Below, in pieces: positions 1 to 64,000 of a DNA stretch of 64,000 nt. Positions within the stretch are counted from its first letter, which is position 1. Each line of letters begins with the position of its first letter. Source of the DNA: Candidatus Omnitrophota bacterium (GTDB lineage Bacteria > Omnitrophota > Gorgyraeia > Duberdicusellales > 4484-171). Below the pieces are notes generated by a model, which saw only the letters and a program-made list of their open reading frames with translations, was not told the DNA's origin and ran no database searches. Location: NCBI GenBank assembly GCA_021735655.1, contig JAIPGM010000008.1, forward strand, positions 1-64,000. The letters run 5' to 3'. Made by a program: the position numbers and the translations under genes.

Positions 1-273
1 CTATTAGATGTCGCTGGAGTGGTTATATCGATATGGTCAGTTGCGATTCGATAACTTAGTAATGCTGATCAAAATAAGAATAGACGTTATTTGTATTTTT
101 CTTTAAAATGGGTTCTGACTTTTTGATATAGGGACCCCAGTTTTTTTATGCCTATTCCGAATAAAATTAAAGTTAATTTTACAAGGGAGTAAAAACCTTT
201 AGGTAAAATTTCTACAATCAAAATATATTTTCCCAAAAAAGCTTATTAGGTATATAATAGAAAATAATTAATT

Positions 274-1359
274 ATGTCTAAGCTAAACCCACTAGTAATC
301 GGAGATTTAACCATCAAGGTGCCAATTATCCAGGGCGGCATGGGGGTTAAAGTATCTACAGCACCCCTAGTTAGCGCAGTCGCTAATTGTCAGGCAGCTG
401 GAACAATCGCCAGCGTCGGACTTGCATACGGCACTCCTGAAAATGAATCCGATTATTTAAATGCTTCGAAGGAAGCCTTAAGAAAAGAAATCCGCAAAAG
501 CCGAGAGTTGACCTCTGGTGTTATTGGGGTAAATATAATGGTAGCTTTGACTAATTATCAGGATTTAGTTCAAGTTGCCGTAGAAGAAAAAGCTGACTTT
601 ATAGTTTCCGGAGCTGGCTTGCCTTTGAGGTTACCGGAGTTTACCAAAGGTTCTTCAATAAAATTGATTCCGATTGTTTCTTCAGCTAAAGCGACTAAAT
701 TAATAATAAAAACTTGGGTCCGTCGTTATCAACGTCTTCCCGATGCGATTGTGGTTGAAGGCCCGTTGGCTGGTGGTCATTTAGGATTTAGGTTTGAGGA
801 GTTAAACGAAAATTCAGCAGATAGTCTAGAGAGTTTAGTTAGTGATGTTATAAGGGTAACCGAGGAATATGCGAAGGAATCCAATGTAACTATACCGGTT
901 ATTGCCGGCGGAGGCATATTTGACGGTAAAGATATTGCTAAGTTTATTAAATTGGGCGCAAAGGGAGTACAAATGGCGACCCGGTTTGTTGCTACTGAAG
1001 AATGCTCTGTTGCCGATGAGTTTAAGGAACTGTATCTTAAGGCTGAAGCCGAAGATATAGTCATTATTAAAAGCCCGGTTGGCTTGCCGGGAAGAGCGAT
1101 TAAAACTTCGTTTATCGAAAAAATGGTCCGGGGAGAAAAACATCCGGTTAGTTGCCCTTATAAATGTTTAATAACTTGTGATCCAGCCACAGTACCTTAT
1201 TGTATCGCTAAGGCTTTATGTAATGCTTCAATCGGCGATTTAGATAATGCTGTCGTGTTTACTGGCAGCAATGTTTCAAAAGTTAAAGCAATTGTGCCGG
1301 TAAAACAATTAATTGATGAGCTCGTTGATGAGGCAGCTAAAGAGTTAGCATCGGGTTAG
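274..1359 (+). CDS. FMN-dependent NMO-family oxidoreductase, FabK-like (putative enoyl-ACP reductase II / nitronate monooxygenase)
   Basis: IQGGMGV, AGGHLG and IPVIAGGGI...GTRF motifs align with S. pneumoniae FabK/2-nitropropane dioxygenase TIM-barrel proteins. Confidence 0.55.
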   Translation: MSKLNPLVIGDLTIKVPIIQGGMGVKVSTAPLVSAVANCQAAGTIASVGLAYGTPENESDYLNASKEALRKEIRKSRELTSGVIGVNIMVALTNYQDLVQVAVEEKADFIVSGAGLPLRLPEFTKGSSIKLIPIVSSAKATKLIIKTWVRRYQRLPDAIVVEGPLAGGHLGFRFEELNENSADSLESLVSDVIRVTEEYAKESNVTIPVIAGGGIFDGKDIAKFIKLGAKGVQMATRFVATEECSVADEFKELYLKAEAEDIVIIKSPVGLPGRAIKTSFIEKMVRGEKHPVSCPYKCLITCDPATVPYCIAKALCNASIGDLDNAVVFTGSNVSKVKAIVPVKQLIDELVDEAAKELASG

Positions 1360-1370
1360 GGGTAAAAAGA

Positions 1371-1925
1371 GTGGTTGTATTTAATTTTTTTAAAAAATTA
1401 CTTAAGTCAAAAAAATCTAAAAAGAAAAGTCCTAGCAAAAAAGCCAAGAAGGTAACCGCTAAAAAGCCAGCTAAAAAAACTACTAAAAAATCGTCTCGGA
1501 AAGTTAAAAAAATAACTAAAGCTAAAAGCAAACCAGCTCGAAAGTTAAAGAAAAAGCTAACAAAAAAAGGTTCAAAGAAAAAGGTAAAAAAGGCCTCTGA
1601 GCCTAAATCAAAAAAGTCTTCTCATACATTTAAGAAGAAATCTCTCACTAAAGCTTTAAAAAAAATACTACCTAAGAGTAAGGGTGAAGAAGTTGGCGTT
1701 GTCACTCATTATTTTAATAAGCTTTCAGTGGGGATAATTAAATTGAAGAAGCCGCTTAAGGTTGGCGATAAGATTCATATAAAAGGCGCCCATGATGATT
1801 TCACTCAAGGTATTAAATCAATGCAGCATGACCACAAGGATATTTCTTTAGCCAAAAAAGGCTTAGAAATTGGGATTAAAGTTTCTCGACCGGTTCATGA
1901 GAATGATAAAGTTTATAAATTATAA
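1371..1925 (+). CDS. Histone H1-like lysine-rich basic protein with C-terminal globular domain
   Basis: N-terminal ~110 aa is almost pure K/A/S/P repeats (KKAKK, AKKPAKK); the C-terminal ~70 aa is non-repetitive. Confidence 0.5.
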   Translation: MVVFNFFKKLLKSKKSKKKSPSKKAKKVTAKKPAKKTTKKSSRKVKKITKAKSKPARKLKKKLTKKGSKKKVKKASEPKSKKSSHTFKKKSLTKALKKILPKSKGEEVGVVTHYFNKLSVGIIKLKKPLKVGDKIHIKGAHDDFTQGIKSMQHDHKDISLAKKGLEIGIKVSRPVHENDKVYKL

Positions 1926-2634
1926 GTATTTATTTGTCCGAATTTTAAAATTAAGTTTTAGTTTAGTTTTTAGTTTTATTTTTTTGTTGATTAGCCTAAA
2001 TTTTGTCCAAGCCGAAATAGTTTCAAAAAAGACTAAAGGGTTTGAATATTACCTTTTAGTTCCTCCTGATTATAATTCTTCTAAATCTTGGCCGTTAATC
2101 ATTGCTTTCCATCCTTCAACCGGACGCGGAAGCTCAATGCTTGATCGTTTTACTGAATCAGCAGAGAAAAAAGGTTATATTGTTGCTGGACCGAATTCAG
2201 CCAATAGTGCTTATTGGTATTTTTCAGAAAGTAAAGATGTATTCAGGATGATTGATGAGATTAAACGAGACTATTCGATTGATAATAGCCGGATATATCT
2301 TACTGGATTTTCAGCCGGTGCGATCATGACTTATTATTTAGGTCTAAAATTCCCCGAAAAATTTAGGGCGATTGCGCCTTTTTCCGGTCGTTTAAGGAAT
2401 ATGGAGCAAGAAGGATTTATTCGTTTAAGTAGAGATAAAAAACAGCAGCTTCCGGTTTTTATTCTTCATGGCAAAACCGACAATATTCTTAATATAAGCG
2501 AAGCCGTATACGCAAAAGAGAGGCTTGCTAGTTTTGGCTATGATGTTAAGCTGCGTGAGCTTAGTGGCTTAGGCCATGAGTATCCTGCCTATATAAATTG
2601 GATTATCATAAATTGGTTTGAGAAGTTAAAGTAA
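1870..2634 (+). CDS. Secreted alpha/beta-hydrolase esterase (carboxylesterase / PHB-depolymerase-like)
   Basis: Hydrophobic signal-like N-terminus, GFSAG nucleophile elbow, HGxxD-like motif; the true start is probably an internal Met (about 1897), overlapping the upstream gene in another frame. Confidence 0.55.
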   Translation: MGLKFLDRFMRMIKFINYKYLFVRILKLSFSLVFSFIFLLISLNFVQAEIVSKKTKGFEYYLLVPPDYNSSKSWPLIIAFHPSTGRGSSMLDRFTESAEKKGYIVAGPNSANSAYWYFSESKDVFRMIDEIKRDYSIDNSRIYLTGFSAGAIMTYYLGLKFPEKFRAIAPFSGRLRNMEQEGFIRLSRDKKQQLPVFILHGKTDNILNISEAVYAKERLASFGYDVKLRELSGLGHEYPAYINWIIINWFEKLK

Positions 2635-2662
2635 AGGGAAGAGTTAGCTTACGAGGCTAAGA

Positions 2663-4237
2663 ATGGAATCAATAGTCAAAGCTTTAAAGAATCCTTTGGT
2701 TGGTTTAACCCTGATTTACTTTGTTCTGGTGGTTCTCGGTGTTTCTTTTGGTGATCGAGGCTGGTATGAGCCGGACGGAGTAGCGACTTTGGCTGGTTCG
2801 CTTAACCTTTTAGAAGCTAAGCAGGGAGGGTTTTATCTTTATAATTATTACTATCAGCCGTTAAGCTATGAATTAAATCATTCTATTTTTCGAATCTTTG
2901 GTAACCCCTACTTGTTATATCTCTTGCCGGCATTGTTTGGGGCAGTTGGCGTCTGTTGTTTAGCCGGAGCGATTTTTCTGTTTTCTAAGCGGCGAATAAA
3001 TATATTTTTTAGTTTTTGTTTTTTGTTATTTTTTCCGGAAATTTTTTTTCGACTGCTTTACCCGAATTCTAGCGTATTTGCAATGGTTCTTTTTTCATTT
3101 TGTCTTTTGCTTTTGTTTCAGGAAGGTCCAAAGAGTAAGATTTATTTTTTAATTGGTATGATTTCAAGCTTAGCGTGTCTTTTTCGTTTTGATTTTATAC
3201 TTGGGCTTCCTATTTTAGCCTACCTCATTTTTCTAGCGAGTGGGAAAAGACAACCTTTGCTTTATTATTTTATCGGTAGTGTTTCGGTATTTTGTTTAGC
3301 TTATTTTTTAAATATTTTTAACCCTTTAGCAATATTAAGGGGCTATAGCTTTCATTTAGCATTAAGTCAATCGTTGAATTGGGGTAGTTTTGATTCTTGG
3401 GGGGTATTTTTTAGCATAACCAATATATTAGTTTGGGTTGCTCTGTTGGCCTATAGTCTTATTTACCTGAAGAGTTCTTTTGTCAAGAAAAGCTGGAAGT
3501 CTTTTTTTATCTTAATGCCTGGTCTTATTCTAATTTTTCCGCTTTTTAGCCGCCTTACTGCAGCACATCATTTGCTTGTTGCTATATGCTTTGGGCCGTT
3601 TGTTTTGCTTAAGGCGGTCAGTGGTTTTAGTGCCAGTCGTTTGGCCCAGAGATTTAAATTAGATTTTTCGAAAGTCATTCCGATAGTGGTTATTTTTAGT
3701 CTTTTAATGCAATTTTTATCATTTGAAATTAAAACTAAATTTCCTTACTTTAAAATTGCCAGTGCTCCAACTTATGCAGTTACTCATGATGGGCCAAGAG
3801 TTTTTGGGGCTTATTTAAAAGGGTATCTTCAAACAGCTAAGGCTAGCAAAACAGCCTATTATAGGAATGCTTTAACTTTGTCTCAGGGTATAGCTAAGGT
3901 AATTTCCGGTTCAGAGTCAGATTATCTTATTGTTGGTACAAGGAAAATGATTCCTGAGAACTATTTGCTGGCAATTAATACTTATGCCTTGGTATTCTTT
4001 TTACAGATGGCCGGATATGAGTTAAGAATAGATGAAGATACAATGTTTTTAAGGGGGCCAAATAACAAGGTTACTATCGAAAGTTTTGATTTTGTAAGAT
4101 ATCAGAATTTTGATCCTAAAAAATCGCCGAAATCCCTTAAAGTTATAAAGATACCTATTGTCTTTGGACATCCGAAGCTGCGGTCGGCAGCTTCCCAGCA
4201 ATTCTGGCGAGAGATTATTTTATCATCCCAAAAATAG
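2663..4237 (+). CDS. Polytopic integral membrane protein, possibly a GT-C-type glycosyltransferase (function uncertain)
   Basis: More than 10 predicted TM helices, aromatic-rich loops, large C-terminal soluble domain; no diagnostic motif recognised. Confidence 0.4.
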   Translation: MESIVKALKNPLVGLTLIYFVLVVLGVSFGDRGWYEPDGVATLAGSLNLLEAKQGGFYLYNYYYQPLSYELNHSIFRIFGNPYLLYLLPALFGAVGVCCLAGAIFLFSKRRINIFFSFCFLLFFPEIFFRLLYPNSSVFAMVLFSFCLLLLFQEGPKSKIYFLIGMISSLACLFRFDFILGLPILAYLIFLASGKRQPLLYYFIGSVSVFCLAYFLNIFNPLAILRGYSFHLALSQSLNWGSFDSWGVFFSITNILVWVALLAYSLIYLKSSFVKKSWKSFFILMPGLILIFPLFSRLTAAHHLLVAICFGPFVLLKAVSGFSASRLAQRFKLDFSKVIPIVVIFSLLMQFLSFEIKTKFPYFKIASAPTYAVTHDGPRVFGAYLKGYLQTAKASKTAYYRNALTLSQGIAKVISGSESDYLIVGTRKMIPENYLLAINTYALVFFLQMAGYELRIDEDTMFLRGPNNKVTIESFDFVRYQNFDPKKSPKSLKVIKIPIVFGHPKLRSAASQQFWREIILSSQK

Positions 4238-4276
4238 AAATTTCTGGTATAATTAATACCTAAAAAGGGGGGGGCT

Positions 4277-5713
4277 ATGCATGAAGAGACTAAAGAAATT
4301 ACTAGTTTAATAAGTAAAGCCGCTAGATTAGCTCGTCAAGAAAGTAGTCACGAGCCAGAGCCAGGTCTGACCAAACCAATTGAGTGGCCGGTTAACTGTT
4401 TAGTCGGCCCGGGCTTAGAGGGGGCTATAGCTTGCGAGAGTAAGATCGGCTACGTTAATGGCTCAAAGGGTTGGTTAATCTATAGAGGTTATGATATTTT
4501 TGATCTTTGCGCTCATTCTAATTTTGAAGAAGTATCTTACCTGCTCCTTTATGGACATCTTCCTTCAGTAACTCAATTTAATGGCTTTAAAGATAAGCTA
4601 ATTAAATATCGTAATATTCCTTCGACAATTCGTCTAATAGTTAATTTTCCGGTTGAGGAGATGAATGCTATGGCTGCACTTCGTTTTGGTGTTAACTTAA
4701 TGCGCCAAGAGTGTACCTCGGTCGATAGAGATAGTTACAAGACCGACGCTACGATAATTAGCGCTGATGAAGACTCTATTGCCATGGAGACTCGTCCAAA
4801 AGGCGAAAAACATGCTATCTATGAATTTGAGAGAATTGTTCGTAAAAAGGCTAAAGATGTTAGTGACGGATTGCATCCGGCAGCTGGCTATGAGTCAAGT
4901 TGGCATTTAATTTCGGGAGTAGTTTCGGTGGCCGGAGCCATTGCTCGTCTAAGACAAGGTAATCTGCCGATAGATCCCGATCTTAATTTGAGTCACGCGG
5001 CAAATCTTATTTATATGATAACTGGAAACCGCCCTAATAAAATTGAGGAGCGGATCATGGATACAGTGCTTATTTTGCATGCTGACCACGGTATTAATGC
5101 CAGTACCTTTGCTACTCTGGTTGTTTGCTCAACTCTTTCTGATATGTACTTTGCTGTTGGTTCCGGGATTGCTGCTTTGAATGGTCCTTTGCATGGTGGG
5201 GCTAATGAGCAAGTGTTGCATATGCTTAAAGAAATAGGGGGCCCCAAAAATGTAAGTAGTTGGTATGCTAAGGCTCGGTCTAAAAAGAAAAAAATTATGG
5301 GCTTTGGGCACAGAGTCTATAAAGCTTATGATCCGCGAGCACGGATTTTAGGTCCTTTGGCCGAGTATTTAGTTAATACTAAAGGCGACAGCGATATGAA
5401 AAAACTGCTCGCTACCGCGCAAAGTTTAGAAAAGGAAGTGATAACTACCTTGGGCGTTGAAAAAAAGATATTCCCCAACGTTGATTTTTATTCGGGAATT
5501 GTTTATTCTTGCTTAGGGATACCGGTAGATCTTTTTACTTCTATTTTTGCTGTTAGTCGTGTGGTTGGTTGGACGGCTCGAGCAATGGAGTATTTAGAAA
5601 ATAACAGAATTTTTAGGCCTCGGGCGATGTATACTGGTCCGTTTAACAAAAAGTATCGATCACTTGATCAACGTAGTGGTAAAGCCGGTAAGTCCAAGGT
5701 TAAGAAAAAGTAA
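4277..5713 (+). CDS. gltA: Citrate synthase
   Basis: GPLHGGANE signature, GFGHRVYK and DPR motifs, length typical of type II citrate synthase. Confidence 0.9.
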   Translation: MHEETKEITSLISKAARLARQESSHEPEPGLTKPIEWPVNCLVGPGLEGAIACESKIGYVNGSKGWLIYRGYDIFDLCAHSNFEEVSYLLLYGHLPSVTQFNGFKDKLIKYRNIPSTIRLIVNFPVEEMNAMAALRFGVNLMRQECTSVDRDSYKTDATIISADEDSIAMETRPKGEKHAIYEFERIVRKKAKDVSDGLHPAAGYESSWHLISGVVSVAGAIARLRQGNLPIDPDLNLSHAANLIYMITGNRPNKIEERIMDTVLILHADHGINASTFATLVVCSTLSDMYFAVGSGIAALNGPLHGGANEQVLHMLKEIGGPKNVSSWYAKARSKKKKIMGFGHRVYKAYDPRARILGPLAEYLVNTKGDSDMKKLLATAQSLEKEVITTLGVEKKIFPNVDFYSGIVYSCLGIPVDLFTSIFAVSRVVGWTARAMEYLENNRIFRPRAMYTGPFNKKYRSLDQRSGKAGKSKVKKK

Positions 5714-5729
5714 TTTTTGAGCCTTAGTT

Positions 5730-6134
5730 ATGAATAAAAGAAAAATAACCGGTGCGGTGATGCTTCTTTTTTCTTTTTTATGCTTAGCTTGTTCGCCGTT
5801 TGAGGTAGTTAGGCTTTTTGGGGTCGGAACAAAGCCGTTTAAAGAAAAAGGTAAAATTTACACTAAGACTATTAATAAGAGTTTTTTTGAAAGCTATGAC
5901 TTAGTAGTCGATTCTTTTGGCCAAATGCAGGCTAATTTTTATCGGGGAAGCCGCAAAGACGGATTTATTATATTTACTAATTTTAACGTTAGTTTTCCTC
6001 AAGCCAATGCATCTACTGAAGTGGCTGTTTTTTTAAGCGAGTCGGGACCAAATAATACTCAAATCCAAGTCTCGTCGCTTAATTACTCGCTTTCAGATTT
6101 TGTGGCTGAGGAGTTGTTTAAGAGTTTGGAATAA
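5730..6134 (+). CDS. Lipoprotein, hypothetical
   Basis: Signal peptide with lipobox (LCLACS); no recognisable domain. Confidence 0.45.
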   Translation: MNKRKITGAVMLLFSFLCLACSPFEVVRLFGVGTKPFKEKGKIYTKTINKSFFESYDLVVDSFGQMQANFYRGSRKDGFIIFTNFNVSFPQANASTEVAVFLSESGPNNTQIQVSSLNYSLSDFVAEELFKSLE

Positions 6135-6169
6135 TAAGTAAGTAACCAATCCATAGCTAGGAGTTAAGT

Positions 6170-6550
6170 ATGCAATGGGACGGAATTAATCGCAGACGGT
6201 TTGTTAGGGTGCAGTATCCTTTTACTGTGCATATCTATGTGCCTGGCGAACCACCGATTTCTAGCTACACCGAAGATATCAGTACCGGCGGGATAAAGGT
6301 TACCATCAAACAGGTAATTGCTAAATCAACTTTGGTTGATTTGGAAATTTACTTGAAGAGTGATCCGGTTCTTTGTAAAGGGGTGGTTTCTTGGGCGAGA
6401 GAACGTAAGAGTAAGTTTCTTGAAGATACGATCATCCATGATTTAGGGATCGAGTTTTCTGAAGTTAAAACTGGAGATAAAAGGTCGATTAAGAAACAGG
6501 TTGATGATTTGGCTAAGGCTAAGAAGGAAGATAACCAGGCAACTGAATAG
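6170..6550 (+). CDS. PilZ-domain c-di-GMP-binding protein
   Basis: RRRFVR (RxxxR) followed by DISTGG (DxSxxG) PilZ signature. Confidence 0.6.
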   Translation: MQWDGINRRRFVRVQYPFTVHIYVPGEPPISSYTEDISTGGIKVTIKQVIAKSTLVDLEIYLKSDPVLCKGVVSWARERKSKFLEDTIIHDLGIEFSEVKTGDKRSIKKQVDDLAKAKKEDNQATE

Positions 6551-6599
6551 AATTAATTTTAATTGTTTTATTTATAAGTAATATCAAGAGAGGTAAGCC

Positions 6600-6995
6600 A
6601 TGCTTAAGAAAACCGTTAAAATTCTTGTAATTGATGACGAAGAGGATTTTAGTTTTTTTCTAAAAAAGAACTTAGCTCGTCTTGATTATAAAGTTTTAGT
6701 GGCTTCGAATGGAAGAAAAGGCTTGCAGTTAGCCAGGCGTCATAAGCCAGACCTAATTTTGCTTGATGTAATGATGCCGGGAATCGATGGCTTTGAAGTT
6801 TTAAAAAGCCTAAAAACTGGCAAGGAAACTTTATCCATCCCAGTGATTATGCTTACTGGAAGAGATGATCAAGAGGCTAAACAACTAGCAGCTAGCTTAT
6901 ATAATGAGGATTATATTGTTAAGCCTGCAAATGTTGAAGAACTGCGTCTGCGGATAGAGAAGGTGTTAGACCAACGCAGGGGGCAAGAGGATTAA
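6600..6995 (+). CDS. Stand-alone response-regulator receiver (CheY-like)
   Basis: ILVIDDE...LILLDVMMPGIDG...TGRDD receiver motifs with phospho-acceptor Asp; no output domain. Confidence 0.8.
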   Translation: MLKKTVKILVIDDEEDFSFFLKKNLARLDYKVLVASNGRKGLQLARRHKPDLILLDVMMPGIDGFEVLKSLKTGKETLSIPVIMLTGRDDQEAKQLAASLYNEDYIVKPANVEELRLRIEKVLDQRRGQED

Positions 6996-7013
6996 AAGAA
7001 GGCCTAGTTTTTA

Positions 7014-7757
7014 ATGTCTAGAAGACCATTTTTTCTGTACGGTAAAAATTCAGTAGCTGAGCGACTCAAAGCCAATCCCCAAAGTATTAAGAAAATATTC
7101 CTAAAAAGTAATTTTACTGAACCGGCGATTGAGAAGCTGATTAAGCTTCGTAAGATTCCTTCCGAGCGTATAGTCCAACACAGATTAGATAAGATTAAGC
7201 CGCAGGCTCTTTTAGGGGGAATCATTGCGGAAATTGCCGATTTTGAATATGCCTATCTTGAGGATTTAATAAAAAAACCAAAAGATCAGCGGCCATCATT
7301 TATTTTTCTTGATCGAATTTTTGATCCTCAAAACTTAGGGGCAATTATTCGTACCGCAGCCTGTTTCGGTAATTTTTCTGTGGTTATACCAAAACATAAG
7401 GCCTGTGAAGTTACTGAAACTGTTTTGCATGTTGCTTGCGGTGGAGAAAACTACGTTCCAATTGTTATGGTTTCTAACCTTAGAAATGGTCTTTTGCAGT
7501 TGAAGGATGAGGGCTATTGGGCTGTTGGTGCTGCTGCTGAAGGTGGTGAAAATATTACTAAAGCCAGCTTACCTGATCCGATTTGTTTGGTTCTTGGTTC
7601 TGAAGGCAGTGGCATACGCTATGGTCTTACCAAGCACCTTGATAAGGTTATAAATATCCCAATGCAGGGAGTGGCTTTATCTTTTAACGTAACTGCTGCT
7701 TGTGCAATTCTTTGCTATGAGGTTCAACGACAGAAAGCGCTTACGGATAAGGGGTAA
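7014..7757 (+). CDS. rlmB: 23S rRNA 2'-O-ribose methyltransferase, SpoU/TrmH family (RlmB-like)
   Basis: N-terminal substrate-binding region plus SPOUT motifs LDRIFDPQNLGAIIRTA, LVLGSEGSGIR, IPMQGVALSFNVTAA. Confidence 0.8.
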   Translation: MSRRPFFLYGKNSVAERLKANPQSIKKIFLKSNFTEPAIEKLIKLRKIPSERIVQHRLDKIKPQALLGGIIAEIADFEYAYLEDLIKKPKDQRPSFIFLDRIFDPQNLGAIIRTAACFGNFSVVIPKHKACEVTETVLHVACGGENYVPIVMVSNLRNGLLQLKDEGYWAVGAAAEGGENITKASLPDPICLVLGSEGSGIRYGLTKHLDKVINIPMQGVALSFNVTAACAILCYEVQRQKALTDKG

Positions 7758-7860
7758 ATATAGTCTTTATCATGGTTTTTGTTTGGAGTTTATGGTATCA
7801 TTGGAATAGAGAATTAAATTGTAACCTGGGAAAGGTTAGTTGAATTAAGAGAGGGTCCAG

Positions 7861-8325
7861 ATGGTCAAAAAAATAATACTTTTATTAGTTATTTTTGTTT
7901 TTGGGGGTTTTTTATCCTCTGTAGGTTTCTGCCAATATGTATATTTGGACGCTAAATATGTACAGATTAAAGGACCTGTTGAGTTTAAGGAAATCGGCGT
8001 TGCCTTGAGTGAAACTGCTTGTGAACGGTTAATTGCTATTTTAGATTTAGAGGATGGCCTTGAGTTTGAGCAGGCTTTAAATTCATATGATATATTAAGA
8101 ATTGATAACTACGCTTCGGCTATTCTTCTTGACCTTAATCTTTTTGAGGGCATGGCTAAGGTTACTGTTCTTGAAGGCTTGCAGCATAAATTTTCCGGTT
8201 GGATACCTATTAGTTGGCTTGACGATAACCAGAGTCGTCCGATTCTATCTGAAAGCTATCAATTTGTTCCCTATGAGTTTACTGAAGATGGTTCGATTCC
8301 TCGCTGTCACTGGGGTTATAAATAG
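7861..8325 (+). CDS. Secreted hypothetical protein
   Basis: Signal peptide, no recognised domain. Confidence 0.4.
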   Translation: MVKKIILLLVIFVFGGFLSSVGFCQYVYLDAKYVQIKGPVEFKEIGVALSETACERLIAILDLEDGLEFEQALNSYDILRIDNYASAILLDLNLFEGMAKVTVLEGLQHKFSGWIPISWLDDNQSRPILSESYQFVPYEFTEDGSIPRCHWGYK

Positions 8326-8444
8326 ATCCGGTCCCTTTTATTTTACCTTCCTTAAAATATCTGATATAATTATTCAATTAGCTATTATTTTTTGAGTTAG
8401 TTAAAACTCACTAGAGATAATGGTTTATTGAGGGAGGTGAAGTA

Positions 8445-8810
8445 ATGCAAGTTAATTTCAAAACCGAAGAGATTAGTTTTATTGTTGATTTCAATAATTC
8501 TCGCACTGCTCAGGAGATTATCCAAAAGCTGCCGATAGAATCTGTTGTTTCAACCTGGGGAGATGAAATTTATTTCGATATTGGTTTTAAAGCTTCAGCT
8601 GAAGATGCGACTATGGAGCTTAAGGTTGGGGATGTGGCTTATTGGCCACAAGGTAAATGCCTTTGTGTATTTTTTGGACCGACCCCGGCTAGCAGCGGTT
8701 TGGCTCCGGTTCCGGCTTCTCCGGTTGTCTTGGTTGGTAAGACCAAGGTTTTACCTTTAGAGCTAAAGTCTATACAGTTAGGTGAAAGAATAACTGTAAC
8801 CCGGGGATAA
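8445..8810 (+). CDS. Small cyclophilin-like-fold protein (TM1367/DUF3830-like), function unknown
   Basis: Resembles, from memory, the uncharacterised cyclophilin-like family (WGDEIYF, YWPQGK, CVFFGP). Confidence 0.35.
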   Translation: MQVNFKTEEISFIVDFNNSRTAQEIIQKLPIESVVSTWGDEIYFDIGFKASAEDATMELKVGDVAYWPQGKCLCVFFGPTPASSGLAPVPASPVVLVGKTKVLPLELKSIQLGERITVTRG

Positions 8811-8930
8811 AAGTACTTGTTTCTTATATAATTACATATTACAATAGGGAAGTGGATTCAGTCTAATGAAAGCATTTTACAAAATCATAGTTTTATTAAA
8901 AAATCTAAGTTTCATCAAGGAGGATGAGCA

Positions 8931-10370
8931 ATGTTTGACGACAGAAGTAGAAAGTATAAGAATCAGTATGTGCCTTTAGATCCAGTCGATATTAATCTTT
9001 ACAAGCCATTTATTGGTGAAAAAGCTTTAGATGAGATTAAGTATTTAGCTCAACCGTTACAAAATAAAGTTTGGGCCAATATTAACTCTACTTTTGTTGG
9101 TGGCGGCGTAGCTGAAATGCTTCAAAGCGTGCTTCCTTTTGCCCGGGGCTTAGGTATTGATGCTCGTTGGTTTGTTATTGAGGGGAGCGATGAGTTTTTT
9201 ACGGTAACTAAGAAGTTTCACAATCTCTTACAAGGTATTGATCAGCCAATTAGTCTTGAGGAGATTTTTCACGCTTATCTTGATACGATTGATGAAAATA
9301 CCCGTAATGTTAGGGTTGTCGGACATATGGTTACCGTGCATGATCCTCAGCCGGCAGCCTTAGTTATGAACGGTAATGTTTATGGGCATATCTTATGGCG
9401 TTGTCATATAGATACCTCTAACGCCAGCCGTCGAATTTGGCGCTTTTTACTTCCTTATCTTAATCAGTTCGAGGGAGCAATCTTTACGGCTATGGAGTTT
9501 GTTCGTGAAAATCTTCATATTCCTACTTATGAGATTAGTCCTTCCATTGATCCTTTGCGCATTAAGAATAAACAACGTACCGAAAAGGAAGCTTTGAAGG
9601 TTCTAGCTGATCTTTTTAATAAGCATAATATTGATCCTAAGCGTCCGATTGTTGCTGCTGTTTCACGTTACGATATTCATAAGAACCAAAAAGGGATTAT
9701 CGAGTCCTTTAGGTTAATGAAGCAGAAAATAGCTAAAGGAATTAATCCGATTTTAATCATTATGGGTAATAGTGCAACCGATGATCCTGAGGGTAGCCAA
9801 GTTTATGAAGATATAAAAGAAGCGGTTGGAAGCGATAAGGATATTTATCTTCTTTTGAATGTTGAGAATAATGATGAGGTTGTTGGTTCGCTTATGTCGA
9901 TTGCTAATTGCTTTGTTCATATTTCAACCAAGGAAGGTTTTGGTTTAGTGGTGACTGAAGCAATGTGGCAGGGCGTTCCGGTAATTGGTAGCAAAATAGG
10001 CGGAATTCCCAAACAGGTTGTAAACGGTGTAAACGGATTTCTAACCGGACCCCATGAATATGCTCAAGTAGCTCGGGCAATGCAGGTTTTTCTAGAAAAT
10101 AAAAAAATGCGTGATGCCTTTGGTCAAAGCGCTCGCAACCATGTAGCTCAGAATTTTCTTCTTCCGCATATGCTTAAGAAAGAATTGACTTTAATGCGCT
10201 ATCACTTAGAAATTGATAATAAAATCCCTCCTTTTAGGCTTAACAAATTAACTTACAAAGAGATAAGCCAGGCGCTCTACGGCCGAACGGTTTGGCCTTT
10301 TTCAACTAATGATTTAAAGCAGCGAATTGAAGCAATTTGGGAAGGCCTTGAACCGCGGGATATGGATTAA
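8931..10370 (+). CDS. GT4-family glycosyltransferase (trehalose-synthase TreT-like)
   Basis: C-terminal GT-B domain with EX7E-type motif (STKEGFGLVVTEAM) and GSKIGGIP; N-terminal half resembles TreT-type GT1 N-domain. Confidence 0.6.
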   Translation: MFDDRSRKYKNQYVPLDPVDINLYKPFIGEKALDEIKYLAQPLQNKVWANINSTFVGGGVAEMLQSVLPFARGLGIDARWFVIEGSDEFFTVTKKFHNLLQGIDQPISLEEIFHAYLDTIDENTRNVRVVGHMVTVHDPQPAALVMNGNVYGHILWRCHIDTSNASRRIWRFLLPYLNQFEGAIFTAMEFVRENLHIPTYEISPSIDPLRIKNKQRTEKEALKVLADLFNKHNIDPKRPIVAAVSRYDIHKNQKGIIESFRLMKQKIAKGINPILIIMGNSATDDPEGSQVYEDIKEAVGSDKDIYLLLNVENNDEVVGSLMSIANCFVHISTKEGFGLVVTEAMWQGVPVIGSKIGGIPKQVVNGVNGFLTGPHEYAQVARAMQVFLENKKMRDAFGQSARNHVAQNFLLPHMLKKELTLMRYHLEIDNKIPPFRLNKLTYKEISQALYGRTVWPFSTNDLKQRIEAIWEGLEPRDMD

Positions 10371-10375
10371 AATCT

Positions 10376-10774
10376 ATGGGAAACGATATTAATGAAAAAC
10401 GTAAATATCTACGGTTGGATACGGTTAATATCGTTAAAGTTACTCTTGATCGTAAGCTAATCAAGAAACCTTCGGAATTTGTTTCAGCCTTTACTAAAAA
10501 TATCAGCGTTGAAGGCGTGTGTTTTTTGTCCGATAAGTTTTTCGAAAAGGGTAAACGCTTGCGTATTGATATGAGCCTTCCTGGAGATCCAAAACCTTTG
10601 CGCTTGAGAGGCAAAGTTTGCTGGAGCCGCTTGGTCAAAGATAAAAATAAAACTAATAAAGTTTTTGAAGTAGGGGTTGAACTCTTTACTGTTGGCGAGA
10701 GCGATTCAACTAGGTTTATGGGTTATGTTTGTCGCCATATGACCAGTCGTCTTGGTCGATATCTACATCTTTAA
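10376..10774 (+). CDS. PilZ-domain protein
   Basis: RKYLR (RxxxR) and NISVEG (NxSxxG) motifs. Confidence 0.55.
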   Translation: MGNDINEKRKYLRLDTVNIVKVTLDRKLIKKPSEFVSAFTKNISVEGVCFLSDKFFEKGKRLRIDMSLPGDPKPLRLRGKVCWSRLVKDKNKTNKVFEVGVELFTVGESDSTRFMGYVCRHMTSRLGRYLHL

Positions 10775-10780
10775 AAAGAA

Positions 10781-11587
10781 GTGATTGTTAAGTTTTTTTT
10801 CTATATCTTTGTCGGTTTAGGGGTGCTTTTTCTCTATATTAAATACATTGAGAAAAAAAGTATCTTTTTCCCCGATAAAAATATTGATTTAACTCCCGAG
10901 CGGTTCGGGCTCAGTTTTGAAGATCTCTATTTTTTAACCAGCGATAAGGTAAGACTAAACGCTTGGTTTATACCGCATCCAGAAGCTGCAAAAACAATAA
11001 TACTTTTCCACGGTAATGCCGGCAATAACTCTAATCGCTTAGAGAAGATTGCGCTTCTGCGCAAGCTAAAGATAAATATTTTTATGGTTGATTATCGTGG
11101 TTACGGAAATAGTCAAGGTATTCCTAAAGAGAAAGGAATCTATCTTGACGCCCAGGCTGCTTATGGTTATTTAGTTAACCAGCGTAAAATTAATCCTGAA
11201 GATATTGTGCTTTACGGTGAGTCTCTAGGCGGGGTAGTAGCGGTTGATTTAGCTTCCACCAAGAAAGTGGCCGGAATCATTCTCGAGGGAACATTTTCTA
11301 GCGGCCGGGATATCGGTCAGATAATTTATCCTTTTTTACCTAAGACAATATTGCCTAATATTTTTAACTCTTTGAGCAAAATATCGAAAGTTAAAGCTGA
11401 GAAACTTTTTATTCACTCTAAGGATGATCTAATAGTTCCCTTGGAATTAGGAAGGAAGCTTTATCAGGCAGCTTCTGGACCTAAAAAATTCATTACTGTG
11501 TCTGGCACCCATAATAGTGTTTTTATTGATTCGGAAAAAGAATACCTTAGAGCTTTAAGTGATTTTATTAGGGGGTTGGATGAATAA
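10781..11587 (+). CDS. Membrane-anchored alpha/beta hydrolase
   Basis: N-terminal TM helix, HGNAGN oxyanion region, GESLGG nucleophile elbow. Confidence 0.65.
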   Translation: MIVKFFFYIFVGLGVLFLYIKYIEKKSIFFPDKNIDLTPERFGLSFEDLYFLTSDKVRLNAWFIPHPEAAKTIILFHGNAGNNSNRLEKIALLRKLKINIFMVDYRGYGNSQGIPKEKGIYLDAQAAYGYLVNQRKINPEDIVLYGESLGGVVAVDLASTKKVAGIILEGTFSSGRDIGQIIYPFLPKTILPNIFNSLSKISKVKAEKLFIHSKDDLIVPLELGRKLYQAASGPKKFITVSGTHNSVFIDSEKEYLRALSDFIRGLDE

Positions 11588-11987
11588 AAGTAGAGACTTG
11601 TTAATTTATATATGTTTGTTCGGTTTTTTGGGGAGCCTAAGCGGCTGTTTATTTAGAGAAAATGTTACCAAGTTGAAAACTTTAAAAACAGTAGCTAGTA
11701 GTCAAAGGGAGATTAGAGCTTATCTTACCGAACAAGAAAATCTTTTTGAGAAGCTAGTCAGTGATTTTAAAGATAAGAAACTAAGTCTCGGGAGCTCGCT
11801 AGCGGAAATTATTGAAACTTATGGGGAACCAATAGTCTCTAAGAAAAATTTTTCTGATCCGGTTGGCCAGCGATTACTTTATCGTTATCCGAAGCGTTAT
11901 TTTAATTCTGACAAGGTCTACCTTCATTTTAATGAAAAGAAAGAACTAATTTTTTGGGAATATAAACCTTTCCAGAAAACCAACTAA
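11559..11987 (+). CDS. Lipoprotein, hypothetical
   Basis: Signal peptide with Cys (LSGCLF); overlaps upstream gene end. Confidence 0.4.
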   Translation: MILLGGWMNKSRDLLIYICLFGFLGSLSGCLFRENVTKLKTLKTVASSQREIRAYLTEQENLFEKLVSDFKDKKLSLGSSLAEIIETYGEPIVSKKNFSDPVGQRLLYRYPKRYFNSDKVYLHFNEKKELIFWEYKPFQKTN

Positions 11988-12010
11988 TTAATTTATCCCA
12001 CTTTAGCTTT

Positions 12011-12634
12011 ATGCGAAAGAAAATAATCATTAGTTTAATTGTCATCATCACGGTTTTATTGCTCGCTAAGGATCATTTTTTAAAGATGGCCATTGGTCAT
12101 TATTTTAATAAAAAGCTAGAGGTAGAATCTTCGATTGGTCAGCTGAAGCTTTCTTTTGATAGTTTGATTATCGAGGATGCTAAACTTTCCAATAAGGATT
12201 TCTTTATTCAATTACCGTACTTTAAGCTTTCATTTAACTTGTTAGAAATATTTAAAGTTAAAAAATTAAAAATTGCAACCCGAGAGGTTTCATTTAACGC
12301 TAATAATGAGAGTTTATTTTTTGAAGGTATTTTTAGTGGCAATTTTATTTTAAGGCTAGATCGAGGATCAATCAAAAAATTTAACGGCGAACTAATTAAT
12401 GAAACCGGCGGAACGATCAGGATTGAAAAGGAAGACTCACTTAAAGCTCTTCGCGGCCACCTAGACCAAGCCTCTTATCAGACCTTAATTGATGGATTTA
12501 AGAACTATCACTATAGTCGTGGTCAGATAACGATGACTAAAAAAGCCGATTCACTTTTAATCGATTTTCAGTTTAGCTCAACTGAGGCTGGTGAAAGGAA
12601 CCTTGTCGTTGACTTACATGATATTTTTCGTTGA
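12011..12634 (+). CDS. Secreted/anchored hypothetical protein
   Basis: N-terminal hydrophobic segment; no domain recognised. Confidence 0.4.
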   Translation: MRKKIIISLIVIITVLLLAKDHFLKMAIGHYFNKKLEVESSIGQLKLSFDSLIIEDAKLSNKDFFIQLPYFKLSFNLLEIFKVKKLKIATREVSFNANNESLFFEGIFSGNFILRLDRGSIKKFNGELINETGGTIRIEKEDSLKALRGHLDQASYQTLIDGFKNYHYSRGQITMTKKADSLLIDFQFSSTEAGERNLVVDLHDIFR

Positions 12635-12700
12635 CAGGAGGTGTAAAACCCTATATATTGTTGTATAAAATATAGAGTTTTCTAATTTAAGAGGTGTTAA

Positions 12701-12901
12701 GTGTCAGACAAACCTTGTGAGAAAAAAACCCAGACAATCAAAAGAACCGCAACTAATCTTGTGGTCGGGATAATTTTTATAGTTTTAGGTTTGTTAGCTA
12801 TTTTTTACTGGTGGCCAGAGTTGATTAGTTTAGTTAAGGCCGGCAGTGGCTTATTATTGATTACTGTCGGGGCAATCCTGATCATTATCGCAAAAACTTA
12901 A
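12701..12901 (+). CDS. Small two-TM membrane protein
   Basis: 66 aa, two hydrophobic helices, good spacing from the upstream promoter-like TTGACA. Confidence 0.35.
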   Translation: MSDKPCEKKTQTIKRTATNLVVGIIFIVLGLLAIFYWWPELISLVKAGSGLLLITVGAILIIIAKT

Positions 12902-12909
12902 ATTTTATT

Positions 12910-13503
12910 ATGTTAAAAAAAATATTTATTACCGGTTTAACCGCAACTATTGCTTTAGTTATTACGGTTTATGTTGTCGTCGGTTTGTTTTATTTTCTTG
13001 ATGGATTCTTAGGTAAGCCGATCAATGCTTTTGTTCATGATGCGATTGGTTTTACGATTCCTGGTTTAGGGATTGTTTTAGGTGTTTTAATTATCTTTTT
13101 TTTGGGATTAGCGATTCATCTTTTCCGAATGAAATTTTTTCGTTGGCTTTATAAGTGGCTGGTTGATTTATTTTTTAAGATACCTTTAGTGAGTAAGATT
13201 TACCTACCGGTTAAGCGGATAGTTGATTTTTTATTCTTTCCTCCGAGGAAGGATTTTAAAAGTGCGGTTTTAGTTGAATATCCCCGCAAAGGGATTTATT
13301 CTTTAGGATTTTTAACTAATGAAAATACGGTAGACTTTAAAGATCGAGGGAAAAGGAAGCTTTATAATGTTTTTATCCCTTCTTCGCCATCACCGCTTAC
13401 CGGATTTACTATCATTTTAGAAGAGAAAGAAGTAAACTTCTTGAATATCAGCGTAGAGGAAGCTTTGCGTCTAGTTGTCTCAGGGGGGTTGCTTAATCCC
13501 TAA
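12910..13503 (+). CDS. DUF502-family membrane protein
   Basis: Two N-terminal TM helices and conserved blocks (IPGLG, IPLV..IY.PVK, C-terminal VSGG) typical of DUF502. Confidence 0.55.
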   Translation: MLKKIFITGLTATIALVITVYVVVGLFYFLDGFLGKPINAFVHDAIGFTIPGLGIVLGVLIIFFLGLAIHLFRMKFFRWLYKWLVDLFFKIPLVSKIYLPVKRIVDFLFFPPRKDFKSAVLVEYPRKGIYSLGFLTNENTVDFKDRGKRKLYNVFIPSSPSPLTGFTIILEEKEVNFLNISVEEALRLVVSGGLLNP

Positions 13504-14144
13504 TGATCAAAAAGAGTCTTTTTATCTTCGATGTTGACGGAACTTTGGTTGATTCTTATTGCGCTATTGCCAGAAGTTTGAATCTTACCCGGGGAGAGTT
13601 CGGGCTGTCTTCAGTCAGTATAACTAAAATTAAAAGAAGTGTTGGTGGGGGAGATGAGATTTTCATCAATAAGTTTTTTTCAAAAAATAAAGCCCAAAAA
13701 GCGTTAAGGATTTTTCGAAAACATCATAAAACAGATTTAGTTAAATTTGCCCAATTGATGCCTGACACCAAAAGAGTACTTTCTCAGTTAAGAAAAAATA
13801 AAAAGCAGCTTGCGGTAGCTTCAAATCGTCCTTATCGTTTTACTCGGATTTTGCTTGATCAACTTAAAATTGCTAAATATTTTGACGGGGTCTGGTGCGC
13901 TGATCAAGTAAAGGCGCTTAAACCGAACCCGAAAATATTAAATACGGTTTTGGAAAAATTTTCTCGTAAAGCAAAAGAAGCAGTTTATATCGGTGATATG
14001 GATATTGATCTAGAAACAGCCAAGAGAGCTAAAATTGATGCTGTTTTTGTTCGTGGCGGTTCAAGTACTTTAAGTCAAGTAAAGGGCTATCGGAAAAAGA
14101 AGGTTATCTCGGGACTAAAGAAAATCTTAGAGCTTTATAATTAA
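13503..14144 (+). CDS. HAD-superfamily hydrolase (phosphoglycolate-phosphatase-like)
   Basis: Motif I FIFDVDGTLVDS, motif III K, motif IV GDMDID; start overlaps upstream stop. Confidence 0.7.
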   Translation: MIKKSLFIFDVDGTLVDSYCAIARSLNLTRGEFGLSSVSITKIKRSVGGGDEIFINKFFSKNKAQKALRIFRKHHKTDLVKFAQLMPDTKRVLSQLRKNKKQLAVASNRPYRFTRILLDQLKIAKYFDGVWCADQVKALKPNPKILNTVLEKFSRKAKEAVYIGDMDIDLETAKRAKIDAVFVRGGSSTLSQVKGYRKKKVISGLKKILELYN

Positions 14145-14157
14145 TTTAAGTAATTCT

Positions 14158-17100
14158 ATGTCTAAACAGTACTTACTTGATCCTGACGGAAGTTTTCACA
14201 TAAAAGACTATAATCAGGCTTATCCTTTTTCTAACTTTCTGCCGGGCATCTCTGGAGCCTGGGGTATTCCGTTATGGGTTTTTTATGTAAATCGGGGTCA
14301 GGGAGTAGTTAGTTTTGGGATTAAGAATAAAGATCATTCTATCGCCGAATTTTTTCCGGCCAACAAAGCTTATTCTTTTGTCTCTTCCTTGGGGTTTCGT
14401 ACTTTTATTAAATCTGGTTCTTCTTTCTATGAGCCGTTTGGAGTTCATTCAGCCCAAGGCAAGGCCCAGGATATGGTAATTAAGAGTGACTCCTTTAGAA
14501 TTGAAGAGTCTAATCCTAAATTAGGCTTAAAAACATCGGTTCGTTATTTTACCCTTAGTAATACCCCGGTTGGCGGATTGGTGCGGGTGTTTACGATAAA
14601 AAATAGTTCGAAAAAAAATATCAGCTTGGATGTCCTTGATGGGCTAGCTCGAATTATTCCTTTTGGGACAACTCAAGGTTTTTTGAAAGAGATGTCTCGA
14701 ACCCTTGAGGCCTGGATGCAGTCAAGCTATCAGCGCAAGCTAGCTATTTTCCGCCTGATCGTTGATCCCCGCGACGTAAGTCACACTAAATACATTGAAG
14801 GAGCAAATTTTAACTACTCTTTTTATGAGACCGCCGGCAAAAAAATCCATCCTAGAATAGTTGTCGATCCGGTTGAAGTATTTAATCATGAGACTTCACT
14901 TAATTTACCGGTAAACTTTTTAAGCAATAATTTTAAGGCTGTATCTGGGAAAGTAATCCGCGGTAAAACTCCCTGTGCTTTTAGTCATTTTAAATGGAAG
15001 CTGGCTCCGGGCCAGGAGAGAGTTCTTTATAGTATTTTTGGTTCAAGCCCTCAGCTAGATCCGATTAGGAAGTTCAGCCTTTCCTTGAGTGCAGCTTTTC
15101 TAAAAGCTAAGGAAAAGGAAAATGAGCAAATAGTTGAATCGATAAAACAGAAAGCCTTAACTGTATCAAATCTAAAGAGTTTTGACCATTACATTCAAAA
15201 TAGCTACTTGGATAATGTTTTGCGTGGCGGCTATCCATATTGTGCAACTAAAAACAGCCAAGATAAGGCTAAGAGTATTTATTATATTTATTCACGAAAA
15301 CATGGAGACCTAGAGCGTGATTATAATAATTTTCAGGTCTTGCCGACTAATTTTTCTGAGGGCGAAGCTAACTATCGGGATATAAATCAAAATCGTCGCA
15401 GCGACTTATTCTTTGAGCCGGCCCTATTAGATAAGAATTTGATTTATTTTCTTAATTTTATTAAGATTGACGGTTACAACCCTTTGCTGGTAAGGGGTGA
15501 GAAATTGCGTCTTAGTAAACTAGGCGCTAAAGATCTGACAGATAAATTTTCAATCAAAAGTATACGGGTATCACATCTTTTACTTCGCGGATTTTATTTG
15601 GGCGAGTTATTTTCCTTATTGGCTGAAGAAAAGATAAATTTAAAAAATAGAGATAAGTTTTTAGAAAGTCTACTCATTAAGGCCGAGCGTAAACCCCAAG
15701 GCGCTCACACTGAAGGTTATTGGATTGATCACTGGCATTATAATTTAGATTTGATCGAGAGCTTTTTGTATTTTTATCCTGATCGGATTAAAAGTTTGTC
15801 GTTGAAAAAAGAGTTTTCCTTTTGGGATGATGAATATCGGATCAGGCCGCGTAATCGGCGCTATGTTGTTCGCTCTGGTAAAGTCTACCAGGGAGAGAGT
15901 ATTGAAGCGATTAAGGAAAAAAGAACCTTAGTCAGAAAGAGAAAAGATTATAAATACTTTTTAAGAACAAGCAAAGGGAAGGTTTACAAGACTAATCTAG
16001 TAACTAAGTTGCTTAGTATTATTTTAAATAAGTCGGCTACGCTTGATTCTCATGGTATTGGTATTGAGATGGAGGCTGATAAGCCGGGTTGGTGTGATTC
16101 ACTCAACGGCCTTCCGGCTCTTTTTGGTTCTTCAATCTGTGAAACTTTAGCTCTGAAGCGGGCTGTTGAAATTCTATTAAAAATATCCAAAAGCCTAAGA
16201 ACTGAAGGTACAAGTCAGGTAGCCTGTGCTTACGAACTAAGTTCTTTTTTAAAAAAGATTAAGGGTTTGCTTGATCTACCGCAAGGCAAAGCAAACTTTG
16301 ACTATAAGTTTTGGGATAAGAGCAACTCAATCAAAGAAGACTTCCGGCAAAAGACCTTTTTTACTGTTAGCGGCCGGGAAGTTAAACTTTCCTTAGTGGT
16401 CCTAGAGGCATTTTTAAATAAATTGACTAAGAAGCTAGATAGGTCAATTGAGAAGGCTAAAGATAAAAAAACTGGATTAATTAGCACTTATTTTACTTAT
16501 GAGGTTACCAAGTATAAACCGTGCAATAAGTATCATGTTTTTCCTTTAGCTTTTAATAAGAATCCTTTGCCTTTGTTTCTTGAGGGGGTAGTGCATCTCT
16601 TAAGGGATAAAGGTTTAAAGAGTATTTATCAGAAAGTAAAGAGTTCTGAACTTTTTGATAAGAACTTAAAGATGTATCGTTTGAATGCATCACTTAAAGA
16701 TCAATCTTTAGAGGTTGGTAGAAGCCGGGCTTTTGCTCCGGGTTGGCTTGAGAATGAATCAATTTGGCTACATATGGAATATAAATATTTGCTAGAGTTA
16801 TTAAAGAATGGGTTATACAAAGAATTTTTTAATGATTTTAAGAGTTGCGGAGTTTGCTTTTTTGATCCTAAAAAATACGGAAGAAGTACTCTTGAAAACT
16901 CTTCGTTTATAGTTTCAAGTAGTTATCCAGACAAAGATCTTTGGGCTAGAGGTTTCATTGCTCGCCTAAGCGGGGCAACTGCTGAAATACTAAATATTTG
17001 GGCTCTGCTTTGTTTGGGTGATAGGCCATTTTTTGTTAATCGTGAGAAGAAGCTCTGCTTTTCACCAAGGCCGATTTTAAGGGGTGAGTTTTTTACTACT

Positions 17101-17364
17101 AAGAAAGAAACAGTTAACCTTGCCGGTAAATTAGTGGTTTTCCCTAAGGATACTTTTAGCTTTAAGTTGTTTTCAAACACCTTGGTTACCTATCATAATC
17201 CCAACCGAAGAGATACCTTTGGCTCAAAAGCCAAAGTTAAGAAAATAGTGGTCAGCTTGGCTGGTCGGAAAGTCACTATTCTTTCAGAGGCTGTGCCCTT
17301 TTCTTTGAGTGAAGACATTCGCCGGGGCAAGGCCGACCAGATCGAGGTTCACCTTGAGACTTGA
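14158..17364 (+). CDS. Large (1068 aa) cytoplasmic hypothetical protein, possibly a glycoside hydrolase/phosphorylase-like (alpha/alpha)6 enzyme
   Basis: Long uninterrupted ORF without TM segments; acidic/aromatic stretches (DHWHYNLD, GWCDSLNG, WLENESIW) vaguely reminiscent of six-hairpin glycosidases; assignment speculative. Confidence 0.35.
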   Translation: MSKQYLLDPDGSFHIKDYNQAYPFSNFLPGISGAWGIPLWVFYVNRGQGVVSFGIKNKDHSIAEFFPANKAYSFVSSLGFRTFIKSGSSFYEPFGVHSAQGKAQDMVIKSDSFRIEESNPKLGLKTSVRYFTLSNTPVGGLVRVFTIKNSSKKNISLDVLDGLARIIPFGTTQGFLKEMSRTLEAWMQSSYQRKLAIFRLIVDPRDVSHTKYIEGANFNYSFYETAGKKIHPRIVVDPVEVFNHETSLNLPVNFLSNNFKAVSGKVIRGKTPCAFSHFKWKLAPGQERVLYSIFGSSPQLDPIRKFSLSLSAAFLKAKEKENEQIVESIKQKALTVSNLKSFDHYIQNSYLDNVLRGGYPYCATKNSQDKAKSIYYIYSRKHGDLERDYNNFQVLPTNFSEGEANYRDINQNRRSDLFFEPALLDKNLIYFLNFIKIDGYNPLLVRGEKLRLSKLGAKDLTDKFSIKSIRVSHLLLRGFYLGELFSLLAEEKINLKNRDKFLESLLIKAERKPQGAHTEGYWIDHWHYNLDLIESFLYFYPDRIKSLSLKKEFSFWDDEYRIRPRNRRYVVRSGKVYQGESIEAIKEKRTLVRKRKDYKYFLRTSKGKVYKTNLVTKLLSIILNKSATLDSHGIGIEMEADKPGWCDSLNGLPALFGSSICETLALKRAVEILLKISKSLRTEGTSQVACAYELSSFLKKIKGLLDLPQGKANFDYKFWDKSNSIKEDFRQKTFFTVSGREVKLSLVVLEAFLNKLTKKLDRSIEKAKDKKTGLISTYFTYEVTKYKPCNKYHVFPLAFNKNPLPLFLEGVVHLLRDKGLKSIYQKVKSSELFDKNLKMYRLNASLKDQSLEVGRSRAFAPGWLENESIWLHMEYKYLLELLKNGLYKEFFNDFKSCGVCFFDPKKYGRSTLENSSFIVSSSYPDKDLWARGFIARLSGATAEILNIWALLCLGDRPFFVNREKKLCFSPRPILRGEFFTTKKETVNLAGKLVVFPKDTFSFKLFSNTLVTYHNPNRRDTFGSKAKVKKIVVSLAGRKVTILSEAVPFSLSEDIRRGKADQIEVHLET

Positions 17365-17761
17365 AATCATAACTCATTGATAAACAACATCTTATGTTAG
17401 GGGCAAATTTTTAAGAAAAGCCTTGACAATAGGGTTAATATTTGATAAAAGTTTTATAGGTTGTTTATTTGCAATATCTTACATCAGAAGGCTTTAAAAG
17501 ATACCCTTTGATGTAGGTTAATGGTCTTTGACAGGGTGATCAATTGTTGAAGTTTTCTTATCCTTAATATGTGGCTATAACTAAATTAGGTTATACCGTC
17601 CGCGGCAGTCTTAAGCCAGGCGAAAAAGGAGGTGATGCAAAAAACTTAGAGCCGGAGATTGTCAAAAACAGTGGATGATATAACTATAGATTTGCCAATA
17701 ACAAGGGTTGAAAACCTTGTAGTATAGATCATTAGATTTTTAAGAAAAAAGGAGGACGTGA

Positions 17762-19144
17762 ATGAGTAGAAAGTTATTAATCGCTATTGCAGTTATGTCA
17801 GTGGCCTTAGTCGGCACTAGCTTTGCTGCTGTAGAGAATATCAAAGTAAGCGGAGATATCAATTCCCAGGCTGTTGCTAGAGATTTGGGTTTAGGCGGCG
17901 CTCCGGGATCACCAGATGGTGCTACTGATACTCTTAGAGCTGATGGCGAACATTTCTTGTTTTCGCAAGTAAGACTTCGCTTTGATGCTGACTTAACCGA
18001 AGGCGTGTCTGCAGTAGTAGCTTTGATTAATGAGAAATTATGGGGCACAGAGGATTCTTCGACTACTGATGATGTCGATTTAGATTTAGCCTATGTAACT
18101 CTAAAAGAGTTTATGTATGAACCTCTTACTTTAATTGTTGGTCGTCAAAACCTACGTTATGGTAATGGTTTGATAGTTGGCGATCCTGATACTAATCAGG
18201 TTGCTGCTAACAGCGTGGCTGCTTTTGGTGATTTATCAAAGAAGAAGTCATTTGATGCCATAAGAGCTATTTTAGATTTTTCTCCCTACACTATCGATGT
18301 AGTATATGCTGCCATTGATGAAAATACGCTTTACCAAAAAGATGGCGAAAATCTTTACGGTATTAATGTAGCTTACAGTTGGAACTCTTACAATGGTATC
18401 ACTGAAGCCTATGCTTTTTATCGTGATAGCACTAACAATACTGAAGATATTGAAAATGAAGATGATGTATTGACATTGGGAGTTAGATCTCAAGCAGATG
18501 TAAATGATAATTTGACTTTAGGTCTAGAAGTTGCTCATCAGTCTGGTTCTTATCAAACTGGACTTACACAGACATCAAGTGCCACTGATTCCGTAAAAAG
18601 AGATGCTTGGGCAGTTCAAGCTATTAGTGAGTATAGATTCTTAAATGACTACAATTCAAAAGTAGGTTTAATCTATGCTTATTTAACTGGTGAAGGTCCA
18701 ACAACTGGCGAAGATGGTGAACATAACGGTTGGAATCCAATGTATGAAGATCAAGCTATCGGTGAGTTAGCCAATCTCTTTCTTGCTAACACTGGTTTCC
18801 AGTATATTTGTGCTACTGGTTCAATGATGCCTAGAGAAGATTTAACCATCGGTGGATCTTATCTTTATGCTTATGCAACTGCACCTTTGGCCGCTACTTC
18901 TGGTTCTCAGAACTTAGCTACAATTACTGGTGCAGCAGGTGGTCCTATAGCTGGTAACGTTTACGATATCGAGCGTAACAATAGAGACCTAGCTCATGAA
19001 ATTGATGTTTATGCTATTTTTGATTACACCGAAGATGTACAGATTAACATGAACACAGCATTTTTGTTACCAGGTGGAGCATTTGCCTGGCAAAATAATC
19101 AGCCTGCTTACTCTTTAAGAATTGGCATGAATGTAGACTTCTAA
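17762..19144 (+). CDS. Outer-membrane beta-barrel (porin-like) protein
   Basis: Signal peptide (..TSFA-AVE), alternating amphipathic beta-strand pattern, C-terminal ...RIGMNVDF with terminal Phe typical of BAM substrates. Confidence 0.55.
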   Translation: MSRKLLIAIAVMSVALVGTSFAAVENIKVSGDINSQAVARDLGLGGAPGSPDGATDTLRADGEHFLFSQVRLRFDADLTEGVSAVVALINEKLWGTEDSSTTDDVDLDLAYVTLKEFMYEPLTLIVGRQNLRYGNGLIVGDPDTNQVAANSVAAFGDLSKKKSFDAIRAILDFSPYTIDVVYAAIDENTLYQKDGENLYGINVAYSWNSYNGITEAYAFYRDSTNNTEDIENEDDVLTLGVRSQADVNDNLTLGLEVAHQSGSYQTGLTQTSSATDSVKRDAWAVQAISEYRFLNDYNSKVGLIYAYLTGEGPTTGEDGEHNGWNPMYEDQAIGELANLFLANTGFQYICATGSMMPREDLTIGGSYLYAYATAPLAATSGSQNLATITGAAGGPIAGNVYDIERNNRDLAHEIDVYAIFDYTEDVQINMNTAFLLPGGAFAWQNNQPAYSLRIGMNVDF

Positions 19145-19170
19145 GTTAGAACAAATTAAGTTTGATAATA

Positions 19171-19208
19171 AACCCCACACCTAATTAGGTGTGGGGTTTT
19201 TCTTTTTA
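19171..19208 (+). terminator. Rho-independent terminator
   Basis: CCCCACACC-TAATTA-GGTGTGGGG hairpin followed by TTTTTCTTTTT. Confidence 0.7.
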
Positions 19209-19273
19209 GTCAGGTATTCAAGCGGCCGCCTTATGGTGCTATTTTTTTAGATTGTTTACATTGCAATATTTAT

Positions 19274-21169
19274 ATGTTATTATATTTAGGGAGACTCATG
19301 AAGAAGATATTTTTTTTAATATTAATTGTTTTTATTGCTTTAGCTACTTATAGTAATTTGGTTTTTGCCCAAGATAGCCAAACTGCTAAAGAACTTGCCA
19401 CTGAAGGACTGCTTAAAGAAAGAATCTCTGCCTTGTATGAAAAAGCAGTTTCTTTTTATAATCAAGATAAACTTAAAGAAGCTGACGAGTTATTGATTAA
19501 TATTCTTAAGGTTGATCCTTTGCATGAGGGGGCAAGCCTGTATTTATATGAAAAGATTCCTGACCGTATAGCTAGCCGAAAAGCCCAAGAAAAAGATTTA
19601 AAAATACAAGAAGAACTTGCCCGTAAGAGACCGACAAAGGAAAACATTGATGCGTTATATAAAAAGACAGTTACCTTATATAAGAAGAATGATTTAAATA
19701 GAGCTAAGGAGTTTTTTGGTAAGGTTCTTGAGCTTGATCCAAATCATAAGGGGGCGAAACTTTATCTAGATAAAAAGATTCCCGATAGAATCGAAGCCGA
19801 AAAACAACAAGAAAAAGATCGTCTAAAGAATGCGAATAAAGAAAAAGTAGATTCTTTATATAAAAAAGCTAAAGTTTTTTATGATAATGGTCAACTAGAT
19901 AGGGCTAGCGATATGTGCTATCAAATATTTGAGCTTGATCCTGACCATAAAGGGGCAAAGGTTTATTTGCGCGAGAAGATCCCTAATAAAATTGAGCTGG
20001 CTAAGCAGATTGAGGAGCGCAAAGCCACAGAGTCAGAGCAAGAAGCTGAGACAGAAAGAGAAAAGGCTTTAAAGGAAAAGATTAAGTCCCTTTATAAGCA
20101 GGGAGTTTCCTCATACAATAAAGATGAGCTAGGTTCGGCCAAGTATTTTTTTGGCCAGGTCCTTGAGCTTGATCCTGATAATTCAAATGCCAAGAAGTAT
20201 CTCCAAGAGAAGATTCCAGATAAGATTGAATTATCGGCTCTTGAAGCAAAATATCGTTTAGAACTCCAAAAAGAGGAGGAAATTTCAGAAAGAGCTCGCC
20301 AAGAACAATTTGTTAAGGAAGAAGCTAGGATTGAGGAAACGACTAGAATTTATAAAGAGCAAATTGCTGAAGGTAAAGTCCAGACCATTAATGTCCAAGA
20401 GAGCGTAGAGGATATCCCAATAGACATTCCAATTGGCGATGAAAAAGATTTAACTGAGATTGAAAATGAGGCTAGTCAGGAGCAGTTTATTAAACAGGAA
20501 GCGATTGTTGAGGAGAAAACTAAGATTTATCAAGAGCAAATTGCTAATAGCGAGGTTTCAGTTCAAGAGGTTCAAGAAGAAGAAAAAAAGCCTATTGAAA
20601 ATAAACCAGTTGCAGTTAATAGTGCGATCGAAGAAGAAATACCTATTGATAAATATGCATCGGTTGACAGTAGCCAATATGAGTATCTTGTAAGCACCGG
20701 CGATAGCTTAGAGATATCTTTATATGGTGAACCGGACATGAAACAGGTAACTAAAGTATCTGAGGAAGGGTTGATAACCTACCCTTTTTTGGGCTCAATT
20801 AAGGTGAAGGATCTTAACGCCAGAGAGATTGAGGAAAAGATTGCTGGTTTATTAGGCGAAGAATATTTTGTAGATCCACAGGTAACGGTTGTAATTAAGG
20901 TGCATGCTAAGTTTAATATTTTAGGAGAAGTGAGGCGACCGGGAAGTTATGAAATTAGCGGCCCAACGACCGTAATCGATGCTATCTCTGTAGCTGGAGG
21001 ATTTACTGACATAGCCAATAAGAATGGTGTGAAAGTTGTTAGGAAGGATGGAGATCGAAACAAGGTTATTAAGGTTCCGGTACACCGTATTTTAAAAACC
21101 GGCGACAGCTCAAAGAATATCTACTTAAAGAAAGGGGATACGATCGTAGTCCCTGAATCTTTCTTCTAG
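19274..21169 (+). CDS. Polysaccharide export protein (Wza-like Poly_export + SLBB domains) with long N-terminal TPR-like/coiled repeat region
   Basis: Signal peptide; four ~55-aa repeats each ending LELDPxHKGAKxYLxxKIPDxIE; two QEQFxKEEAxIEExTxIYxEQIA repeats; C-terminal ~190 aa matches Wza/KpsD periplasmic export domain (SLEISLYGEPD..., ILGEVRRPGSY, PTTVIDAISVAGG). Confidence 0.65.
   Translation: MLLYLGRLMKKIFFLILIVFIALATYSNLVFAQDSQTAKELATEGLLKERISALYEKAVSFYNQDKLKEADELLINILKVDPLHEGASLYLYEKIPDRIASRKAQEKDLKIQEELARKRPTKENIDALYKKTVTLYKKNDLNRAKEFFGKVLELDPNHKGAKLYLDKKIPDRIEAEKQQEKDRLKNANKEKVDSLYKKAKVFYDNGQLDRASDMCYQIFELDPDHKGAKVYLREKIPNKIELAKQIEERKATESEQEAETEREKALKEKIKSLYKQGVSSYNKDELGSAKYFFGQVLELDPDNSNAKKYLQEKIPDKIELSALEAKYRLELQKEEEISERARQEQFVKEEARIEETTRIYKEQIAEGKVQTINVQESVEDIPIDIPIGDEKDLTEIENEASQEQFIKQEAIVEEKTKIYQEQIANSEVSVQEVQEEEKKPIENKPVAVNSAIEEEIPIDKYASVDSSQYEYLVSTGDSLEISLYGEPDMKQVTKVSEEGLITYPFLGSIKVKDLNAREIEEKIAGLLGEEYFVDPQVTVVIKVHAKFNILGEVRRPGSYEISGPTTVIDAISVAGGFTDIANKNGVKVVRKDGDRNKVIKVPVHRILKTGDSSKNIYLKKGDTIVVPESFF
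19430..20240 (+). repeat. In-frame tandem DNA repeats (4 units, ~165 bp) encoding the TPR-like modules
   Basis: Recurring cttgagcttgatcc(t/a)ga(c/t)cataa(g/a)gggc(g/a)aa...aagat(t/c)cc blocks at about 19730, 19930 and 20160. Confidence 0.7.
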
Positions 21170-21197
21170 CCTTCCGATTTTTAAAATACCTTATCAA

Positions 21198-21920
21198 ATG
21201 AAAGAAGAAATTAATATTCCTTCGAAATTCACTACAAGAGTATTCTTTATGCAGCATATTGCTCCTTATAGCTATGTGAGAAAGTTTTCGGTGGATAAGT
21301 TAGTTCTAGACGCAGGCACGTCAACCGGTTATGGAGCCTTTTATTTATCACAAGTAGCTAAGTTATCTGTAGGTATGGATATTAATCCTGAAGCAATTTG
21401 CGAAGCACAGAAAAATTATTTTAGAGATAATTTGAAATATTTAACCGGTAATGTATTAGAGATGCAGTTTCCAAATGAGCATTTTGATATTATTATTTCA
21501 TCACAGGTGGTTGAACATATCGAGCTGGACAAGTTAGATACTTATCTTTCGGAAATTTACCGAGTGCTAAAGAAGGATGGGATATTTTTTGTGAACACCT
21601 TAAATTTATTGCGAAATCTTAAAGGTCGGAGCATCGAAGATTATGATAAAAACCCTCATCACGTAAAAGAATTTAGGTCCGAAGAGCTCAGAGAGTTTCT
21701 TTTGAGACGCTTTCCTAGGGTTGAAATTTTAGGCTCCCGTAGAGGCTTACGTCACAATGTTTATCATCTTTTTAAGAAAAGCGGCATATTTAAAAATGCG
21801 CCGGACAGTCTTAATCCTCTTAAAAGATTTTATGAAAACAAAATCAGCGTAGATGATTTTAGGTATTCATCTTCCAATCTAGATAAGTCTATAGATTTAC
21901 TGGGTGTGTGCAGAAAGTAG
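21198..21920 (+). CDS. Class I SAM-dependent methyltransferase
   Basis: Motif I VLDAGTSTGYG, acidic motif II, Methyltransf_11-like spacing. Confidence 0.65.
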   Translation: MKEEINIPSKFTTRVFFMQHIAPYSYVRKFSVDKLVLDAGTSTGYGAFYLSQVAKLSVGMDINPEAICEAQKNYFRDNLKYLTGNVLEMQFPNEHFDIIISSQVVEHIELDKLDTYLSEIYRVLKKDGIFFVNTLNLLRNLKGRSIEDYDKNPHHVKEFRSEELREFLLRRFPRVEILGSRRGLRHNVYHLFKKSGIFKNAPDSLNPLKRFYENKISVDDFRYSSSNLDKSIDLLGVCRK

Positions 21921-21943
21921 AATTTATAGCGTTATTTGTCTAT

Positions 21944-21980
21944 CAGCCCCGTATCTTTAGAGTGCGGGGTTTTTATTTAC
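21944..21980 (+). terminator. Rho-independent terminator
   Basis: CAGCCCCG...CGGGG hairpin followed by TTTTTATTT. Confidence 0.5.
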
Positions 21981-22045
21981 AAATTAGAGGAATTACCTTA
22001 TAATTAACTTTTAATATTAAGTCATTAAATAATCAAGGGGGCTAG

Positions 22046-22372
22046 ATGAAAGATCAAAAATTTTCTCAAGAAGAAATTAAAGATGGTGCGCCGTTTGCAG
22101 CGCTTTCCTATGTGGGGATTCTTTGGATTTTAACTTTTATCCTAAAAAAAGATAATGCTTTTGCCAGATTTCATGCCCGTCAGGGAATAGTTATCTCAGT
22201 AGGACTTTTAGGCTCGTTGCCATTTTTGACAGTTCCGATTCTTGGTCGGATATTTGGGCTGTTATCGTTAATTTTAGTTGTCGCTTCTATCTATGGAGCA
22301 GTACTTTCACTTACTGGAAAGACCGATAAAATCTACCTGATAAGCGACATAGCCAAAAGGTTGGTGGTTTAA
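22046..22372 (+). CDS. Small membrane protein (DUF4870-like)
   Basis: Two to three TM helices, AALSYVGILW pattern. Confidence 0.4.
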   Translation: MKDQKFSQEEIKDGAPFAALSYVGILWILTFILKKDNAFARFHARQGIVISVGLLGSLPFLTVPILGRIFGLLSLILVVASIYGAVLSLTGKTDKIYLISDIAKRLVV

Positions 22373-23083
22373 ATGAAAAAGAAAGCTGTCTCTGAAAAAA
22401 CAGCCCATTTGAATAAAGGAGCTAAGACAACCTTTGAAGATAATTTTATCAGTTCAGATACTTGGCGTATTTTTAGGATTATGAGTGAGTTTGTTGATGG
22501 CTTTGAAGGTCTGTCTCGAATTAAACGTGGGGTAACTCTATTTGGTTCCAAGTGTACTCCTAAAAAACATCCTTATTATAAATGCGCAGTTGATACGGCT
22601 TATCTTTTAGCAAAAAATAACTATAGCATCATTACTGGTGCTGGAGCCGGAATAATGGAGGCAGCTAATAAAGGTGCAGCTAAGGCCGGAGGAGTTTCAG
22701 TTGGTCTTAATATTCTTATTCCTCAGGAGCAGATGCCAAACCCTTACATAAACTATCTGATGGAGTTTAAGTATTTCTTTGTCCGTAAAGTTATGTTCAC
22801 TAAATATTCTTATGCCTCAGTAGTTTTTCCCGGAGGTTTCGGAACTTTAGATGAACTTTTTGAAACCTTAAGCTTAATCCAAGCTCGAAGAATTGAGCCC
22901 ATACCGCTTATTTTAGTTGATGAAGATTATTGGGGTGGTATGCTTAGCTGGATAAAAGAGCGTTTGTTAAAAGGCGGCGCAATCGACCGAAGAGATACTA
23001 AGTTATTTAAGGTAGTGAATACTCCTAAAGAGGTGCTTTCGTCGATAAAAGAGTTTTACCAAGGTAAAAGAGGCTGGAAATAA
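22373..23083 (+). CDS. LOG-family protein (cytokinin riboside 5'-monophosphate phosphoribohydrolase-like, TIGR00730)
   Basis: VTLFGS..., ITGAGAGIMEAANKGA, PGGFGTLDELFE motifs. Confidence 0.8.
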   Translation: MKKKAVSEKTAHLNKGAKTTFEDNFISSDTWRIFRIMSEFVDGFEGLSRIKRGVTLFGSKCTPKKHPYYKCAVDTAYLLAKNNYSIITGAGAGIMEAANKGAAKAGGVSVGLNILIPQEQMPNPYINYLMEFKYFFVRKVMFTKYSYASVVFPGGFGTLDELFETLSLIQARRIEPIPLILVDEDYWGGMLSWIKERLLKGGAIDRRDTKLFKVVNTPKEVLSSIKEFYQGKRGWK

Positions 23084-23087
23084 AAAA

Positions 23088-23387
23088 ATGAAGGGATTTG
23101 TTCGTATTTGGAACGAAGTTGACCTTCAAGACATTGAAAAGAGCCTTATTGTGGTCGGTGATCTTAGTAGCGAGTGTTTTTGTTGCCACAAATTAGGAAT
23201 TGAGTTAAAGAGCCGCAACTGTCCCGATTGTGGGGCATTTTTTAAGTATATGGGCTTTCGTCGGAAGGTCCAACCTAACTTCCTCAAACGGATCAAAGAA
23301 GAGCAACCAAGGCTAATTCTGATTGATTTTGACGACCTTAAGCGGGCTATCGGCAATCGTGATGCTCGCAAACTTCTTGATATCTGA
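23088..23387 (+). CDS. Hypothetical protein with CxxC...CPDC zinc-ribbon-like motif
   Basis: CFCCHK ... CPDCG cysteine pairs. Confidence 0.35.
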   Translation: MKGFVRIWNEVDLQDIEKSLIVVGDLSSECFCCHKLGIELKSRNCPDCGAFFKYMGFRRKVQPNFLKRIKEEQPRLILIDFDDLKRAIGNRDARKLLDI

Positions 23388-23525
23388 AAAAATTTACAGT
23401 CACTCCTTAATCTGCTAATTTTTTAATATTTTTCATTCACAAACCCTAATTTTTGCGCTAAAATACTGTATAGCATAAGTTTAGTATAACTGCGATAACT
23501 GCGATAACTGTTAACAGGAGGAAAA

Positions 23526-23714
23526 ATGAGTGGTGAAATTTTAACTGTTGGCGATGTCTGTGAATATTTGAAGATACCACGTTCAACCCTTTATAAGCTT
23601 TCTAAAGATAAGATTATCCCGGCTTTTAGGGTTGGTCGGCACTGGCGTTTTCAAAAGGAAAAGATTGAAGCCTGGTTGGAGGGGCAAACTAGCGAAAAGG
23701 TTAGTCGGCAATAA
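23526..23714 (+). CDS. Excisionase/MerR-superfamily helix-turn-helix DNA-binding protein
   Basis: LTVGDVCEYLKIPRSTLYKL..IPAFRVGRHWRFQKEKIEAWL matches excisionase-family HTH (TIGR01764-like); first gene of the lipid operon. Confidence 0.65.
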   Translation: MSGEILTVGDVCEYLKIPRSTLYKLSKDKIIPAFRVGRHWRFQKEKIEAWLEGQTSEKVSRQ

Positions 23715-23715
23715 T

Positions 23716-24312
23716 ATGTGGTATTGGGTTTTTAAGCATATATTTTGGATTTTATTCACTGTCCTTTTTAGGCTTAAGGTAGAGGGTTTAGATAATTTAC
23801 CGCAAAAGACAAATTTTATCTTAGCGGCTAATCATGCTAGTTTTTTAGACCCGCCTTGTATTATGGCTGGTATCCCAATGAGGGTTTATCCGATTGCCGC
23901 AAGACATCTTTATAAGGTAGGATTAGTTGGCTGGTTTTTAAGAAAAATAAATGCTTTTTCAGCCGGAGGATCATCAAGCCTGGCAGTTAAACTGTTAATG
24001 GAAGGCAAGAATGTTGGTTTATCTCCAGAAGGAAAAATCAGTCTTAATGGTCAACTTAATGAATTTAGAAGAGGGGTAGCTTTGTTAGCGGCAAAAACCG
24101 GTCGGCCGGTTGTTCCTTGCGCTATTTTTGGTGCTTACGAGGCTCTTCCTTATGAAGCTAAATTTCCTAAATTATTTTCACCAATTAAACTAAAGATAGG
24201 CAAACCAGTGTATCTTTTAAAGGAGTTTGATGATGAGATTGACCCTATCTATCTGCGCGAAGGTACTTTTAAGATTCAAAATACAATAAAGGAGTTACTT
24301 AATGAAGAATAA
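23716..24312 (+). CDS. 1-acyl-sn-glycerol-3-phosphate acyltransferase-family (PlsC-like) acyltransferase
   Basis: NHASFLDP (HxxxxD) and SPEGKIS motifs; start taken at the internal Met right after the upstream stop (track ORF 23632 overlaps the HTH gene). Confidence 0.7.
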   Translation: MWYWVFKHIFWILFTVLFRLKVEGLDNLPQKTNFILAANHASFLDPPCIMAGIPMRVYPIAARHLYKVGLVGWFLRKINAFSAGGSSSLAVKLLMEGKNVGLSPEGKISLNGQLNEFRRGVALLAAKTGRPVVPCAIFGAYEALPYEAKFPKLFSPIKLKIGKPVYLLKEFDDEIDPIYLREGTFKIQNTIKELLNEE

Positions 24313-25888
24313 GGGTTTAGTAAAAATAATTGTTTCTCGGACCATACCAGCCGATATTCCTAGTATAGTTCGGGCCCTAAGCAAAGTTGAAGAATTCCCT
24401 GAATATATAGCGACAATTAAACAGGCCTCAATAATAGAAAAATCCCGTAACAAGATGAAAACGAAATGGCTTGTTCAGGTTGACCATGTCCCAATAAGTT
24501 GGATAGAGGAAGACACTTTAAATCTTATAAAAAATACGATTACTTTTAAAGCCGTCGAAGGGGATTTGCAAGAATTTAAGGGGGAGTGGAAGTTTCAGGC
24601 TAAGCCTGAAGGAACCTTGGTTACTGTGACTGCTTATTTAAGAATCGACATACCAGCGATAAAAGATTTCGTTAATACTTATGTAGAAAAGATGCTAGTT
24701 AAGAATTTTACGGCGATATTAAAAGGTATCGAGAAGCGTTTAATTTCAATAAGATATAAAGGCCAGGGAAAAGATGAGATTAAAAAGATAGCCGGATTTG
24801 GAATCATTGGCCATTTGTATAATTTTTATCATTTGGAAAAGTGCCTTAAGATGCTCAACCCTGACTTTAAGATGCCTTCACGAGAATTTTTGGGAAATCT
24901 GTTTAACGTTACTCCTTCGTTCAAGCTTTACGATATAGTAGACTTTAAGTCTAAATCCGGAGGTAGCGTTGATGGATGTTTCATTGTTGCCACTTTTATT
25001 CCTGATTTAATTGAAAAAGATATCTGGTCGATATTTTCGAAGGTGGTCCGGGCCTGTAAGATTGCTGAGAAACACGGGGTTGGTATAGTTACCTTAGGTG
25101 GCTTTACTTCGATTGTTGCCGAGCGGATTGGTCAGGCAATTAGTGAACAGGTTAACGTTCCGATTACCACTGGAAATACCTTTACTGCCGCAATGACCTT
25201 AGAAGGAGTTTATCGGGCGGTTAGAGCTTTAAATTTAGATATTGGTTCGTTAAAGGTAGCTATCGTTGGCGGGACCGGAGACATTGGAAGTGCTTGTGCT
25301 CGAGTTTTAGCTGATCAGGTCAAACAATTGTCTATAACTGGTAGGACCAAAGCTAATTTAAAACAGCTTAAACAAGAACTTAGCAAAAAGCATAAAGCCA
25401 GGATAGTTGCAACTACTAATAATAAAAAGGCAGTAAGTGATGCTGATGTAATTATTGCTGCAGCTAGTGCTACCGAGTCAATACTTTCGATAGATTGGTT
25501 TAAGCCAGGGGCGATAATTTGCGATGTCGGCTACCCAAAGAATATTTCTTATGCCCAGACCGAAAGAGATGATATTCTTATTTTTTCTGGAGGTCTAGCT
25601 CGGAGCCCTAGTTCAATTAAGCTTCCGATTGATTTAGGCTTACCGAACTCGGAAGTTATCTATGGTTGTTTTGCTGAGGCGATTATTTTGTCTTTAGAAA
25701 AGCGTTATGAAAACTACAGTTTTGGTCGGGGAAATATTACTCCTGAGAAAATTAAAGAAATAAAAGAGCTAGGAGAAAAACACGGCTTTGAAGTTTCCCG
25801 ATTCTGGTGGGGTGACAGGCTGCTCGATCAAGCGGCTATCGACAGAATAAAAGAAAGAGTTAATCTTGGAAAAGAACAACTAATATAA
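24302..25888 (+). CDS. Fusion: N-terminal SRPBCC (START/polyketide-cyclase-like) domain + C-terminal acyl-ACP reductase (cyanobacterial AAR family, aldehyde-forming)
   Basis: C-terminal 340 aa align block-by-block with the Synechococcus AAR sequence as recalled (GIIGHL, GIVTLGGFTSI, TTGNTFTA, VAIVGGTGDIGSA, GYPKN, GCFAEAIILSLE, NYSFGRGNIT..I..LGEKHGF); N-terminal 150 aa has SRPBCC-like pattern. Confidence 0.65.
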   Translation: MKNKGLVKIIVSRTIPADIPSIVRALSKVEEFPEYIATIKQASIIEKSRNKMKTKWLVQVDHVPISWIEEDTLNLIKNTITFKAVEGDLQEFKGEWKFQAKPEGTLVTVTAYLRIDIPAIKDFVNTYVEKMLVKNFTAILKGIEKRLISIRYKGQGKDEIKKIAGFGIIGHLYNFYHLEKCLKMLNPDFKMPSREFLGNLFNVTPSFKLYDIVDFKSKSGGSVDGCFIVATFIPDLIEKDIWSIFSKVVRACKIAEKHGVGIVTLGGFTSIVAERIGQAISEQVNVPITTGNTFTAAMTLEGVYRAVRALNLDIGSLKVAIVGGTGDIGSACARVLADQVKQLSITGRTKANLKQLKQELSKKHKARIVATTNNKKAVSDADVIIAAASATESILSIDWFKPGAIICDVGYPKNISYAQTERDDILIFSGGLARSPSSIKLPIDLGLPNSEVIYGCFAEAIILSLEKRYENYSFGRGNITPEKIKEIKELGEKHGFEVSRFWWGDRLLDQAAIDRIKERVNLGKEQLI

Positions 25889-25898
25889 GCTAAAGTTT

Positions 25899-26897
25899 AT
25901 GAAAGTGCTAGTTACCGGAGCTGACGGGTTTTTAGGTTCAAATCTGATTAGGCATTTGCTTGTTGCCGGGCATAAGGTTAAGGCCTTGATCCACAGTGAT
26001 AAGGATTACGATGCTTTAAGCGGGCTTAAGGTTGATAAGTTAAAAGGCGACGTCCTTAGTCCAAAGTCGATTGATAAGGCAATGGCTGGGATTGATGCTG
26101 TATTCCATCTAGCCTCTTTATATAAGTTTTATCCTTGGTGGCAGAAAAAGGCTGGTCAGATCTATAAAGTAAATGTTCAAGGCACAAGAAATGTTTTAAA
26201 AGCCGCCAAAAAAAACAATATCAAACGTTTTATTTTTACCAGCAGTATTGCTTCTTTAGGTAAACAGCTTGGTAAAAAACCGAGCGACGAAACAACCGTG
26301 CTTAATCTAAAAAGTAGAATTAGTCACTATGCCCGTTCAAAAGTATTAGCTGAAAATGAAGTTTTGAGTTTTGTCAGACAAGGCTTACCGGCAATAATTT
26401 TAAATCCAGCAGCTTTAATCGGTGAACGTGATTTTAAGCCAACCCCAACCGGTCAGATGATTATAGATTTTTTAAATCATAAGCTTCCGGTGACTTTTAA
26501 TGGGATGATACCGTTGGCTGATGTTGATGATGTAGCTAGGGCTCACCTGGTAGCTCTTGATAGGGGTAGAGTCGGTGAGCGTTATATTCTTTGTAATAAT
26601 CGGGCCTATCCTTTGAAGGAGTTATTTTATTTAGTTGAGCAAATATCCGGAGTTTCTGCTCCGCGGTTAAAGATACCTTATCCTTTGTTAATGAGTTTTC
26701 TTTATTTTGATGAGGTTTTTTCTTATTTTTTAAAGAAAAGACCGCTTTTATCGAGCTCGGCGGCAAGATTTTTCCGCCGGGCAACGGTATTTGATAATAG
26801 TAAGGCAGCCAGGGAGTTGAGTTATGCGACCACTCCGATTACTACTAGTTTAGAAAAGGCCGTTAACTGGTATAAGGAAAATAGCTATGTCCAATAA
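25899..26897 (+). CDS. NAD(P)-dependent epimerase/dehydratase-family (extended SDR, 3beta-HSD-like) reductase
   Basis: VLVTGADGFLGSNL Rossmann motif, YxxSK (YARSK) active site. Confidence 0.7.
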   Translation: MKVLVTGADGFLGSNLIRHLLVAGHKVKALIHSDKDYDALSGLKVDKLKGDVLSPKSIDKAMAGIDAVFHLASLYKFYPWWQKKAGQIYKVNVQGTRNVLKAAKKNNIKRFIFTSSIASLGKQLGKKPSDETTVLNLKSRISHYARSKVLAENEVLSFVRQGLPAIILNPAALIGERDFKPTPTGQMIIDFLNHKLPVTFNGMIPLADVDDVARAHLVALDRGRVGERYILCNNRAYPLKELFYLVEQISGVSAPRLKIPYPLLMSFLYFDEVFSYFLKKRPLLSSSAARFFRRATVFDNSKAARELSYATTPITTSLEKAVNWYKENSYVQ

Positions 26898-26959
26898 TAA
26901 CAATTATAAGCTATCAAATATTTATTGGCTTAGCTTGATCAAGTAGTTAAATAAGCAAT

Positions 26960-29083
26960 ATGTTAGATCTGATTTTTAATCCAGCTAATTATTATTGGAA
27001 TCCTCATGCGGTTCTCTATCATTTAGTAGGAATTCTTACTTTGCTTGAGGGCATTTTTATTTTTAGTCAGAATCGTAAATCCTTAGTAAATTTAGCCTAT
27101 GGCCTTAGTTGTTTATCAGTTGCTCTTTGGCTTACCGGAACCGGCATGGCTTTAAACAGTAAACTTGAACTAACTGCTTTAATTTGGACCAGGACTTATT
27201 TCTTTTTAGGAGTAATATTTAATACTCCTTCGATATACTTTTTTTCAGTTGCTTGGCAGAAATCGCTTTTTCCTCAAGAGGAAAACAAAAAAATAAAAAT
27301 AGTAATTTTTAACTTTCTTTGCGGTTTGGGGTTCTATATTTTTTGTCTTAACTCTAATCTTTTTATCCAGGGTTTCTGGAATCATTCCTGGGGGTTTTAC
27401 CCTAAGGCCGGCAGTCTTTATTTTATTTTTGTCGGTTGGGTTTATGCTTTGATGATGCTTATGTTGTTTAATTTCATCCAGGTTTACCGCAAGGGGGGTG
27501 ATCCGGTTATAAAAAAACAAGCTAAATTAATGATTATTGCTTTTTCGATTGGCTACCTGGGCACAGCCGAGTTTTTGATGGACTATGGATTTACTCTTTA
27601 TTTTTTAGCCTTTATTCCGGTGTTTATCTGTATTACTATTGTCGGTTACAGCGTTATTCGCTATCGGACTATGGATATTGAAACGGTAATCCATAAGACC
27701 GCTTTATGGATTTTTTCTTATTCGCTTATTGCGGCTCCGATATTTTTTCTCTATAACGGGCTGTCTGAGAAGATTGAGAGTTCTAACTTATTGTTGTTTA
27801 TTTTTTGGACAGCTAGTTTTTTGGCGGTTACCGTTTATTTACGGTTAATTCAACCAAAAATTGATCATTTTTTCCAAAGACGTAAAGCTAATTTGGAAGA
27901 CATTTCTAGTGAATTTACCAAAAATCTTGTCCATTTAAAGGGTCTTAATCAGCTAATCGAACGCATCAAAGAAACAATCACTAATGCTTTTTATCCGCAG
28001 AATATCGATATTTTAATCTATGGCCAGGATGATGAAAGATATCAAGATGAGCCATTTTTGCTTTGGTTGGTTAAGAATGACAAAATTGCCTATCGTGATT
28101 TTATTGAAATCGATCCGGCTTATTCAGCAATTCGTAGCGATGCCAGAAAATATTTCGACTCAGTAGCCGCAGCGGTAGTTGTTCCTTTAGTTTTAAATGA
28201 ACGTCTTTTGGGGGTAATTAATTTAACCAGAAAATCAAACCTAAAACGCTACGCTGCCGTAGATTTTAATTTTTTACGTCTGCTGAAAAACCAGTCGGCA
28301 ATTGCTATATCTAACTCTTTAGTTTATGAGAACATTGAAGAGCAGGTTAAAAGGCGGACTGAGGAGTTAGTTGAGGTGCAGAAGCAATTGATTCAGGCTG
28401 GAAAATTAGCTACTGTTGGTACTTTGGCTGGAGGAGTAGCTCATGAGATAAATAATCCTTTGGCGGCAATTTTAACTAATGCTCAGATGTTGCTTATGTC
28501 ACCGGATGAGCTCAATGTTGAGGAGGCCCGTGAATCATTAGAGTTAATCGAAGAGGCGACCAAGCGTTGTCGAACCATCGTCAGAAAATTAATGACCTAT
28601 GCTCGAAAACCAGTAGAATCAACAACAATTTCTAAAATAAACCTTATTGATGTTGTCAATAAGGTGAAAGCCTTCCTTGATTATCAGTTTAAGCAGGAAA
28701 ATATTCAAATAGTTGTCGTTGCTGAAACTAGCAACTATCCGGTAGTCGGCAATCAGAATGAGTTAGAGCAGGTGGTAACCAATATAGTTTTAAATGCCAA
28801 GGATGCTACGAAGCGGGTTAAAAAAAGCGGCATTATAGATATATCGTTAATGAGCAATGATGGTTGGATAAGGCTGGATATCAAAGATCAAGGCTCTGGC
28901 ATTTCAAAAGACCATGCTTTAAAGATTTTTGACCCCTTTTTTACTACTAAAGACGTAGGAAAGGGGTTAGGTTTGGGTCTTTCAATATCACAGTCGATCA
29001 TTGAGAAGTATAAGGGTTCGATTTTTTTTCATTCTCAGGAAGGTGAGGGCACTATTTTTACCATAAATCTGCCTGAGGCCTGA
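26960..29083 (+). CDS. Multi-TM sensor histidine kinase (7-8 TM, GAF-like, HisKA, HATPase_c)
   Basis: N-terminal ~300 aa polytopic; H-box GGVAHEINNPL; N, G1, G2 boxes (NAKDAT, DQGSGI, GLGLGLSIS). Confidence 0.8.
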   Translation: MLDLIFNPANYYWNPHAVLYHLVGILTLLEGIFIFSQNRKSLVNLAYGLSCLSVALWLTGTGMALNSKLELTALIWTRTYFFLGVIFNTPSIYFFSVAWQKSLFPQEENKKIKIVIFNFLCGLGFYIFCLNSNLFIQGFWNHSWGFYPKAGSLYFIFVGWVYALMMLMLFNFIQVYRKGGDPVIKKQAKLMIIAFSIGYLGTAEFLMDYGFTLYFLAFIPVFICITIVGYSVIRYRTMDIETVIHKTALWIFSYSLIAAPIFFLYNGLSEKIESSNLLLFIFWTASFLAVTVYLRLIQPKIDHFFQRRKANLEDISSEFTKNLVHLKGLNQLIERIKETITNAFYPQNIDILIYGQDDERYQDEPFLLWLVKNDKIAYRDFIEIDPAYSAIRSDARKYFDSVAAAVVVPLVLNERLLGVINLTRKSNLKRYAAVDFNFLRLLKNQSAIAISNSLVYENIEEQVKRRTEELVEVQKQLIQAGKLATVGTLAGGVAHEINNPLAAILTNAQMLLMSPDELNVEEARESLELIEEATKRCRTIVRKLMTYARKPVESTTISKINLIDVVNKVKAFLDYQFKQENIQIVVVAETSNYPVVGNQNELEQVVTNIVLNAKDATKRVKKSGIIDISLMSNDGWIRLDIKDQGSGISKDHALKIFDPFFTTKDVGKGLGLGLSISQSIIEKYKGSIFFHSQEGEGTIFTINLPEA

Positions 29084-29144
29084 TAGGCTTGGTCTTTATG
29101 CGGTTTTAGTATATAATGTATAGATTATAGAAAAAGGTAATAAA

Positions 29145-29591
29145 ATGAATGATTTTTGGGATGTAAATAAAATAAAGAAGGTTTTACCTAAAGACTATCC
29201 TTTTCTTTTTATCGATCGGGTAGTTGAGATTGATTTGGTTGAAAAAAGGATAAAAGGCCTAAAAAATATAACCGTTAATGAGCATTTCTTTTCAAACCAC
29301 TTTCCTGGTAAACCAATTATACCAGGGGCAATTCTGGTTGAGGCAGCCTATCAGGCGAGTATTATTCTTTGTGTTGCTCTTGGTGAGGATAGCCAGTTTA
29401 AGATCGATTACTGTTTAGATAAGGTAGAGGCCAGTTTTTTTAGTAAGGTTAGAGCCGGAGATCAACTTATTTTAGAGGCCAAAGCCGAGAAACTAACAGC
29501 TAAAACAGCAGCAGTCAGAGTGGTTGTTTCAGTAAGTGACAATAAGTGTGCCGAGTTAACTGTTTTTTTAAAGCTAAATAAAGGGGGCTAA
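29145..29591 (+). CDS. FabZ-like beta-hydroxyacyl-ACP dehydratase
   Basis: LPKDYPFLFIDRV...NEHFFSNHFPGKPIIPGAILVEA hotdog/FabZ signature. Confidence 0.8.
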   Translation: MNDFWDVNKIKKVLPKDYPFLFIDRVVEIDLVEKRIKGLKNITVNEHFFSNHFPGKPIIPGAILVEAAYQASIILCVALGEDSQFKIDYCLDKVEASFFSKVRAGDQLILEAKAEKLTAKTAAVRVVVSVSDNKCAELTVFLKLNKGG

Positions 29592-29592
29592 G

Positions 29593-29970
29593 ATGGTTAA
29601 AAGAATTTTAATTATTGAAGATGAACAGATAATAACTAAAAGTTTACAGCGTTTGCTAAAAAAAGAAGGTTATCAGGTAGAGATTTCTAATAACGGGGCA
29701 GATGCTCTTGAGAAAATAAAGGCTGGAGAGTTTAATTTAATAGTCAGCGACATTAGAATGCCAGATATGGATGGCATTGAGACAATTAAAGCTATTCGAA
29801 AGTCTCTCACCGAGCAGGGCAAGCCTTTGATTCCTGAGATATTAATTACCGGTTATGCTGATGAGTCTAAATATCAGGAAGCTTTGGAGCTAAAAGTTGC
29901 CGATTACCTCTATAAACCTTTTGACATTAAAGATTTCCTAGAGGCAGTTAGGAGAAATATCAATGCTTAA
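29593..29970 (+). CDS. Stand-alone CheY-like response regulator
   Basis: ILIIEDE, DIRMPDMDG, receiver fold, no output domain; overlaps fabG start. Confidence 0.8.
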   Translation: MVKRILIIEDEQIITKSLQRLLKKEGYQVEISNNGADALEKIKAGEFNLIVSDIRMPDMDGIETIKAIRKSLTEQGKPLIPEILITGYADESKYQEALELKVADYLYKPFDIKDFLEAVRRNINA

Positions 29971-30700
29971 AGGAAAAACTGCAATTATTAGCGGAGCCAG
30001 CCGTGGCATTGGCCGGGCTATTGCAATGAAATTAGCCACCGAAGGTGCAAATATATCTTTTAGTTATTTAAACAGCAAAGTTGCTGCTGATAAATTAGAA
30101 AATGAGATCAATTCGCTGGGTGTAAAAGCTAAGGGCTATCAATTAGATATAAAGGATTTTGACTCAGTAAGTAAGTGGGTCAGTGATACTAAGGAAAGTT
30201 TCGGTGGTTTAGACATCATAGTTAATAATGCCGGAATTATTATTGATAAAGCTCTGGCCTTGATGGAACACTCAGATTGGAAGAGTGTTTTAGATACTAA
30301 TTTAGGCGGTTTATTTAACTTAACCCGGGCAGCAATTATAACTTTAATAAAACAAAGGTCCGGTCAAATTATTAACATTACTTCGGTAACCGGAATGGTC
30401 GGGATGGCTCGTCAGACGAATTATGCGGCAACTAAGGCCGGAATCATCGGCTTTACCAAGTCTTTGGCCAGAGAAGTTGGTTCTTATAATATAAGAGTTA
30501 ATGCGATTGCTCCGGGCTTTATTGAAACTGATATGCTCAGCGGCCTAAAAGATAAATATCGAGAAGATGTCACTCAACAAATTCCTTTGCGGCGGTTTGG
30601 CAAGCCTGAAGAAGTCGCTGGTTTGGTAAGTTTTTTGGCTAGTGAAAAAGCAGACTATATTACCGGCCAGGTAATAGTTGTTGATGGCGGGATGACTTAA
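29963..30700 (+). CDS. fabG: 3-oxoacyl-ACP reductase (FabG-type SDR)
   Basis: TAIISGASRGIGRAIA, NNAG, YAATKAG (YxxxK) motifs. Confidence 0.85.
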   Translation: MLKGKTAIISGASRGIGRAIAMKLATEGANISFSYLNSKVAADKLENEINSLGVKAKGYQLDIKDFDSVSKWVSDTKESFGGLDIIVNNAGIIIDKALALMEHSDWKSVLDTNLGGLFNLTRAAIITLIKQRSGQIINITSVTGMVGMARQTNYAATKAGIIGFTKSLAREVGSYNIRVNAIAPGFIETDMLSGLKDKYREDVTQQIPLRRFGKPEEVAGLVSFLASEKADYITGQVIVVDGGMT

Positions 30701-30703
30701 TTT

Positions 30704-31936
30704 ATGGATAAAACTGTTGTTGTAACTGGAGTCGGCGTACTTTCTCCAAACGGGATTGGCAAAGCTGCTTTTTGGCAGGCCTTAAAAGATGGTAAGTCGG
30801 GAATTAAGCCGATTACTATTTTTAATCCTGGTTTTTTTAAGAGTAAACAAGCCGGAGAGATATCTGATTTTAAGGCTGAGGAGTTTTTAGGGACAAAAGG
30901 ACTTCAAAATACCGATCGAGCTACTAAATTAGTTTGTTCAGCCTCAAAGTTGGCCCTGGAGGATTCAGAGTTAAATATCACTGAGCGAAACACCGACAAT
31001 ATTGGAGTAGTTACCGGGACCACACTTTCATTATGGAATATTGCTGAATTGAGTCGGGAAATGGTTGAAGACGGCCCGCAATTTGTTACTGCCGGAATTT
31101 TTCCCGGAACTACCATAAATAGCGCATCGAGCCAGATATCAATTCGTCATAAGATTAAAGGTTTTAATACTACGATTTCAACCGGCTATACTGCGAGCCT
31201 AGATGCTCTTAAATATGCTACAAATTTCATTAAGCTTGGCCGAGCAAAGGCAGTTTTAGTCGCTGGAGTTGAAGGTTTAACTTTTGCCGGGTTTACTGGT
31301 TTTTATAAGATTGGTTTTTTAGCCGGCATAAAGGGGGAGGAAATATCCTGTCCTTTTGATAAAAGAAGGAATGGAATCGTTTTAGCTGAGGCAGCAGTAG
31401 TTTTAGTTGTTGAAGATGCTGAGCACGCTGAGGCCAGAGGAGCTAAGATTTATGCTGAGCTAGCTGCCATTGAGAATTCATTTGATGCTTTTCGGGCTGC
31501 TAAATATGAGCCTCAGGCTAGTGGTTTAAAAAGAACGATGCTTAAAGCTTTAAAGTCAGCTAAGCTGCATGGGGAAGATATTGATTATGTTTCTTCAGCG
31601 GCTAATTCAGTTCCTCAGCAGGATGCTTTAGAGACTATGGCAATAAAGGAAGTTTTTAATATTTATGCTGAGAAGACTCCGGTAAGCGCAATTAAGTCAA
31701 TGGTTGGTGAGTCGGTGAGTGCCGGAGGAATCATGCAACTGACAGCCGCTTTAGGTTCCCTTGAAGAAGGGTTTATCCCGCCGACAATAAATTATCGAGA
31801 AAAAGATCCTGAATGTGACCTTGACTACGTAGTTAATCAGGCTAGATCGCAAGAAGTAAACAATATATTAGTGAATAATTTTGGTCCTGGCGGCAATAAT
31901 GCCACGGTTGTCGTCAAAAAATACGGAGGTGTATAG
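30704..31936 (+). CDS. Ketosynthase-like protein lacking the catalytic Cys-His-His triad (chain-length-factor-like KS partner)
   Basis: Thiolase/KS fold throughout, but ISTGYTASL replaces the xTACSS Cys motif, SSAANSVPQ replaces HGTGT and KSMVGESVSAGG replaces GHxxGAAG. Confidence 0.7.
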   Translation: MDKTVVVTGVGVLSPNGIGKAAFWQALKDGKSGIKPITIFNPGFFKSKQAGEISDFKAEEFLGTKGLQNTDRATKLVCSASKLALEDSELNITERNTDNIGVVTGTTLSLWNIAELSREMVEDGPQFVTAGIFPGTTINSASSQISIRHKIKGFNTTISTGYTASLDALKYATNFIKLGRAKAVLVAGVEGLTFAGFTGFYKIGFLAGIKGEEISCPFDKRRNGIVLAEAAVVLVVEDAEHAEARGAKIYAELAAIENSFDAFRAAKYEPQASGLKRTMLKALKSAKLHGEDIDYVSSAANSVPQQDALETMAIKEVFNIYAEKTPVSAIKSMVGESVSAGGIMQLTAALGSLEEGFIPPTINYREKDPECDLDYVVNQARSQEVNNILVNNFGPGGNNATVVVKKYGGV

Positions 31937-32187
31937 TGGTACCCGAAGATTTAGGAAAACAAATTAAGGATATAGTCGCAAGAGTTATTGAAATTGAGCT
32001 TGATCAGGTTACTCCCGATGCTGACTTTATTAATGATTTGGGAGTAGATTCTTTGAAGGCAATTGAGATTACCGGAGCCATTGAGAAAGCCTTTCGGGTA
32101 GTTGTGCCGGAAGAAAAGATTCGTGATATTCGCACCCTTAACCAGGCGATCAGTTTAACTCAGCAGCTGCTCCAAGCAAAAGGATAA
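31936..32187 (+). CDS. Acyl carrier protein
   Basis: 83 aa, DLGVDSL phosphopantetheine-attachment motif. Confidence 0.75.
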   Translation: MVPEDLGKQIKDIVARVIEIELDQVTPDADFINDLGVDSLKAIEITGAIEKAFRVVVPEEKIRDIRTLNQAISLTQQLLQAKG

Positions 32188-32189
32188 GA

Positions 32190-32639
32190 TTGAAAATGAC
32201 TTGGGATAAAGAAAAAGTAAAGTCTATTCTGCCGCAAAGAGAACCTTTTTTATTTATTGATGAGGTAATTGAGGTAGATGAAGGTAAAAGAATAGTTGCT
32301 AAGAAGTATCTTGATCCTAAAGCTGATTTTTTCAAGGGGCATTTTCCCGGTAATCCGGTTATGCCTGGGGTTTTAACTATTGAAGCTATGGCTCAGGCGG
32401 CAATATTAGTTTATTCAACCGCAAAACCAGAAATAGCCAAGAAGAGGCCAGATTATTATTTTGGTAGCGTTAAGGCAAAGTTTAAATTGCCAGTTTTTCC
32501 TAATGAAACATTAATTTTAGAGGCCGAAATTATTAAAGTTACTGATTTTGGCGGAGTAGTAGATACAATTGCCAGAGTAAAAGATAAAGTAGTAGCTCAA
32601 GCAAGCAGTACTTTTGGGGTGAAGTTGAGAGATGAATAA
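32190..32639 (+). CDS. FabZ-like beta-hydroxyacyl-ACP dehydratase (second copy)
   Basis: LPQREPFLFIDEV...FFKGHFPGNPVMPGVLTIEAMAQ. Confidence 0.8.
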   Translation: MKMTWDKEKVKSILPQREPFLFIDEVIEVDEGKRIVAKKYLDPKADFFKGHFPGNPVMPGVLTIEAMAQAAILVYSTAKPEIAKKRPDYYFGSVKAKFKLPVFPNETLILEAEIIKVTDFGGVVDTIARVKDKVVAQASSTFGVKLRDE

Positions 32640-33852
32640 CGATAGACGAGTAGTGGTAACTGGTATTGGGGTAATCTCAGCAGTTGGTAATGGCAAAGAG
32701 ACTTTCTGGAAAGCAATCAAGGAGGGAAAGTCCGGAATAAGCGAAATTACTTCAATGGATACTTCAGTTTATAAGTGCCACTTAGGTGGTGAGGTGAAGG
32801 ATTTTAATCCTGAAGAGTTTATTCCTAAGCGGAGAATAAAATTTCTTGGGAGATCTTCTCAACTAGCCATAGCTGCATCAAGTCTCGCTTTAAAAGATGC
32901 TAAGCTTGACTATAAAAGCACTGAAAGAAAGGAAATGGGGGTTATTGTTGGGACAACTACTGGCGAACGACCCTTGGAGGAGCTTTTAGCCTCTTGGGCT
33001 AAGGGTGGCTTTAAAGATGTTGACCGGGCAAAAGTATTTCAAGCCACAGTGAATAATATTTCGGCTAATGTTGGAATAGAGTTTAAGGCTCGAGGGGTAA
33101 ATTATCTTATTCCTACGGCTTGCGCTGCCGGAAATTACGCAATCGGTTGTGGATTTGATTTAATTAGAAGTGGGGATTTAAACTTTGCTTTAGTTGGCGG
33201 AGCCGATGCTTTTTCTAAATTTGCTTTTACCGGGTTTCAAAGGATTTATGCTATGAGCCCTGACTTTATGCGTCCTTTTGATAAAAATAGAAGAGGGATG
33301 ATGCAGGGGGAAGGTTCGGGAATGCTTCTCCTAGAGTCTTACAAATCAGCTAAGAAAAGAGGTGCTGATATCTATGCTGAGGTTTTAGGCTATGGCTTAT
33401 CTTGTGATGCTTATCATGCGACAGCACCTGATCCAAAAGGAATAGCTAAAGTTATGGAGAAGGCCTTAGCTGAGACCGGCCTAACCTATAAAGATGTAGA
33501 TTATATTTGTGCTCATGGAACCGGAACCGGTCCAAATGATAAGGCCGAGTGCATAGGTATTAAGGCGGTTTTTAAAGAACGCTCTAAAGAGATTATGGTT
33601 AGTTCAATAAAATCTATGCTTGGTCATGCTATGGGGGCAGCTTCGGCAATTGAAGCAGCTGCTTGTTGCCTAGCGGTCAAAGATGATATCGCGCCGCCAA
33701 CCATAAACTATGAGACCCCTGATCCTGATTGTGACATAGATTGTGTCCCGAATAAAGCCAGAAAGGCAAAGATTAATGTAGCCCTTAATAATGGTTTTGC
33801 TTTTGGCGGTAACAATGCCTGCGTGGTTATTAAAAAAATAGAAGATGCCTAA
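32632..33852 (+). CDS. Beta-ketoacyl-ACP synthase II-type (FabF-like), catalytically intact
   Basis: PTACAAGNYAIG (Cys), CAHGTGTGPND (His), KSMLGHAMGAAS (His), C-terminal NGFAFGGNNA. Confidence 0.85.
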   Translation: MNNDRRVVVTGIGVISAVGNGKETFWKAIKEGKSGISEITSMDTSVYKCHLGGEVKDFNPEEFIPKRRIKFLGRSSQLAIAASSLALKDAKLDYKSTERKEMGVIVGTTTGERPLEELLASWAKGGFKDVDRAKVFQATVNNISANVGIEFKARGVNYLIPTACAAGNYAIGCGFDLIRSGDLNFALVGGADAFSKFAFTGFQRIYAMSPDFMRPFDKNRRGMMQGEGSGMLLLESYKSAKKRGADIYAEVLGYGLSCDAYHATAPDPKGIAKVMEKALAETGLTYKDVDYICAHGTGTGPNDKAECIGIKAVFKERSKEIMVSSIKSMLGHAMGAASAIEAAACCLAVKDDIAPPTINYETPDPDCDIDCVPNKARKAKINVALNNGFAFGGNNACVVIKKIEDA

Positions 33853-35326
33853 TAAATATGACGTTATAGTTATTGGCGCTGGGATCGGCGGATTAACTGC
33901 TGCTGCCATACTAGCCAGAAATGGCAAAAAGGTGTTGGTTTTGGAGAAGAATCCTATAGCCGGAGGTTATGCGGTTAATTTTAAGAGGGGTGAGTTTGAG
34001 TTTGATGCTTCTTTACATTTGCTAAACGGGTTTTTTCCTGGAAAACCAACTTATCACTTTTTGCAATTAGCCGGAATTGATAATAAAGTAACTTTTTTAA
34101 AACCCGAATATCTTTATCGTTCAGTTTTTCCGGATTACGATATCAGAGTGCCACAATGTGACCCTAAAGCCTATATTAATATTTTAGCTAAATATTTTCC
34201 TAAAGATAAGCCCAAGCTTGAAGAATTATTTAGTTTGATGTATCGTATATTTTGTCGAATTCAAGATATCGAAGGTGACAAAATATCACCGGCTGAGTTA
34301 ACTGGTTATATCGGTAAGACCCATCAAGATGTTTTAGATGAATTCAAAATTAGTAATCAGCTGGCCGCTTTAATATCACAAGTTTGGCCTTTTATTGGTA
34401 CCCCGCCGTCTCAGCTTCCTTTTTTAGTTTTTTTGTCATCTTTCAGTGATTTTATTTACAATGGTGGATATTATCCGAAAGGCGGCGGCCAAGCAATTTC
34501 AGATGCTTTGGTTGATGTAATTTGTGAGAACCAAGGAGAAGTTATTTTCAAAGAAAAGGTTAGCAAAATTCTTATCGAAGGTAATTCAGCGTATGGTTTA
34601 GTGGACCAATTCGGTAATGAGTTTTTTGCCAAAGAAATAATTTCAAACATTGATGCTAATTTTCTTTTCGGTGAGTTGATTGAAAATAAATATTTGCCTA
34701 GTGATTTTTTAGATAAAGTTTCTCGTTTTAAGCCATCAATTTCGGCTTTCCAGGTTTACTTAGGTTTAGATATCGAAGCAGGCAAACTCGCTATAAACGA
34801 CTATACTATATTTTCTAATCCTGACTATGACTTATCTAAACAATATCAAGAATCTTTGGTTAATAATGTTGAGGTGGTTCCTATAGAAATAAGTTTTCAT
34901 AACTCTCTGTTTGATTCTGGCTTTCCTAAATCAAGCACTTTGAGTATAGTTTCTTTGGCCGGCTATGATTTTTGGCAAAATCTATCAAAACAAGAATATG
35001 CGGTAAAAAAGAAAAAATTGGCCGATATTTTAATTAAGCGAGCTGAAGACTTTATTCCTGGTTTATCGGGAAGGATTAAATTGATTAATATAGCTACGCC
35101 AATTACTATGGAGCGTTATACCGGGAATTCAGCTGGTGCTATTTATGGTTGGAGCCAAACTATGGATCAATATGGTTCAAAGAGGATGCGGCAGAATACA
35201 CCAATTGATAATCTTTTTCTTGTTGGAGCCTGGACTAGACCAGCAGGAGGAGTTTCTGGGGCAATGCAATCCGGAGCAATGGTATCGAAAAAAATCCTAA
35301 TTAATGCAGCTAATGTCAAAAAATAA
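33845..35326 (+). CDS. FAD/NAD(P)-dependent oxidoreductase of the phytoene-desaturase (CrtI/amine-oxidase) family
   Basis: YDVIVIGAGIGGLTAAAILARNGKKVLVLEKN dinucleotide-binding motif, GGYA, C-terminal GAWTRPAGGVSGA. Confidence 0.7.
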   Translation: MPNKYDVIVIGAGIGGLTAAAILARNGKKVLVLEKNPIAGGYAVNFKRGEFEFDASLHLLNGFFPGKPTYHFLQLAGIDNKVTFLKPEYLYRSVFPDYDIRVPQCDPKAYINILAKYFPKDKPKLEELFSLMYRIFCRIQDIEGDKISPAELTGYIGKTHQDVLDEFKISNQLAALISQVWPFIGTPPSQLPFLVFLSSFSDFIYNGGYYPKGGGQAISDALVDVICENQGEVIFKEKVSKILIEGNSAYGLVDQFGNEFFAKEIISNIDANFLFGELIENKYLPSDFLDKVSRFKPSISAFQVYLGLDIEAGKLAINDYTIFSNPDYDLSKQYQESLVNNVEVVPIEISFHNSLFDSGFPKSSTLSIVSLAGYDFWQNLSKQEYAVKKKKLADILIKRAEDFIPGLSGRIKLINIATPITMERYTGNSAGAIYGWSQTMDQYGSKRMRQNTPIDNLFLVGAWTRPAGGVSGAMQSGAMVSKKILINAANVKK

Positions 35327-36623
35327 AAGAATTGTTGTTACTGGATTGGGTCCTTTGTCAGCCATTGGTATGGGCAAGGAGGCTTTATGGAAGTCTGTTT
35401 TAGCAGAAAAGACGGGATTGACTTTAGAAAAATACAGTATCAATGGTCAGGAATTGGGTGACTATTATGCCCATCGGATCAAAGATTTTGATATTAACGA
35501 TTTTAATATTGATAAAAATATTTTGGAAGATATTAAGGCTTGGAAAGAGCAAGCTAATCCCATCGATCTTTTTTATCTTTTGGCTGTAGTTAAGTTAGCT
35601 CTGAGTGATTCCAAAATAAACTATACTAATAGAGCTGAAACAGAAAGATTAGGGTTGATAGTAACGCATGAGAATCCTGGCCTAGACCAATTCTATGAAG
35701 AAGTCATAAACGAGTCTTATGATTTTCTAGTAAAGGGTAATAATAGTGTAATTTCTCGGAAGGATTATTTTCAAGAATTTTATCGAAAATTCGCCAAACG
35801 CGGTTACGAACTCCAGACTTTTATGCCGCTTTTTCATTTAGCTAAAGTTTTTAATATCCATAATTACTCTATATTCTTATGCAATGCTTGTGCTTCGGGT
35901 TTATTTGCCGTCGAGGCAGCCGCTGATATTATTAAAAGTGGTAAATGTAACACAGTTGTGGTTGCCGGGTCAGATTGTACCAGTATTTTTAAATATCTTT
36001 GGTTCAAAGGATTAGATATGTATGCTGAAGATGGTAAGATAAAGCCCTTTGCTAAAAATAGGAATGGTTTTGTTACTGGCGATGGTGGAGCTGGCATCGT
36101 ATTAGAAGATTTATATAGCGCGTTAGAAAGAGGCGCTCATATTTATGCTGAATATTTAGGAGGAGGATTTCATTTAGAGGGTTGGAAAGTTGCTATGCCG
36201 GAGATAAACGGTGATTCATACAAAAAAGCTATCATGCAATCTTTGCAAAGAAGTGATGTTCCAAAAGAGGCAATCGATTTACTTGTACCTCATGGCGTGG
36301 GAACTACGGCTGCCGATTATTATGAGGCAAAGGCTATTACGAGTATATTTGGTAAAAATTGTAAAAAACCTTTAATGGCAGCTTTGAAGCCTTATATCGG
36401 CCATAATTTGGGAAGCACAGCCCTATTGGAATTAGCAATTTCAATATTAGCTTTAGAGAATAATTATTTACCAAAAACACTCAATCTTACCGAAGTTGAT
36501 CCAAAATTAGGAGTTAATTTAGTGACTACTTCTAAAGCTTATGATATGCGAACATTGATGAAGACAGCTTGTGGATTTGCCGGTTACAATGGTTCAGTTA
36601 TTCTAAAAAAATATACTAAATGA
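35304..36623 (+). CDS. Third ketosynthase (divergent KS with intact Cys/His/His)
   Basis: CNACASGLFAV, VPHGVGTTAAD, YIGHNLGSTA motifs; longer N-terminal region than FabF. Confidence 0.7.
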   Translation: MQLMSKNKRIVVTGLGPLSAIGMGKEALWKSVLAEKTGLTLEKYSINGQELGDYYAHRIKDFDINDFNIDKNILEDIKAWKEQANPIDLFYLLAVVKLALSDSKINYTNRAETERLGLIVTHENPGLDQFYEEVINESYDFLVKGNNSVISRKDYFQEFYRKFAKRGYELQTFMPLFHLAKVFNIHNYSIFLCNACASGLFAVEAAADIIKSGKCNTVVVAGSDCTSIFKYLWFKGLDMYAEDGKIKPFAKNRNGFVTGDGGAGIVLEDLYSALERGAHIYAEYLGGGFHLEGWKVAMPEINGDSYKKAIMQSLQRSDVPKEAIDLLVPHGVGTTAADYYEAKAITSIFGKNCKKPLMAALKPYIGHNLGSTALLELAISILALENNYLPKTLNLTEVDPKLGVNLVTTSKAYDMRTLMKTACGFAGYNGSVILKKYTK

Positions 36624-38812
36624 TAGTTTTTAATCTTTTTACAATTTCAGGCTTACTAACTGGAATTACTTGCTCTTTCTTGGCGGTTATTTTACTTATT
36701 TTTGGTCGGGTAAAAGAAGTTAAGCTGACTCGTTTATGGATGATTTTCAACACTGTTGTTGCTCTTTGGGATTTTAGTTTATTTTTTATTGGTCAAGCGA
36801 CAAATAGTTTAGTTGCTTTTGATCGGTGGAGGCTAGCTCATGTACCGGGCTTACTTATAGCCCCGCTTTTTTTACATGTTATTTATGTGTTTTGTGGTAT
36901 TCAGCGACGTAAGTTTTTGGTTTTTTCCTATTTAGCCGCATTAACCTATATAGTTTTAGACTCTTTTAATTTATTAAGCTATACGACCCAATTAATTTTT
37001 GGGGCGTTTTACTATATTAAACCGATTGGTCCGCAATACACTGCATTTGCTACTCTTTGGCTTTATATCATTGCACACTCTTTGTTTGTTTTGTTTCGTT
37101 TCTATAGAACTGCTTCTGGCCATAAGAAAAACCAAGCTTTATATTTTTTAATTGTAATGCTAGTTGGATTTAGCGGGGGATCAACCCATTTTATTACCGC
37201 AATCGCTTTTTCTAAAGGTATTCAAATATATCCTTTTGGGCAATTAGGTGTAGCTTTGTATTGTATAGTAGCTACTTACGCTATCCTTAAATACCGCCTT
37301 ATGGATGTTAGAATATTTGTTTCCCGGGCCGCGGCTTTTCTCATTAGTTATCCTTTCTTTTTGAGTATTCCTTTTATTTTTGCTTATAGGACGCAAGTAG
37401 AGCTTCATTCTTTGATGGGTGCTAATTGGTGGCTTGTGCCGGCTGGTTTAATTATCTTTTTTTCCAGTTTATCACCGATAGCCTATAGCCAATTAAAAAT
37501 TAGGATGGAGGAAAAGCTTCTGGCGGATCAGAAGCGTTACCAAAAATTACTACTTCAGGCAGCAAGTGGTATGGCTACTGAGCATAATTTGAATAAACTT
37601 TCAAAACTCATTGTTTATATTGTTAAGCGGGCGGTAAAGGTAGAATTTGCGACTATTTTTATCGATGATAAAAATGATGGGGTTTACCGGATGAAAGCTT
37701 TTCGGGATACACAACGGGAAGCGCCATTTGCAAATGTGACCTTTCTTTATGAGCACTCTTTTATTAGATATCTAGCTAAGCATAGCGAACCTTGCATTTA
37801 TGAAGAGTTACCAGAAGAGATTAGGGCTTCTTTGGGGGCATTTTCTAGCGCAGCTTTAGTTATACCTTCAGCTGTTCAAGATGAGCTTTTAGGTTTTGTT
37901 ATTCTAGGGGCAAAGCTTAATAAACAACCCTATAGTGATGACGATGTAAATGTTTTTAAGATTCTTTCGCATCAAGCAGCCTTGGCTATTGAGAATAGTT
38001 TATTTCTAGAGGAAACTAAACAGGCACAGGAGAAGATATTTGCTGCCGAGAAGCTAGCTTCAATCGGTGGCATGGCTGACGGAGTGGCCCATCAGATTAA
38101 AAATCGTCTTAATCAATTTTCAGTAGCTAGTGGTGAGTTAAAGTATGAAATAAAAGATTATTTAGCCAAGCATCCGGCGATTACTAAAAATAATAAGGAT
38201 TTGAAGAAAACCCTTAAATATCTTACTGAAATAGCCGACTCTCTCATAAATAATGTAAAGCGTACTGATGGGATAGTTAAGGGAATCCTTAACTTTGCCC
38301 GAGTGGAAGAGACCAGCACTTTTTTCTCTCAGTTTTCTTTAAAAGAGGTAATTGATTTGTCTGCCGAACTATTAAAGATAAAACATGAGATTTTCGAAGC
38401 TCCTTTGGATATTAAGCTAGGTTCTTCAGATACTGTTTATGGTATAAAATCTCAAATTACCGAGGCGGTTTATAACTTATTAGATAATGCTTATGAAGCT
38501 ACTCAGGAGAAGAGAGCTCTCATGACCAAAGAAGGTAGGGATGGTTTTAATCCTCTAATTAAGATTAAGTTAACTCATAAGGCAGGCGTAAATTTGCTTG
38601 AAATTTCCGACAATGGTATTGGGATGAGAGATGAAGATAAAGCGAAAGTGTTTGCACCCTTTTTTACTACCAAATCGTCTTATAAATCAGGAACTGGAAT
38701 CGGGGTGTATGTTGTTAAGCGTATGATTGAAGAGAATCATAAGGGCAAGGTTCACTTTAGTTCCACTTACATGGAGGGAACTAAATTTTTTGTAGAATTG
38801 CCAAAAAAATGA
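36620..38812 (+). CDS. Multi-TM sensor histidine kinase (paralog of 26960..29083)
   Basis: Polytopic N-terminus, GAF-like middle, H-box GVAHQIKNRL, HATPase_c G-boxes (DNGIGM, GTGIGV). Confidence 0.8.
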   Translation: MIVFNLFTISGLLTGITCSFLAVILLIFGRVKEVKLTRLWMIFNTVVALWDFSLFFIGQATNSLVAFDRWRLAHVPGLLIAPLFLHVIYVFCGIQRRKFLVFSYLAALTYIVLDSFNLLSYTTQLIFGAFYYIKPIGPQYTAFATLWLYIIAHSLFVLFRFYRTASGHKKNQALYFLIVMLVGFSGGSTHFITAIAFSKGIQIYPFGQLGVALYCIVATYAILKYRLMDVRIFVSRAAAFLISYPFFLSIPFIFAYRTQVELHSLMGANWWLVPAGLIIFFSSLSPIAYSQLKIRMEEKLLADQKRYQKLLLQAASGMATEHNLNKLSKLIVYIVKRAVKVEFATIFIDDKNDGVYRMKAFRDTQREAPFANVTFLYEHSFIRYLAKHSEPCIYEELPEEIRASLGAFSSAALVIPSAVQDELLGFVILGAKLNKQPYSDDDVNVFKILSHQAALAIENSLFLEETKQAQEKIFAAEKLASIGGMADGVAHQIKNRLNQFSVASGELKYEIKDYLAKHPAITKNNKDLKKTLKYLTEIADSLINNVKRTDGIVKGILNFARVEETSTFFSQFSLKEVIDLSAELLKIKHEIFEAPLDIKLGSSDTVYGIKSQITEAVYNLLDNAYEATQEKRALMTKEGRDGFNPLIKIKLTHKAGVNLLEISDNGIGMRDEDKAKVFAPFFTTKSSYKSGTGIGVYVVKRMIEENHKGKVHFSSTYMEGTKFFVELPKK

Positions 38813-38949
38813 TAAGATAAATGGTATATCCCTCGCGCCTAAATATTCGAAAAATTTCTACGATATTTTTCGAAGGCGCTTCGGGATCAATTCTAATGAG
38901 ACTGTAATTTTTCTCAATCAATGAGAAAAATTACATAGTCGAATTATCA

Positions 38950-39327
38950 TTGAGGAGGTACAATATGAATAAAGTTTTAATAGTTGATGATGAAGTCGAA
39001 ATTACCGAGTTTCTATGCAATTTTTTGAATCGTTTTGATATAGTTAATGAAAGAGCTTCTGATGCCAAAACTGCTTTAGATAAGTTTAACAAATTAAAGC
39101 CTAACTGGGTTTTATTGGACATAAAGATGCCGGGCATGGATGGGTTTGAGTTGTTGGCAGAGTTTAAAAAAATAAACTCAAACATAAAGGCAATGATGAT
39201 TACTGGAAAAGATGACAAGGAATCGCAAGATCGCGCTAAAAAGTTAGGAGCCCTAGATTACATTTTTAAGCCTTTGGATTTAGATGAATTACATCAGAAA
39301 ATTAAAACTCATATTCTTAAAAAATAA
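38950..39327 (+). CDS. Stand-alone CheY-like response regulator
   Basis: VLIVDDE, LLDIKMPGMDG, receiver domain only. Confidence 0.8.
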   Translation: MRRYNMNKVLIVDDEVEITEFLCNFLNRFDIVNERASDAKTALDKFNKLKPNWVLLDIKMPGMDGFELLAEFKKINSNIKAMMITGKDDKESQDRAKKLGALDYIFKPLDLDELHQKIKTHILKK

Positions 39328-39338
39328 TTTAGAATAAG

Positions 39339-40526
39339 ATGCCGAAAAAAAAGAAACCTGACTATGGAAAAGGCTTAGAACAAGCTGCTAAGCAGATGAT
39401 TCTAATCCGCCGGGTGGATACTCTGATTAAGCTCATTTTACGAAGCATTATCAAAAATATAAAAGTTGAGCATGCTGGCCTTCTTTTGTATGATAAGTCA
39501 AAAGATGCTTATATAGTTACTGTTTCTAGGGGGAAGGGCGGAATAAAGATACCGGCCGGCCTTACTAAGATAAGCAAAGGTAATGCATTGGTCAGATACT
39601 TTACTGATAAAAAACTAAGAATTTTTGGTGAGCAACCCCTTATTTTGGAAAAAATAAGTGCTTATCTTAATTCTGAAAGGCCTAAAGGTACTAAAAATTT
39701 AAGAATTTTTTTAAGGGACGTAATCTTTCAGCTCTCACTTTATAATGCTAGAGCTTGCATTGCCGGGTTTTTTAGAGAAGAGTTAATATTTATTCTTTTT
39801 TTAGGTCGAAAGATTAATCTCAAACGATTTAATCAAGACGAGTTAGGATTTTTATCAGTTTTAAGTTCAGATGCAGTAATGGCTATTCAGAATGCCTGGT
39901 ACTTTCAGGATTTAGATAAACAGCTTCACAAAAACAAGAATTTATTTTTACAGACTGTTATGGCTTTAGCCACAGCGATTGAAGCTAAGGATAAATATAC
40001 TTCCGGTCATACCGAGCGGGTATCGCACTACTCTTTGCTTATAGCTCAAGAGATAAAAGCAGTGCGCAGTAATGCCCAAAAAGATTGGGATAGATTTTCA
40101 GAGGATTTGAGAATAGCCTCATTACTTCACGATATTGGTAAAATTGGCCTTCGCGAAGGAGTACTCAATAAGGAAGGTATTTTAACTGACGAGGAAAGAA
40201 GCGAGATGCAACGGCATCCTTTAGTTGGGTCGTCAATATTGAATCAAGTTGATGAATTTCAAGATCCTATTTTGGGGGTGAAGTATCATCATGAGCGATA
40301 CGATGGCAAGGGCTATCCTGAGGGTTTAAAGGGAAACAAAATACCTTTGATAGCTCAGATAATTGCCGTTGCTGATACTTATGACGCTATGACTTCCGAT
40401 CGTCCTTACAGAAGAGGGATGTCTAAGAAGCAGGCTATACAGGAGATTCGCAAGAACAAGGCTAAGCAATTTTCTCCTTTGGTGGTCGATGCTTTTTTAA
40501 AACTTTACAAAGAGGGAAAGATATAG
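39339..40526 (+). CDS. GAF-domain HD-GYP phosphodiesterase (c-di-GMP)
   Basis: HD motif LLHDIGKIGL, HHERYDGKGYPEGL (HD-GYP signature), N-terminal GAF-like region. Confidence 0.75.
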   Translation: MPKKKKPDYGKGLEQAAKQMILIRRVDTLIKLILRSIIKNIKVEHAGLLLYDKSKDAYIVTVSRGKGGIKIPAGLTKISKGNALVRYFTDKKLRIFGEQPLILEKISAYLNSERPKGTKNLRIFLRDVIFQLSLYNARACIAGFFREELIFILFLGRKINLKRFNQDELGFLSVLSSDAVMAIQNAWYFQDLDKQLHKNKNLFLQTVMALATAIEAKDKYTSGHTERVSHYSLLIAQEIKAVRSNAQKDWDRFSEDLRIASLLHDIGKIGLREGVLNKEGILTDEERSEMQRHPLVGSSILNQVDEFQDPILGVKYHHERYDGKGYPEGLKGNKIPLIAQIIAVADTYDAMTSDRPYRRGMSKKQAIQEIRKNKAKQFSPLVVDAFLKLYKEGKI

Positions 40527-40540
40527 TTTCGTTGTATAGA

Positions 40541-42109
40541 TTAGTTTTTATTCATCCCGCTTATTAAAGTGGGATATTTTTTTCGGAGAGGTCGCATAGC
40601 CCGGTCGAGTGCGCGTGTTTGGAGTACACGTAGGCCCTTTGGGTCTCCAGGGTTCGAATCCCTGCCTCTCCGCCATTTTTGAGAGCGGGCAATTTTGGCA
40701 ACTATACTGAACGGCTCGGACCAATAAAATGAAAGGTTTTTGTCTTTCAAAGTATGGTTCGAGCCGTTTGTTTTTAAAAAATCCCTTTTTTGCGACAGGT
40801 TTCCTTGCCAAGCGACAGAACCGGCTAAATTGCAAGAGGTAATGAAGTTTTTAGAGAGTTCGAGCCAGCCGCCGCTTTGTTTCTCTATCTCGCCAAGCCT
40901 TTCCTGTAAATCTTTCTTTTCATTGAGCAATTTAGCCTTCTTATGCTGATATTCTTCCTGCGATATATCACGCTCAACATATAAATCAATAAGCCTTTCT
41001 ATTTTGCCGTCAATTGAGCTAAGTTTATCTTGTAATTGGCGAGATAGAGAAAAAGAGGCTTTGCGATTAATCTCGGCTAATTCATCAAGGCGGTTAAAAA
41101 TAACATCTTTACCATTATCAGGGATAAACACCTGCATTAAGGCTTTATTAACTTGCTCAAGCAAAGCCTCTTCTCGAAGAAACTTTTGCGAACAACGCCT
41201 GATTTTCTTGGTACAACGATAATAAATATGGCCTTTTTGCATTTCAGCGGTAATTGAGCCACCGCACTCACTGCATTTAATAAAGCCTCGAAAGGCAAAT
41301 TTAACTTGGTTACGCTGTTGCGGCCGAGTTTTTCGGGATAATACCTCTTGGCACCTATCAAAAAGTTTCTTCGAGATGAGCGGCGGATGGCTGCCTTCAT
41401 ACATTTCGCCTTTAAACCTGATAACCCCATAGTAAAAAGGATTTTGCAACAGCCTTGCAAGTTTACTCTTATGGACAGGCTTGCCCTTTCTGCCGATTAA
41501 ACCCCAGGTTTTAACCTCCTGCATAAGCTCATAAAGTGAAAAGTTACCCGTGGCGTAAACTTCAAAAATTTTCTTAATATATGGAGAACGTTCAGCATCA
41601 GGAATAATAACTCTGGTTTTACGGTCATTAACATAACCTAAAGGAGCATAAATAGGCCATACGCCACGGCGTAGCTTTTCACGCATACCACGCCTAATAT
41701 TCTCGGAAAGATTATCTATATAATACTTAGATTGTCCAAAAGCGATAGAGAGCATAAACTTACCTTGAGCAGTGTTATCAAAGCGGTAAGTAGGAAAACG
41801 TAAGTCTTTTATAACCCCTAAATCAACCAAATAGATAATCTTACCACCATCAAGAGAGTTTCGGGCAAGCCTGTCCGGATGCCATGCCAAAATACCATCG
41901 GCATTACCACTTTCTAACTGCTGCAAAACAAACTCGAAGATAGGCCGTCCGGGACACTTGGCTGATTTGGCTTCCGAAAATTCATCAACCACAAAGAGGG
42001 ATTCTTTCTTGGCATATTCGCGCAACTCGTTTATTTGGGACTCAATACTAAGGACCTGCCTATCTTCGGCATCAGTAGATTTCCTGGCATATAAAAGATA
42101 TTTTGGCAT
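40541..42109 (-). CDS. Large serine recombinase (resolvase/integrase family)
   Basis: N-terminal resolvase catalytic domain (LYARKSTD...SIESQ nucleophile Ser), recombinase domain, zinc ribbon (CSECGG...YYRC), coiled-coil; the last ~45 codons run antisense through tRNA-Ser, so the tail includes the RDSNP translation of the T-arm. Confidence 0.85.
   Translation of the reverse strand: MPKYLLYARKSTDAEDRQVLSIESQINELREYAKKESLFVVDEFSEAKSAKCPGRPIFEFVLQQLESGNADGILAWHPDRLARNSLDGGKIIYLVDLGVIKDLRFPTYRFDNTAQGKFMLSIAFGQSKYYIDNLSENIRRGMREKLRRGVWPIYAPLGYVNDRKTRVIIPDAERSPYIKKIFEVYATGNFSLYELMQEVKTWGLIGRKGKPVHKSKLARLLQNPFYYGVIRFKGEMYEGSHPPLISKKLFDRCQEVLSRKTRPQQRNQVKFAFRGFIKCSECGGSITAEMQKGHIYYRCTKKIRRCSQKFLREEALLEQVNKALMQVFIPDNGKDVIFNRLDELAEINRKASFSLSRQLQDKLSSIDGKIERLIDLYVERDISQEEYQHKKAKLLNEKKDLQERLGEIEKQSGGWLELSKNFITSCNLAGSVAWQGNLSQKRDFLKTNGSNHTLKDKNLSFYWSEPFSIVAKIARSQKWRRGRDSNPGDPKGLRVLQTRALDRAMRPLRKKYPTLISGMNKN
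40585..40675 (+). tRNA. tRNA-Ser (anticodon GGA), class II with long variable arm
   Basis: Hand-folded: acceptor GGAGAGG/CCTCTCC, anticodon stem CGTGT/ACACG with loop TTGGAGT, variable-arm hairpin GGCCC-TTT-GGGTC, T-arm CAGGG-TTCGAAT-CCCTG, encoded CCA. Confidence 0.75.
40670..40702. repeat. 33-bp perfect inverted repeat, left copy (abuts and includes the tRNA-Ser CCA end)
   Basis: ccgccatttttgagagcgggcaattttggcaac; exact reverse complement at 42243..42275. Confidence 0.85.
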
Positions 42110-42242
42110 GGCTTAAACCTCCCTCTAAGGTTCTGTCGCTTGGCAAAGATGATTTCAGAGATTCTAAGCAAATCTCAGAAATTAGATTAGCGACACCGCA
42201 GGTGGAGCAAAGGAAACCTGGAAGCAAAAAAGTTGATTTTTT

Positions 42243-42275
42243 GTTGCCAAAATTGCCCGCTCTCAAAAATGGCGG
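42243..42275. repeat. 33-bp perfect inverted repeat, right copy
   Basis: gttgccaaaattgcccgctctcaaaaatggcgg; with the left copy it brackets only the recombinase gene. Confidence 0.85.
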
Positions 42276-42456
42276 TGTATAGGGGACGCAGTCCGAACCT
42301 TTTATGCAGCCGAAGGTGGTATTTAATGCCTATGAATTCGGCTGCTGTCTCCCTTATCGGCCCACGTGGGCCGATAAGGCATCCCTGCGGCCTCTCCCTC
42401 GCAAAAATCTATATATTTTTAATGCGGCGGCGGAAAATTTTTTTATTTTTTGTAAA
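42273..42456. repeat. 184-bp structured repeat element, copy A
   Basis: About 93% identical to the reverse complement of 48970..49153; contains a perfect 14-bp hairpin CCTTATCGGCCCAC/GTGGGCCGATAAGG and a 9-bp stem GCAGCCGAA/TTCGGCTGC; differences concentrate in a loop. Confidence 0.8.
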
Positions 42457-42730
42457 TAAGGAGTTTTTGCTCGGGTTCGGCCGCACCCCTTGCCACCTTT
42501 GTTAACATTGCGTATTTAATTATATGATATGGTGTTGATTAAGGCAAGTCATTTCCATCTTGGCAGGGTTTTCCTTATTCTGGTAGCCAGTGGCAAGGGG
42601 GCAGCCTCATCGTGGTGAAAGCCTGGCGTGGTTGGCGGTCTGTTCCGCCCCGCCTATACGGCGTGGCTTGGTGGTTATTGGAAAGTCTTCCTCAAACGCC
42701 TGCCTTCCGGCAGGCTTAGGCTTTCAGCCT

Positions 42731-42762
42731 AAAAATAAGAAAAGCCTGCTCTTCAGGCAGGC
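42731..42762 (-). terminator. Rho-independent terminator for the - strand cargo operon
   Basis: - strand GCCTGCCTGAAGAGCAGGC hairpin followed by TTTTCTTATTTTT. Confidence 0.55.
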
Positions 42763-42866
42763 GCTTTCGTCAGTCTTTTATTCCGCAGTAGCGGAATAAA
42801 AAATATACGACACAATCAATAAAAGATTTAAAAAAGTAAAATAAAAATAGGTAGGCTTAATTCGAA

Positions 42867-43079
42867 TTATGCTAATCCGTAATAATATATCTCTTGGCAA
42901 GGCTCTATCTCTTCCGTCTCTTCCTTTATTCTAGCATAAGGAAGGGAATTCTCATCTATTGGGGCATATTTACCTTCTTTAGTAAGGCAAAGAAACTCAA
43001 TTAATTCCTTCTCTTTTTCATCTTTTTTAGCATATCTTTCCTTATTTCTCATAATCTCACCGCCCGAATTATACCACAT
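42867..43079 (-). CDS. Small acidic hypothetical protein
   Basis: 70-aa ORF directly downstream of and co-oriented with the protease gene. Confidence 0.35.
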   Translation of the reverse strand: MWYNSGGEIMRNKERYAKKDEKEKELIEFLCLTKEGKYAPIDENSLPYARIKEETEEIEPCQEIYYYGLA

Positions 43080-43102
43080 CTTATAGACTTATTCAAGTAA
43101 AC

Positions 43103-44305
43103 TTACTCAAGTACCTTTTTGCCGATTTTTACCTCTAAATCATTCCTTATCCCACTCATATTTATTTCATAACCACAACTACATTTAAGTTTATTATCTT
43201 TCGGAAATGGGATACAACCTTTCTTCTTATAATCTTCATCAATCTTGGGATTGTGTGTGAACTTAGCATATATTTTATGCACTTTACCACATTTAGGACA
43301 CTTAGTATTTATTTCAACAACATCAGGTAATTTAGGCAAACTAGGTATTTTTAGTGGGGCGCTCATTGCGACAGCTTGTTTAAGCAACTTATCATCTTGA
43401 GTAGCAAAAATTTTATATGTAGAACTCGTAGTAAACAACAATCTGCAAACCGTCTGAATTCTGCAGACAATATCTTTTAACACAGGATCATCATCTACTC
43501 TAGTTATCTTTAGCTTTATGCTTTCAAGATCGTCTATCTTTATTGATCTACCATGTGAACGCCATTTACCATGATTTATTAACTCATCTACTATTTCTTT
43601 TGCTCTCTGCGCCTTCATTTCTTCTGTTACTTGAATCTTGTTGGTTTCTGTTTCTTTCCAATTTCTGAATTTATATTTTTTAAGCCACTCAACCACTAAA
43701 TCTTCAGCAAACTTAAGTGAGTGATAGACTCCTTTTAACTCACCAGGGCTTATTTGAGCTACCATAATGGCATCAAAAGGATTAAGTTTCCCTTTATTTT
43801 CGGCTTCCTTCTGTTTCTCATTTACCCACTCAATATAATCAAAAGCCGACATAGCACTTCTGCCGATTTTCATTTGGGCATCTATTGGCCCTAAACTACC
43901 TGTTTTAGTCATAAGAATTTCATCTCCGGACAAAACCATTATAGTACCAGCGCTCTTTGCTTCACCTGAAACAACAAAAGACACCCCGTCAAAATGAGAC
44001 CGTAAGTAATTTACTATTTCCTCAGCAGCCTCACCACTCCCACCAGGTGTTTCTAAATAAATATCAATCTTAGACGAATTTTCCTTATTTCGTAATACAT
44101 CAGCTATCATATAATAATCTTCTTGAGAAAGAGCTATATCAGGAATTGGTTTACCGATAGCGCTTGCAAATACTAATAAAAAGGAATCTCGCTTTTTATT
44201 ATATTTAGATATTAAAGCCATCAATTCTTTCTCTAATTCTTGCGCGCTTAACCTTTTGTTTATATATTCGGTCATTAAACTCATGAAATATCTCCTTAAA
44301 AACAA
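43103..44305 (-). CDS. ClpP-fold serine peptidase of the S49/SDH (SppA-like) family with C-terminal zinc-ribbon
   Basis: YLETPGGSGEAAEEI...SGEAKSAGTIMVLSGDEILM..GSLGPIDAQ resembles the SDH/SppA active-site region; C-terminal CPKCG...CSCG. Confidence 0.55.
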   Translation of the reverse strand: MFLRRYFMSLMTEYINKRLSAQELEKELMALISKYNKKRDSFLLVFASAIGKPIPDIALSQEDYYMIADVLRNKENSSKIDIYLETPGGSGEAAEEIVNYLRSHFDGVSFVVSGEAKSAGTIMVLSGDEILMTKTGSLGPIDAQMKIGRSAMSAFDYIEWVNEKQKEAENKGKLNPFDAIMVAQISPGELKGVYHSLKFAEDLVVEWLKKYKFRNWKETETNKIQVTEEMKAQRAKEIVDELINHGKWRSHGRSIKIDDLESIKLKITRVDDDPVLKDIVCRIQTVCRLLFTTSSTYKIFATQDDKLLKQAVAMSAPLKIPSLPKLPDVVEINTKCPKCGKVHKIYAKFTHNPKIDEDYKKKGCIPFPKDNKLKCSCGYEINMSGIRNDLEVKIGKKVLE

Positions 44306-44575
44306 TTATGTTTTTATACCTTTCAAATTCCCATTGGAGACTTATTTTATCGCAACTTTACTTTTTTTCAACATAAGATTTATACTAAAAATGAGCCCCC
44401 ACTCTTACAGGTGGGGAACTCCCACAAGCTTAGATATATATCTTTGTTATAAAAAAGTCTCTACTCATCAGACAGGCGTCTTCGTCAACCTTATATTCCG
44501 CAGCAGCGGAATATTCCTATATATACCCCGCCCATTAATGACGGTATTAATTATGCTTTGCATTCATATTTGTAA

Positions 44576-45361
44576 TTATTCAAATTCAAGTCTCACAGAA
44601 GCTTTATCACATTTTTTATCACATTTATAACAATTACAATTAGAAGTGTACCACTCAATATTTTTTCGTTCTCCAGGTTTTAATGGCTCACTTCCGATAG
44701 CGTATGTATAATCAGTATTAACTACTTTACCATATTCATTTTTATAGGTAATATGAAATTTAACATTTGTTACTGGTATTTGCGAACCATTATAAATTGT
44801 AGCCTTGCCTTCTACGCTATTTGAGTAACTTGAACCAAACGACCAATCTTCAATTATAACTTTCTGTTTCGCTTCTTCAAGTAACTCATGTTTTTCCATA
44901 TCAGACTTTGAATCATCAGATATATTGTTAAGTTTGGCGTCCGCTACAAACCCATAACTGTCAGAAATCTGCCACTCTGAAAATTTTTTTCTGACGATAA
45001 AAATAGGCTTCCGTTCGAGCTTCATTCCAAAGGCGTTAATTGTCGAGCCATAAACTTGAATCCAATATTTATCCTTTTCTTTTTTTAATGTTTTTAATTT
45101 CCATTTCTCAATTTTAAAATAAGAATATTTTCCCACTAAAAATAGATTTATAGAATAACTCGTATCAAAATATTTTGAAATTTGTTCTAAATCTTGTTCA
45201 TTTAAATATTTTAAAGCAAGATTGACAGTCTTTTCTCCATTATTACTAAAGAGACTATCAATTCCTATTTTTATTGTTTCCCTATTAAAATACCCTAATA
45301 ATATAACAGCTAGTAAGAGAATAAAAATAACGATATGTTTAGCGCTTACATTAATTGTCAT
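44576..45361 (-). CDS. Membrane-anchored/secreted hypothetical protein with Cys-rich C-terminus
   Basis: N-terminal signal anchor; CNCYKCDKKCDK tail. Confidence 0.4.
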   Translation of the reverse strand: MTINVSAKHIVIFILLLAVILLGYFNRETIKIGIDSLFSNNGEKTVNLALKYLNEQDLEQISKYFDTSYSINLFLVGKYSYFKIEKWKLKTLKKEKDKYWIQVYGSTINAFGMKLERKPIFIVRKKFSEWQISDSYGFVADAKLNNISDDSKSDMEKHELLEEAKQKVIIEDWSFGSSYSNSVEGKATIYNGSQIPVTNVKFHITYKNEYGKVVNTDYTYAIGSEPLKPGERKNIEWYTSNCNCYKCDKKCDKASVRLEFE

Positions 45362-45423
45362 TAAATCACTCCTACATTTCTACATTTAATTATAATCTAT
45401 TTAACTTTCTAATAACTAACTTT

Positions 45424-45627
45424 CTATTTTTTATAATTCCAGTCCGTCATTTTATCACTTATGTATTGCTTTAGCTTTTGGTCAAAAATAATCATCATTT
45501 TAGCTTTTGAGTTTTCAGCTAAATCGGCGATTTCTTGAAAAATATTATCAATATCTGAGTTTACTTCTTCAATAATATTCTTGATCTTTTCGCTGTTGTA
45601 GCCTAGATTCATAAGGAATGAGTGCAA
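45424..45627 (-). CDS. Small hypothetical protein
   Basis: 67-aa ORF, co-oriented. Confidence 0.3.
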   Translation of the reverse strand: MHSFLMNLGYNSEKIKNIIEEVNSDIDNIFQEIADLAENSKAKMMIIFDQKLKQYISDKMTDWNYKK

Positions 45628-45771
45628 TAAATTCTCTGTTTCGCTTTTGACAAAATCAGGCCTTTCATCTAACCAGCCTTATTCAAATATATTAAACCAT
45701 CTTTCCGAAATATCCATTTGCTCTCTCATATTATCATCTTTTCATGCTAACATTTTATATTGCCTTACAGG

Positions 45772-45969
45772 TTATTCCAAACAGTTTTTTAGTTTGTTTA
45801 CGCCTACCTGCGCTTTACAGAAAGGACATATTATGCAATTTTTGTCGCTATTGAACAGCTTCTTTAAATTCTCTCGGGCAATCATTTCTTCACAATAAGG
45901 GCATTTAAGAAATTCGGAATCCATGAAACCAAAAAACCCGCCAATGAATTTAGGGTCAATAAAACTCAT
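45772..45969 (-). CDS. Small zinc-ribbon protein
   Basis: CPYCEE...CIICPFC; start overlaps the stop of the upstream HEPN-like gene (ATGA). Confidence 0.4.
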   Translation of the reverse strand: MSFIDPKFIGGFFGFMDSEFLKCPYCEEMIARENLKKLFNSDKNCIICPFCKAQVGVNKLKNCLE

Positions 45970-46529
45970 TGAGTATGGATGCTCTTTTTATTCTTTATCC
46001 AGTCAGATGGAATTTTCCCATAGAGCCTATATATTTCAAGAATTAATCCTTGAACTGTTTCTAAAACACAATATACCGCCCGTGATTCGGGCCATCCCAT
46101 AATAGGTTTAGTGTCATCTGATACGTTCAAATGAACAAGGGCATTTCGTATATTTCTAGCTTCTTTGAAGTCGTTCATTAGATTTCTACTTATATTTTTA
46201 CCATTACAAATTTTTGGAATCCACCTTTGCAATTTTTTTCCCAATGAAACAAATCTTTCTTTTCTTTCTCCTGTAAGGAATTCCTGCTTTTGTTTTGGCA
46301 AAACTTCATTATTTGATACGTATTCTTGAGCAAATTCATTTATAATAGCTTCCAATGCTGTAAAAGCAAAAAGAATAGAAGCAGCCGAAAATCTTCTATA
46401 TTTTAACCTGCCATCTTCTGGTTTAATTTCTTCCGTTCCAAGTGCAGGCATCCCTTGAAATTCTTCATTCATTCTTTCTGCAAAATATTTAGCGTCATTT
46501 AAAAATAATTCGTGCCAATAGTTCCACAT
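45966..46529 (-). CDS. HEPN-like (Rx4H) domain protein, Abi-like
   Basis: Alpha-helical 187-aa protein with ARNIRNALVHL (R-x4-H) motif near the C-terminus. Confidence 0.35.
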   Translation of the reverse strand: MWNYWHELFLNDAKYFAERMNEEFQGMPALGTEEIKPEDGRLKYRRFSAASILFAFTALEAIINEFAQEYVSNNEVLPKQKQEFLTGERKERFVSLGKKLQRWIPKICNGKNISRNLMNDFKEARNIRNALVHLNVSDDTKPIMGWPESRAVYCVLETVQGLILEIYRLYGKIPSDWIKNKKSIHTQ

Positions 46530-46702
46530 TATTTTAGTCGATACGGGTCATTACAAATTTAGTAAAAATAACGCTAAAGCGTAGTATTAAACCTAGAATC
46601 CACCCAGAAATTCCATTTCATTTAAAAACCATATTATTTGTTAAGTTTTATTACGCAATTTTGATAATTAGCTAACCATCTATTCAATCAGTTTACGCCA
46701 AA

Positions 46703-47803
46703 TCACAAATAAGTGCTAATTAACTTTGACAATTCACCCCTATCTATTAACTTTATATTATTAGAACTCGCCAACTTTATAGCCGAACGAGTAAACTCAT
46801 TCGTTGTAATTACCATACCTTTATCTGCTTTGTAATGCTTAATTGCCGCAACAACTTCCTGCACTCCTCTATTAGTTACTTTATTATTATATCGTTTTGC
46901 CTGCACTACGATTTTTTCTCCGAATTTTTCAACAACTAAATCTGCCCCTTGATCGCCAGACAACTTTGTATTTTCTACCTTATATCCCATTTTTTTAAAA
47001 AGTATATTTAGAAAATTTTCAAATTCATATCCTGTAGCTGAATCTAAATCGTATATCGTTAAAGGTTGATGCTGGCTATTGTTCAGTTGTTTTTCAAAAT
47101 GTTCAAGCTTTAGCTTTTGCCTTAATTCATCTATTCGCTGCCTCAACACTTCTTTATCAACAGGATAATGTTTCTCCTGTAATAGACGTTGAAAAGAATC
47201 CATATAAAGCAAGTAGTTTTCACCACATAACTCCAGAAAACGCTTTAAAAAAGATTCTATTCCATCAGGATTATTATGCATCATCTTAGCTTTGAAATTC
47301 ATATAATTCTGTTTATCTAATTCACTATCTATTAAACCCCTTAATTCTTCAATATCAAAATTAAAACCTTTTTCAGCCATCAAATCTCTCAAGGTATTAA
47401 GTTCTTCACCGGGTATATTAAGGCTGCAAGAAGTATAGTTGTGTTTTGCTGAAAAGTTTTTTATATATTTGTAACTTTCACTGGAAAGCAACCTTTCTCC
47501 CTCTTTCTTAAATTCTTGTAATGCAAATTGTCTATTTATACGCCATACAATCCATGACACCAATGAAACAAATAATAGTAGAAAGAAAGGTATTGGAAAT
47601 GTTCCGACCAGAGCTATAACTAAAATTCCAACCAAAATTGCAATTGCTGTTACCTTTCCTATATTATCATCCAAAACATTCAAAACGTCCTTCCAGTTTG
47701 AACCTGGCAAATCACACAACTTGATTCGTACAAAGATAGCACTGGCAATAATTCCGGAAAAAATTCCTATATATGCTAAAATATTTTGAGAAATTGAATC
47801 CAT
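46703..47803 (-). CDS. Membrane-anchored restriction-endonuclease-like protein (N-terminal TM helices + C-terminal Mrr_cat domain)
   Basis: C-terminus aligns with Mrr catalytic domain: LFKKMGYKV...SGDQGADLVV...VVQAKRY...GVQEVVAAI...KGMVITTNEFT..AIKLA. Confidence 0.6.
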   Translation of the reverse strand: MDSISQNILAYIGIFSGIIASAIFVRIKLCDLPGSNWKDVLNVLDDNIGKVTAIAILVGILVIALVGTFPIPFFLLLFVSLVSWIVWRINRQFALQEFKKEGERLLSSESYKYIKNFSAKHNYTSCSLNIPGEELNTLRDLMAEKGFNFDIEELRGLIDSELDKQNYMNFKAKMMHNNPDGIESFLKRFLELCGENYLLYMDSFQRLLQEKHYPVDKEVLRQRIDELRQKLKLEHFEKQLNNSQHQPLTIYDLDSATGYEFENFLNILFKKMGYKVENTKLSGDQGADLVVEKFGEKIVVQAKRYNNKVTNRGVQEVVAAIKHYKADKGMVITTNEFTRSAIKLASSNNIKLIDRGELSKLISTYL

Positions 47804-47917
47804 ATTTTTATCCTAAATAATATTCAAAATCACCTGCATTCTATCAATTTAAGCGAATTTTTGCAAGATTTCTAGTTTATCGAGCAGCTTAAACCAATCC
47901 GCCTAAAAATACAAAAA

Positions 47918-47960
47918 ACCTTCGCCATTTCTAACGAAGGTTTTCTTTCTTTTAGCGTCC
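47918..47960 (-). terminator. Bidirectional-looking rho-independent terminator
   Basis: CCTTCGCCATTTCTAACGAAGG hairpin with T-runs on both sides. Confidence 0.5.
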
Positions 47961-48087
47961 TGGATTTAGTCCTTCCAACACGGGACTTTTGCCTGATTGT
48001 CATTTTCAATATAGCTCTGGTTTCTGATTGTGTCAAGGGAAAAAGTCGTTGCTATTCGCTACCCGCCTATCTTATTATCCATTTTAT

Positions 48088-48573
48088 CTAATTATTATTC
48101 GATATTTCAGATTGTGGGAAAGTTACTGGAATAGAAAATTTCACTCTATGGATTGATCCTGTATTTTGCTCTGAAGAACCAGTAGCTTTGCCACCAGCTT
48201 TGACTGTGTAAATTTTGGCAGTTGCATTGATTTCTGCAGAAGAATTCTGATTTTCATTAATCGTTAAAGCTACATCAAATTCTATTGCTTCCATATAGCG
48301 AAGCTTATAATCTTGTTGCTTCCTCTCTTTTAAGGTATTTCCGACAAAGCCATAAACAGGATTTATCTCTCCGCCCGTTTCTTTAGTTTTTTCTTGTGCG
48401 TTTTTGATCCCGTGAAATATTTGCGATAAGGTTTCGGAAATAAAATCTTGTAATTTCATGTTTACTCCTTTTCGTTTTTGTTTTTTGTTTCGAATGGCAA
48501 TAATAAAACTTCCTAAAAAAATAATGAAAGCACCGATTGAAATACTTATAATGATGTTACTTTTTTCCACCAT
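48088..48573 (-). CDS. Single-TM membrane protein, hypothetical
   Basis: N-terminal TM helix plus soluble domain; no motif recognised. Confidence 0.4.
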   Translation of the reverse strand: MVEKSNIIISISIGAFIIFLGSFIIAIRNKKQKRKGVNMKLQDFISETLSQIFHGIKNAQEKTKETGGEINPVYGFVGNTLKERKQQDYKLRYMEAIEFDVALTINENQNSSAEINATAKIYTVKAGGKATGSSEQNTGSIHRVKFSIPVTFPQSEISNNN

Positions 48574-48620
48574 ATTTTTTATTTATAAATTTATTTTTTC
48601 AACTAGCATTAATGAATTCA

Positions 48621-48827
48621 TTAATAAACCAATTCGTTCACCTTAACGTTAAGAACCTTAGCAATTTTCAAAAGAGTTTTAATTGTGGGGTTATCATTTT
48701 TTCCCACTTCTATTTTCGCAAGGGTAGTATGAGTGACATCAGCAAGCTTAGATAACTTATCTTGAGATAGCCCCTGTATTTTTCGTAACTTCTTTATTCT
48801 TTTCCCAATTTTTGCTGCACTTGACAT
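48621..48827 (-). CDS. XRE-family (Cro/C1-type) HTH transcriptional regulator
   Basis: LRKIQGLSQDKLSKLADVTHTTLAKIEVG... Confidence 0.75.
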   Translation of the reverse strand: MSSAAKIGKRIKKLRKIQGLSQDKLSKLADVTHTTLAKIEVGKNDNPTIKTLLKIAKVLNVKVNELVY

Positions 48828-48969
48828 TTGGTATTATATTGTTACAATTATATTCTATGGATAATACTACCTAAAACTTACTTATATTTTAGCAATTTTG
48901 ACATCTTTTGCAAGATTTTTGCATGATAATGCTTTATATAGACAACACCGCGGAAAAATTGAAAATTCG

Positions 48970-49153
48970 TTTACAAAAAATAAAAAAATTTTCCGCCGCC
49001 GCATTAAAAATATATAGATTTTTGCGAGGGAGAGGCCGCAGGGATGCCTTATCGGCCCACGTGGGCCGATAAGGAAGACAGCAGCCGAATTCATAGGCGT
49101 TAGCGAGCACCTTCGGCTGTGTAAAAGGTTCGGACTGCGTCCCCTATACACCG
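48970..49153. repeat. 184-bp structured repeat element, copy B (inverted), immediately upstream of pilin A
   Basis: See copy A; ends 58 bp before the ATG of the pilin gene at 49212. Confidence 0.8.
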
Positions 49154-49211
49154 TTTTTACATCTACCACCTACCTATTCCAAAACTAACTCAATAGTGAT
49201 ATAATCTAACT

Positions 49212-49760
49212 ATGAGAAGAGGATTTACCTTAATCGAACTAATCGTAGTCATTGCTATTATTGCTATCTTAGCAGCAATCATTGCCCCTAATGCTTTTAA
49301 GGCTATTGAGAAGGCGAAGGTCGCTAGAGCAATTTCGGATTTCAAAACAATAAAAACAGCCTCAATATCTCTTTACGCTGATACCGGAAAATGGCCTGAT
49401 ACGAATTGGGGTGATACCCGAATTAAAGATAGCGGTTTATTTATTGATAACGGAGCAAGTTGGGATGGTCCATATTTAGAGAAAAATCCTGAACCGCATC
49501 CTTGGGGAGGAAGGTATATATTTGAAAGTGAAGATGACTGGGCTAAAAGTCCCACAGAGCCTGCTAATGGAATTGATGAATCGCTTATTGATTTTGAAGA
49601 TTACTGTATTTCTGGATCTGCAACAGGCTGTCCTGTTCCAGATAGCGCAGCAAAGAGAATTGATGAAGCAGTAGACGACGGGAATACTTCCTGGGGCGAA
49701 TTTCGCCACGGTGGCGATACCTTGTGGCTTTTAGTCTGGGATGCTTTTGAGCAACCATAG
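49212..49760 (+). CDS. Type IV pilin / T2SS GspG-like pseudopilin (paralog A)
   Basis: Prepilin N-terminus MRRG|FTLIELIVVIAIIAILAAIIAPNAF with Glu+5; WDGPY, PWGG and DDG motifs as in GspG-type pilins. Confidence 0.7.
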   Translation: MRRGFTLIELIVVIAIIAILAAIIAPNAFKAIEKAKVARAISDFKTIKTASISLYADTGKWPDTNWGDTRIKDSGLFIDNGASWDGPYLEKNPEPHPWGGRYIFESEDDWAKSPTEPANGIDESLIDFEDYCISGSATGCPVPDSAAKRIDEAVDDGNTSWGEFRHGGDTLWLLVWDAFEQP

Positions 49761-49930
49761 TTTTTATTGAAGATTATTTGAATAGCGCTAATTAATTCTA
49801 TCTATAAATCAATTCAGCTGACCACTAATCCCCACCAACCCATTTTTCCCTTGTGCCCAAATTGTGCCTGTTTCGATTCAAGTCCTTGCAATTACTTGCC
49901 TTTGAACCTTTAGTTTGTTAAACTATTTAC

Positions 49931-51313
49931 ATGCGAAAAGTATTATTCCTACTTGCTTTATTGTTAGTATTTTCCCAGCTAGCCTATTCTGAAATCATTA
50001 CTTTAAAAAATGGTAAGACCATTGATGCTCCTATCTTAGAGAGGGCAGAGGAGTATATTAAGGTTAACATTGGAGGTGTTGGGGTTAAGTATTATATGGA
50101 TGAAATAGACAGCGTCGGAAAGGATAAAAGTTTATTTAAAAATAATTATTCAAAAAAAACACCTTCTGAAATTTATAATGAAAACGCAAGTGCTGTAGTA
50201 ATGGTCGGCGCTAAAGGTTTTTTTGACACAGGGTTTAGTATTGGCGTCGGTTCAGTAATTAGTCAGGATGGCTTAGTTGTTACAAATTATCATGTATTAG
50301 GTGATTCTAATGATGTATCGATCGCCTTTGATAATGGTTCAATTTCTAAAGCAATATCTGTGGCAACTTTTGACCCAATACGTGATTTCTGCATTTTAAA
50401 AGTTAAAGGCAGTGATTTGCAGGGTGTTGAACTTGGAGATAGCGATAATCTTAAGAAGGGTGAAGCCTTAACCGTCATAACTATTGACAGTAATGATAAG
50501 CATAAAATAATGACAGGAAAGTATCTTTATCAACTAGTTGACTTAGGTAGTCGTTATTTAATGGCCGAAATTCCAACTGGCGAAGAAGGAAATAGCGGTT
50601 CACCAGTTTTTAATGAATGCGGAAAGGTTATCGGAATTTACACAAGAGGAGATCCGGAATCAAATTTAGCAAGTATTATACCTATAAATGACATAAAAGA
50701 ATATTTAAATGTGGATAAAAATTTAACTATGCATGAATTTAAGAACCTTTCGGATCAAGCTGTAGTCCTATCAACTAAAGGAAAAGTTTTTATGTTGAGA
50801 GGGGAATACCAAAAGGCCTTGGATTATTTTTATCAGGCCTTAAGTATAAATCCAGAGTGTTCATTGGCAAGTTTGGTTCTTGCTCAAGTTTACATTAAAA
50901 TGCATGAATTTTATAAAGCAGCTAATGAAATAAACAAAATTATACAAAGGTTTCCTGATGAAGTGCACCATTATATGACAATTGCTGAAATTTATAGAAA
51001 AAATTTTATGTGGGATGATTTTTTGATAGCCGTTAACAAAGCTATAGAAGTTGATCCTAGGTATAGTGATGCATATGCAGAGCTTAGTCTGTATTATTAT
51101 ATAGTGGGAAAGAGTATTGATAGGGCAATTGTTGAGGCTAAAAAGTGTATAAGTTTTAAACCAAGCAATTGCACCGCTCTTACTATTTTAATAGAAATTT
51201 ATGGGCAAAAAAATGATTGCGTTTTAGTAAAAAAATACCGAAAACAAATGGAAGATTACGGGTGTGAGATTACTAAAGAAGAAACTATTCAGGCGATTCA
51301 GAGCTGTCGATAG
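49931..51313 (+). CDS. Secreted trypsin-like (S1/Trypsin_2) serine protease with C-terminal TPR repeats
   Basis: Signal peptide; TNYHVL (His), D, GNSGSPVF (Ser) catalytic motifs; about 5 TPR-like repeats after residue 270. Confidence 0.65.
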   Translation: MRKVLFLLALLLVFSQLAYSEIITLKNGKTIDAPILERAEEYIKVNIGGVGVKYYMDEIDSVGKDKSLFKNNYSKKTPSEIYNENASAVVMVGAKGFFDTGFSIGVGSVISQDGLVVTNYHVLGDSNDVSIAFDNGSISKAISVATFDPIRDFCILKVKGSDLQGVELGDSDNLKKGEALTVITIDSNDKHKIMTGKYLYQLVDLGSRYLMAEIPTGEEGNSGSPVFNECGKVIGIYTRGDPESNLASIIPINDIKEYLNVDKNLTMHEFKNLSDQAVVLSTKGKVFMLRGEYQKALDYFYQALSINPECSLASLVLAQVYIKMHEFYKAANEINKIIQRFPDEVHHYMTIAEIYRKNFMWDDFLIAVNKAIEVDPRYSDAYAELSLYYYIVGKSIDRAIVEAKKCISFKPSNCTALTILIEIYGQKNDCVLVKKYRKQMEDYGCEITKEETIQAIQSCR

Positions 51314-51529
51314 GTATTTATTATGTGTGCCCCAATCGTGCCCATCTAAAGCGAAACCACAGGATAATAGACGAAAGCAGAAGATAACAGGTAGAATCAT
51401 TTTTTTCCTAAAACTCACCGTCAACACTGCATAATCATTGATAAATAAAGAGTATTTAAATTACATCTAATAGAATCCCTGCTTTTTTGTTTTATATCTA
51501 CCATCTACCCTATTCCAAAATTATTCCAA

Positions 51530-52189
51530 GTGTGGTACAATCTAACCGTTGCAATAGAATTAGAATATAATTTAAAAATGTTTAAGAGTATTGTTAAAGA
51601 GTTAAGGCATCATGCTCCGTTTACTTTTTTAGGAGCTTTCTTGGGAATCGTTTTTATGTTTTTATTTCGTAATATTTCTCAGGAAGCTTCACATGATCTT
51701 TTTTATGTTTTTCACCCCCTACATGTATTATTAAGTGCTTTAGCTACAGCTTCAATGTATAAATTACATACTTGCCCCAAAGGTAAAGGCCCTTGCAATT
51801 TACCACTTTTGCTTGTAGTTGGTTATTTCGGTGCCATTGGCGTTGCCACTTTCAGTGATTCATTAATGCCTTATTTTGGGGAATTTTTACTGAAAATGCC
51901 TTATCGAGAAATGCATATAGGTTTTGTTGAGAAATGGTGGTTAGTGTCAGCGGTAGCAATAGTCGGTGTTATTATCGCTTGTTTTAATCCTTCGACAAAG
52001 TTTCCTCATGCGGCCCATGTATTGATTAGTACTTGGGCATCTTTGTTCCATATTATGATGGCTTCTGGCGGGAGTATTAGCTGGGTGGTGTATATTGGGA
52101 TATTTTTGTTTTTATTCCTTGCGGTGTGGCTTCCGTGTTGCATTAGTGATATCGTTTTCCCGCTTTTATTTGTAAAAAGAAAAACATAG
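51530..52189 (+). CDS. Polytopic membrane protein, hypothetical
   Basis: 5-6 TM helices; no recognised motif. Confidence 0.4.
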   Translation: MWYNLTVAIELEYNLKMFKSIVKELRHHAPFTFLGAFLGIVFMFLFRNISQEASHDLFYVFHPLHVLLSALATASMYKLHTCPKGKGPCNLPLLLVVGYFGAIGVATFSDSLMPYFGEFLLKMPYREMHIGFVEKWWLVSAVAIVGVIIACFNPSTKFPHAAHVLISTWASLFHIMMASGGSISWVVYIGIFLFLFLAVWLPCCISDIVFPLLFVKRKT

Positions 52190-52345
52190 CTCTTTCCCGT
52201 AAATAATTTCTATAATTAGTCAAGAAAAATCTTATAAATTTTGTAAATTTATAATTAAAAAAGTTTGCAAAGTTAGATTAATATTGTTAAAATATTCGAT
52301 CTTACGGAATTTATAAATTATTTTTTTAAAAAAAAGGGGGCCACG

Positions 52346-52858
52346 ATGAAAGATAGCTATCCATATTTCAGGGATCCGCGAGCTTTGGAAGAAATCAGAA
52401 AACATAAATGGATTGAAAGCCAAAAACAGAATCAGGAAGTCAGCTTTGCCACAGCTGCCTTAGATTGGATTAACAACTATGGTGCTCAGTGGAAAGAAAT
52501 TCATGCTGACGAGAGTAAGGATAATCGTATTTTTATTGAACAGAGGAAGTATCGCCGGTTCAGGTTAACTCAGCTTATTAAATTGGTGAAAGATAATATT
52601 ACTTTTTTAGCCGAAGGCATTAATATTAGTTTTTTTGGTTTGACTTGCCGGGCTAGAAAATTCTTACCGGTAGGTAGTGTGATGGATGTTTATGTGCCGA
52701 TTGAGCAGAAAAGCGGAGAAAAGATTATCTGCAGAGGCACAGTAGAGAGGGCTATCCAAGTTAAATTGGAAAATTATGAGGTATTTTTAAAGTTTGGTCC
52801 AGATTGTCAGAGGCAGATAGAAAATTGCGAATATTTTAGGGGCCAAGCGGCGGCATAA
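52346..52858 (+). CDS. PilZ-domain protein with N-terminal helical domain
   Basis: RKYRRFR (RxxxR) and NISFFG (NxSxxG) in the C-terminal half. Confidence 0.5.
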   Translation: MKDSYPYFRDPRALEEIRKHKWIESQKQNQEVSFATAALDWINNYGAQWKEIHADESKDNRIFIEQRKYRRFRLTQLIKLVKDNITFLAEGINISFFGLTCRARKFLPVGSVMDVYVPIEQKSGEKIICRGTVERAIQVKLENYEVFLKFGPDCQRQIENCEYFRGQAAA

Positions 52859-52926
52859 TAAAAAAAAGAAATTTCTTTTTTTTATTTTATTCGAAGCGGC
52901 ATTTTACTTGTAAAGTAAACCCTGTC

Positions 52927-54489
52927 GTGTTAAAATTTACCATCATGAAAGGCATTCTTTATTGTCGAGATATTTCTTCAAATAAATCAAAATCGCTCTT
53001 CTTTCCCCACAAAACCACCACTAAATTACAAGATGTCTATGCTTCTGACTGTCCTTTGGTCATTTTTGACGAAAAATTTATCAAAAAAAGTAAAAAGTTA
53101 GATAATTCGCGCCTTAAAAGTAAGGTTTGTTTTGTGCATTTTACCCAAGAGCATAAGGATAATTTAAAAATAGTTAAACAGCTTGGTTTTTTTGATTACT
53201 TTAGTGATCAAGATTCAAAGAGTTTTGTTTCTTTCAAGTTTCTAAGGGCCGAGAAGCTAATTAAACTTAATCGAAAGGTGTATAGCCTAGAGAAACAAGT
53301 TAATAAAAAAGATGCTGAAATCGAAAACATCACTTTGATCGATCCGATAACCGGGTGTTATAACTGGCGGTATCTTTCAAACCGGATAACTCAGGAAATT
53401 AATCGAGCTCGTCGACATTTCTACAGCATTTCTTTTATTGCTGTCGATATTGATCATTTTACCAGGATCAATGAACTCTATGGCGTAAAAGTAGCCGATA
53501 CGATTATTAAGGAATTTGTCGGTATTTTAGGCAAAGCATTGCGGACTGAGGACATTCTGGCCCGCTGGCGAGAGGATGAGTTTTTTATTATTGCGCCTCA
53601 CTTAGAAGCCAAAGATAGCTATATGGTTGCTAAAAGAATAGGCGAGAAAATTAGCACACATAAGTTTAAATATCATAAAGTTGCGATATGTCTAAAGGCT
53701 AGTTTAGGCGTTACCACTTCTCCTGAAGATCATATCTTTAGTGTTCGCGATATTGTTAATACTTTGAATGGTTGTTTAGCTTCGGCTAAACGGAAGGGGG
53801 GCAACACGATTGTTTTATATTCTCAGGCAGATACTACCTTGGCGCCGGAAAAGCACAAGAAGGCTAATACGTCTGAATTACAGGGTAAAATAGACAAGAT
53901 GAACAAGGTGATGAATCGAGATTTGCTTGATACTATTTATGGGTTTGCTAGGACAATCGAGGCAAAAGATTCTTACACCGGAAAACATGTAGAATATACT
54001 GCTGGTTTGGCCGAAGAAGTTGCAAAAGCCTTACGGTTATCAACCAAAGAAGTGGAAGATGTTAGGCATGCTGCGGTTTTGCATGATTTAGGAAAGATTG
54101 CTATCGATAAAAGCATTCTTTCTAAAGCAGGTAGCCTTAGTCCCGAAGAAAGGGAGTCGATTAGGACTCATCCGGCTATTGCTGCAGAGATTTTACGCGA
54201 GATACATGGTCTCAGAGGGGCTATCCCGGCGATTCTTTATCATCATGAGCGTTATGATGGAAAGGGCTATCCTTTGGGGTTAAAGGGCGATGATATACCT
54301 TTAAATGCTCGGATAGTTGCCGTTGCTGATGTCTATCAGGCGCTTATCTCTGATCGGCCGTATCGTAAAGCTTATGTTAAGAAAAAGGCTTTAGAGATTA
54401 TTAAATCAGAGGCTGGCAAACAGTTTGATCCTAAAATAGTAAGAATGTTTTTACGAATTATCAAGAGGATCGATGCGCAAGAAAGATGA
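52927..54489 (+). CDS. Degenerate GGDEF domain + HD-GYP phosphodiesterase
   Basis: GGDEF fold with RWREDEFFI in place of GG(D/E)EF; HD motif LHDLGKIAI; HHERYDGKGYPLGL HD-GYP signature. Confidence 0.7.
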   Translation: MLKFTIMKGILYCRDISSNKSKSLFFPHKTTTKLQDVYASDCPLVIFDEKFIKKSKKLDNSRLKSKVCFVHFTQEHKDNLKIVKQLGFFDYFSDQDSKSFVSFKFLRAEKLIKLNRKVYSLEKQVNKKDAEIENITLIDPITGCYNWRYLSNRITQEINRARRHFYSISFIAVDIDHFTRINELYGVKVADTIIKEFVGILGKALRTEDILARWREDEFFIIAPHLEAKDSYMVAKRIGEKISTHKFKYHKVAICLKASLGVTTSPEDHIFSVRDIVNTLNGCLASAKRKGGNTIVLYSQADTTLAPEKHKKANTSELQGKIDKMNKVMNRDLLDTIYGFARTIEAKDSYTGKHVEYTAGLAEEVAKALRLSTKEVEDVRHAAVLHDLGKIAIDKSILSKAGSLSPEERESIRTHPAIAAEILREIHGLRGAIPAILYHHERYDGKGYPLGLKGDDIPLNARIVAVADVYQALISDRPYRKAYVKKKALEIIKSEAGKQFDPKIVRMFLRIIKRIDAQER

Positions 54490-54931
54490 AGCCTACATGT
54501 ATGAAGCTCTCAAACAGGCTCACTATGCATTTGATGAAGATGAGGTGCCGGTGGGGGCAGTTATTGTTTGTAACGATAGAATAATCGCTAGAAGCTACAA
54601 CCAGGTCGAAAAATTAAAAGATCCTACCGCTCATGCTGAGATGATTGCTATTACTCAAGCGGCAAGTTTTTTAAAATCAAAGTGGCTTAAAAAATGTTCT
54701 TTGTATGTTACGATAGAGCCGTGTTCGATGTGTGCCGGAGCCTTAGTCTTAAGTCGCATCGATAAGGTTGTTTTTGGCGCAAAAGATCCAAAGACTGGAG
54801 CTTTCGGGTCAAAGCTAGATGTAAATGCCTTAAGTCTTAATCATAAGTTAAAAGTTAAAAATGGTATTTTGGAGAATGAATGTGCCATGATTTTACAGGA
54901 TTTTTTTAAAATTAAGAGGGAGACAAAATGA
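54473..54931 (+). CDS. tadA: tRNA-specific adenosine deaminase
   Basis: HAEMIAI and PCSMCAGAL zinc-binding deaminase motifs, ~150 aa. Confidence 0.85.
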   Translation: MRKKDEAYMYEALKQAHYAFDEDEVPVGAVIVCNDRIIARSYNQVEKLKDPTAHAEMIAITQAASFLKSKWLKKCSLYVTIEPCSMCAGALVLSRIDKVVFGAKDPKTGAFGSKLDVNALSLNHKLKVKNGILENECAMILQDFFKIKRETK

Positions 54932-55587
54932 GTATGAAGAGCCTTAGGGTAATTTTTATTACTATCGTAGTTTTTGTTTTTTCTTTAGAATATGCTCAAG
55001 CTCGTAACCGTCAGGGTGGCGGTAGCTCATCAGGCTCAGGTTATACTCCAAGAACTCGCACCAAGGTGAGTTCTCAGTCGTCACAAAAGAATAGCAATAA
55101 AGATAAGAGCAAAAGTGTTAATAAAGAAGAGGGGAGTGAATCTTTGAAGTGGGGAAAGTCAGATGATTCGATAAAGGTAAAGTCAAATCCTCAGCAGAAG
55201 GAAAATATACTAAAGCTTAAAGAAGATGCAAAAGCGATTAAAGATAAATCAAATATAACCCAAGATCAGAAGGATAAAATAAAGTCTGATTTTTCAGCTA
55301 TTATGGATGGCGCACAAAAACCCAGCGAGGAATCAGTTAATAATCTGGTTGGTGATCTTACCAGGGCAGCAGAAGACGGTAAGCTAGGCCCAAAGGAGGC
55401 TATGAAAATTTCTGAAAGTGTTTCTGGGGTTTTAGAGAGTGCAAATATATCTGAAGAAGAAGTTTGGGCGCTTAAAAAAGATGTTGAGGCTGTTGCTGAG
55501 GCCTCTAACCTTAATCAGCAAGACACAGACTTAATAATAGCTGACGTTGAGGCTATCATTGATACAGCTAGAGCTAATAGTAAGTAG
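54928..55587 (+). CDS. Secreted low-complexity (S/K/D/E-rich) hypothetical protein
   Basis: Signal peptide; internal imperfect repeats. Confidence 0.4.
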   Translation: MSMKSLRVIFITIVVFVFSLEYAQARNRQGGGSSSGSGYTPRTRTKVSSQSSQKNSNKDKSKSVNKEEGSESLKWGKSDDSIKVKSNPQQKENILKLKEDAKAIKDKSNITQDQKDKIKSDFSAIMDGAQKPSEESVNNLVGDLTRAAEDGKLGPKEAMKISESVSGVLESANISEEEVWALKKDVEAVAEASNLNQQDTDLIIADVEAIIDTARANSK

Positions 55588-55606
55588 TAAGTGTATGAGG
55601 TACCCT

Positions 55607-56176
55607 ATGAAAAAATCATTTACCCTAATCGAACTAATTGTAGTTATTGCAATCATTGCCATTCTTGCCGCAATCATCGCCCCAAATGCTTTTAAAGCTG
55701 TTGAGAAGGCGAAGATTTCTGAAGCAATAGCCGATGTTAAAACTTACAAAACTGCCATTGGTACCTTATATGCTGATACCGGACATTGGGTAGTAGAAGG
55801 CGCTGTTCCTCCCCTAGGTGACATTATCTATCCAGATTCTGCTAATAATGATTTAATAACTAATCTTAATGGTTATTTTGGTTGGGATGGACCTTATGTT
55901 CAAAAGATTAAAGCCAAAAATCCCTGGAAGGGTTGGTATGTTTTTCAATCTAATGATGTCGCAAGAGGTTTACAATCAGAAATTTGGCTTGATTTTGAAG
56001 ATGCTTGTTATCCGCTAGAGGGTAGTGTCAGCCTTGATTGCCCTATACCGGATAAAGCCAAAAATAAAATAGATGCTACCATTGACGATGGAGATCCCTC
56101 GGACGGAAATGTACAAGAAGGACTAGGAGGGTCAGCCGGTGATTTTTCTTGGTTTTTAGTTTGGGATGCATACTAA
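55607..56176 (+). CDS. Type IV pilin / GspG-like pseudopilin (paralog B)
   Basis: MKKS|FTLIELIVVIAIIAILAAIIAPNAF (Ser at -1), GWDGPY, NPWKGWY, KIDATIDDG; start placed at the internal Met of track ORF 55547. Confidence 0.7.
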   Translation: MKKSFTLIELIVVIAIIAILAAIIAPNAFKAVEKAKISEAIADVKTYKTAIGTLYADTGHWVVEGAVPPLGDIIYPDSANNDLITNLNGYFGWDGPYVQKIKAKNPWKGWYVFQSNDVARGLQSEIWLDFEDACYPLEGSVSLDCPIPDKAKNKIDATIDDGDPSDGNVQEGLGGSAGDFSWFLVWDAY

Positions 56177-56224
56177 GTTGTAACTACCTAACGGTTAATC
56201 TACTTTCTAACCTCTTTGCGAAAT

Positions 56225-56510
56225 TTATCAAAAATGCTATGATTAAAAATCATTAATAGAGGGGGGTGCCGAGCTCGGTTTAAGGCGGCGGTTTGCTAAA
56301 CCTTTTCGACTCTTTTTCAATAAACTTAATCCTTTTTCAATTTATCCTCTAAAATATTAACTTTTCATACTTATTGCTGTTTGTAGGAATTTTGTATGCT
56401 TATATCTGTTTGACTATTTTTTGGACACCGACCCCCATCCCTTCCAATTTGGTCGCAGATATAGTTATAAGGACTGTTTTTGGTGCCTGAATTAGATTTT
56501 GGGAAGCCCG
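56225..56510 (+). repeat. ~290-bp direct repeat unit R1: tRNA-type promoter + 5' fragment of tRNA-Ser(GCU) + conserved leader
   Basis: Shares TATGATT -10, the first ~44 nt of the tRNA at 58750 (gaggggggtgccgagctcggtttaaggcggcggtttgctaaacc) and ~200 bp of downstream sequence with R2. Confidence 0.75.
56259..56302 (+). pseudogene. Truncated tRNA-Ser(GCU) 5' fragment (acceptor to anticodon arm only)
   Basis: Near-identical to 58750..58793 but diverges after the anticodon stem; no T-arm or CCA. Confidence 0.7.
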
Positions 56511-56595
56511 TTCTGAAACCGTTTTTACAAAGAGGCATTTTTGCTGTTATAGTGGTCCTTTTTAGGTGTTATACTTTAATGATAGGTTTAATTGT

Positions 56596-57297
56596 ATGAA
56601 GAAAAATATTTTTTCCTTAATAATTTACCTTTGTTTGTCTTTGGCTTCGGTAACGGTTTATGCTGGTCCTTTTGAGAAATTGACTAGTAGTGGAAGACCA
56701 TCCGTTAACTCAGGCCAAAATAAGTCAACTCAAGCATCACATCCACCTGCCAGAAGTAATCGTTTACTTGAAAGGAGTTCAACAAAAGCACAAAGTCCAA
56801 AAACAGCAATTAAGGTAAAAGGAGGCTTGGGGGGTTCTAGTTTTAGGCATACAGTTCAGGAAGGGCTTAATAAAGTATCTAAAGTGCATCCGGAATTGCT
56901 CGATGCGAAGGGTGTTGTCATACTTCGTGAGAAACTAGAGCCTGGCGAAGCTATGCGGGCCTATACTGCGGAGAATTTAATAGCTGTGTCACCCCGAACC
57001 GCTTCGGAAGATAATAAGTACCTTTTTGCTGCAGCTTTGGGGCATGAGTTAGATCACGTATTAAATCCTCAAAAAGGTGAGGTTTTAGATCAACAGGGAC
57101 GCATAAAACTGAAAGTGGCGGTAGCTATGGAAAAACGAGCTATCGGCAAGGAAATAGATATTCTTTCTGCGTACTTAGAAGTAGCCAGTAAAAAAGACCG
57201 TGAGATAATGCAACTGCGGATAAATTTCCTGAAAGCTGCGGATGGGACGCATAATAAGGAAAGGTATGAAAGGCTTGGCATTCCTTTTGTCGATTAG
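56596..57297 (+). CDS. Secreted protein with HExxH (GHELDH) zinc-metallopeptidase-like motif
   Basis: Signal peptide from the internal Met (MKKNIFS..VYA); HELDH motif; otherwise unrecognised. Confidence 0.4.
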   Translation: MKKNIFSLIIYLCLSLASVTVYAGPFEKLTSSGRPSVNSGQNKSTQASHPPARSNRLLERSSTKAQSPKTAIKVKGGLGGSSFRHTVQEGLNKVSKVHPELLDAKGVVILREKLEPGEAMRAYTAENLIAVSPRTASEDNKYLFAAALGHELDHVLNPQKGEVLDQQGRIKLKVAVAMEKRAIGKEIDILSAYLEVASKKDREIMQLRINFLKAADGTHNKERYERLGIPFVD

Positions 57298-57404
57298 CGG
57301 TAATGTAAAATAAGTCTGACTTTATTTTTTTCTGACCCTCATCCCAATTGACACATTTTTCTTATTCGACCAATTCCTATCAAAGTAGTATCTATTTTCT
57401 TTTC

Positions 57405-57715
57405 AAAACTTACCAAAAATGCTATAATTAAAAATCATTAATAGATGAGGGGTGGCCGAGCTCGGTTTAAGGCGGCGGTTTGCTAAACCTCCATAGTCCT
57501 TTTTCAATAACCCAATAAATTCAATCCTTTTTTAATTTATCTTCTAAAGTATTAACTTTTTATACTTACCGCTGTTTGTAGGAATCTTGCATGTTTGTAT
57601 CTGTTTGGCTATTTTTTGGACATTTTCTGGTCACCGACCCTTACTCTTTCTGACTTGGTTATGGGTATAGTTATAAGGGCTATTTTCGGCACTTGAAGTA
57701 AATTTTGGAAAAATC
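57405..57715 (+). repeat. ~310-bp direct repeat unit R2 (second promoter + tRNA-Ser 5' fragment + leader), immediately upstream of pilin C
   Basis: Also shares ~70 bp upstream of the promoter (aattgacacattt...atcaaagta) with the intact tRNA-Ser(GCU) locus at 58640. Confidence 0.75.
57447..57489 (+). pseudogene. Truncated tRNA-Ser(GCU) 5' fragment
   Basis: gaggggtggccgagctcggtttaaggcggcggtttgctaaacc then divergence. Confidence 0.7.
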
Positions 57716-57752
57716 TATTTTTAGTGGTAAAATATTCCAAAGGAGGTATTTT

Positions 57753-58337
57753 ATGAAAAAATCATTTACTTTAATCGAGTTAATCGTAGTAATCGCTATA
57801 ATTGCTATCTTAGCAGCAATCATCGCTCCCAATGCATTTAAGGCTATTGATAAAGCAAAAGTTTCAGCTAGCCTGGCTTATGCAAAGAACATAAAAACAG
57901 CAATTTTGTCTTTGTATTCCGATACTGGGCATTTTTCGGGATGGGTGGCCGGCATGACGGCTGGTCAATATAATTATGTGAAACTTGACGATGATTATAA
58001 CCCTAGTTGGCAGCCTAGCAATTTATTGAGTGATGAATCTGGTTGGACTGGTTGGGATGGTCCCTATATGGAGCAACTGACAGGTCGACATCGATGGGGC
58101 GGAACTATCATGCTTCTCTATTATCCTATTCCAGCATCTTGGGCTAATGGTCTTGGTCTTTATCGTTGGTTTCCGTGCTATGGGAATTCAGCTAATAATT
58201 GTGGAGTATCTGAGACGAATTTAAAGAAAATAGATGCTACCGTAGATGATGGTGTACCTACCACTGGTAACCATAGAGTCTATTATGACGCCACGTATTC
58301 ACAATGGTATTCGCTAGAAACGTTAATTAACTTCTAA
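57753..58337 (+). CDS. Type IV pilin / GspG-like pseudopilin (paralog C)
   Basis: MKKS|FTLIELIVVIAIIAILAAIIAPNAF, GWDGPY, RWGG, KIDATVDDG; start at the internal Met of track ORF 57705. Confidence 0.7.
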   Translation: MKKSFTLIELIVVIAIIAILAAIIAPNAFKAIDKAKVSASLAYAKNIKTAILSLYSDTGHFSGWVAGMTAGQYNYVKLDDDYNPSWQPSNLLSDESGWTGWDGPYMEQLTGRHRWGGTIMLLYYPIPASWANGLGLYRWFPCYGNSANNCGVSETNLKKIDATVDDGVPTTGNHRVYYDATYSQWYSLETLINF

Positions 58338-58409
58338 TGATAGGTTCAGTCGATAGCGGTAAAGAGGAAAATATAGGTTTTTGTTTAATAACTAGGGGAG
58401 ATTGTTAAC

Positions 58410-58535
58410 ATGAGAATATTTTTATTATTAGCTATAGTTGCGATAATGGCTTGTTCTTCGCAAGATAAGAGGTCACCGGTGGATCAATTAGAACCAGAGC
58501 TCATTGACCCTGCGGCTGGGCTTGACAATATGTAA
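58410..58535 (+). CDS. Possible 41-aa lipoprotein (below the ORF-track size cut-off)
   Basis: MRIFLLLAIVAIMAC-SSQ lipobox-type signal, GGGGAG RBS 8 nt upstream. Confidence 0.3.
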   Translation: MRIFLLLAIVAIMACSSQDKRSPVDQLEPELIDPAAGLDNM

Positions 58536-58699
58536 CCTTAGAATAACATTAAAGGTATGATGTCTTTAATGAACCAACGGTTTCTTTATACCTTCTTTTT
58601 AACTATAGTATTAAAGATATTTTAGGAAAACTTTTTAGCCTAATTGACACATTCTTTTCTATTTGACCAAGTCTTATCAAAGTATGATCCATCTTCTAA

Positions 58700-58735
58700 A
58701 TTCTTTCCAAAATTAACCAAAAATGTTATAATTGA
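58700..58735 (+). promoter_or_regulatory. Promoter of tRNA-Ser(GCU)
   Basis: TATAAT at 58726..58731, 18 nt before the tRNA 5' end, AT-rich upstream; the same promoter block is duplicated in R1 and R2. Confidence 0.45.
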
Positions 58736-58749
58736 AAATCATTAATAGA

Positions 58750-58845
58750 GGAGGGGTGGCCGAGCTCGGTTTAAGGCGGCGGTTTGCTAAACCGTTGTAC
58801 AGGTGAAAACCCGTACCTGGGGTTCAAATCCCCACCCCTCCGCCA
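58750..58845 (+). tRNA. tRNA-Ser (anticodon GCU), class II
   Basis: Acceptor GGAGGGG/CCCCTCC, anticodon stem GCGGT/ACCGT with loop TTGCTAA, long variable-arm hairpin, T-arm TGGGG-TTCAAAT-CCCCA, encoded CCA. Confidence 0.8.
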
Positions 58846-58861
58846 GTTTTATAATAAATAA

Positions 58862-59818
58862 ATGGAAATACTACTTAATAGCCTAATTTTTATAGTCGGT
58901 CTTGCTATATTAATAATCAGCTCTGACTGGCTTATCCAGGGTTCAATTAAATTATCTAGCCTTCTAAGATTAACCCCTTTATTTGTAGGATTAGTTCTAG
59001 TCGCTTTTGGTACATCTACTCCTGAAGCTGGAGTTGGAATAGTCGCCGCCATAAGAAATTATAAAGAGATAGCCTTGGGCAATGTTATCGGAAGCAATAT
59101 TTGCAATATTGGGTTGATTTTGGGTCTATGTGCTTTCGTTAGGCCGTTAAAGATAAATAAGTCTATTCTTAGAAGAGAGTTTCCCTTTATGCTTCTTGCT
59201 ACGGTTTCACTTTTTTTAATGAGTCGGGATTTATTAATTAGCCGGCTTGACGGATTAATATTTATATTTGGCTTTATTGCTTTTTTAGTTTTTTCATATA
59301 AAGGAGCAAGGCAGTCTTTTATCGGCGATGAGATAAATAATTTTAAATTTAAAGGTTTGTTTAAGAGATACAATTCACCTATTGCAATCACCGTTTTATC
59401 GCTAATTTCAATTTTAGGCATAGCTATTGGAGCAAAGCTTATGGTTGATAAAGGAGTGGTCTTAGCAAATATTTTTGGGGTGAAGCCTTGGTTGATTGCA
59501 ATTACTGTTTTTGCCGTTGGCACTTCGCTTCCTGAATTAGCGGCATCATTGACTGCGGCTTTGAAGAAAGCGCCTTCAATTAGTGTTGGCAATATCGTCG
59601 GAAGCAATATTTTTAACATTTTACTGATTTTAGGGGTGGTTTCTTTAATCAGACCGATACAGCTAGAGGCTTCAATGCTAAAGTTTGAATTTCCGGTTTT
59701 GCTTATTTTTAGCTTTACCCTTCTTATCATGATGAAAACTAGGCACCAAATAAGCCGTTGGGAAGGGCTGTCGTTATTTTTAGGCTATATTGGTTTTATT
59801 TTTTTATTGATTCACTAA
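58862..59818 (+). CDS. Na+/Ca2+ exchanger-family (CaCA, YrbG-like) membrane protein
   Basis: Two alpha-repeats GTSTPEAGV and GTSLPELAA, GNVIGSNI motifs, ~10 TM helices. Confidence 0.8.
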   Translation: MEILLNSLIFIVGLAILIISSDWLIQGSIKLSSLLRLTPLFVGLVLVAFGTSTPEAGVGIVAAIRNYKEIALGNVIGSNICNIGLILGLCAFVRPLKINKSILRREFPFMLLATVSLFLMSRDLLISRLDGLIFIFGFIAFLVFSYKGARQSFIGDEINNFKFKGLFKRYNSPIAITVLSLISILGIAIGAKLMVDKGVVLANIFGVKPWLIAITVFAVGTSLPELAASLTAALKKAPSISVGNIVGSNIFNILLILGVVSLIRPIQLEASMLKFEFPVLLIFSFTLLIMMKTRHQISRWEGLSLFLGYIGFIFLLIH

Positions 59819-59845
59819 TTTATAATAACCAAAAGGAGGTAGCGG

Positions 59846-60406
59846 ATGTTAGGAGGTATATTGATATTTTTAGGAGTTTTAGTGTTTTTGGTCGTTATCT
59901 GGGTTATCGGTTCTTATAACGGCGTAATAACTTTAAGAAATAGTGTGGATAATGCTTGGGCTCAAATCGATGTCCAGCTTACCCGGAGACATGATCTTAT
60001 ACCTAATTTGGTAAAAACGGCTAAAGGTTACCTAACTCATGAAAAAGAAACCCTTGAGAATGTAATAAAGGCCCGTACTCAGGCAACTCAGGCTACCGCA
60101 GTTAAAGACAAACAGGCGGCCGAGAACTTTTTAACCAGCACCCTGCGCTCTTTATTTGCTGTTGTTGAGCGATATCCTGATCTTAAGGCTAATCAGAGCA
60201 TGCTCAAGCTTCATGAAGAGATAACTTCAACTGAAAACCGGATTGCTTTTGCCCGGCAGTTTTACAATGATGAGACAATGAGGCACAATACCTTAATTCA
60301 GCAATTTCCGGTTAATTTAATTGCCAGTAGTTTTAACTTTAGCAATAAAGAGTTATTCGAAATCGAGGATACGTCTCACAAGGAAGTTCCCGAAGTAAAT
60401 CTTTAA
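59846..60406 (+). CDS. LemA-family membrane protein
   Basis: N-terminal TM helix then YNGVITLRNSVDNAWAQIDVQLTRRHDLIPNLV, characteristic of LemA. Confidence 0.8.
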   Translation: MLGGILIFLGVLVFLVVIWVIGSYNGVITLRNSVDNAWAQIDVQLTRRHDLIPNLVKTAKGYLTHEKETLENVIKARTQATQATAVKDKQAAENFLTSTLRSLFAVVERYPDLKANQSMLKLHEEITSTENRIAFARQFYNDETMRHNTLIQQFPVNLIASSFNFSNKELFEIEDTSHKEVPEVNL

Positions 60407-60421
60407 TTTTCTTACCTAAAA

Positions 60422-62059
60422 ATGGCCTATTCATTTATCCAGATCGAGAGGGAGAAATCCCGTTTTATCTTCGTTCTGATTGCCATCCTGATAGCTATCT
60501 ACTTTTTTACCTCTTGGACAGTATGGTTTTTTGTTAAAAACTACTACCGCTATCGGTTTTATAGCGAAGCCCAAACTGGTCTATATATCCCTACTTTGAT
60601 TGAAACCGGCATTGTTTTTTTAATTGCTCTTTCAGCGGCATTATTGCATTTTTACATTTCAACCGCTGATATGCTGGTTAGATCATTTGAGGTTTTAGGA
60701 GCAAAGCCTTTGGATTTAAACTATTCCAAGCATCGGATGCTCAGAAATATAATTGATGAGGTTTCGATAGCTATGGGTGGGGTTAGTATCAACGGTTGTG
60801 TGGTTAATAGTGCCAGTTGCAATGCTTTTACGATTAGTAATTTTAGCGGTTTTGCCTACATCGGTGTAACTGAAGGTTTACTTTCTAAGTTAAATCGCAG
60901 CCAGTTAGAAGCTGTAATTGGCCATGAGGCAGCTCACATCGTGAGAGGAGATACCCAGATAGTTACGACTGCCTGTTCAGTTTTCGGGATTTATGAAGGC
61001 TTAATGGTTGGGATAAGAGAGAGTGTTTTAAGAGTAAGGAGCTCAGCAGCCCTGCTTGGAGTTTTTATTTATTTGATTTTATCTATTGTCCATATTCTTA
61101 ATAAGATAATCGTGTCTTCTATTTCTAAACAGAAAGAATTTCGAGCTGATGCGGTTGCGGTTAAACTTACCCGTGATCCATTAGCTTTGGCTCAGAGTCT
61201 ATATATTATTTCAAAGCGTTGGCATGGTGAGAATACAAAGGTCGTTGGACTGTCCTCGTTGTTTATTGTTAGTCCAGTTGGCTCAAGCCTTAGTGGTTTT
61301 TCAACTCATCCTCCGATAGAGGAAAGAATCGGTATATTGTTGAATATGGCTCATGCTGACAAATCTGCTCTTGAGAGCATGGTTAACAATCTAAAACCAG
61401 AAATTAAGGCTGCCCGTAGGGATTTTAAGCAGATGGCTAAGAAAAGTAAACTTTTAAAAAATCATGAAAGCTGGTTTGCCTTTAAGGATCAGAGTTGGCA
61501 AGGTCCTTTTTTATTTGTAGAGCTTGCGTCTCTTGGGTGGCTTAAACCGGATCATTTAATTCGTCGCCACGGTGCAATCCAAGCAAAACCAGCCTATGAG
61601 GATAGTAGATTAATGCCTTTATTTAGGCCGCACGAGGATCAGCTACACAGCCGTTTTTCTTGTCCTTACTGCTATCACGGATTAGATGCAACTAAATATG
61701 AAGGGGCAGATGTCTATAAGTGCTATCTTTGTAAGGGTAGGCTTCTTACAAGAGATGAATTAAATAAGGTATTAATTAGAGAAGATCGGGATTTTTCTCA
61801 AGATATTATTTCGCAGGCCGAGCTAGCCTTAGCTGAGAAAAAAGAGCGTTTTAAGCGTATTCGAGAAATAAAAACTCCTTTGGTAATAAATTGTCCGAAT
61901 TGTTTTCGAAAAATGCGCCGTAAACTTTTTAGTCATTATGCTCCGGTTGAGGTGGATGAGTGTGGTTGGTGCGCTAGCATATGGCTTGACTATGATGAGC
62001 TTGAGATAATTCAGTCTATCTATGATCGACTTCCCAATAAAGACCAGATAATATATTAG
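60422..62059 (+). CDS. Membrane zinc metallopeptidase (M48/HtpX-like HExxH) with two C-terminal zinc-ribbon modules
   Basis: TM helices; VIGHEAAHIVRGD (HExxH); CPYCYHG...CYLCKG and CPNCFRK...CGWC ribbons; LemA neighbour is a common pairing. Confidence 0.55.
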   Translation: MAYSFIQIEREKSRFIFVLIAILIAIYFFTSWTVWFFVKNYYRYRFYSEAQTGLYIPTLIETGIVFLIALSAALLHFYISTADMLVRSFEVLGAKPLDLNYSKHRMLRNIIDEVSIAMGGVSINGCVVNSASCNAFTISNFSGFAYIGVTEGLLSKLNRSQLEAVIGHEAAHIVRGDTQIVTTACSVFGIYEGLMVGIRESVLRVRSSAALLGVFIYLILSIVHILNKIIVSSISKQKEFRADAVAVKLTRDPLALAQSLYIISKRWHGENTKVVGLSSLFIVSPVGSSLSGFSTHPPIEERIGILLNMAHADKSALESMVNNLKPEIKAARRDFKQMAKKSKLLKNHESWFAFKDQSWQGPFLFVELASLGWLKPDHLIRRHGAIQAKPAYEDSRLMPLFRPHEDQLHSRFSCPYCYHGLDATKYEGADVYKCYLCKGRLLTRDELNKVLIREDRDFSQDIISQAELALAEKKERFKRIREIKTPLVINCPNCFRKMRRKLFSHYAPVEVDECGWCASIWLDYDELEIIQSIYDRLPNKDQIIY

Positions 62060-62145
62060 TTATTTTAAATGTTAAGTTCAGTTGACTTAAAGATAATATC
62101 AAGGTATACTAATTTCGCTTTTTTAAACTAACCTTTAATACAATC

Positions 62146-63873
62146 ATGGAGTATTTAGCTTTTGCTTTAAAATATCGGCCGCAAAACTTTGAACAAGTTA
62201 TCGGCCAAGAGCACATTGTTGTTTCTTTGCGAAACGCAATCCTAAAAGATCGAGTTTCTCACGCCTATATTTTTAGCGGTCCCCGAGGAATCGGTAAAAC
62301 TTCTCTAGCCCGAATTTTTGCAAAATCTTTAAACTGTGCCGAAGGCCCAACAGCTAAGCCTTGTGGAAAGTGCCCAAGTTGTTTAGCGATTACTAAGGGT
62401 AAGTCTTTAGATATCATCGAAATAGATGGGGCCTCAAACCGAGGCATAGACGAGATAAGAACCTTAAGAGAGAATGTAAAGCTTTCTCCGGCCGGATCAA
62501 GATATAAGATTTATATTATCGATGAAGTTCACATGCTTACCCAAGAGGCTTTTAATGCTCTTTTAAAGACCTTGGAGGAGCCGCCGCCACATGTAAAATT
62601 TATCTTTGCAACTACCCATCCACATAAAATATTACCAACGATTCTTTCGCGTTGTCAAAAGTTCCAGTTTAACCTTATTGCTTTAGAGAATATTGTTGCT
62701 AAGTTAAGAATAATTGCTAAAAGCGAGAAGATCAAAATTGAGGATAGTCTTTTATATACGATTGGCCGGGCCGCTGCCGGAAGTATAAGAGATGCTGAGA
62801 GCTTGTTTGATCAGCTGGCACCGGTAGTGCTTGAGAAAGGCTCGCTCAAAGATGTTTTTTCCTTTTTAGGAATAATTGATGAGGAAAGTTTAAATAAAGC
62901 ACTTAAGGCACTTTTAGATAAAGATATTGAGAGTTGTTTAGAGTTTATCGATCGATTAGCTAAAGATGGGAAAGATTTAGGAATATTTTTAAATGCTTTC
63001 ATTGAACATTTACGCAATTTACTTTTAGCTAAGGTAAGTTCGAGGACTTTTCAGGATTTAAGTGATGTTTCTCCCCAGAGTAAGGATTTTATTATTGAGC
63101 TTGCAAAGACAATTACAACTTTTGAAGTTTTAAGGGCGATTGATCTACTTATTGAAGCAAAGGATATTTCAAAGCGTCTTAACACGGTGAGAATTCCTTT
63201 GGAGTTAGCCTTAATAAGGTATTCGCATCAAGAAGAGTCAGAAGAGGTCCAGCCTCAAGCTCCTAAAAAAATCAATAAGCCTGATTTGCCTAAGAGCAAT
63301 GAGCCTCCGAACTCGACGATAGAAGGCTTAGATAGTATAGATTTTGAGGATGACGATGAACCGGTAAAGAGTAACAGCCAGGATGACAAGAAAGAAGACA
63401 TAATGGATATCGATCAAGACGATGCCCCACAGGATAATACTTTATTGCAGCCAATGTTGACTAAATGGCAGCAGATGATTGCTTATATGCAGAAAAAAAG
63501 AGCAGCCATTGCTTCGCATCTTACTTTTGCTCAGCCGATATCTTCTAAGGGTCGTTGCGTAACAATTGCTTTTTCACCGGCTGACTATTTTCATAAAGAG
63601 ATCGTTGAAAGCGCTAAGAATGTAAAGTTTATCGAAGCGGCAATTGCACATTTTATTAGTCAATCTCCGGGGGTAAAATTTATTCTTCGAGATCTTCCAG
63701 ATAGACCGAAGATTAAATCGGCTCCCGATTTAGCTGAAAGCGAAAATAGTAAACAAAACACTGATGGTAGCGAAAAAGCGAAACCTTCCCAAGCAGTTTC
63801 CGGGGATGATGATGCTTTTTTAAACAATCTTTTAGATACTTTTGACGGAAAATTTCACAGTGAGGATCAATGA
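62146..63873 (+). CDS. dnaX: DNA polymerase III subunit gamma/tau
   Basis: LKYRPQNFEQVIGQEHI, GPRGIGKTS Walker A, IIDEVHML Walker B, SRC motif, acidic low-complexity C-terminus. Confidence 0.9.
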   Translation: MEYLAFALKYRPQNFEQVIGQEHIVVSLRNAILKDRVSHAYIFSGPRGIGKTSLARIFAKSLNCAEGPTAKPCGKCPSCLAITKGKSLDIIEIDGASNRGIDEIRTLRENVKLSPAGSRYKIYIIDEVHMLTQEAFNALLKTLEEPPPHVKFIFATTHPHKILPTILSRCQKFQFNLIALENIVAKLRIIAKSEKIKIEDSLLYTIGRAAAGSIRDAESLFDQLAPVVLEKGSLKDVFSFLGIIDEESLNKALKALLDKDIESCLEFIDRLAKDGKDLGIFLNAFIEHLRNLLLAKVSSRTFQDLSDVSPQSKDFIIELAKTITTFEVLRAIDLLIEAKDISKRLNTVRIPLELALIRYSHQEESEEVQPQAPKKINKPDLPKSNEPPNSTIEGLDSIDFEDDDEPVKSNSQDDKKEDIMDIDQDDAPQDNTLLQPMLTKWQQMIAYMQKKRAAIASHLTFAQPISSKGRCVTIAFSPADYFHKEIVESAKNVKFIEAAIAHFISQSPGVKFILRDLPDRPKIKSAPDLAESENSKQNTDGSEKAKPSQAVSGDDDAFLNNLLDTFDGKFHSEDQ

Positions 63874-64000
63874 GTTTTAGTAGAATTTTTAATGAGTTAG
63901 TAAAGAGCTTTTCGCGTTTTCCCGGAGTTGGCCGCCGGAGCGCTGAAAGAATAGTTTTCCATGTTTTAAAGATGAAGCCTAATGACATTAAAGAGTTAAC
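63870..64000 (+). CDS. recR: Recombination protein RecR (5' fragment, truncated by window end)
   Basis: MSFSRIFNELVKSFSRFPGVGRRSAERIVFHVL helix-hairpin-helix N-terminus; ATG overlaps the dnaX stop (ATGA). Confidence 0.65.
   Translation, partial: MSFSRIFNELVKSFSRFPGVGRRSAERIVFHVLKMKPNDIKEL

Follow-up and report, generated by a model that had tools for sequence, protein, structure and literature searches.

A recurrent predicted operon of Omnitrophota that joins anammox-like acyl-chain enzymes to lipid off-loading and c-di-GMP-linked signalling genes

What kind of lipid pathway is encoded by a run of ketosynthase (KS), dehydratase and acyl-reductase genes that also carries two-component systems, and is it ordinary fatty acid synthesis (FAS)? 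This question is raised by 17 co-oriented genes in an Omnitrophota contig, which we analysed within the window (the whole stretch of DNA studied, about 64 kb). The best explanation, to which we give slightly more than an even chance, is a dedicated ACP-based acyl-chain pathway that is linked both to enzymes for lipid off-loading and to two-component signalling connected with c-di-GMP, encoded by one form of an operon found repeatedly in Omnitrophota contigs. Proteins encoded in the window have 100% identical counterparts in a Candidatus Omnitrophica MAG.

Organization of the operon

The 17 plus-strand ORFs occupy positions 23526-40526, in agreement with the sequence-only reading, which had described them as a single unit, and its domain calls across the 17 genes were all borne out by profile searches and motif checks (Table 1). 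Neighbouring genes overlap by up to 23 nt or are separated by up to 62 nt, except for HK2 and RR2, where 137 nt precede the first TTG of RR2. The probable start of RR2 is ATG 38965, which has a GAGGAGG ribosome-binding site; the gap is then about 152 nt. It contains a hairpin and counts against a single operon, as the favoured explanation has it. The spacing of the genes suggests transcription as one 17-gene operon. The promoter-like site lies directly 5' of the first gene, and directly 3' of the final gene comes the terminator-like hairpin, with a tRNA-Ser beyond it at 40585. The PlsC gene probably starts at ATG 23716, one base past the HTH stop codon, rather than at the TTG 23632 that opens its ORF.

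Table 1. Features of the predicted operon and its borders, with the evidence for each assignment.
Feature	Position	Strand	Evidence
Promoter-like site, sigma-70-type	23436..23464	+	10/12, best in 22900-41000; consensus match only
HTH_17 (excisionase/MerR-like) DNA-binding protein, 62 aa, first gene	23526..23714	+	PF12728 66 bits; TIGR01764
PlsC-family acyltransferase (lysophospholipid/acyl-ACP type)	23716..24312	+	PF01553 78.7 bits; HX4D motif HASFLD
START/SRPBCC + acyl-ACP reductase (AAR)-like fusion	24302..25888	+	Polyketide_cyc residues 24-128; AAR models
HpnA-like extended SDR	25899..26897	+	Epimerase 138.9 bits; NAD_binding_4 72.5 bits
HK1, 7TM-GAF-HisKA-HATPase sensor kinase	26960..29083	+	HisKA, HATPase_c; weak GAF_3; H-box HEINNP
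FabZ1, 3-hydroxyacyl-ACP dehydratase	29145..29591	+	PF07977 79 bits
RR1, single-domain CheY-like receiver	29593..29970	+	PF00072 97.8 bits
FabG, 3-oxoacyl-ACP reductase	29963..30700	+	TIGR01830 311.8 bits, cut-off 297.75
KS-a, dead KS, chain-length-factor (CLF)-like (amxFabFmut-type)	30704..31936	+	PDB match, triad loss, tree
Dedicated (predicted) acyl carrier protein (ACP)	31936..32187	+	PP-binding 54.9 bits; DSL serine motif
FabZ2, amxFabZ-like dehydratase	32190..32639	+	PF07977 93 bits; ApeI-like 30.9 bits
KS-b, active-type KS (amxFabF2-type), KS-a partner	32632..33852	+	PDB match, intact residues, tree
CrtI/CrtISO-family FAD oxidoreductase ('PDH'), variable accessory	33845..35326	+	Amino_oxidase 63.5 bits
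KS-c, third ketosynthase	35304..36623	+	Both ketoacyl-synt domains; Cys-His-Lys-His intact; separate clade
HK2, multi-pass membrane GAF-HATPase sensor kinase	36620..38812	+	GAF, GAF_2, GAF_3, HATPase_c
RR2, single-domain CheY-like receiver	38950..39327	+	PF00072 96.7 bits
GAF-like domain + HD-GYP c-di-GMP phosphodiesterase	39339..40526	+	HD_5 121.9 bits; HDIGK, HHE, GYP motifs
Terminator-like hairpin	40554..40575	+	9-bp stem + T-run; top-listed in region; consensus match only

Ketosynthases, ACP and dehydratases

The triad alignment agrees with the earlier claim of a Cys/His-less KS partner beside an active KS: KS-a has Tyr in place of the triad Cys, and Ala and Glu in place of both His residues, with the Lys retained, and in KS-b Cys164, His295, Lys327 and His332 are intact. 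The top PDB matches of the two proteins are chains of one structure (9s5h_C for KS-a, 371 bits versus 257 for the next, 46% identity; 9s5h_B for KS-b, 470 bits versus 342 for the next, 55% identity), namely amxFabF2/amxFabFmut, which in anammox 'Cluster I' form a heterodimer of KS and chain-length factor (PDB 9s5h; bioRxiv 10.64898/2026.05.19.726425). A neighbour-joining tree, with canonical FabF references taken from FabG-ACP-FabF loci, placed KS-a with amxFabFmut in the CLF clade and KS-b with amxFabF2, both apart from canonical FabF. KS-c forms its own clade with orthologues from L084, L089, L100 and L103 and is absent from L085 and L090. The phylogeny that had been proposed as a check on a housekeeping origin therefore leaves the KSs outside the housekeeping clades.

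The three best PDB matches of the ACP are likewise anammox amxACPs (7qv0_D, 60 bits; 7auf, 54; 9s5i_E, 50), and it scores 41 bits against E. coli AcpP. Its identity between loci is 39-50%, compared with 55-68% for KS-b, indicating that the ACP is diverging faster. Judged from sequence, this divergence and the unlikeness to AcpP are signs of a dedicated rather than a housekeeping pathway. FabZ2 is closest to amxFabZ (7qv0_A, 111.7 bits versus 91.5 for canonical FabZ), and the best solved relatives of FabZ1, whose orthologue was seen in L084 only (66%), are also anammox amxFabZ entries (8ayb and 7qv0).

The KS-a, KS-b, ACP and FabZ genes thus best match anammox versions, and of the six Cluster I gene families, four or five are found here in a partly shared order (ACP-FabZ-KS, then the CrtI-like gene). 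Among the three cluster types to which the operon had been likened (aryl-polyene, heterocyst-glycolipid and ladderane-type), the specific match is to the last, as the KS-a and KS-b clades agree. The control locus from Planctomycetes, L016, has the order ACP-FabZ-KS-CLF-PDH and, after these genes, one for a B12 radical-SAM enzyme, whereas the Omnitrophota operon has no B12 radical-SAM gene and no window ORF of at least 240 aa matched Radical_SAM.

The CrtI-like enzyme also differs from its anammox counterpart. It had been regarded as a mark of the cluster and is present here, but it proved to be a variable accessory that is not orthologous to anammox PDH (32% identity, compared with 65% for the L167 gene that occupies the equivalent place), and its clade differs from that of most operon PDHs. 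It scores 159 bits against the carotenoid isomerase model TIGR02730, far under the cut-off, and its nearest 50%-cluster representatives are 56, 48 and 45% identical. Across loci, CrtI-like genes occur in zero to two copies, at differing positions and from differing clades, and L084 and L085 have none; this instability speaks against a dedicated pathway.

FabD, FabH and FabI are absent from the operon, as had been claimed, and neither the window nor the Omnitrophota loci that were read showed a canonical fab gene. Within the window, one NMO/FabK-like ORF (274-1359), 22 kb upstream, is the sole enoyl reductase candidate. That the operon lacks both FabD and an enoyl reductase is a further point against a dedicated pathway.

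Off-loading enzymes and signalling genes

The sequence-only reading had proposed an AAR-type reductase and a PlsC-type acyltransferase, and both hold at the level of catalytic residues, the motifs of the operon enzymes outside the KS set being intact as well. The PlsC protein keeps its HX4D motif and, among NCBIfam models, comes nearest to acyl-[ACP]-phospholipid O-acyltransferases. The START-AAR fusion scores 172.9 bits against TIGR04058 (cut-off 449.7) and 182 bits against the PigE N-terminal domain; it aligns end to end with S. elongatus AAR (6jzu), keeps the catalytic Cys (C456 in the query, C294 in AAR) and carries the NADPH motif GGTGDIG. The SDR, a candidate aldehyde or thioester reductase, scores 324.7 bits against the HpnA model TIGR03466 (cut-off 367.65) and has intact GxxGxxG and YxxxK (YARSK) motifs; its gene is found in L002, L166 and L167 and is absent from L001 and L084.

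Two kinase/CheY pairs had been placed inside the operon. Both are present, but the first is not adjacent, since FabZ1 lies between HK1 and RR1. The N-terminus of HK1 matches HisKA_7TM (41.7 bits); in HK2 the HisKA match is marginal (13.8 bits), and its orthologues in L085, L166 and L167 match HisKA_7TM. The GAF domain assigned to the N-terminus of the terminal HD-GYP protein has no Pfam match, but profile-profile comparison of residues 17-190 with the GAF region of HK2 (98.7% probability) supports homology.

Recurrence in other loci

At least nine other contigs, whose record names or gene identities place them in Omnitrophota, share a skeleton of HTH, PlsC, START/AAR, 7TM kinase, CheY, FabG, CLF, ACP, FabZ, KS, 7TM-GAF kinase, CheY and HD-GYP genes, including both kinase/CheY pairs (L084, L085, L089, L090, L100, L102, L103, L166 and L167). 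The identity of KS-a over these loci ranges from 91% down to 46%, and the accessories that vary are the CrtI-like enzyme, the third KS and the SDR. The HTH gene is also first in L001, L002, L084, L085, L103 and L167. Scattering of the genes in related genomes had been named as a sign against a cluster; in most homologous loci they are clustered. The interleaved kinases, presented earlier as an uncommon oddity, are instead a conserved feature of this recurring operon.

Two other arrangements were found. The loci L093, L097 and L101 have CLF-FabZ-KS-ACP-PDH genes without kinases, and just upstream lies a PilZ-methyltransferase fusion that, from its domains, is a predicted second and independent c-di-GMP link. 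L001 and L002/L003 have the HTH-PlsC-AAR-kinase part with no FAS genes within 10 kb, so the two halves are separable, and the AAR may use ordinary acyl-ACPs as well. These FAS-free loci count against a dedicated pathway.

Possible functions of the operon

Based on homology to amxFabF2/amxFabFmut, in the dedicated pathway that we favour KS-b, the active ketosynthase, and KS-a, its dead chain-length-factor-like partner, would decarboxylate and condense malonyl-ACP on the operon's own ACP, with KS-c probably providing a second condensing activity. FabG would reduce the keto group and FabZ1/FabZ2 would dehydrate the product, with the expected motifs in place. Because the operon encodes no enoyl reductase, an enzyme from another locus would have to saturate the chain, which would otherwise keep its double bonds, and where the CrtI/CrtISO-like flavoenzyme is present it may alter C=C bonds. 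Once finished, the chain could be released from the ACP in two ways: it may be moved onto a lyso-glycerolipid by the PlsC-type acyltransferase, and it may be reduced by START-AAR to an aldehyde, from which the HpnA-like SDR may give an alcohol. The outcome would be ester-type and possibly ether/alkyl-type envelope lipids. Co-inheritance with the lipid genes suggests a role for the two membrane-embedded GAF kinases, the CheY proteins paired with them and the GAF-HD-GYP phosphodiesterase: most likely they tie lipid synthesis to c-di-GMP levels, as regulators or product sensors.

We consider it rather unlikely, though the strongest of the alternatives, that the operon encodes the primary FAS and phospholipid synthesis of Omnitrophota, as a housekeeping operon embedded in envelope-stress signalling. 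KS/CLF would then replace FabH and FabF in initiation and early elongation, KS-c would elongate further, FabG and FabZ would have their usual roles, the stand-alone FabK-like flavoenzyme would reduce the enoyl group and PlsC would build membrane phospholipid. The lack of canonical fab genes noted above would be expected, and FabH would be dispensable, since the anammox heterodimer can itself start synthesis, as it decarboxylates malonyl-ACP and condenses, according to a 2026 preprint (bioRxiv 10.64898/2026.05.19.726425). FabG exceeds the FabG equivalog cut-off, KS-b exceeds that of the PRK07314 KAS-II subfamily, and in L001 and L085 the flanking genes of the operon include MGDG-synthase-like and LpxL-like ones. 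Among the matches listed, KS-a has at least 119 non-identical matches (59-91% identical, mostly Omnitrophota) and START-AAR at least 119 (63-74%, the named ones all Omnitrophota); together with the NMO/FabK-like gene, each has at least about 120 close homologues at roughly 60-90%, the named ones nearly all from Omnitrophota, as core genes would be. This very high conservation across contigs fits a housekeeping role too and is a point against a dedicated pathway. However, the atypical, faster-evolving ACP would be unusual as a sole housekeeping ACP, the operon lacks FabD, AccABCD, PlsX and PlsY, and L001 and L002 retain PlsC, AAR and kinases with no FAS genes nearby. The FabK-like gene scores far under the FabK cut-off (160 versus 453 bits) and has no fab neighbours, the anammox homologues are reported to favour C6-C8 substrates (PMC10139942), and ordinary phospholipid synthesis has no role for an aldehyde-forming reductase.

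A still smaller likelihood attaches to a highly reducing type II PKS making a conjugated polyene lipid, similar to aryl polyenes or ishigamide without the aryl head, in which a KS/CLF, KR and DH cycle without enoyl reduction would yield a polyenoyl-ACP. This polyene would be the substrate of the carotenoid-isomerase-like flavoenzyme, after which PlsC would anchor the product in the envelope or it would be set free as a polyenal. A KS/CLF, a KR, two DHs and an ACP without an ER are exactly the minimal set of such a PKS, and the CrtISO/CrtD-like enzyme, named from its best NCBIfam matches, is chemically suited to conjugated polyenes, but it is missing from L084 and L085. The ishigamide KS Iga11 is the second-best solved relative of KS-b (342 bits), yet FabF scores nearly equal the Iga11 scores and the match is therefore non-discriminating. 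FabZ2 matches the ApeI-like dehydratase model and its orthologues match ApeP-like, FabG scores 259 bits against the flexirubin protein FlxB, and aryl-polyene (APE) clusters also include a PlsC-type acyltransferase, which we counted in favour. On the other hand, genes for an aryl-starter ligase, a thioesterase or LolA/MMPL export are absent from the operon, the anammox group regards the orthologous enzymes as FAS-like with FabI in trans, and Omnitrophota have no reported pigment or polyene.

Ladderane biosynthesis, to which the antiSMASH label 'ladderane' and the gene families and order shared with Cluster I would point, has next to no probability and the operon is not a ladderane pathway: such synthesis is not expected because the B12 radical-SAM gene is missing from the operon and from all scanned window ORFs of at least 240 aa, the CrtI-like enzyme belongs to another clade than the anammox one, and ladderanes are known from anammox Planctomycetota only (PMC9902471).

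The suggestion that the arrangement may not be described stood in part: antiSMASH 'ladderane' clusters have already been reported in Omnitrophota (PMC9902471), and we found no description in the literature of the AAR/PlsC/two-component/HD-GYP architecture. Since the operon recurs in Omnitrophota contigs, the anammox-type fatty-acid enzymes, which had been taken to belong to ladderane-making anammox bacteria alone, are not ladderane-specific, and the 'ladderane cluster' of anammox bacteria has a FAS-like core that occurs more widely as a module.

Organization and gene content of the operon

Seventeen ORFs, all on the + strand, occupy positions 23526-40526, and searches against Pfam and NCBIfam bore out all the gene assignments that had been made from sequence alone. 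The operon encodes, by sequence, an AAR-type (acyl-ACP reductase) enzyme, a PlsC-type acyltransferase, a ketoreductase (KR), two dehydratases (DH), a ketosynthase/dead-ketosynthase pair, a third ketosynthase (KS), a dedicated ACP and a flavoenzyme. Neighbouring genes overlap by up to 23 nt or stand up to 62 nt apart, with the exception of the gap 5' of the second receiver gene (RR2), which measures about 152 nt and contains a hairpin. The top promoter-like site lies just 5' of the HTH gene and the top terminator-like hairpin just 3' of the HD-GYP gene, followed by a tRNA-Ser; both are consensus matches only. The GC content of the operon (0.35-0.41) is similar to that of its surroundings, and in an Rfam scan of the operon for c-di-GMP or other riboswitches the tRNA was the only match. 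The catalytic motifs of PlsC (HASFLD), the SDR (YARSK), the ACP (DSL) and the AAR domain (GGTGDIG and Cys456) are intact, as are the signalling motifs of the first kinase, HK1 (HEINNP), and of the HD-GYP protein (HDIGK, HHE and GYP).

Genes of the operon, with their positions in the window and the basis of assignment
Gene	Position	Strand	Basis
HTH_17	23526-23714	+	Pfam/NCBIfam
PlsC-type acyltransferase	probable ATG 23716, end 24312	+	Pfam/NCBIfam
START/SRPBCC + AAR-like fusion (START-AAR)	24302-25888	+	Pfam/NCBIfam
HpnA-like SDR	25899-26897	+	Pfam/NCBIfam
HK1 sensor kinase	26960-29083	+	Pfam/NCBIfam
FabZ1	29145-29591	+	Pfam/NCBIfam
RR1 CheY	29593-29970	+	Pfam/NCBIfam
FabG	29963-30700	+	Pfam/NCBIfam
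KS-a	30704-31936	+	Pfam/NCBIfam
ACP	31936-32187	+	Pfam/NCBIfam
FabZ2	32190-32639	+	Pfam/NCBIfam
KS-b	32632-33852	+	Pfam/NCBIfam
CrtI-like flavoenzyme (PDH)	33845-35326	+	Pfam/NCBIfam
KS-c	35304-36623	+	Pfam/NCBIfam
HK2 sensor kinase	36620-38812	+	Pfam/NCBIfam
RR2 CheY	38950-39327	+	Pfam/NCBIfam
HD-GYP	39339-40526	+	Pfam/NCBIfam

The biosynthetic core and anammox Cluster I

The predicted nature of the biosynthetic core is decided by the matches in the structure database. Among solved structures, the best relative of the active ketosynthase KS-b is chain B of 9s5h (470 bits, runner-up 342; 55% identity) and that of the Cys/His-less KS-a is chain C of the same structure (371 bits, runner-up 257; 46% identity). 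The 9s5h chains are amxFabF2 and amxFabFmut, described in a 2026 preprint of the Barends group as the KS/chain-length-factor (CLF)-like heterodimer of the anammox 'Cluster I' (KustE3603-3608). The other products of that cluster are amxACP, amxFabZ, a homologue of phytoene dehydrogenase and a radical-SAM enzyme of the B12 type. The two chains are reported to decarboxylate malonyl-ACP only when both are together, and to prefer C6-C8 chains to C16 in crosslinking assays (bioRxiv 10.64898/2026.05.19.726425). By analogy, we infer that KS-b and KS-a would form a heterodimer that primes from malonyl-ACP and sets the chain length.

An alignment with locus-derived sequences placed Tyr, Ala and Glu of KS-a at the positions of Cys164, His295 and His332 of KS-b. 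At the Cys position related sequences have Tyr, Phe or Ile and the anammox sequences Val or Glu; in the comparison with Cluster I, the operon type of dead KS has Tyr or Phe against Val, Thr or Glu of the anammox proteins. In a neighbour-joining tree KS-b grouped with amxFabF2 and KS-a with amxFabFmut, while KS-c formed a third clade with an intact triad; all three lie outside the canonical FabF clade, represented by sequences from FabG-ACP-FabF loci. Since the ketosynthases stand apart from the canonical FabFs, the placement in housekeeping clades that the sequence-only reading had named as fatal to its proposal was not observed.

The three best solved relatives of the ACP are anammox ACPs (60, 54 and 50 bits), by a small margin over the next ACP (49 bits). 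FabZ2 scores 111.7 bits against amxFabZ (7qv0_A) and 91.5 against the best canonical FabZ, and the best solved relatives of FabZ1 are also amxFabZ (7qv0 and 8ayb; 90.7 vs 86.2 bits). Compared with Cluster I (structures 9s5h/9s5i, 7qv0 and 7auf), the operon shares the orthologous KS/dead-KS pair in the same clades, an amx-like FabZ, a perhaps amx-like ACP, the ACP-FabZ-KS sub-order and a CrtI-family flavoenzyme adjoining the KS. It differs in its host (Omnitrophota, as opposed to Brocadiales for Cluster I), in lacking a radical-SAM gene, in a flavoenzyme from another clade, and in the additional genes for FabG, a third KS, a second FabZ, PlsC, START-AAR, the SDR, two kinase/CheY pairs and HD-GYP.

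Cluster I has been held to be exclusive to ladderane producers and forms the base of biosynthetic proposals (PMC10139942; bioRxiv 10.64898/2026.05.19.726425). The KS/CLF pair, ACP and FabZ have clear predicted orthologues in many Omnitrophota contigs that come without a radical-SAM gene and, judged by these sequences, the Cluster I core is not limited to ladderane producers. An orthologous core without radical SAM leaves the radical-SAM enzyme, perhaps together with the anammox-type flavoenzyme, as the ladderane-specific step. The Omnitrophota, a phylum neighbouring that of the anammox bacteria, also offer a comparative set for deducing the product of the shared core.

Clusters labelled 'ladderane' by antiSMASH have been reported, with no function assigned, in Omnitrophota and several other non-anammox phyla (PMC9902471, PMC11968836), and synteny with Desulfotalea was already seen by Rattray et al. 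2009. The operon gives a gene-level meaning to such unexplained calls outside the anammox bacteria. The earlier suggestion that the arrangement may not be described holds in part: antiSMASH 'ladderane' clusters are known, and we found no paper on the architecture. In the literature we found no description of the orthology of an Omnitrophota KS/CLF to the solved anammox heterodimer, no paper on START-AAR/PlsC off-loading genes or on the kinase/CheY/HD-GYP or PilZ association, and nothing for AAR and Omnitrophota, ladderane and AAR, or chain length factor and HD-GYP.

Conservation and plasticity in related genomes

START-AAR, KS-a and the NMO/FabK-like protein encoded at 274-1359 are 100% identical to proteins of a Candidatus Omnitrophica MAG, on a contig of 69,921 bp. 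START-AAR and KS-a each have at least 119 non-identical relatives (63-74% and 59-91% identity, respectively) and, among the matches listed, nearly all the named ones are Omnitrophota. Analysis of gene neighbourhoods indicates that the skeleton of the operon is shared by the homologous loci L084, L085, L089, L090, L100, L102, L103, L166 and L167, of which L084, L089, L100, L102, L103 and L167 were taken as Omnitrophota by identity to the genes of the window. In order, this skeleton consists of HTH_17, PlsC, START-AAR, a 7TM kinase, CheY, FabG, CLF, ACP, FabZ, KS, a 7TM-GAF kinase, CheY and HD-GYP. As the two-component genes recur in the relatives, they are conserved parts of the unit and not an oddity of this genome.

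Other parts vary, namely the SDR, KS-c and the CrtI-like genes, which number zero to two and differ in position. FabZ1 was found only in the window and L084, and some inserts were seen in particular loci: a formyltransferase-like gene (L166 and L167), an AMP-ligase/ACP/acyltransferase fusion (L084) and a nitroreductase (L085). L167 has the KS-b, PDH, KS-c order of the window, with a flavoenzyme 65% identical. The HTH-PlsC-AAR-kinase half of the operon and its FAS half also occur apart. L001 and L002/L003 carry the HTH-PlsC-AAR-kinase-CheY-(HD-GYP) half with no FAS genes within 10 kb, and L093, L097 and L101 carry CLF-FabZ-KS-ACP(-PDH) without kinases and with a PilZ-methyltransferase fusion gene immediately upstream.

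An extra gene of about 330 codons lies between HTH and PlsC in some relatives (L085:964-1965, L103:700-1869 and L102:9032-9976). Its product had no Pfam match in the L085 copy, the one with precomputed Pfam data, and the copies match START-AAR of the window at 130-157 bits; the gene may thus encode a diverged paralogue with an AAR domain. A further gene, placed after START-AAR or the SDR, is shared by L002/L003 and L085; its conserved product of about 500 aa lacks a Pfam match. Neither gene occurs in the window.

Proposed release of the acyl chain

Residues 166-497 of START-AAR align with residues 2-335 of 6jzu, with C456 at the position of C294. In this full-length alignment, and in its catalytic Cys and GGTGDIG NADPH-binding motif, the protein resembles cyanobacterial AAR (TIGR04058; 6jzu) and the N-terminal thioester-reductase domain of PigE (4ppm). 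It differs from both in the extra N-terminal START/SRPBCC lipid-binding domain, in a score far under the equivalog cut-off (172.9 bits against TIGR04058, cut-off 449.7) and in having no aldehyde-deformylating oxygenase or aminotransferase partner; no ferritin-like oxygenase, the aldehyde-deformylating partner, was found in the Pfam-scanned ORFs of the window. From the enzyme families we infer that the chain would be released from the ACP in two ways, by transfer of the acyl group onto a lyso-glycerolipid and by reduction to an aldehyde, which may go on to an alcohol.

The combination of an acyl reductase with a PlsC/AGPAT-type acyltransferase recalls the domain logic of ElbD, a myxobacterial ether-lipid enzyme with the domains ligase-ACP-reductase-AGPAT. 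In L084 the AMP-ligase/ACP/acyltransferase fusion adjoins START-AAR and completes this domain set. The operon differs from ElbD in its AAR-type reductase, in the lack of a terminal thioester-reductase domain and in the spread of the domains over several proteins; there was no sign of an alkyl-DHAP synthase, and the formation of ethers is only putative. Of 267 Omnitrophota MAGs in a survey of the Black Sea, 93 were reported to have ElbD homologues (PMC11868695).

Type of pathway

The main rival to a dedicated lipid pathway is that the operon represents the primary FAS of the Omnitrophota. This would agree with its high conservation and with the lack of FabH dependence. If it were the only FAS of the phylum, fatty acids would there be made primarily by a synthase that depends on a chain-length factor. 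Against it stand an ACP that is atypical and evolves fast, the lack of FabD/Acc/PlsX/PlsY genes, the separability of the two halves and the aldehyde-forming reductase. The operon contains no FabD, FabH or enoyl reductase (FabI/K/L/V), and a literature search on fatty-acid synthesis in Omnitrophota returned nothing usable. The only enoyl reductase (ER) candidate in the window is an NMO/FabK-like flavoprotein (274-1359), with 160 bits against TIGR03151 (FabK cut-off 453). It is 66-89% identical to its relatives, mostly Omnitrophota where named among the matches listed, and in two large Omnitrophota contigs the gene stands alone, with no canonical fab genes beside it. This protein may supply enoyl reduction to the operon in trans, or else be an unrelated housekeeping enzyme; the chain may accordingly become saturated by such a reductase, stay unsaturated or end as a polyene.

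Within a dedicated pathway, a polyene lipid as product is a variant that leaves the architecture unchanged. The set of a highly reducing type II PKS is present (KS/CLF, KR, DH and a discrete ACP, no enoyl reductase being encoded), and the ishigamide (Iga10-16) and aryl-polyene (Ape) systems share with the operon the KS/CLF heterodimer type, the KR, the FabZ-like DHs, the discrete ACP and the lack of an ER. The dehydratase further shows ApeI/ApeP-like matches, and a PlsC-family acyltransferase, which would serve lipid anchoring, is found in Ape clusters as in the operon. Unlike these systems, the operon lacks an aryl starter module, a thioesterase and genes for export (no Pfam domains of a starter-unit ligase, thioesterase or LolA/MMPL-type export, as in the Ape genes, in the 17 proteins), and the reductive release enzyme of the AAR type and the embedded genes for signalling are peculiar to it.

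Ladderane synthesis is a very unlikely function of the operon. No Radical_SAM or B12-binding match was found in the operon proteins or in other window ORFs of at least 240 aa, whereas in the anammox-type control locus from a Planctomycetes MAG (L016) the order ACP-FabZ-KS-CLF-PDH is directly followed by a B12-binding radical-SAM gene. The PF01593 flavoenzyme lies directly 3' of KS-b, but it is only 32% identical to the PDH of L016 and belongs to a different clade. Its clade also differs from the one that holds the majority of the flavoenzymes of related operons. The closest cluster representatives share 56, 48 and 45% identity with it, and the gene is missing from the L084 and L085 operons. 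A contig search with the CrtI-like alignment, which keyed on the generic FAD motif, listed mostly unrelated CrtI-family loci (at most 38% identity) and no close relatives among these matches; it yielded the control L016, and showed that the flavoenzyme of the window has relatives free of this gene context.

Readings of the heterocyst-glycolipid type (type I PKS) and as a PUFA synthase were rejected, all KSs being discrete type II proteins with low PfaA/type I PKS scores.

Kinases, HD-GYP and a probable link to c-di-GMP

HK1 starts with a HisKA_7TM domain. The N-terminus of the HD-GYP protein had no Pfam match, but profile-profile comparison matched it to the GAF region of the second kinase, HK2, with 98.7% probability, and the label 'GAF-HD-GYP' of the sequence-only reading therefore stands. 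The lipid core is tied to c-di-GMP twice, by an HD-GYP phosphodiesterase in one architecture and by a PilZ receptor domain in the other. The PilZ-methyltransferase fusion genes (L093:6371-7762, L097:1159-2469 and L101:8295-9758) encode a class I methyltransferase; the PilZ match passed 1e-05 in L097 and L101, and L093 showed the methyltransferase domain only. The fusion may be a c-di-GMP-gated tailoring enzyme. This co-inheritance of the core with 7TM-GAF kinases and HD-GYP, or with PilZ-methyltransferase, suggests an undescribed link between c-di-GMP and envelope lipids in a largely uncultured phylum; the kinases may act as regulators of the pathway or as sensors of what it makes.

A comparable system is Rpf/DSF of Xanthomonas, which comprises fatty-acid signal synthesis by RpfF/RpfB, the kinase RpfC and the receiver-HD-GYP protein RpfG. 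Both systems have genes of fatty-acid-derived metabolism beside a sensor kinase and an HD-GYP phosphodiesterase, and HD-GYP tandem pairs occur in L001 and L100, the L001 copies each with a receiver domain as in RpfG. The operon differs in having no crotonase-type RpfF, in 7TM-GAF kinases instead of RpfC-type hybrids and in a GAF-like domain that replaces the receiver of RpfG.

We regard it as rather improbable that the operon is a self-contained lipid-and-signal circuit in all of the following respects. The related GAFs of the 7TM kinases and of HD-GYP may bind the product or an intermediate of the pathway, be it an acyl chain that is unsaturated or short, an aldehyde or an alcohol, and envelope-lipid synthesis and c-di-GMP turnover may control each other. 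The KS/CLF-ACP-FabZ core may have been inherited within the PVC superphylum and make a ladderane precursor, to which anammox bacteria may add only the radical-SAM step to reach ladderanes. If so, the first half of ladderane biosynthesis would become tractable through the Omnitrophota genes. For the 7TM kinases, a retinal-like polyenal was considered as the chromophore and dropped as unsupported.

In L001 and L002, stand-alone methyltransferase genes are interspersed with those of the kinases. A composite GGDEF and HD-GYP protein, a further c-di-GMP turnover enzyme, is encoded 12 kb downstream of the operon (52927-54489).

Surroundings of the operon

Two ORFs of the window, 2663-4237 (524 aa) and 14158-17364 (1068 aa), had no Pfam match at E <= 1e-05, and the 524-aa ORF, the one searched against NCBIfam, had no match there either. 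The region upstream of the operon (17762-23387) encodes an alginate-export-type porin, a Wza-like polysaccharide export protein with TPR repeats, a methyltransferase, a LOG-family (lysine-decarboxylase-like) protein and a conserved 99-aa Cys-rich protein. The LOG and 99-aa genes recur upstream of the operon in L084, L166 and L167, and in L167 a PilZ protein and the porin are also found there. Given this recurrence, the operon may sit in a larger envelope or exopolysaccharide neighbourhood.

The operon is directly followed by tRNA-Ser(GGA) (40585-40675) and, on the - strand, by the gene of a large serine recombinase (40541-42109). This gene is flanked by an inverted repeat of 33 nt with perfect arms (40670-40702 and 42243-42275), the left of which overlaps the 3' end of the tRNA. 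A second inverted repeat of 184 nt with 96% identity (42273-42456 and 48970-49153) brackets a 6.5-kb segment of low GC (0.31-0.32) and reversed GC skew, with genes for a ClpP/NfeD-like protease, an Mrr-type restriction endonuclease and proteins of no assigned function. The region 40541-49153 has the appearance of a mobile element, either integrated or invertible; in L084, L166 and L167, genes other than the recombinase element lie downstream of HD-GYP.

Follow-up and report, generated by a model that had tools for sequence, protein, structure and literature searches.

A signalling and lipid-synthesis island of Candidatus Omnitrophota with two polytopic GAF kinases and putative protein-level control of its enzymes

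We analysed a 64,000-nt stretch of DNA (the window) from a Candidatus Omnitrophota contig and found an operon of 17 signalling and lipid-synthesis genes, all on its forward strand. Judged from sequence, this region is one copy of a signalling and lipid-synthesis island conserved across Candidatus Omnitrophota, an uncultivated phylum. In sister genomes, receiver (REC) and c-di-GMP-binding PilZ domains are fused to the chain-building enzyme of the pathway, a pattern suggestive of a protein-level switch for lipid synthesis.

Layout, enzymes and conservation of the island

The first gene of the operon encodes a small DNA-binding protein of 62 aa with an HTH_17 domain (23526-23714; ORF listing and homology), and the last encodes a GAF-HD-GYP protein. 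Intergenic spacing ranges from -23 to +62 nt, the sole exception being 152 nt before the second receiver gene (RR2), and start and stop codons overlap between enzyme genes and signalling genes. The initial annotation had placed the kinase and receiver genes inside a biosynthetic operon, and this spacing bears it out. A terminator-like hairpin of nine pairs followed by a T-run (40554-40575, forward strand), recognized by its match to the consensus only, lies 28 nt past the HD-GYP stop codon and probably marks the operon end; a second such hairpin is found at 23220-23237, upstream of the operon head at 23526. The 152-nt gap between the second kinase gene (HK2) and RR2 holds a perfect 13-bp inverted repeat, GTAATTTTTCTCA and TGAGAAAAATTAC separated by a 5-nt spacer (38904-38934). 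It is the window's only exact match and may serve as an operator or fold into an RNA hairpin.

Three enzyme genes lie upstream of the first kinase gene (HK1). The first encodes a PlsC/Aas-like acyltransferase (23716-24312; Pfam Acyltransferase, 78.7 bits) with an NHxxxxD motif in its translation; among NCBIfam models it scores best against the acyltransferase part of acyl-[ACP]--phospholipid O-acyltransferase. The longest ORF begins at TTG 23632, but ATG 23716, just past the HTH_17 stop codon, is the likelier start. Next comes a thioester reductase resembling acyl-ACP reductases and fused to a lipid-binding SRPBCC domain (AAR, 24302-25888; Polyketide_cyc and a Shikimate_DH-type NAD fold), which matches TIGR04058 AcACP_reductase at 172.9 bits and the PigE N-terminus at 182 bits, both under the cut-offs. 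The third is an HpnA-like NAD-dependent SDR (Epim, 25899-26897; Pfam Epimerase, 138.9 bits) that scores 324.7 bits against TIGR03466 HpnA, slightly under the 367.65 cut-off. The kinase genes were originally described as flanking the biosynthetic core; this does not hold for the whole pathway, as these acyltransferase, reductase and SDR genes precede HK1.

Between the two kinases lie, besides a receiver gene, the genes of a type-II synthase set, a CrtI-like enzyme and a third ketosynthase. The synthase genes comprise a FabZ-like 3-hydroxyacyl-ACP dehydratase (29145-29591; Pfam FabA, 79 bits; TIGR01750 fabZ, 112 bits, under cut-off), a FabG-like ketoreductase (29963-30700; adh_short_C2, 240 bits), an acyl carrier protein (ACP, 31936-32187; PP-binding, 54.9 bits) and a second FabZ-like dehydratase (32190-32639; Pfam FabA, 93 bits; fabZ, 121 bits), which also has weaker ApeI-like and ApeP-like matches. 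Three ketosynthase (KS) folds are encoded, of which KS1 and KS2 complete the set. KS1 (30704-31936; ketoacyl-synt N- and C-terminal domains) resembles a chain-length factor (CLF) and lacks the catalytic triad, its Cys-His-His positions being Tyr, Ala and Glu in a register-checked alignment with E. coli FabF. KS2 (32632-33852) is a FabF-like ketosynthase predicted to be active, with Cys-His-His intact and 424.6 bits against NF005589 (PRK07314.1, beta-ketoacyl-ACP synthase II subfamily), over the 387 cut-off. KS3 (35304-36623) is divergent with an intact Cys-His-His triad, and a CrtI-family flavin desaturase/isomerase-like enzyme (33845-35326; Amino_oxidase match; TIGR02734 crtI_fam, 125 bits, under cut-off) is encoded between KS2 and KS3. 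No enoyl reductase was found among the operon's synthase genes. The lipid made is likely to be an unsaturated acyl chain of unusual kind, either released as an aldehyde or alcohol or moved onto a lysophospholipid.

Conservation was counted in a metagenome scan with our own annotation of 60 non-redundant loci containing an HK1 orthologue, the denominators being evaluable loci. An acyl-thioester reductase was encoded upstream of HK1, no more than three genes away, in 43 of 51 loci, a receiver directly downstream of HK1 in 31 of 48, and a second large kinase within 9 kb after HK1 in 21 of 30; methyltransferase genes (14/30) and FAS-like genes (10/30) were also present. Dozens of independent metagenome contigs share the arrangement, and gene tables of long contigs repeat the gene order of the window. 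Its KS/CLF and CrtI variant between RR1, the first receiver gene, and HK2 is found in L089, L100 and L127 as well. An HTH_17 gene heads at least 12 other loci, plus L001, L166 and L168; the one in L084 matches PF12728 (66.8 bits) and its product is 40% identical to that of the window (E = 2e-14). Comparison of gene order in related genomes had been proposed as a check on the initial annotation, and the order proved to be conserved. That generic two-component genes stand among lipid genes by chance, functionally unlinked, is very improbable. Such genes are generally common, and nothing further speaks for this explanation; the order conserved in dozens of independent contigs, the overlapping start and stop codons, and several independent fusions of signalling domains to pathway enzymes speak against it, and it is contradicted by the synteny and fusion data.

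Kinases, receivers and the HD-GYP protein

The two kinases are paralogous, with a GAF domain and a kinase core, as the initial annotation had it, and their ORFs (HK1, 26960-29083, 707 aa; HK2, 36620-38812, 730 aa) agree exactly with the lengths given there. BLASTP aligned them at 25% identity over residues 110-706 (E = 2e-38), and profile-profile comparison of their N-terminal membrane regions gave 99.9% probability (E = 4e-36). HK1 matches HATPase_c (81.9 bits), HisKA (51.9 bits) and GAF_3 in Pfam; HK2, whose first 4 nt coincide with the end of the KS3 gene, matches HATPase_c (72.9 bits), GAF_3, GAF_2 and GAF. The Pfam scan returned no HisKA match for HK2; nevertheless, its H-box (H-Q-I-K-N-R) aligns with that of HK1, and its translation shows N, G1, F and G2 boxes. 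When the HK1 N-terminus was scanned alone, it scored 41.8 bits for HisKA_7TM (PF16927), where the cut-off is 28.6, and 7 of 8 HK2 orthologues matched the same family. This replaces the families suggested earlier for the N-terminal domain (7TMR-DISM_7TM, MASE or 5TM-5TMR_LYT). The earlier count of seven or eight transmembrane (TM) helices also gives way, since a hydropathy scan and an AlphaFold2 model (pLDDT 80-90 in TM1-6) place nine in each kinase, two beyond the seven of the HisKA_7TM region. Both kinases have a common, unusual sensor module of nine TM helices, a beta-hairpin that faces outward and carries the invariant motif W-G-x-Y-P, further conserved motifs on the cytoplasmic face, and GAF.

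HK1 family members are about 50% identical across Omnitrophota, and relatives at about this identity, where the source was named, were nearly all labelled Omnitrophica/Omnitrophota. His495 and the G-boxes of HK1 are invariant across the family alignment (A1). In HK2, Gln replaces the acidic residue beside the phospho-His, and this H-Q variant is kept in HK2 orthologues. Loss of this acidic residue in HisKA kinases may weaken autokinase activity. Across all loci, the second kinase falls into more than one orthologous group.

Both response regulators consist of a receiver alone, in agreement with the initial annotation. RR1 (29593-29970, 125 aa; Response_reg, 97.8 bits) starts 1 nt past the first dehydratase gene and runs 8 nt into the FabG gene. 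RR2 (38965-39327, 120 aa; Response_reg, 96.7 bits) most likely starts at ATG 38965, with a GAGGAGG ribosome-binding site upstream. They are 29% identical to each other, and neither has lost the residues of CheY positions 12, 13, 57, 87 and 109, so that the phospho-acceptor residues are intact. Response_reg is the sole recorded domain family in the best 120 relatives of RR1 (115-140 aa, 58-100% identity).

The GAF-HD-GYP protein (39339-40526; HD_5, 121.9 bits) is of the c-di-GMP phosphodiesterase type, with HD and GYP motifs visible. Its N-terminal 195 residues have no Pfam match; compared with the GAF domains of the kinases in the locus, they align with a probability of 99.6% (E = 5.6e-25), and they weakly match the GAF structures of DevS, DosT and PtsP. 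By this comparison, the HD-GYP protein and the kinases are predicted to share one GAF subtype. No diguanylate cyclase is encoded in the operon, the nearest being a GGDEF-HD-GYP gene at 52927-54489.

Domain fusions and the targets of the receivers

One fusion in sister genomes joins REC to KS (REC::KS; 45 clusters, about 534 aa). All of its receivers keep CheY D12, D13, D57, T87 and K109. In the fused KS domains the catalytic Cys and His340 are kept in 55 of 55, and His303 in 54 of 55. PilZ::KS fusions form 10 clusters with an RRxxxR motif, NxSxxG being present in most, and four Omnitrophota loci encode a PilZ::methyltransferase with RxxxR and (D/N)xSxxG kept. Neither REC nor PilZ is present on the KS proteins of the window itself, and these reach only 38-43% identity with the fused KS family. 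REC::HD-GYP fusions follow the second kinase in L084/L098 and L166/L167, the same position as in the window. In L084, two such genes stand in tandem, and the compact locus L166 reads HTH_17, PilZ::KS, ACP, reductase, 7TM kinase and REC::HD-GYP.

The receivers in these fusions can be typed against those of the window. Those of REC::KS score higher against RR1, while those of REC::HD-GYP, and receivers adjoining HD-GYP genes, score higher against RR2. The window's HD-GYP domain is 47-53% identical to those of the REC::HD-GYP fusions, and 47-59% identical when HD-GYP domains with RR2-type receivers as neighbours are counted in. Since RR1-type receivers are fused to KS or HTH_17 and RR2-type receivers go with HD-GYP, the two probably have different partners. 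The initial annotation had both receivers converge on the GAF-HD-GYP enzyme, with c-di-GMP as the sole output. The REC::HD-GYP fusions at equivalent positions lend comparative support to a link between RR2-type receivers and HD-GYP, and the tandem pair in L084 also suits convergence. So does the best NCBIfam match of RR1, which is to a receiver from a REC-HD-GYP family (NosR family, 90.8 bits). For both receivers together, we consider it quite unlikely: the RR1-type fusions are to KS in 45 clusters and once to HTH_17, not to HD-GYP, and in most loci that encode HK1 and RR1 an HD-GYP gene is lacking within 10 kb. Since no more than 7 of the 30 evaluable loci have one in the 10 kb downstream, HD-GYP is a frequent rather than a universal partner. 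We assign HD-GYP to RR2 tentatively; the NosR-family match of RR1, a family absent from the top 25 NCBIfam matches of RR2, and the RR1-type receivers that follow the second kinase in L001 and L120 speak against this assignment.

A protein-level output had been proposed earlier from the receiver-only architecture. The REC::KS, PilZ::KS and PilZ::methyltransferase fusions favour it, while the conserved 62-aa HTH_17 protein encoded by the operon keeps a transcriptional output in play. RR1 in particular might act through HTH_17 as a split response regulator, so that mainly operon transcription is set. A conserved HTH_17 gene opens the locus, L097 encodes an HTH_17::REC fusion (19204-19788) whose receiver is RR1-type (118 bits against RR1, 64 against RR2), and in L110 a second HTH_17 gene stands after HK2 and directly before an RR1-type receiver. 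Yet this single fusion faces 45 REC::KS clusters and lies at the locus edge, not in the RR1 position, and the PilZ fusions to KS and methyltransferase are left unexplained. We regard mainly transcriptional control as rather unlikely. The transcriptional and the direct-enzyme routes are mutually compatible.

Comparison with known systems and a proposed control scheme

DesK, the kinase of the membrane-fluidity two-component system DesK/DesR of Bacillus subtilis, is polytopic, lacks a large extracytoplasmic domain and is thought to read membrane state and control a lipid-modifying enzyme, a desaturase. It has five TM helices, no GAF and a HisKA_3-type core, and its partner DesR is a DNA-binding regulator acting on transcription. 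We know of no c-di-GMP link for DesK/DesR, nor, to our knowledge, are their genes embedded among synthase genes. The XrtA/PEP-CTERM kinase PrsK (TIGR02916) has many TM helices, GAF and kinase core in the same order as the window kinases, and HK2 aligns with the model end to end (residues 18-728 on positions 8-679 of 679). However, the window kinases score 102-107 bits against a cut-off of 300, their partners are receiver-only rather than sigma-54 regulators of the PrsR type, and lipid genes take the place of an exosortase/PEP-CTERM context.

In the myxobacterial elb ether-lipid operon, ElbD has FAR-like reductase, ACP and AGPAT-like acyltransferase domains, and ElbE and ElbA belong to the NAD-dependent epimerase family (PMC9131029). 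Compared by class, these are the enzymes of the island's conserved core: acyl-thioester reductase, AGPAT/PlsC-like acyltransferase, epimerase-family SDR and ACP. The window proteins, by contrast, are separate and of other families (an AAR/PigE-like reductase with SRPBCC), and elb has no embedded kinases, receivers or HD-GYP. The resemblance may serve as a lead on the lipid type only.

The Rpf/DSF system of Xanthomonas offers a further parallel. There, a REC domain controls the HD-GYP enzyme, and the RpfC receiver domain binds the fatty-acid signal synthase RpfF (PMC3749722), which it restrains. Rpf (RpfC, RpfG with REC::HD-GYP, RpfF/RpfB) and the island alike encode together a polytopic kinase, fatty-acid enzymes, a receiver and an HD-GYP c-di-GMP phosphodiesterase that the receiver controls in Rpf and would control in the island; in Rpf a receiver domain contacts the lipid enzyme directly (PMC3749722), and Omnitrophota sister loci have true REC::HD-GYP. 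The window differs in that receiver and HD-GYP are separate proteins, HD-GYP carries GAF, and two kinase-receiver pairs are present with HisKA_7TM-GAF kinases, not the hybrid REC-HPt type. In place of a crotonase, it encodes a type-II KS/CLF synthase together with a thioester reductase and an acyltransferase, and Omnitrophota loci fuse PilZ and REC to the ketosynthase.

An Rpf/DSF-like cassette for cell-to-cell signalling would produce a diffusible signal derived from a fatty acid (an unsaturated acid, aldehyde or alcohol), sensed by the polytopic kinases and passed through a receiver to HD-GYP and c-di-GMP, with a receiver also restraining the synthase. Besides the shared, clustered parts, the FabZ-like dehydratases, the thioester reductase and the absence of any enoyl reductase would be in keeping with a product that is small and unsaturated. 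We nevertheless judge this unlikely. An RpfF-type crotonase is absent, the kinases are of another type, the most conserved partners are the Aas/PlsC-like acyltransferase and the SRPBCC reductase, and the downstream neighbours in L084 and L168 encode an MGDG-synthase-like enzyme and an LpxL-like acyltransferase. Together, these partners point to a membrane lipid as the product.

On balance, and with moderate confidence, we think that phosphorylation and c-di-GMP act directly on the lipid enzymes, with HK2 and RR2 controlling HD-GYP. The literature consulted contains no description of such a mechanism. The kinases would read a membrane-lipid or lipid-intermediate signal through their TM and GAF module. 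HK2 would phosphorylate RR2, which would act on the adjacent HD-GYP enzyme, as REC does inside RpfG-type REC::HD-GYP, and set c-di-GMP levels. HK1 would phosphorylate RR1, which would act on the synthase enzymes by protein-protein contact, and c-di-GMP may feed back on the lipid pathway via PilZ domains. Several observations count against this scheme: the fusions belong to other genomes while the KS proteins of the window have none, HD-GYP is not a universal partner, the operon encodes no diguanylate cyclase, HK2 has Gln beside its phospho-His, the second kinase is not a single orthologous group, and the HTH_17 gene and HTH_17::REC fusion hint at a transcriptional route. We propose the HK2-RR2-HD-GYP, HK1-RR1-synthase and c-di-GMP-PilZ steps because the corresponding REC::HD-GYP, REC::KS, PilZ::KS and PilZ::methyltransferase fusions occur in sister genomes.

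Gene order and sensor kinases of the island

Pfam and NCBIfam scans combined with an ORF listing place all genes of the island in one plus-strand run. It opens with a small HTH_17 DNA-binding gene (23526-23714), an Aas/PlsC-like acyltransferase (23716-24312), an SRPBCC-fused acyl-ACP-reductase-like thioester reductase (24302-25888) and an HpnA-like NAD-dependent enzyme (SDR; 25899-26897), followed by the membrane sensor kinase HK1 (26960-29083). The two kinases, initially annotated as flanking the biosynthetic core, do not enclose the whole pathway: these three lipid genes and the DNA-binding gene are upstream of HK1. Next come a FabZ-like dehydratase (29145-29591), the receiver-only regulator RR1 (29593-29970), a FabG-like ketoreductase (29963-30700), ketosynthase KS1 (30704-31936), an ACP (31936-32187), a second FabZ-like dehydratase (32190-32639), KS2 (32632-33852), a CrtI-family oxidoreductase (33845-35326) and KS3 (35304-36623). 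The paralogous kinase HK2 (36620-38812), its neighbouring receiver RR2 (38965-39327) and a GAF-HD-GYP gene (39339-40526) complete the run. RR1 starts 1 nt past the first dehydratase gene and overlaps the ketoreductase gene by 8 nt, and HK2 and KS3 overlap by 4 nt. Spacing throughout lies between -23 and +62 nt, except for 152 nt 5' of RR2.

The two strongest plus-strand terminator-like hairpins, consensus matches only, lie 5' of HTH_17 (23220-23237) and just 3' of the HD-GYP gene (40554-40575). The former is the likely end of a LOG-family gene unit upstream (22373-23083); it falls within a 99-aa ORF lacking a family match (23088-23387), which may not be a gene. A promoter scan gave 47 matches against 50.7 expected from shuffled sequence, so no promoter is claimed. 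The HK2-RR2 spacer, the sole long gap of the operon, holds a perfect 13-bp inverted repeat at 38904-38934 (GTAATTTTTCTCA, 5-nt spacer, TGAGAAAAATTAC). As an exact match it is unique in the window, the operon holds no further copy with 0-1 mismatch, and copies with 2 mismatches are no more numerous than expected by chance. The gap may mark the border of a separate RR2 and HD-GYP unit, for which the repeat could be a candidate operator; it could also form an RNA hairpin. Abutting the operon end is a large minus-strand serine recombinase (40541-42109; Resolvase, Recombinase and Zn_ribbon_recom domains), and in the stretch 44000-48000 the GC content is low, at 0.31-0.32, with the GC skew reversed; together they may represent an integrated mobile element. 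Elsewhere in the window, an alginate-export-like outer-membrane porin (17762-19144) and then a TPR and Wza-like polysaccharide exporter (19274-21169) come after a 1068-aa ORF without any Pfam match (14158-17364).

The kinases, receivers and HD-GYP enzyme of the initial annotation were confirmed, with corrections to the TM count and the HK2 H-box besides the upstream genes. Scanned alone, the HK1 N-terminus matches HisKA_7TM (PF16927) over residues 22-240 with 41.8 bits (E = 1.4e-10; gathering score 28.6), and many HK1 relatives carry a precomputed match to this family. On its own, the N-terminus of the window HK2 gave no HisKA_7TM match, and 7 of 8 HK2 orthologues did match (best E 8.1e-17). 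Profile-profile comparison of the HK1 and HK2 N-termini returned 99.9% probability (E = 4e-36), and BLASTP aligned the two kinases at 25% identity over about 600 residues, TM helices 4-9 included (E = 2e-38). The sensor families first suggested, 7TMR-DISM_7TM, MASE and 5TM-5TMR_LYT, gave no Pfam match at E up to 10, and HisKA_7TM was found instead. MASE3_PAS_HK (NCBIfam) was rejected for HK1 at 80.9 bits against a cut-off of 560, the match being driven by the kinase core. PrsK (TIGR02916, the PEP-CTERM system histidine kinase) was rejected at 107 bits for HK1 and 102.2 for HK2 against a curated cut-off of 300; its XrtA/PrsR context is also absent, with neither an exosortase nor a sigma-54 regulator within the operon.

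A TM-rich N-terminal domain was correctly recognized at the outset, but hydropathy and an AlphaFold2 model of HK1 give nine helices rather than 7-8. The model (18-sequence alignment) has a mean pLDDT of 73.5, rising to 80-90 over TM1-6. Residues 136-150 form a beta-hairpin with an invariant W144-G145-x-Y147-P148 motif. If the kinase is cytoplasmic, a nine-helix topology predicted from the positive-inside rule would have the N-terminus and this hairpin facing outward. It would turn toward the cytoplasm the charged loops at about 36-42, 100-112 and 176-187, as well as invariant motifs at about 240-245 (I-E-T-x-x-H) and 298-305 (Q-P-x-x-D-x-x-F). Foldseek of the full model against the PDB retrieved kinase catalytic cores only and was uninformative on the membrane domain.

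In scans of isolated regions GAF_3 is marginal in HK1 (28.0 bits; cut-off 27), and HK2 matches GAF_3 (33.3 bits) and GAF_2 (32.8 bits). The HK1 core contains HisKA (PF00512; 51.9 bits) and HATPase_c (81.9 bits) with the H-box H-E-I-N-N-P. HK2 has HATPase_c (72.9 bits) and no Pfam HisKA match; its histidine, within H-Q-I-K-N-R at about residue 491, aligns with the HK1 H-box. Compared with the usual H-E/D-x-x-N/T-P, HK2-type kinases carry Gln in place of the acidic residue beside the phospho-His, and such a box may confer weak autokinase activity. The pattern H-Q-(I/V)-(K/N)-N-R is kept in the window and in ten sister loci from other contigs (L001, L085, L091, L095, L096, L102, L110, L127, L130 and L133). 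In other loci the second kinase belongs to another type and has a classical H-E-(I/V)-N-N-(P/R)-L, giving at least two second-kinase types overall.

Receivers, HD-GYP enzyme and lipid genes

RR1 (125 aa) and RR2 (120 aa) match Response_reg with 97.8 and 96.7 bits and contain no other domain, in agreement with their description as receivers lacking an output domain. Both keep the phospho-acceptor residues E/D12, D13, D57, T87 and K109. "CheY" names only their fold: RR1 scores 60.4 bits for chemotaxis CheY (NF007901; cut-off 189), and no che genes are close by. The protein encoded at 39339-40526 is assigned, by domain and motifs, to the HD-GYP c-di-GMP phosphodiesterase family; HD_5 (PF13487) scores 121.9 bits against a gathering score of 27.2, and LLHDIGK and GKGYPEG occur in the translation. 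Its N-terminal 195 residues have no Pfam match but a profile match to the GAF domains of the kinases (99.6%, E = 5.6e-25), and weakly match the solved GAF domains of DevS, DosT and PtsP. An RpfG-type single polypeptide was rejected, as receiver (38965-39327) and HD-GYP (39339-40526) are separate genes and the latter carries GAF instead; NF053512 matches with 134.7 bits, under its cut-off of 400. The window also encodes single-domain PilZ proteins (6170-6550 and 10376-10774), one of them directly 3' of a trehalose-synthase-like GT4 gene (8931-10370), a further receiver-only protein (6600-6995) and a GGDEF-HD-GYP paralogue (52927-54489).

Among the lipid enzymes, KS1 has lost its Cys-His-His triad (Tyr, Ala and Glu instead), and the triads of KS2 and KS3 are intact; on these grounds KS1 and KS2 resemble a ketosynthase/chain-length-factor pair. 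The operon has one ketoreductase, two FabZ-like dehydratases and a CrtI-family flavoenzyme and lacks an enoyl reductase, a combination that suggests an unsaturated or polyene-like product chain. Thioester reductase, SDR and acyltransferase constitute the phylum-wide core. The reductase is related to cyanobacterial acyl-ACP reductase and to the PigE N-terminus, both scores being below cut-off; the SDR scores just under the HpnA cut-off, and the acyltransferase resembles the acyltransferase domain of Aas. The myxobacterial elb ether-lipid operon groups the same enzyme classes (PMC9131029), a likeness by class that is only a lead to the type of lipid. MGDG-synthase-like, LpxL-like and GT2 genes downstream in two sister loci (L084 and L168) fit membrane-lipid or glycolipid metabolism.

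Many Omnitrophota have a domain of about 510 aa (U511) between SDR and HK1, often fused to the SDR (L085 8465-10000; L083 497-3076; L117 7355-12202). Sequence comparison with Pfam, NCBIfam and the PDB gave no match for it; judging from its invariant H-x3-D-G, it could be an unrecognized acyltransferase, with a wax-synthase or condensation type suspected. In a single case (L117), one 1615-aa ORF comprises SDR, this domain and HK1.

Conservation and domain fusions in sister loci

The annotation of a Candidatus Omnitrophica MAG includes an identical HK1 (P0001), on a 69.9-kb contig. Full-length relatives with 45-64% identity number more than 100; where a source is named, nearly all bear the label Omnitrophica/Omnitrophota. 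A profile search of genome contigs with the full-length HK1 alignment keyed on generic H-box and G2-box peptides and returned unrelated kinases of many phyla, L003 being the sole relative. Searching metagenome contigs with an N-terminal-only alignment yielded 80 more loci, whose ORFs were labelled by phmmer with the window proteins. Features were counted in the 60 non-redundant loci that carry an HK1 orthologue, using as denominators the loci evaluable for each. The reductase lies within three genes upstream of HK1 in 43 of 51 loci, a receiver within two genes downstream in 31 of 48, and a second large kinase within 9 kb in 21 of 30. Downstream, a SAM methyltransferase gene is present in 14 of 30, FAS-like genes in 10 of 30 and an HD-GYP gene in 7 of 30.

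In the gene tables of long contigs, the reductase is directly 5' of the HK1 orthologue in all, often with overlapping stop and start. Except in L083, the acyltransferase precedes the reductase, and HK1 is followed by a receiver, variable enzyme genes and a second HisKA_7TM kinase. After this kinase comes a receiver, a receiver with GAF-HD-GYP, or a fusion of the two (REC::HD-GYP). L089, L100 and L127 repeat the window variant, in which KS/chain-length factor, ketoreductase, dehydratases, ACP and CrtI separate RR1 from HK2. Gene order, whose absence from related genomes would have told against the initial annotation, is thus kept across sister loci. We have high confidence in a conserved signalling-lipid island, and chance adjacency of signalling and lipid genes is excluded. 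For the sensor module alone, 1.84 billion cluster representatives include 1330 relatives at E <= 1e-10, indicating that the kinase type is widespread and the island is the specific part.

Signalling domains are also fused to lipid enzymes. In L001 a receiver and, after it, an entire ketosynthase are encoded by a single ORF, and a database search gave 45 clusters of such REC::KS proteins (about 534 aa, 59-100% identity), all keeping D12, D13, D57, T87 and K109 in CheY numbering. Ten further clusters join PilZ to the same KS type (PilZ::KS, about 570 aa) and carry RRxxxR and, in most, NxSxxG. All of these 55 fused ketosynthases keep the catalytic Cys and also His340, and 54 have His303. They share only 38-43% identity with the window KS proteins. 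L168 has a free RR1-type receiver plus REC::KS. In L001, L088, L110 and L130, PilZ is N-terminal in the pathway methyltransferase (more than 420 aa), and RxxxR and (D/N)xSxxG are kept there; L162 and L165 have longer forms. REC::HD-GYP lies 3' of the second kinase in L084/L098, as two in tandem, and in L166/L167. The latter (GCA_054772775.1 and a Logan assembly) are compact six-gene loci of HTH_17, PilZ::KS, ACP, reductase, HisKA_7TM kinase and REC::HD-GYP; their reductase is 379 aa without SRPBCC, and their kinase (751 aa) shares 25% identity with each of HK1 and HK2. On paper, L166 is a closed circuit from kinase to phosphodiesterase, c-di-GMP and synthase.

Receiver types follow position, with the RR1 type after HK1 and mostly the RR2 type after HK2; from adjacency and typing, the kinase-receiver pairing is putative. 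By BLAST, the receivers of REC::HD-GYP and free receivers adjoining HD-GYP genes are RR2-like. The HD-GYP domain of the window is 47-59% identical to the HD-GYPs of these proteins, and its GGDEF-HD-GYP paralogue is more distant (38-43%). RR1-like receivers occur in REC::KS and, in L097, in an HTH_17::REC fusion. The initial model, in which both receivers act on the HD-GYP enzyme as sole output, appears very improbable beside this division. Rare for a response regulator, the L097 fusion (19204-19788, 194 aa) has a DNA-binding domain that matches the small HTH_17 protein heading the island. HTH_17 is the first gene in at least 12 of the counted loci and also in L001, L166 and L168. This fusion and the conserved gene speak for a transcriptional route through HTH_17, which we regard as unlikely to be the main explanation; it may coexist with a route at the protein level.

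Proposed wiring and its significance

We lean slightly toward an overall picture, drawn from sequence, in which HK2 and RR2 would control the HD-GYP enzyme, and phosphorylation and c-di-GMP would act directly on lipid enzymes. The nine-TM and GAF module would sense lipid or membrane state, as suggested by the lipid-enzyme neighbours, the shared ORF of L117 and the same GAF subtype in the HD-GYP protein. HK2, RR2 and HD-GYP would be a split form of an RpfG-type regulator, RR1 would act on the synthase through protein contact, and c-di-GMP would act on the pathway via PilZ. As none of the operon's enzymes has a PilZ domain, this last step would in the window depend on free PilZ proteins, for which 6170-6550 and 10376-10774 encode candidates. 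Confidence in the wiring of the island is moderate. Several observations count against it: HD-GYP is found in a minority of loci, and in NCBIfam a REC-HD-GYP family is matched best by RR1 and not by RR2; to these come the low identity between fused and window ketosynthases, the mixed second-kinase types and the H-box of HK2.

More tentatively, a dedicated ketosynthase of Omnitrophota, and hence a specialized membrane lipid, might be under dual protein-level gating by phosphorylation and c-di-GMP. Phosphorylation would come from the lipid-sensing nine-TM GAF kinase by way of a receiver, either free or fused to the ketosynthase. The second input would be c-di-GMP acting through a PilZ domain fused to the ketosynthase or to the pathway methyltransferase, its level being set by the second kinase-receiver pair on HD-GYP. 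Among known systems, the Xanthomonas Rpf system (PMC3749722) comes nearest; it has in common a polytopic kinase, receiver control of HD-GYP and a receiver contacting a fatty-acid enzyme. The domains and enzymes of the two systems differ. We consider a DSF/Rpf-like diffusible-signal cassette quite improbable. Our literature search returned no description of the island, REC::KS or PilZ::KS; its coverage was partial, making this weak evidence of novelty. In the literature searched, none of the outputs described for two-component systems or c-di-GMP is the direct control of an enzyme that builds lipid chains. The usual links of both are to transcription, motility and exopolysaccharide.

HisKA_7TM is a named sensor domain of uncharacterized function, mentioned only in domain censuses (PMC5847659). 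The island gives it a context: an acyl-thioester reductase is its neighbour in 43 of 51 loci and it shares an ORF with lipid enzymes once, which suggests that it senses lipid. REC::KS, PilZ::KS and PilZ::methyltransferase are single polypeptides, so that c-di-GMP binding and phosphorylation-dependent activity can be assayed without culturing the organism. The signalling parts are known; what appears new is their wiring to a condensing enzyme of lipid synthesis, conserved across the phylum. The island is specific and is widespread in this large, almost wholly uncultivated phylum. If true, the dual gating would be 1) the first case in which a condensing enzyme of fatty-acid or polyketide synthesis is controlled by two-component signalling and c-di-GMP; and 2) a new output class for receiver and for PilZ domains.

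Follow-up and report, generated by a model that had tools for sequence, protein, structure and literature searches.

The window, by which we mean the whole 64-kb stretch of Omnitrophota DNA that was analyzed, contains a cluster of acyl chain-building genes that includes a ketosynthase (KS) paralogue lacking its catalytic residues, together with upstream lipid-tailoring genes and flanking regulatory genes (Table 1). The genes from 29145 to 38812 abut or overlap, as those of one operon would. Only 3 nt separate the end of the FabG gene from the inactive KS gene, the GTG start of the acyl carrier protein (ACP) gene overlaps the last base of the inactive KS stop codon (position 31936), and the following FabZ gene overlaps the start of an intact KS gene (KS2) by 8 nt. 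The inactive KS gene thus sits directly upstream of the ACP gene, as a preliminary description of this DNA had stated, and the two other KSs nearby, KS2 and a third KS (KS3), both keep the complete Cys-His-His-Lys-Phe set. The operon has no gene for an enoyl reductase. Among related loci (numbered L001 onward), the PlsC-type acyltransferase and the SRPBCC/acyl-ACP-reductase-like fusion are kept upstream in L001, L003, L008, and L009, and in L001 and L003 the trio of GAF kinase, response regulator, and HD-GYP protein likewise comes after the cluster. A protein 100% identical to the inactive KS (P0001) is annotated to a Candidatus Omnitrophica MAG, and the closest genomes are from Omnitrophota and Nitrospirota.

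Table 1. Genes of the cluster and its flanks, with positions in the window
Feature	Coordinates	Strand	Remarks
PlsC-type acyltransferase, upstream lipid-tailoring gene	23632-24312	+	
SRPBCC + acyl-ACP-reductase-like fusion, upstream lipid-tailoring gene	24302-25888	+	
HpnA-like SDR, upstream lipid-tailoring gene	25899-26897	+	
Seven-transmembrane sensor histidine kinase, beside the cluster	26960-29083	+	Homologue in L001/L003: HisKA_7TM, HisKA, HATPase_c
Second FabZ-like dehydratase	29145-29591	+	
Single-domain response regulator within the operon	29593-29970	+	PF00072; position conserved in L001-L004
FabG 3-oxoacyl-ACP reductase	29963-30700	+	TIGR01830 311.8 bits, cutoff 297.75
Inactive KS paralogue, amxFabFmut-like, putative CLF-type subunit	30704-31936	+	410 aa; Tyr162/Ala299/Glu336/Pro395 changes, Lys331 kept
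Dedicated ACP, amxACP-like	31936-32187	+	PF00550; DSL motif
FabZ-type 3-hydroxyacyl-ACP dehydratase, amxFabZ-like	32190-32639	+	PF07977
Intact KS (KS2), amxFabF2-like, inferred catalytic partner	32632-33852	+	Cys-His-His and gate Phe intact
CrtI/phytoene-desaturase-like flavoprotein ("PDH", kuste3607-like)	33845-35326	+	PF01593, TIGR02734
Third KS (KS3), putative accessory component	35304-36623	+	Intact triad; N-terminal-domain insertion
GAF sensor histidine kinase, downstream	36620-38812	+	
Response regulator, downstream	38950-39327	+	
HD-GYP-type phosphodiesterase, downstream	39339-40526	+	

The inactive KS gene has an ATG start and zero in-frame stops, and its product carries both KS Pfam domains over its full length (PF00109, E = 1.8e-34; PF02801, E = 3.2e-23). 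Catalytic positions were assigned with HMMER against Bacillus subtilis FabF, with BLASTP, and with a MAFFT alignment that included Escherichia coli FabF, and the three agree on the residues found there. With E. coli FabF numbered to include the initiator Met, Cys164 is replaced by Tyr162 (ISTGYTASL), His304 by Ala299 (SSAANSV), His341 by Glu336 (KSMVGES), and the gate Phe401 by Pro395, and Lys336 is kept as Lys331. No shifted catalytic triad appears in the HMMER, BLASTP, or MAFFT alignments. The loss of the active-site Cys and of both catalytic His residues reported in the preliminary description is therefore real, and alignment to FabF found the triad replaced rather than displaced. An AlphaFold2 monomer (pLDDT 79; pTM 0.84) matches FabF structures at a TM score of 0.84 to 0.86 in a Foldseek search of the PDB, which confirms the full KS length and fold also claimed earlier; the PDB set used (to April 2026) lacks entry 9s5h, so this search speaks only to a FabF-like fold. 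The core of the model is confident, and the helix-loop-helix region (residues 109 to 138) has a pLDDT below 50.

The replacement residues are fixed rather than drifting. Among 120 full-length homologues (59 to 100% identity), the Cys position is Tyr in 103 and Phe in 17, the first His position Ala in 67 and Ser in 51, and the second His position Glu in 119 and Asp in 1; the gate position is Pro, and the position of Lys331 is Lys, in all 120, as are Asp307 and Glu310 in theirs. Measured against the 91%-identical orthologue in L001, dN/dS is 0.052; the gene is under strong purifying selection and is not decaying. Across the wider family the nucleophile position may be Phe, Tyr, Val, Thr, Met, Ile, Glu, Gln, or Gly. 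The tunnel-lining Phe133-Pro134 pair is near invariant there, Brocadia included, and the His-to-Glu change is common to most standalone relatives recovered in a representative search of 1.8 billion proteins. That Glu336 and Lys331 do not vary could mean that they still take some part in catalysis instead of serving the structure.

The best solved relative of the product is chain C of PDB entry 9s5h (E = 4.7e-110; 371 bits; 46% identity), compared with 257 bits for the best FabF and 184 bits for the actinorhodin chain-length factor (act CLF; 1tqy_B). Neighboring genes of Brocadia genomes match chains B and C of 9s5h at 94% identity, and on this basis we assign the entry to the Brocadia pair amxFabF2/amxFabFmut. 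The neighboring genes have relatives in the same system: KS2 has 9s5h_B as its best PDB match (E = 5.4e-140; 470 bits), followed by the ishigamide KS 6kxd_A, is 54% identical to Brocadia KS2, and is sister to amxFabF2 in a neighbor-joining tree; the ACP, 43% identical to the Brocadia ACP, has 7qv0_D, 7auf_A, and 9s5i_E as its best PDB matches; the top five PDB matches of the FabZ encoded at 32190 are amxFabZ entries (7qv0_A and 8ayb-8ayi); and the PDH is 31% identical to its Brocadia counterpart. Judged by sequence, then, the product is a clear member of the characterized amxFabFmut-type family, and the cluster around its gene is a variant of the known one. Inactive copies form one clade apart from active copies in 41 of 46 bootstrap replicates, spanning Omnitrophota, Nitrospirota, Desantisbacteria, Thermodesulfobacteriota, and Brocadiales; within it, the anammox Cluster I subclade is monophyletic in all 46 replicates, with our product outside.

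Two other family assignments were considered and rejected. Canonical FabF identity is out, as the TIGR03150 score (340.7 bits) falls short of the cutoff (493.75) and the triad is absent. Aromatic type II polyketide synthase (PKS) CLFs have a conserved Gln at the Cys position; membership among them is rejected on both the Tyr found there (Phe in some relatives) and the act CLF score, which is below those of the FabFs. The earlier proposal of a CLF-type partner was right in kind, 9s5h_C being the best relative, but the product belongs with the FAS-like proteins of "ladderane Cluster I" and not with the aromatic PKS CLFs. Aryl-polyene (APE) proteins are absent from the 60 PDB matches listed for the product; the FabZ at 32190 is marginally ApeI-like (30.9 bits; cutoff, 28.5) and ApeP-like below threshold, far below its FabA/FabZ score. 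Proteins in which an active and an inactive KS are fused make up 43 of 150 representatives, but the 23-tip clade containing our product includes no inactive half of such a fusion, so this Rosetta-stone case serves as an analogy only.

Linkage to an intact KS is a conserved property of these genes. In 73 of 86 loci the inactive copy has an intact KS no more than 2.5 kb away on its own strand, and 8 of the 13 inactive copies without one are at contig ends. Five related loci (L018, L019, L041, L049, and L056) have the inactive copy with FabG and FabZ and no intact KS within 7 to 10 kb, at least on the downstream side, indicating that adjacency is not obligatory and that some members may use a distant KS or act alone. 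Pairwise distances of the inactive KS and KS2 proteins are correlated across 67 loci (r = 0.88), and the two therefore co-diverge. Among 60 non-anammox loci, FabG is present in 45 and PDH in 22, the latter missing even from the 91%-identical locus L001. When net charges of the helix-loop-helix and partner-helix segments are counted, the window pair has -3 and 0, and the Brocadia pair has -3 in both; because this count misses the published electrostatic asymmetry even in the Brocadia pair itself, it gives no support either way for ours.

The Brocadia proteins amxFabF2 and amxFabFmut form a KS/CLF-like heterodimer, as determined by copurification, crystal structures, and cross-linking; they are active only together, residues of amxFabFmut tune the chain-length preference, and its helix-loop-helix, which lacks order in crystals of the homodimer, is ordered in the heterodimer alone (bioRxiv 10.64898/2026.05.19.726425). 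The same region is the low-confidence part of our monomer model, which, like the co-divergence of the two proteins, speaks indirectly for pairing. In vitro, the anammox enzyme showed decarboxylation and acetoacetyl-ACP formation only, with no further elongation observed (bioRxiv 10.64898/2026.05.19.726425). It is likely, with a probability of roughly 0.8, that the inactive KS of the window is similarly the noncatalytic subunit of a heterodimeric KS, most likely paired with KS2; its physical binding to KS2, its influence on chain length, and the product of the system are what we infer from homology. The subunit retains the thiolase/KS fold and the dimer interface elements, and its own active site is plugged by Tyr or Phe in place of Cys, a small residue in place of the first His, and Pro in place of the gate Phe, with the Glu at the second His position probably paired with the kept Lys. 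Its helix-loop-helix would cover and line the acyl tunnel of KS2, as in the Brocadia pair, with Phe133, Thr136, and Thr137 corresponding to Brocadia Phe135, Thr138, and Val139, and the subunit would thereby stabilize the active partner and set its chain-length preference. The heterodimer is predicted to act on malonyl units carried by the dedicated ACP, decarboxylating and condensing them, with β-carbon processing by FabG and the two FabZ-type dehydratases. The acyl chain might then be modified by the CrtI-like flavoprotein and may pass to the upstream acyltransferase or acyl-ACP-reductase-like enzymes, giving a specialized membrane lipid.

A different reading is that the product is a real enzyme with new chemistry, in which Glu336 and Lys331, with Asp307 and Glu310, act on ACP-bound substrates by decarboxylation, isomerization, or coupling of preformed units. 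The conservation of these four residues (119 of 120 homologues for the first and all 120 for each of the others) would fit such a role, as would the prevalence of the His-to-Glu change among standalone relatives and the open tunnel of amxFabFmut itself, which holds a PEG molecule in the crystal (bioRxiv 10.64898/2026.05.19.726425); a similar idea, of a different substrate and function, was put forward for kuste3606 (Rattray et al. 2009). However, the alternation of Tyr and Phe (103 to 17) at the nucleophile position indicates that the hydroxyl is dispensable, the nine residues tolerated there in the wider family point the same way, and Asp307 and Glu310 are conserved in active KSs too, so that their conservation is not diagnostic. 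Moreover, amxFabFmut on its own was inactive and did not cross-link, and in docking simulations ACP did not go to its tunnel (bioRxiv 10.64898/2026.05.19.726425). We regard catalysis of this kind as very improbable.

The partner might also be KS3 instead of KS2, or both might form alternative heterodimers with the inactive copy at different stages of chain growth. KS3 is intact and belongs to the same operon, and 8 loci, among them the closest relatives L001, L005, and L007, have it alongside the pair. Those 8 are, however, the only ones among 60 non-anammox loci to have it; the other 52 lack it, as does every anammox locus. KS3 proteins group in a long-branch clade of their own, and KS3 scores only 152 bits against 9s5h_B, whereas KS2 scores 470 bits, accompanies 73 of the 86 inactive copies, and co-diverges with them. 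The preliminary description had left the choice between the two open; the evidence favors KS2, and we think a KS3 partnership very improbable. Finally, the loss of all three catalytic residues and the fragmented copies in two related loci (L076 and L083) might suggest a decaying pseudogene or functionless fabF duplicate, but the fragments are on MAG contigs and may be assembly errors, and this reading, which the preliminary description had named as one that would count against its proposal, is refuted by the dN/dS of 0.05, the fixed replacement residues in 120 full-length homologues, the span of the inactive clade across phyla, and the expression of the anammox homologue, which its partner needs for activity (bioRxiv 10.64898/2026.05.19.726425).

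In the anammox-type loci whose sequence extends far enough, a B12-radical SAM gene comes after the KS pair, and none of the other related loci has one. In anammox Cluster I (kuste3603-3608) this gene is kuste3608, placed directly behind the PDH gene. In the whole 64-kb window, no ORF of at least 100 aa contains CxxxCxxC, and the Brocadia radical SAM query has matches in 22 anammox-type loci and in no Omnitrophota or Nitrospirota locus (E ≤ 1e-3). Radical SAM genes near non-anammox loci were rejected as kuste3608 equivalents, being mostly housekeeping genes (RlmN-like or YgiQ-like) several kilobases off, with none homologous at E ≤ 1e-3; L026 is the sole non-anammox locus with a radical SAM gene inside the cluster, of a non-B12 type, and in L058 a gene of the Radical_SAM_N2 type lies 2.6 kb upstream.

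The inactive KS gene itself is an ordinary result, a member of a known family, and the wider interest lies in its cluster, which points to an uncharacterized lipid pathway in a poorly known phylum. The window and 60 related non-anammox loci indicate that the KS/CLF-type pair, with a dedicated ACP and FabZ and often a CrtI-like flavoprotein, is common outside anammox bacteria, where purifying selection on the pair is strong. This also explains antiSMASH "ladderane" labels in Omnitrophota and other phyla. Confinement of the B12-radical SAM gene to anammox-type clusters sets the shared chain-building part apart from the anammox-specific ladderane part. We tentatively speculate that the KS/CLF-ACP-FabZ(-PDH) module, regarded so far as particular to ladderane producers, may be an old and widespread specialized-lipid module of Omnitrophota, Nitrospirota, and their neighbors that makes a non-ladderane acyl chain, and that its use for ladderanes in anammox bacteria may have come mainly by adding the B12-radical SAM enzyme. 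If so, the chain, which might be short or medium in length or unsaturated, would be passed to the co-clustered acyltransferase and acyl-ACP-reductase-like enzymes, no other enzyme would be as good a candidate as the radical SAM enzyme for the step that forms cyclobutane, and clusters without it would serve as natural "minus-rSAM" controls, their product showing what the ladderane precursor is.

Among known systems, canonical FabF (KAS II) shares fold and length with the inactive KS (TIGR03150, E = 1e-101), and B. subtilis FabF is the closest fold (TM 0.84), but the product, having lost the Cys, the two His residues, and the gate Phe, cannot be a condensing enzyme. Act CLF and ishigamide Iga12 (6kxd) resemble it as proposed here, each being an inactive KS paralogue that partners an active KS and shapes the acyl tunnel, and KS2 likewise resembles Iga11, its second-best PDB match; in contrast to type II PKS clusters, the window cluster is FAS-like (FabG and FabZ), without cyclases and aromatases. 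The second anammox cluster (radical SAM kuste2803, FabF kuste2804) encodes kuste2805, in which the Cys is likewise replaced by an aromatic residue, here Phe, and the second His by Glu, with the Lys kept (Rattray et al. 2009, Table 2). Proteins of this type, however, are just 37 to 38% identical to ours, are basal in the inactive clade, and are preceded by a B12-radical SAM homologue; L078, L081, and L086 share this arrangement (radical SAM-KS2-inactive copy [FNE]-FabG).

The closest system is amxFabFmut (KustE3606/Broful02170/Scabro02228; PDB 9s5h and 9s5i), whose closest fold is likewise B. subtilis FabF (bioRxiv 10.64898/2026.05.19.726425). Both proteins have the full-length KS fold and have lost all three triad residues and the gate Phe, with Glu at the second His position and the Lys kept (46 to 47% identity), and both occur with an amxFabF2-like KS, an amxACP-like ACP, an amxFabZ-like dehydratase, and a CrtI-like flavoprotein. 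They differ in host (Omnitrophota versus an anammox planctomycete of the Brocadiales), at the Cys position (Tyr or Phe versus Val, Thr, or Glu), and at the first His position (Ala or Ser versus Asn or Cys). Gene order is FabG-inactive KS-ACP-FabZ-KS2 in the window and ACP-FabZ-KS2-inactive KS-PDH-radical SAM in anammox Cluster I, relative to which the window cluster is without the B12-radical SAM gene and has a FabG, another FabZ, and a third KS in addition, with two-component regulators embedded in it.

The open reading frame of the inactive ketosynthase (KS) encodes 410 aa from an ATG start with no internal stops and is a full-length match to PF00109 (E = 1.8e-34) and PF02801 (E = 3.2e-23), with a score against the FabF model TIGR03150 (340.7 bits) below the curated cutoff (493.75). 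Catalytic positions were read from three independent alignments, made with HMMER (against B. subtilis FabF), BLASTP, and MAFFT (with E. coli FabF), and the outcome was the same in each. In E. coli FabF numbering including the initiator Met, all three place Tyr162 at Cys164, Ala299 at His304, Glu336 at His341, and Pro395 at the gate residue Phe401, with Lys336 conserved as Lys331. The two intact KSs nearby retain Cys-His-His-Lys-Phe in the MAFFT alignment. The AlphaFold2 monomer (pLDDT 79, pTM 0.84) resembles FabF structures (TM 0.84 to 0.86). The preliminary description of a full-length, full-fold KS lacking the Cys and both His residues is thus borne out in all details, and the concordant alignments show no shifted triad.

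The best PDB match of the inactive KS is 9s5h chain C (E = 4.7e-110, 371 bits, 46% identity), with the best FabF (257 bits) and the actinorhodin chain length factor (CLF; 184 bits) far below; identity as an aromatic type II polyketide CLF was rejected on this comparison. The adjacent intact KS (KS2) matches 9s5h_B (E = 5.4e-140), followed by the ishigamide KS 6kxd_A; the best matches of the ACP are 7qv0_D, 7auf_A, and 9s5i_E, and those of the following FabZ are amxFabZ structures (7qv0_A and 8ayb-8ayi). Identity to Brocadia pituitae is 43% for ACP, 43% for FabZ, 54% for KS2, 47% for the inactive KS, and 31% for the CrtI-like protein. Adjoining genes in Brocadia genomes encode proteins with 94% identity to 9s5h chains B and C, and these structure entries fit the active and inactive anammox subunits amxFabF2 and amxFabFmut of Granatino et al. 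(bioRxiv 10.64898/2026.05.19.726425). These subunits co-purify and are each inactive singly; combined, they decarboxylate malonyl-amxACP and form acetoacetyl-ACP, past which no elongation was seen in vitro. In the same study, mutating residues equivalent to Phe133, Thr136, and Thr137 of the window protein (BLASTP alignment) altered chain-length preference; Phe133-Pro134 is near-invariant over the wider family. We consider it likely (probability about 0.8) that the inactive KS is a noncatalytic, CLF-like subunit that would heterodimerize with KS2 and shape its acyl tunnel. The data establish loss of the triad, purifying selection, family membership, linkage to an intact KS, and co-divergence with it; that the two proteins form a complex, that the inactive KS acts on chain length, and what the pair would make are inferred. 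A charge proxy gave no signal either way.

Among at least 120 homologues listed by a word-indexed search (59 to 100% identity), nearly all are 404 to 419 aa long, and one, annotated as a protein from a Candidatus Omnitrophica MAG, is 100% identical. The 120 listed have Tyr (103) or Phe (17) at the Cys position, Ala (67) or Ser (51) at the first His, Glu (119) or Asp (1) at the second His, and Pro at the gate (120), and Lys331 is invariant. A new catalytic role for this conserved Glu336-Lys331 pair is nevertheless improbable, as the Tyr/Phe alternation argues against a new nucleophile: the hydroxyl is dispensable, and Tyr162 therefore looks like a steric plug.

Genes from 29145 to 38812 overlap or adjoin, in the order shown in the table; the operon FabG scores above the TIGR01830 cutoff. 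Upstream lie a PlsC-type acyltransferase, a fusion of SRPBCC and acyl-ACP-reductase-like domains, an HpnA-like SDR, and a seven-transmembrane sensor kinase.

Features of the ketosynthase cluster and its surroundings in the window
Feature	Coordinates	Strand
NMO-family flavoprotein	274-1359	
Seven-transmembrane sensor kinase	26960-29083	
FabZ-like dehydratase	29145 (start)	
Response regulator	29593-29970	
FabG		
Inactive KS	30704-31936	+
ACP	31936 (start)	
amxFabZ-like dehydratase	32190 (start)	
Intact KS (KS2)	32632-33852	
CrtI-like flavoprotein	33845-35326	
Third KS, intact	35304-36623	
GAF sensor histidine kinase		
Downstream regulators, GAF kinase included	36620-40526	
Putative mobile element	40541-48600	
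Serine recombinase	40541-42109	-
tRNA-Ser(gga)	40585-40675	
Mrr-type restriction endonuclease	46703-47803	

The operon encodes no enoyl reductase, and the sole candidate in the window, 28 kb away, is the NMO-family flavoprotein, a weak match to FabK (enoyl-ACP reductase II; TIGR03151, 160 bits versus a cutoff of 453). Regulatory genes lie among and around the biosynthetic ones: two sensor histidine kinases, a pair of single-domain response regulators, and one HD-GYP phosphodiesterase. They are kept in two related loci (L001 and L003), which suggests that a signal turns the lipid pathway on and that its expression is not constitutive. Accessory genes turn over rapidly: the CrtI-like gene is missing at the same place in L001, where an 891-aa AMP-binding/ACP/acyltransferase gene occupies the position of the HpnA-like SDR. 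Immediately after the cluster, from the serine recombinase that overlaps tRNA-Ser onward, GC drops to 0.315 and GC skew changes sign, and the region looks like a mobile element inserted at the tRNA.

The comparison took in 86 loci, of which 6 were obtained by looking up exact protein sequences and 80 by scanning a single genome of each GTDB species. According to their record titles, they belong to the anammox genera Brocadia, Kuenenia, Jettenia, Scalindua, Loosdrechtia, and Wunengus and to Omnitrophota, Nitrospirota/Thermodesulfovibrionales, Desantisbacteria, "Planctomycetia," Thermodesulfobacteriota, and one Actinomycetota MAG. A same-strand KS with an intact triad lies within 2.5 kb of the inactive copy in 73 loci; 8 of the 13 exceptions are at contig ends. 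Anammox Cluster I is uniformly ordered ACP-FabZ-KS2-mutant-PDH-rSAM (PDH, CrtI-like flavoprotein; rSAM, radical SAM), and the commonest non-anammox orders are FabG-mutant-ACP-FabZ-KS2 and mutant-FabG-ACP-FabZ-KS2. Non-anammox loci carry FabG in 45 of 60 cases and a CrtI-like gene in 22. Pairing of the inactive KS with the intact third KS of the window is slightly less probable still than a new catalytic role, since a third KS occurs in only 8 of these 60. Five inactive copies (L018, L019, L041, L049, and L056) have no intact KS in the available 7 to 10 kb, at least downstream, and any partner must be encoded elsewhere. We count these loci, and the fact that the anammox enzyme was not seen to elongate past acetoacetyl-ACP in vitro, as limits on the heterodimer reading. 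All five are of a Phe-Asn-Glu type followed by FabG and FabZ only; the L018 group (9995-12437) sits between riboflavin genes and EF-G.

In a neighbor-joining tree of all KS-family ORFs of the loci (46 bootstrap replicates), 80 inactive copies form a single clade apart from the active copies (41/46), and the third KS is a separate long branch. Cluster I inactive copies are monophyletic (46/46); with non-anammox monophyly in 10/46, the tree fits an anammox clade either sister to or nested among the others. Inactive and active pairwise distances are correlated across 67 loci (r = 0.88), the inactive copy evolving ~1.2-fold faster, a pattern that fits one old duplication followed by co-divergence of the linked pair. 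Decay to a pseudogene, a concern of the preliminary description, can be dismissed given the fixed replacement residues in the 120 listed homologues and a dN/dS of 0.05 (dN 0.060, dS 1.155) against the 91%-identical L001 orthologue. A full HMMER scan over 1.84 billion representatives (best 150 hits, representatives at 50% identity) found the His-to-Glu change and retained Lys in almost all nearest standalone relatives. Forty-three of these hits are ~800-aa fusions of an N-terminal intact-triad KS (one alignment partial) and a C-terminal KS without at least one triad residue; these natural KS-CLF fusions fall outside the 23-tip clade containing the inactive KS.

A search of the 86 loci with the B12-rSAM of Brocadia gave matches in 22, all of the anammox type, and none in Omnitrophota or Nitrospirota. 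No ORF of at least 100 aa in the 64 kb contains CxxxCxxC, and the window therefore has no radical SAM enzyme. Non-anammox loci have few rSAM genes nearby, and these are of other families; the sole embedded one found (441 aa, without a B12 domain; L026, 5282-6604) immediately follows the ACP of an otherwise Nitrospirota-type cluster in a Deltaproteobacteria MAG. One of the 22 anammox-type loci, in a MAG labeled Thermodesulfobacteriota (L057), matches the Scalindua type exactly in gene order and in residues (Thr-Cys-Glu), ends in an anammox rSAM fragment, and is probably a mis-binned Scalindua contig. Scalindua and other Brocadiales (L078, L081, and L086) also carry a second pair, rSAM(489 aa)-KS2-inactive KS(Phe-Asn-Glu)-FabG, corresponding to kuste2803-2805 (PMC2649909); its rSAM is a homologue of the Cluster I enzyme (E about 1e-175), and the inactive KS of the pair branches at the base of the inactive clade.

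Inactive FabF paralogues of anammox clusters were already recorded by Rattray et al. 2009 (PMC2649909), and antiSMASH "ladderane" clusters in Omnitrophota and other phyla were reported earlier without explanation (10.1101/2022.12.20.521206; PMC7298704); the inactive KS therefore belongs to a known family, and its cluster is a variant. What is new is the comparison: the chain-building module is widespread, which contradicts the claim that only ladderane producers have the cluster; the rSAM, by contrast, is restricted to clusters of the anammox type, which marks it as the anammox-specific step. The window differs from an anammox ladderane cluster in its two defining features, the B12-rSAM neighbor and the anammox host, whereas by sequence, clade, and neighborhood the inactive KS is of the amxFabFmut type.
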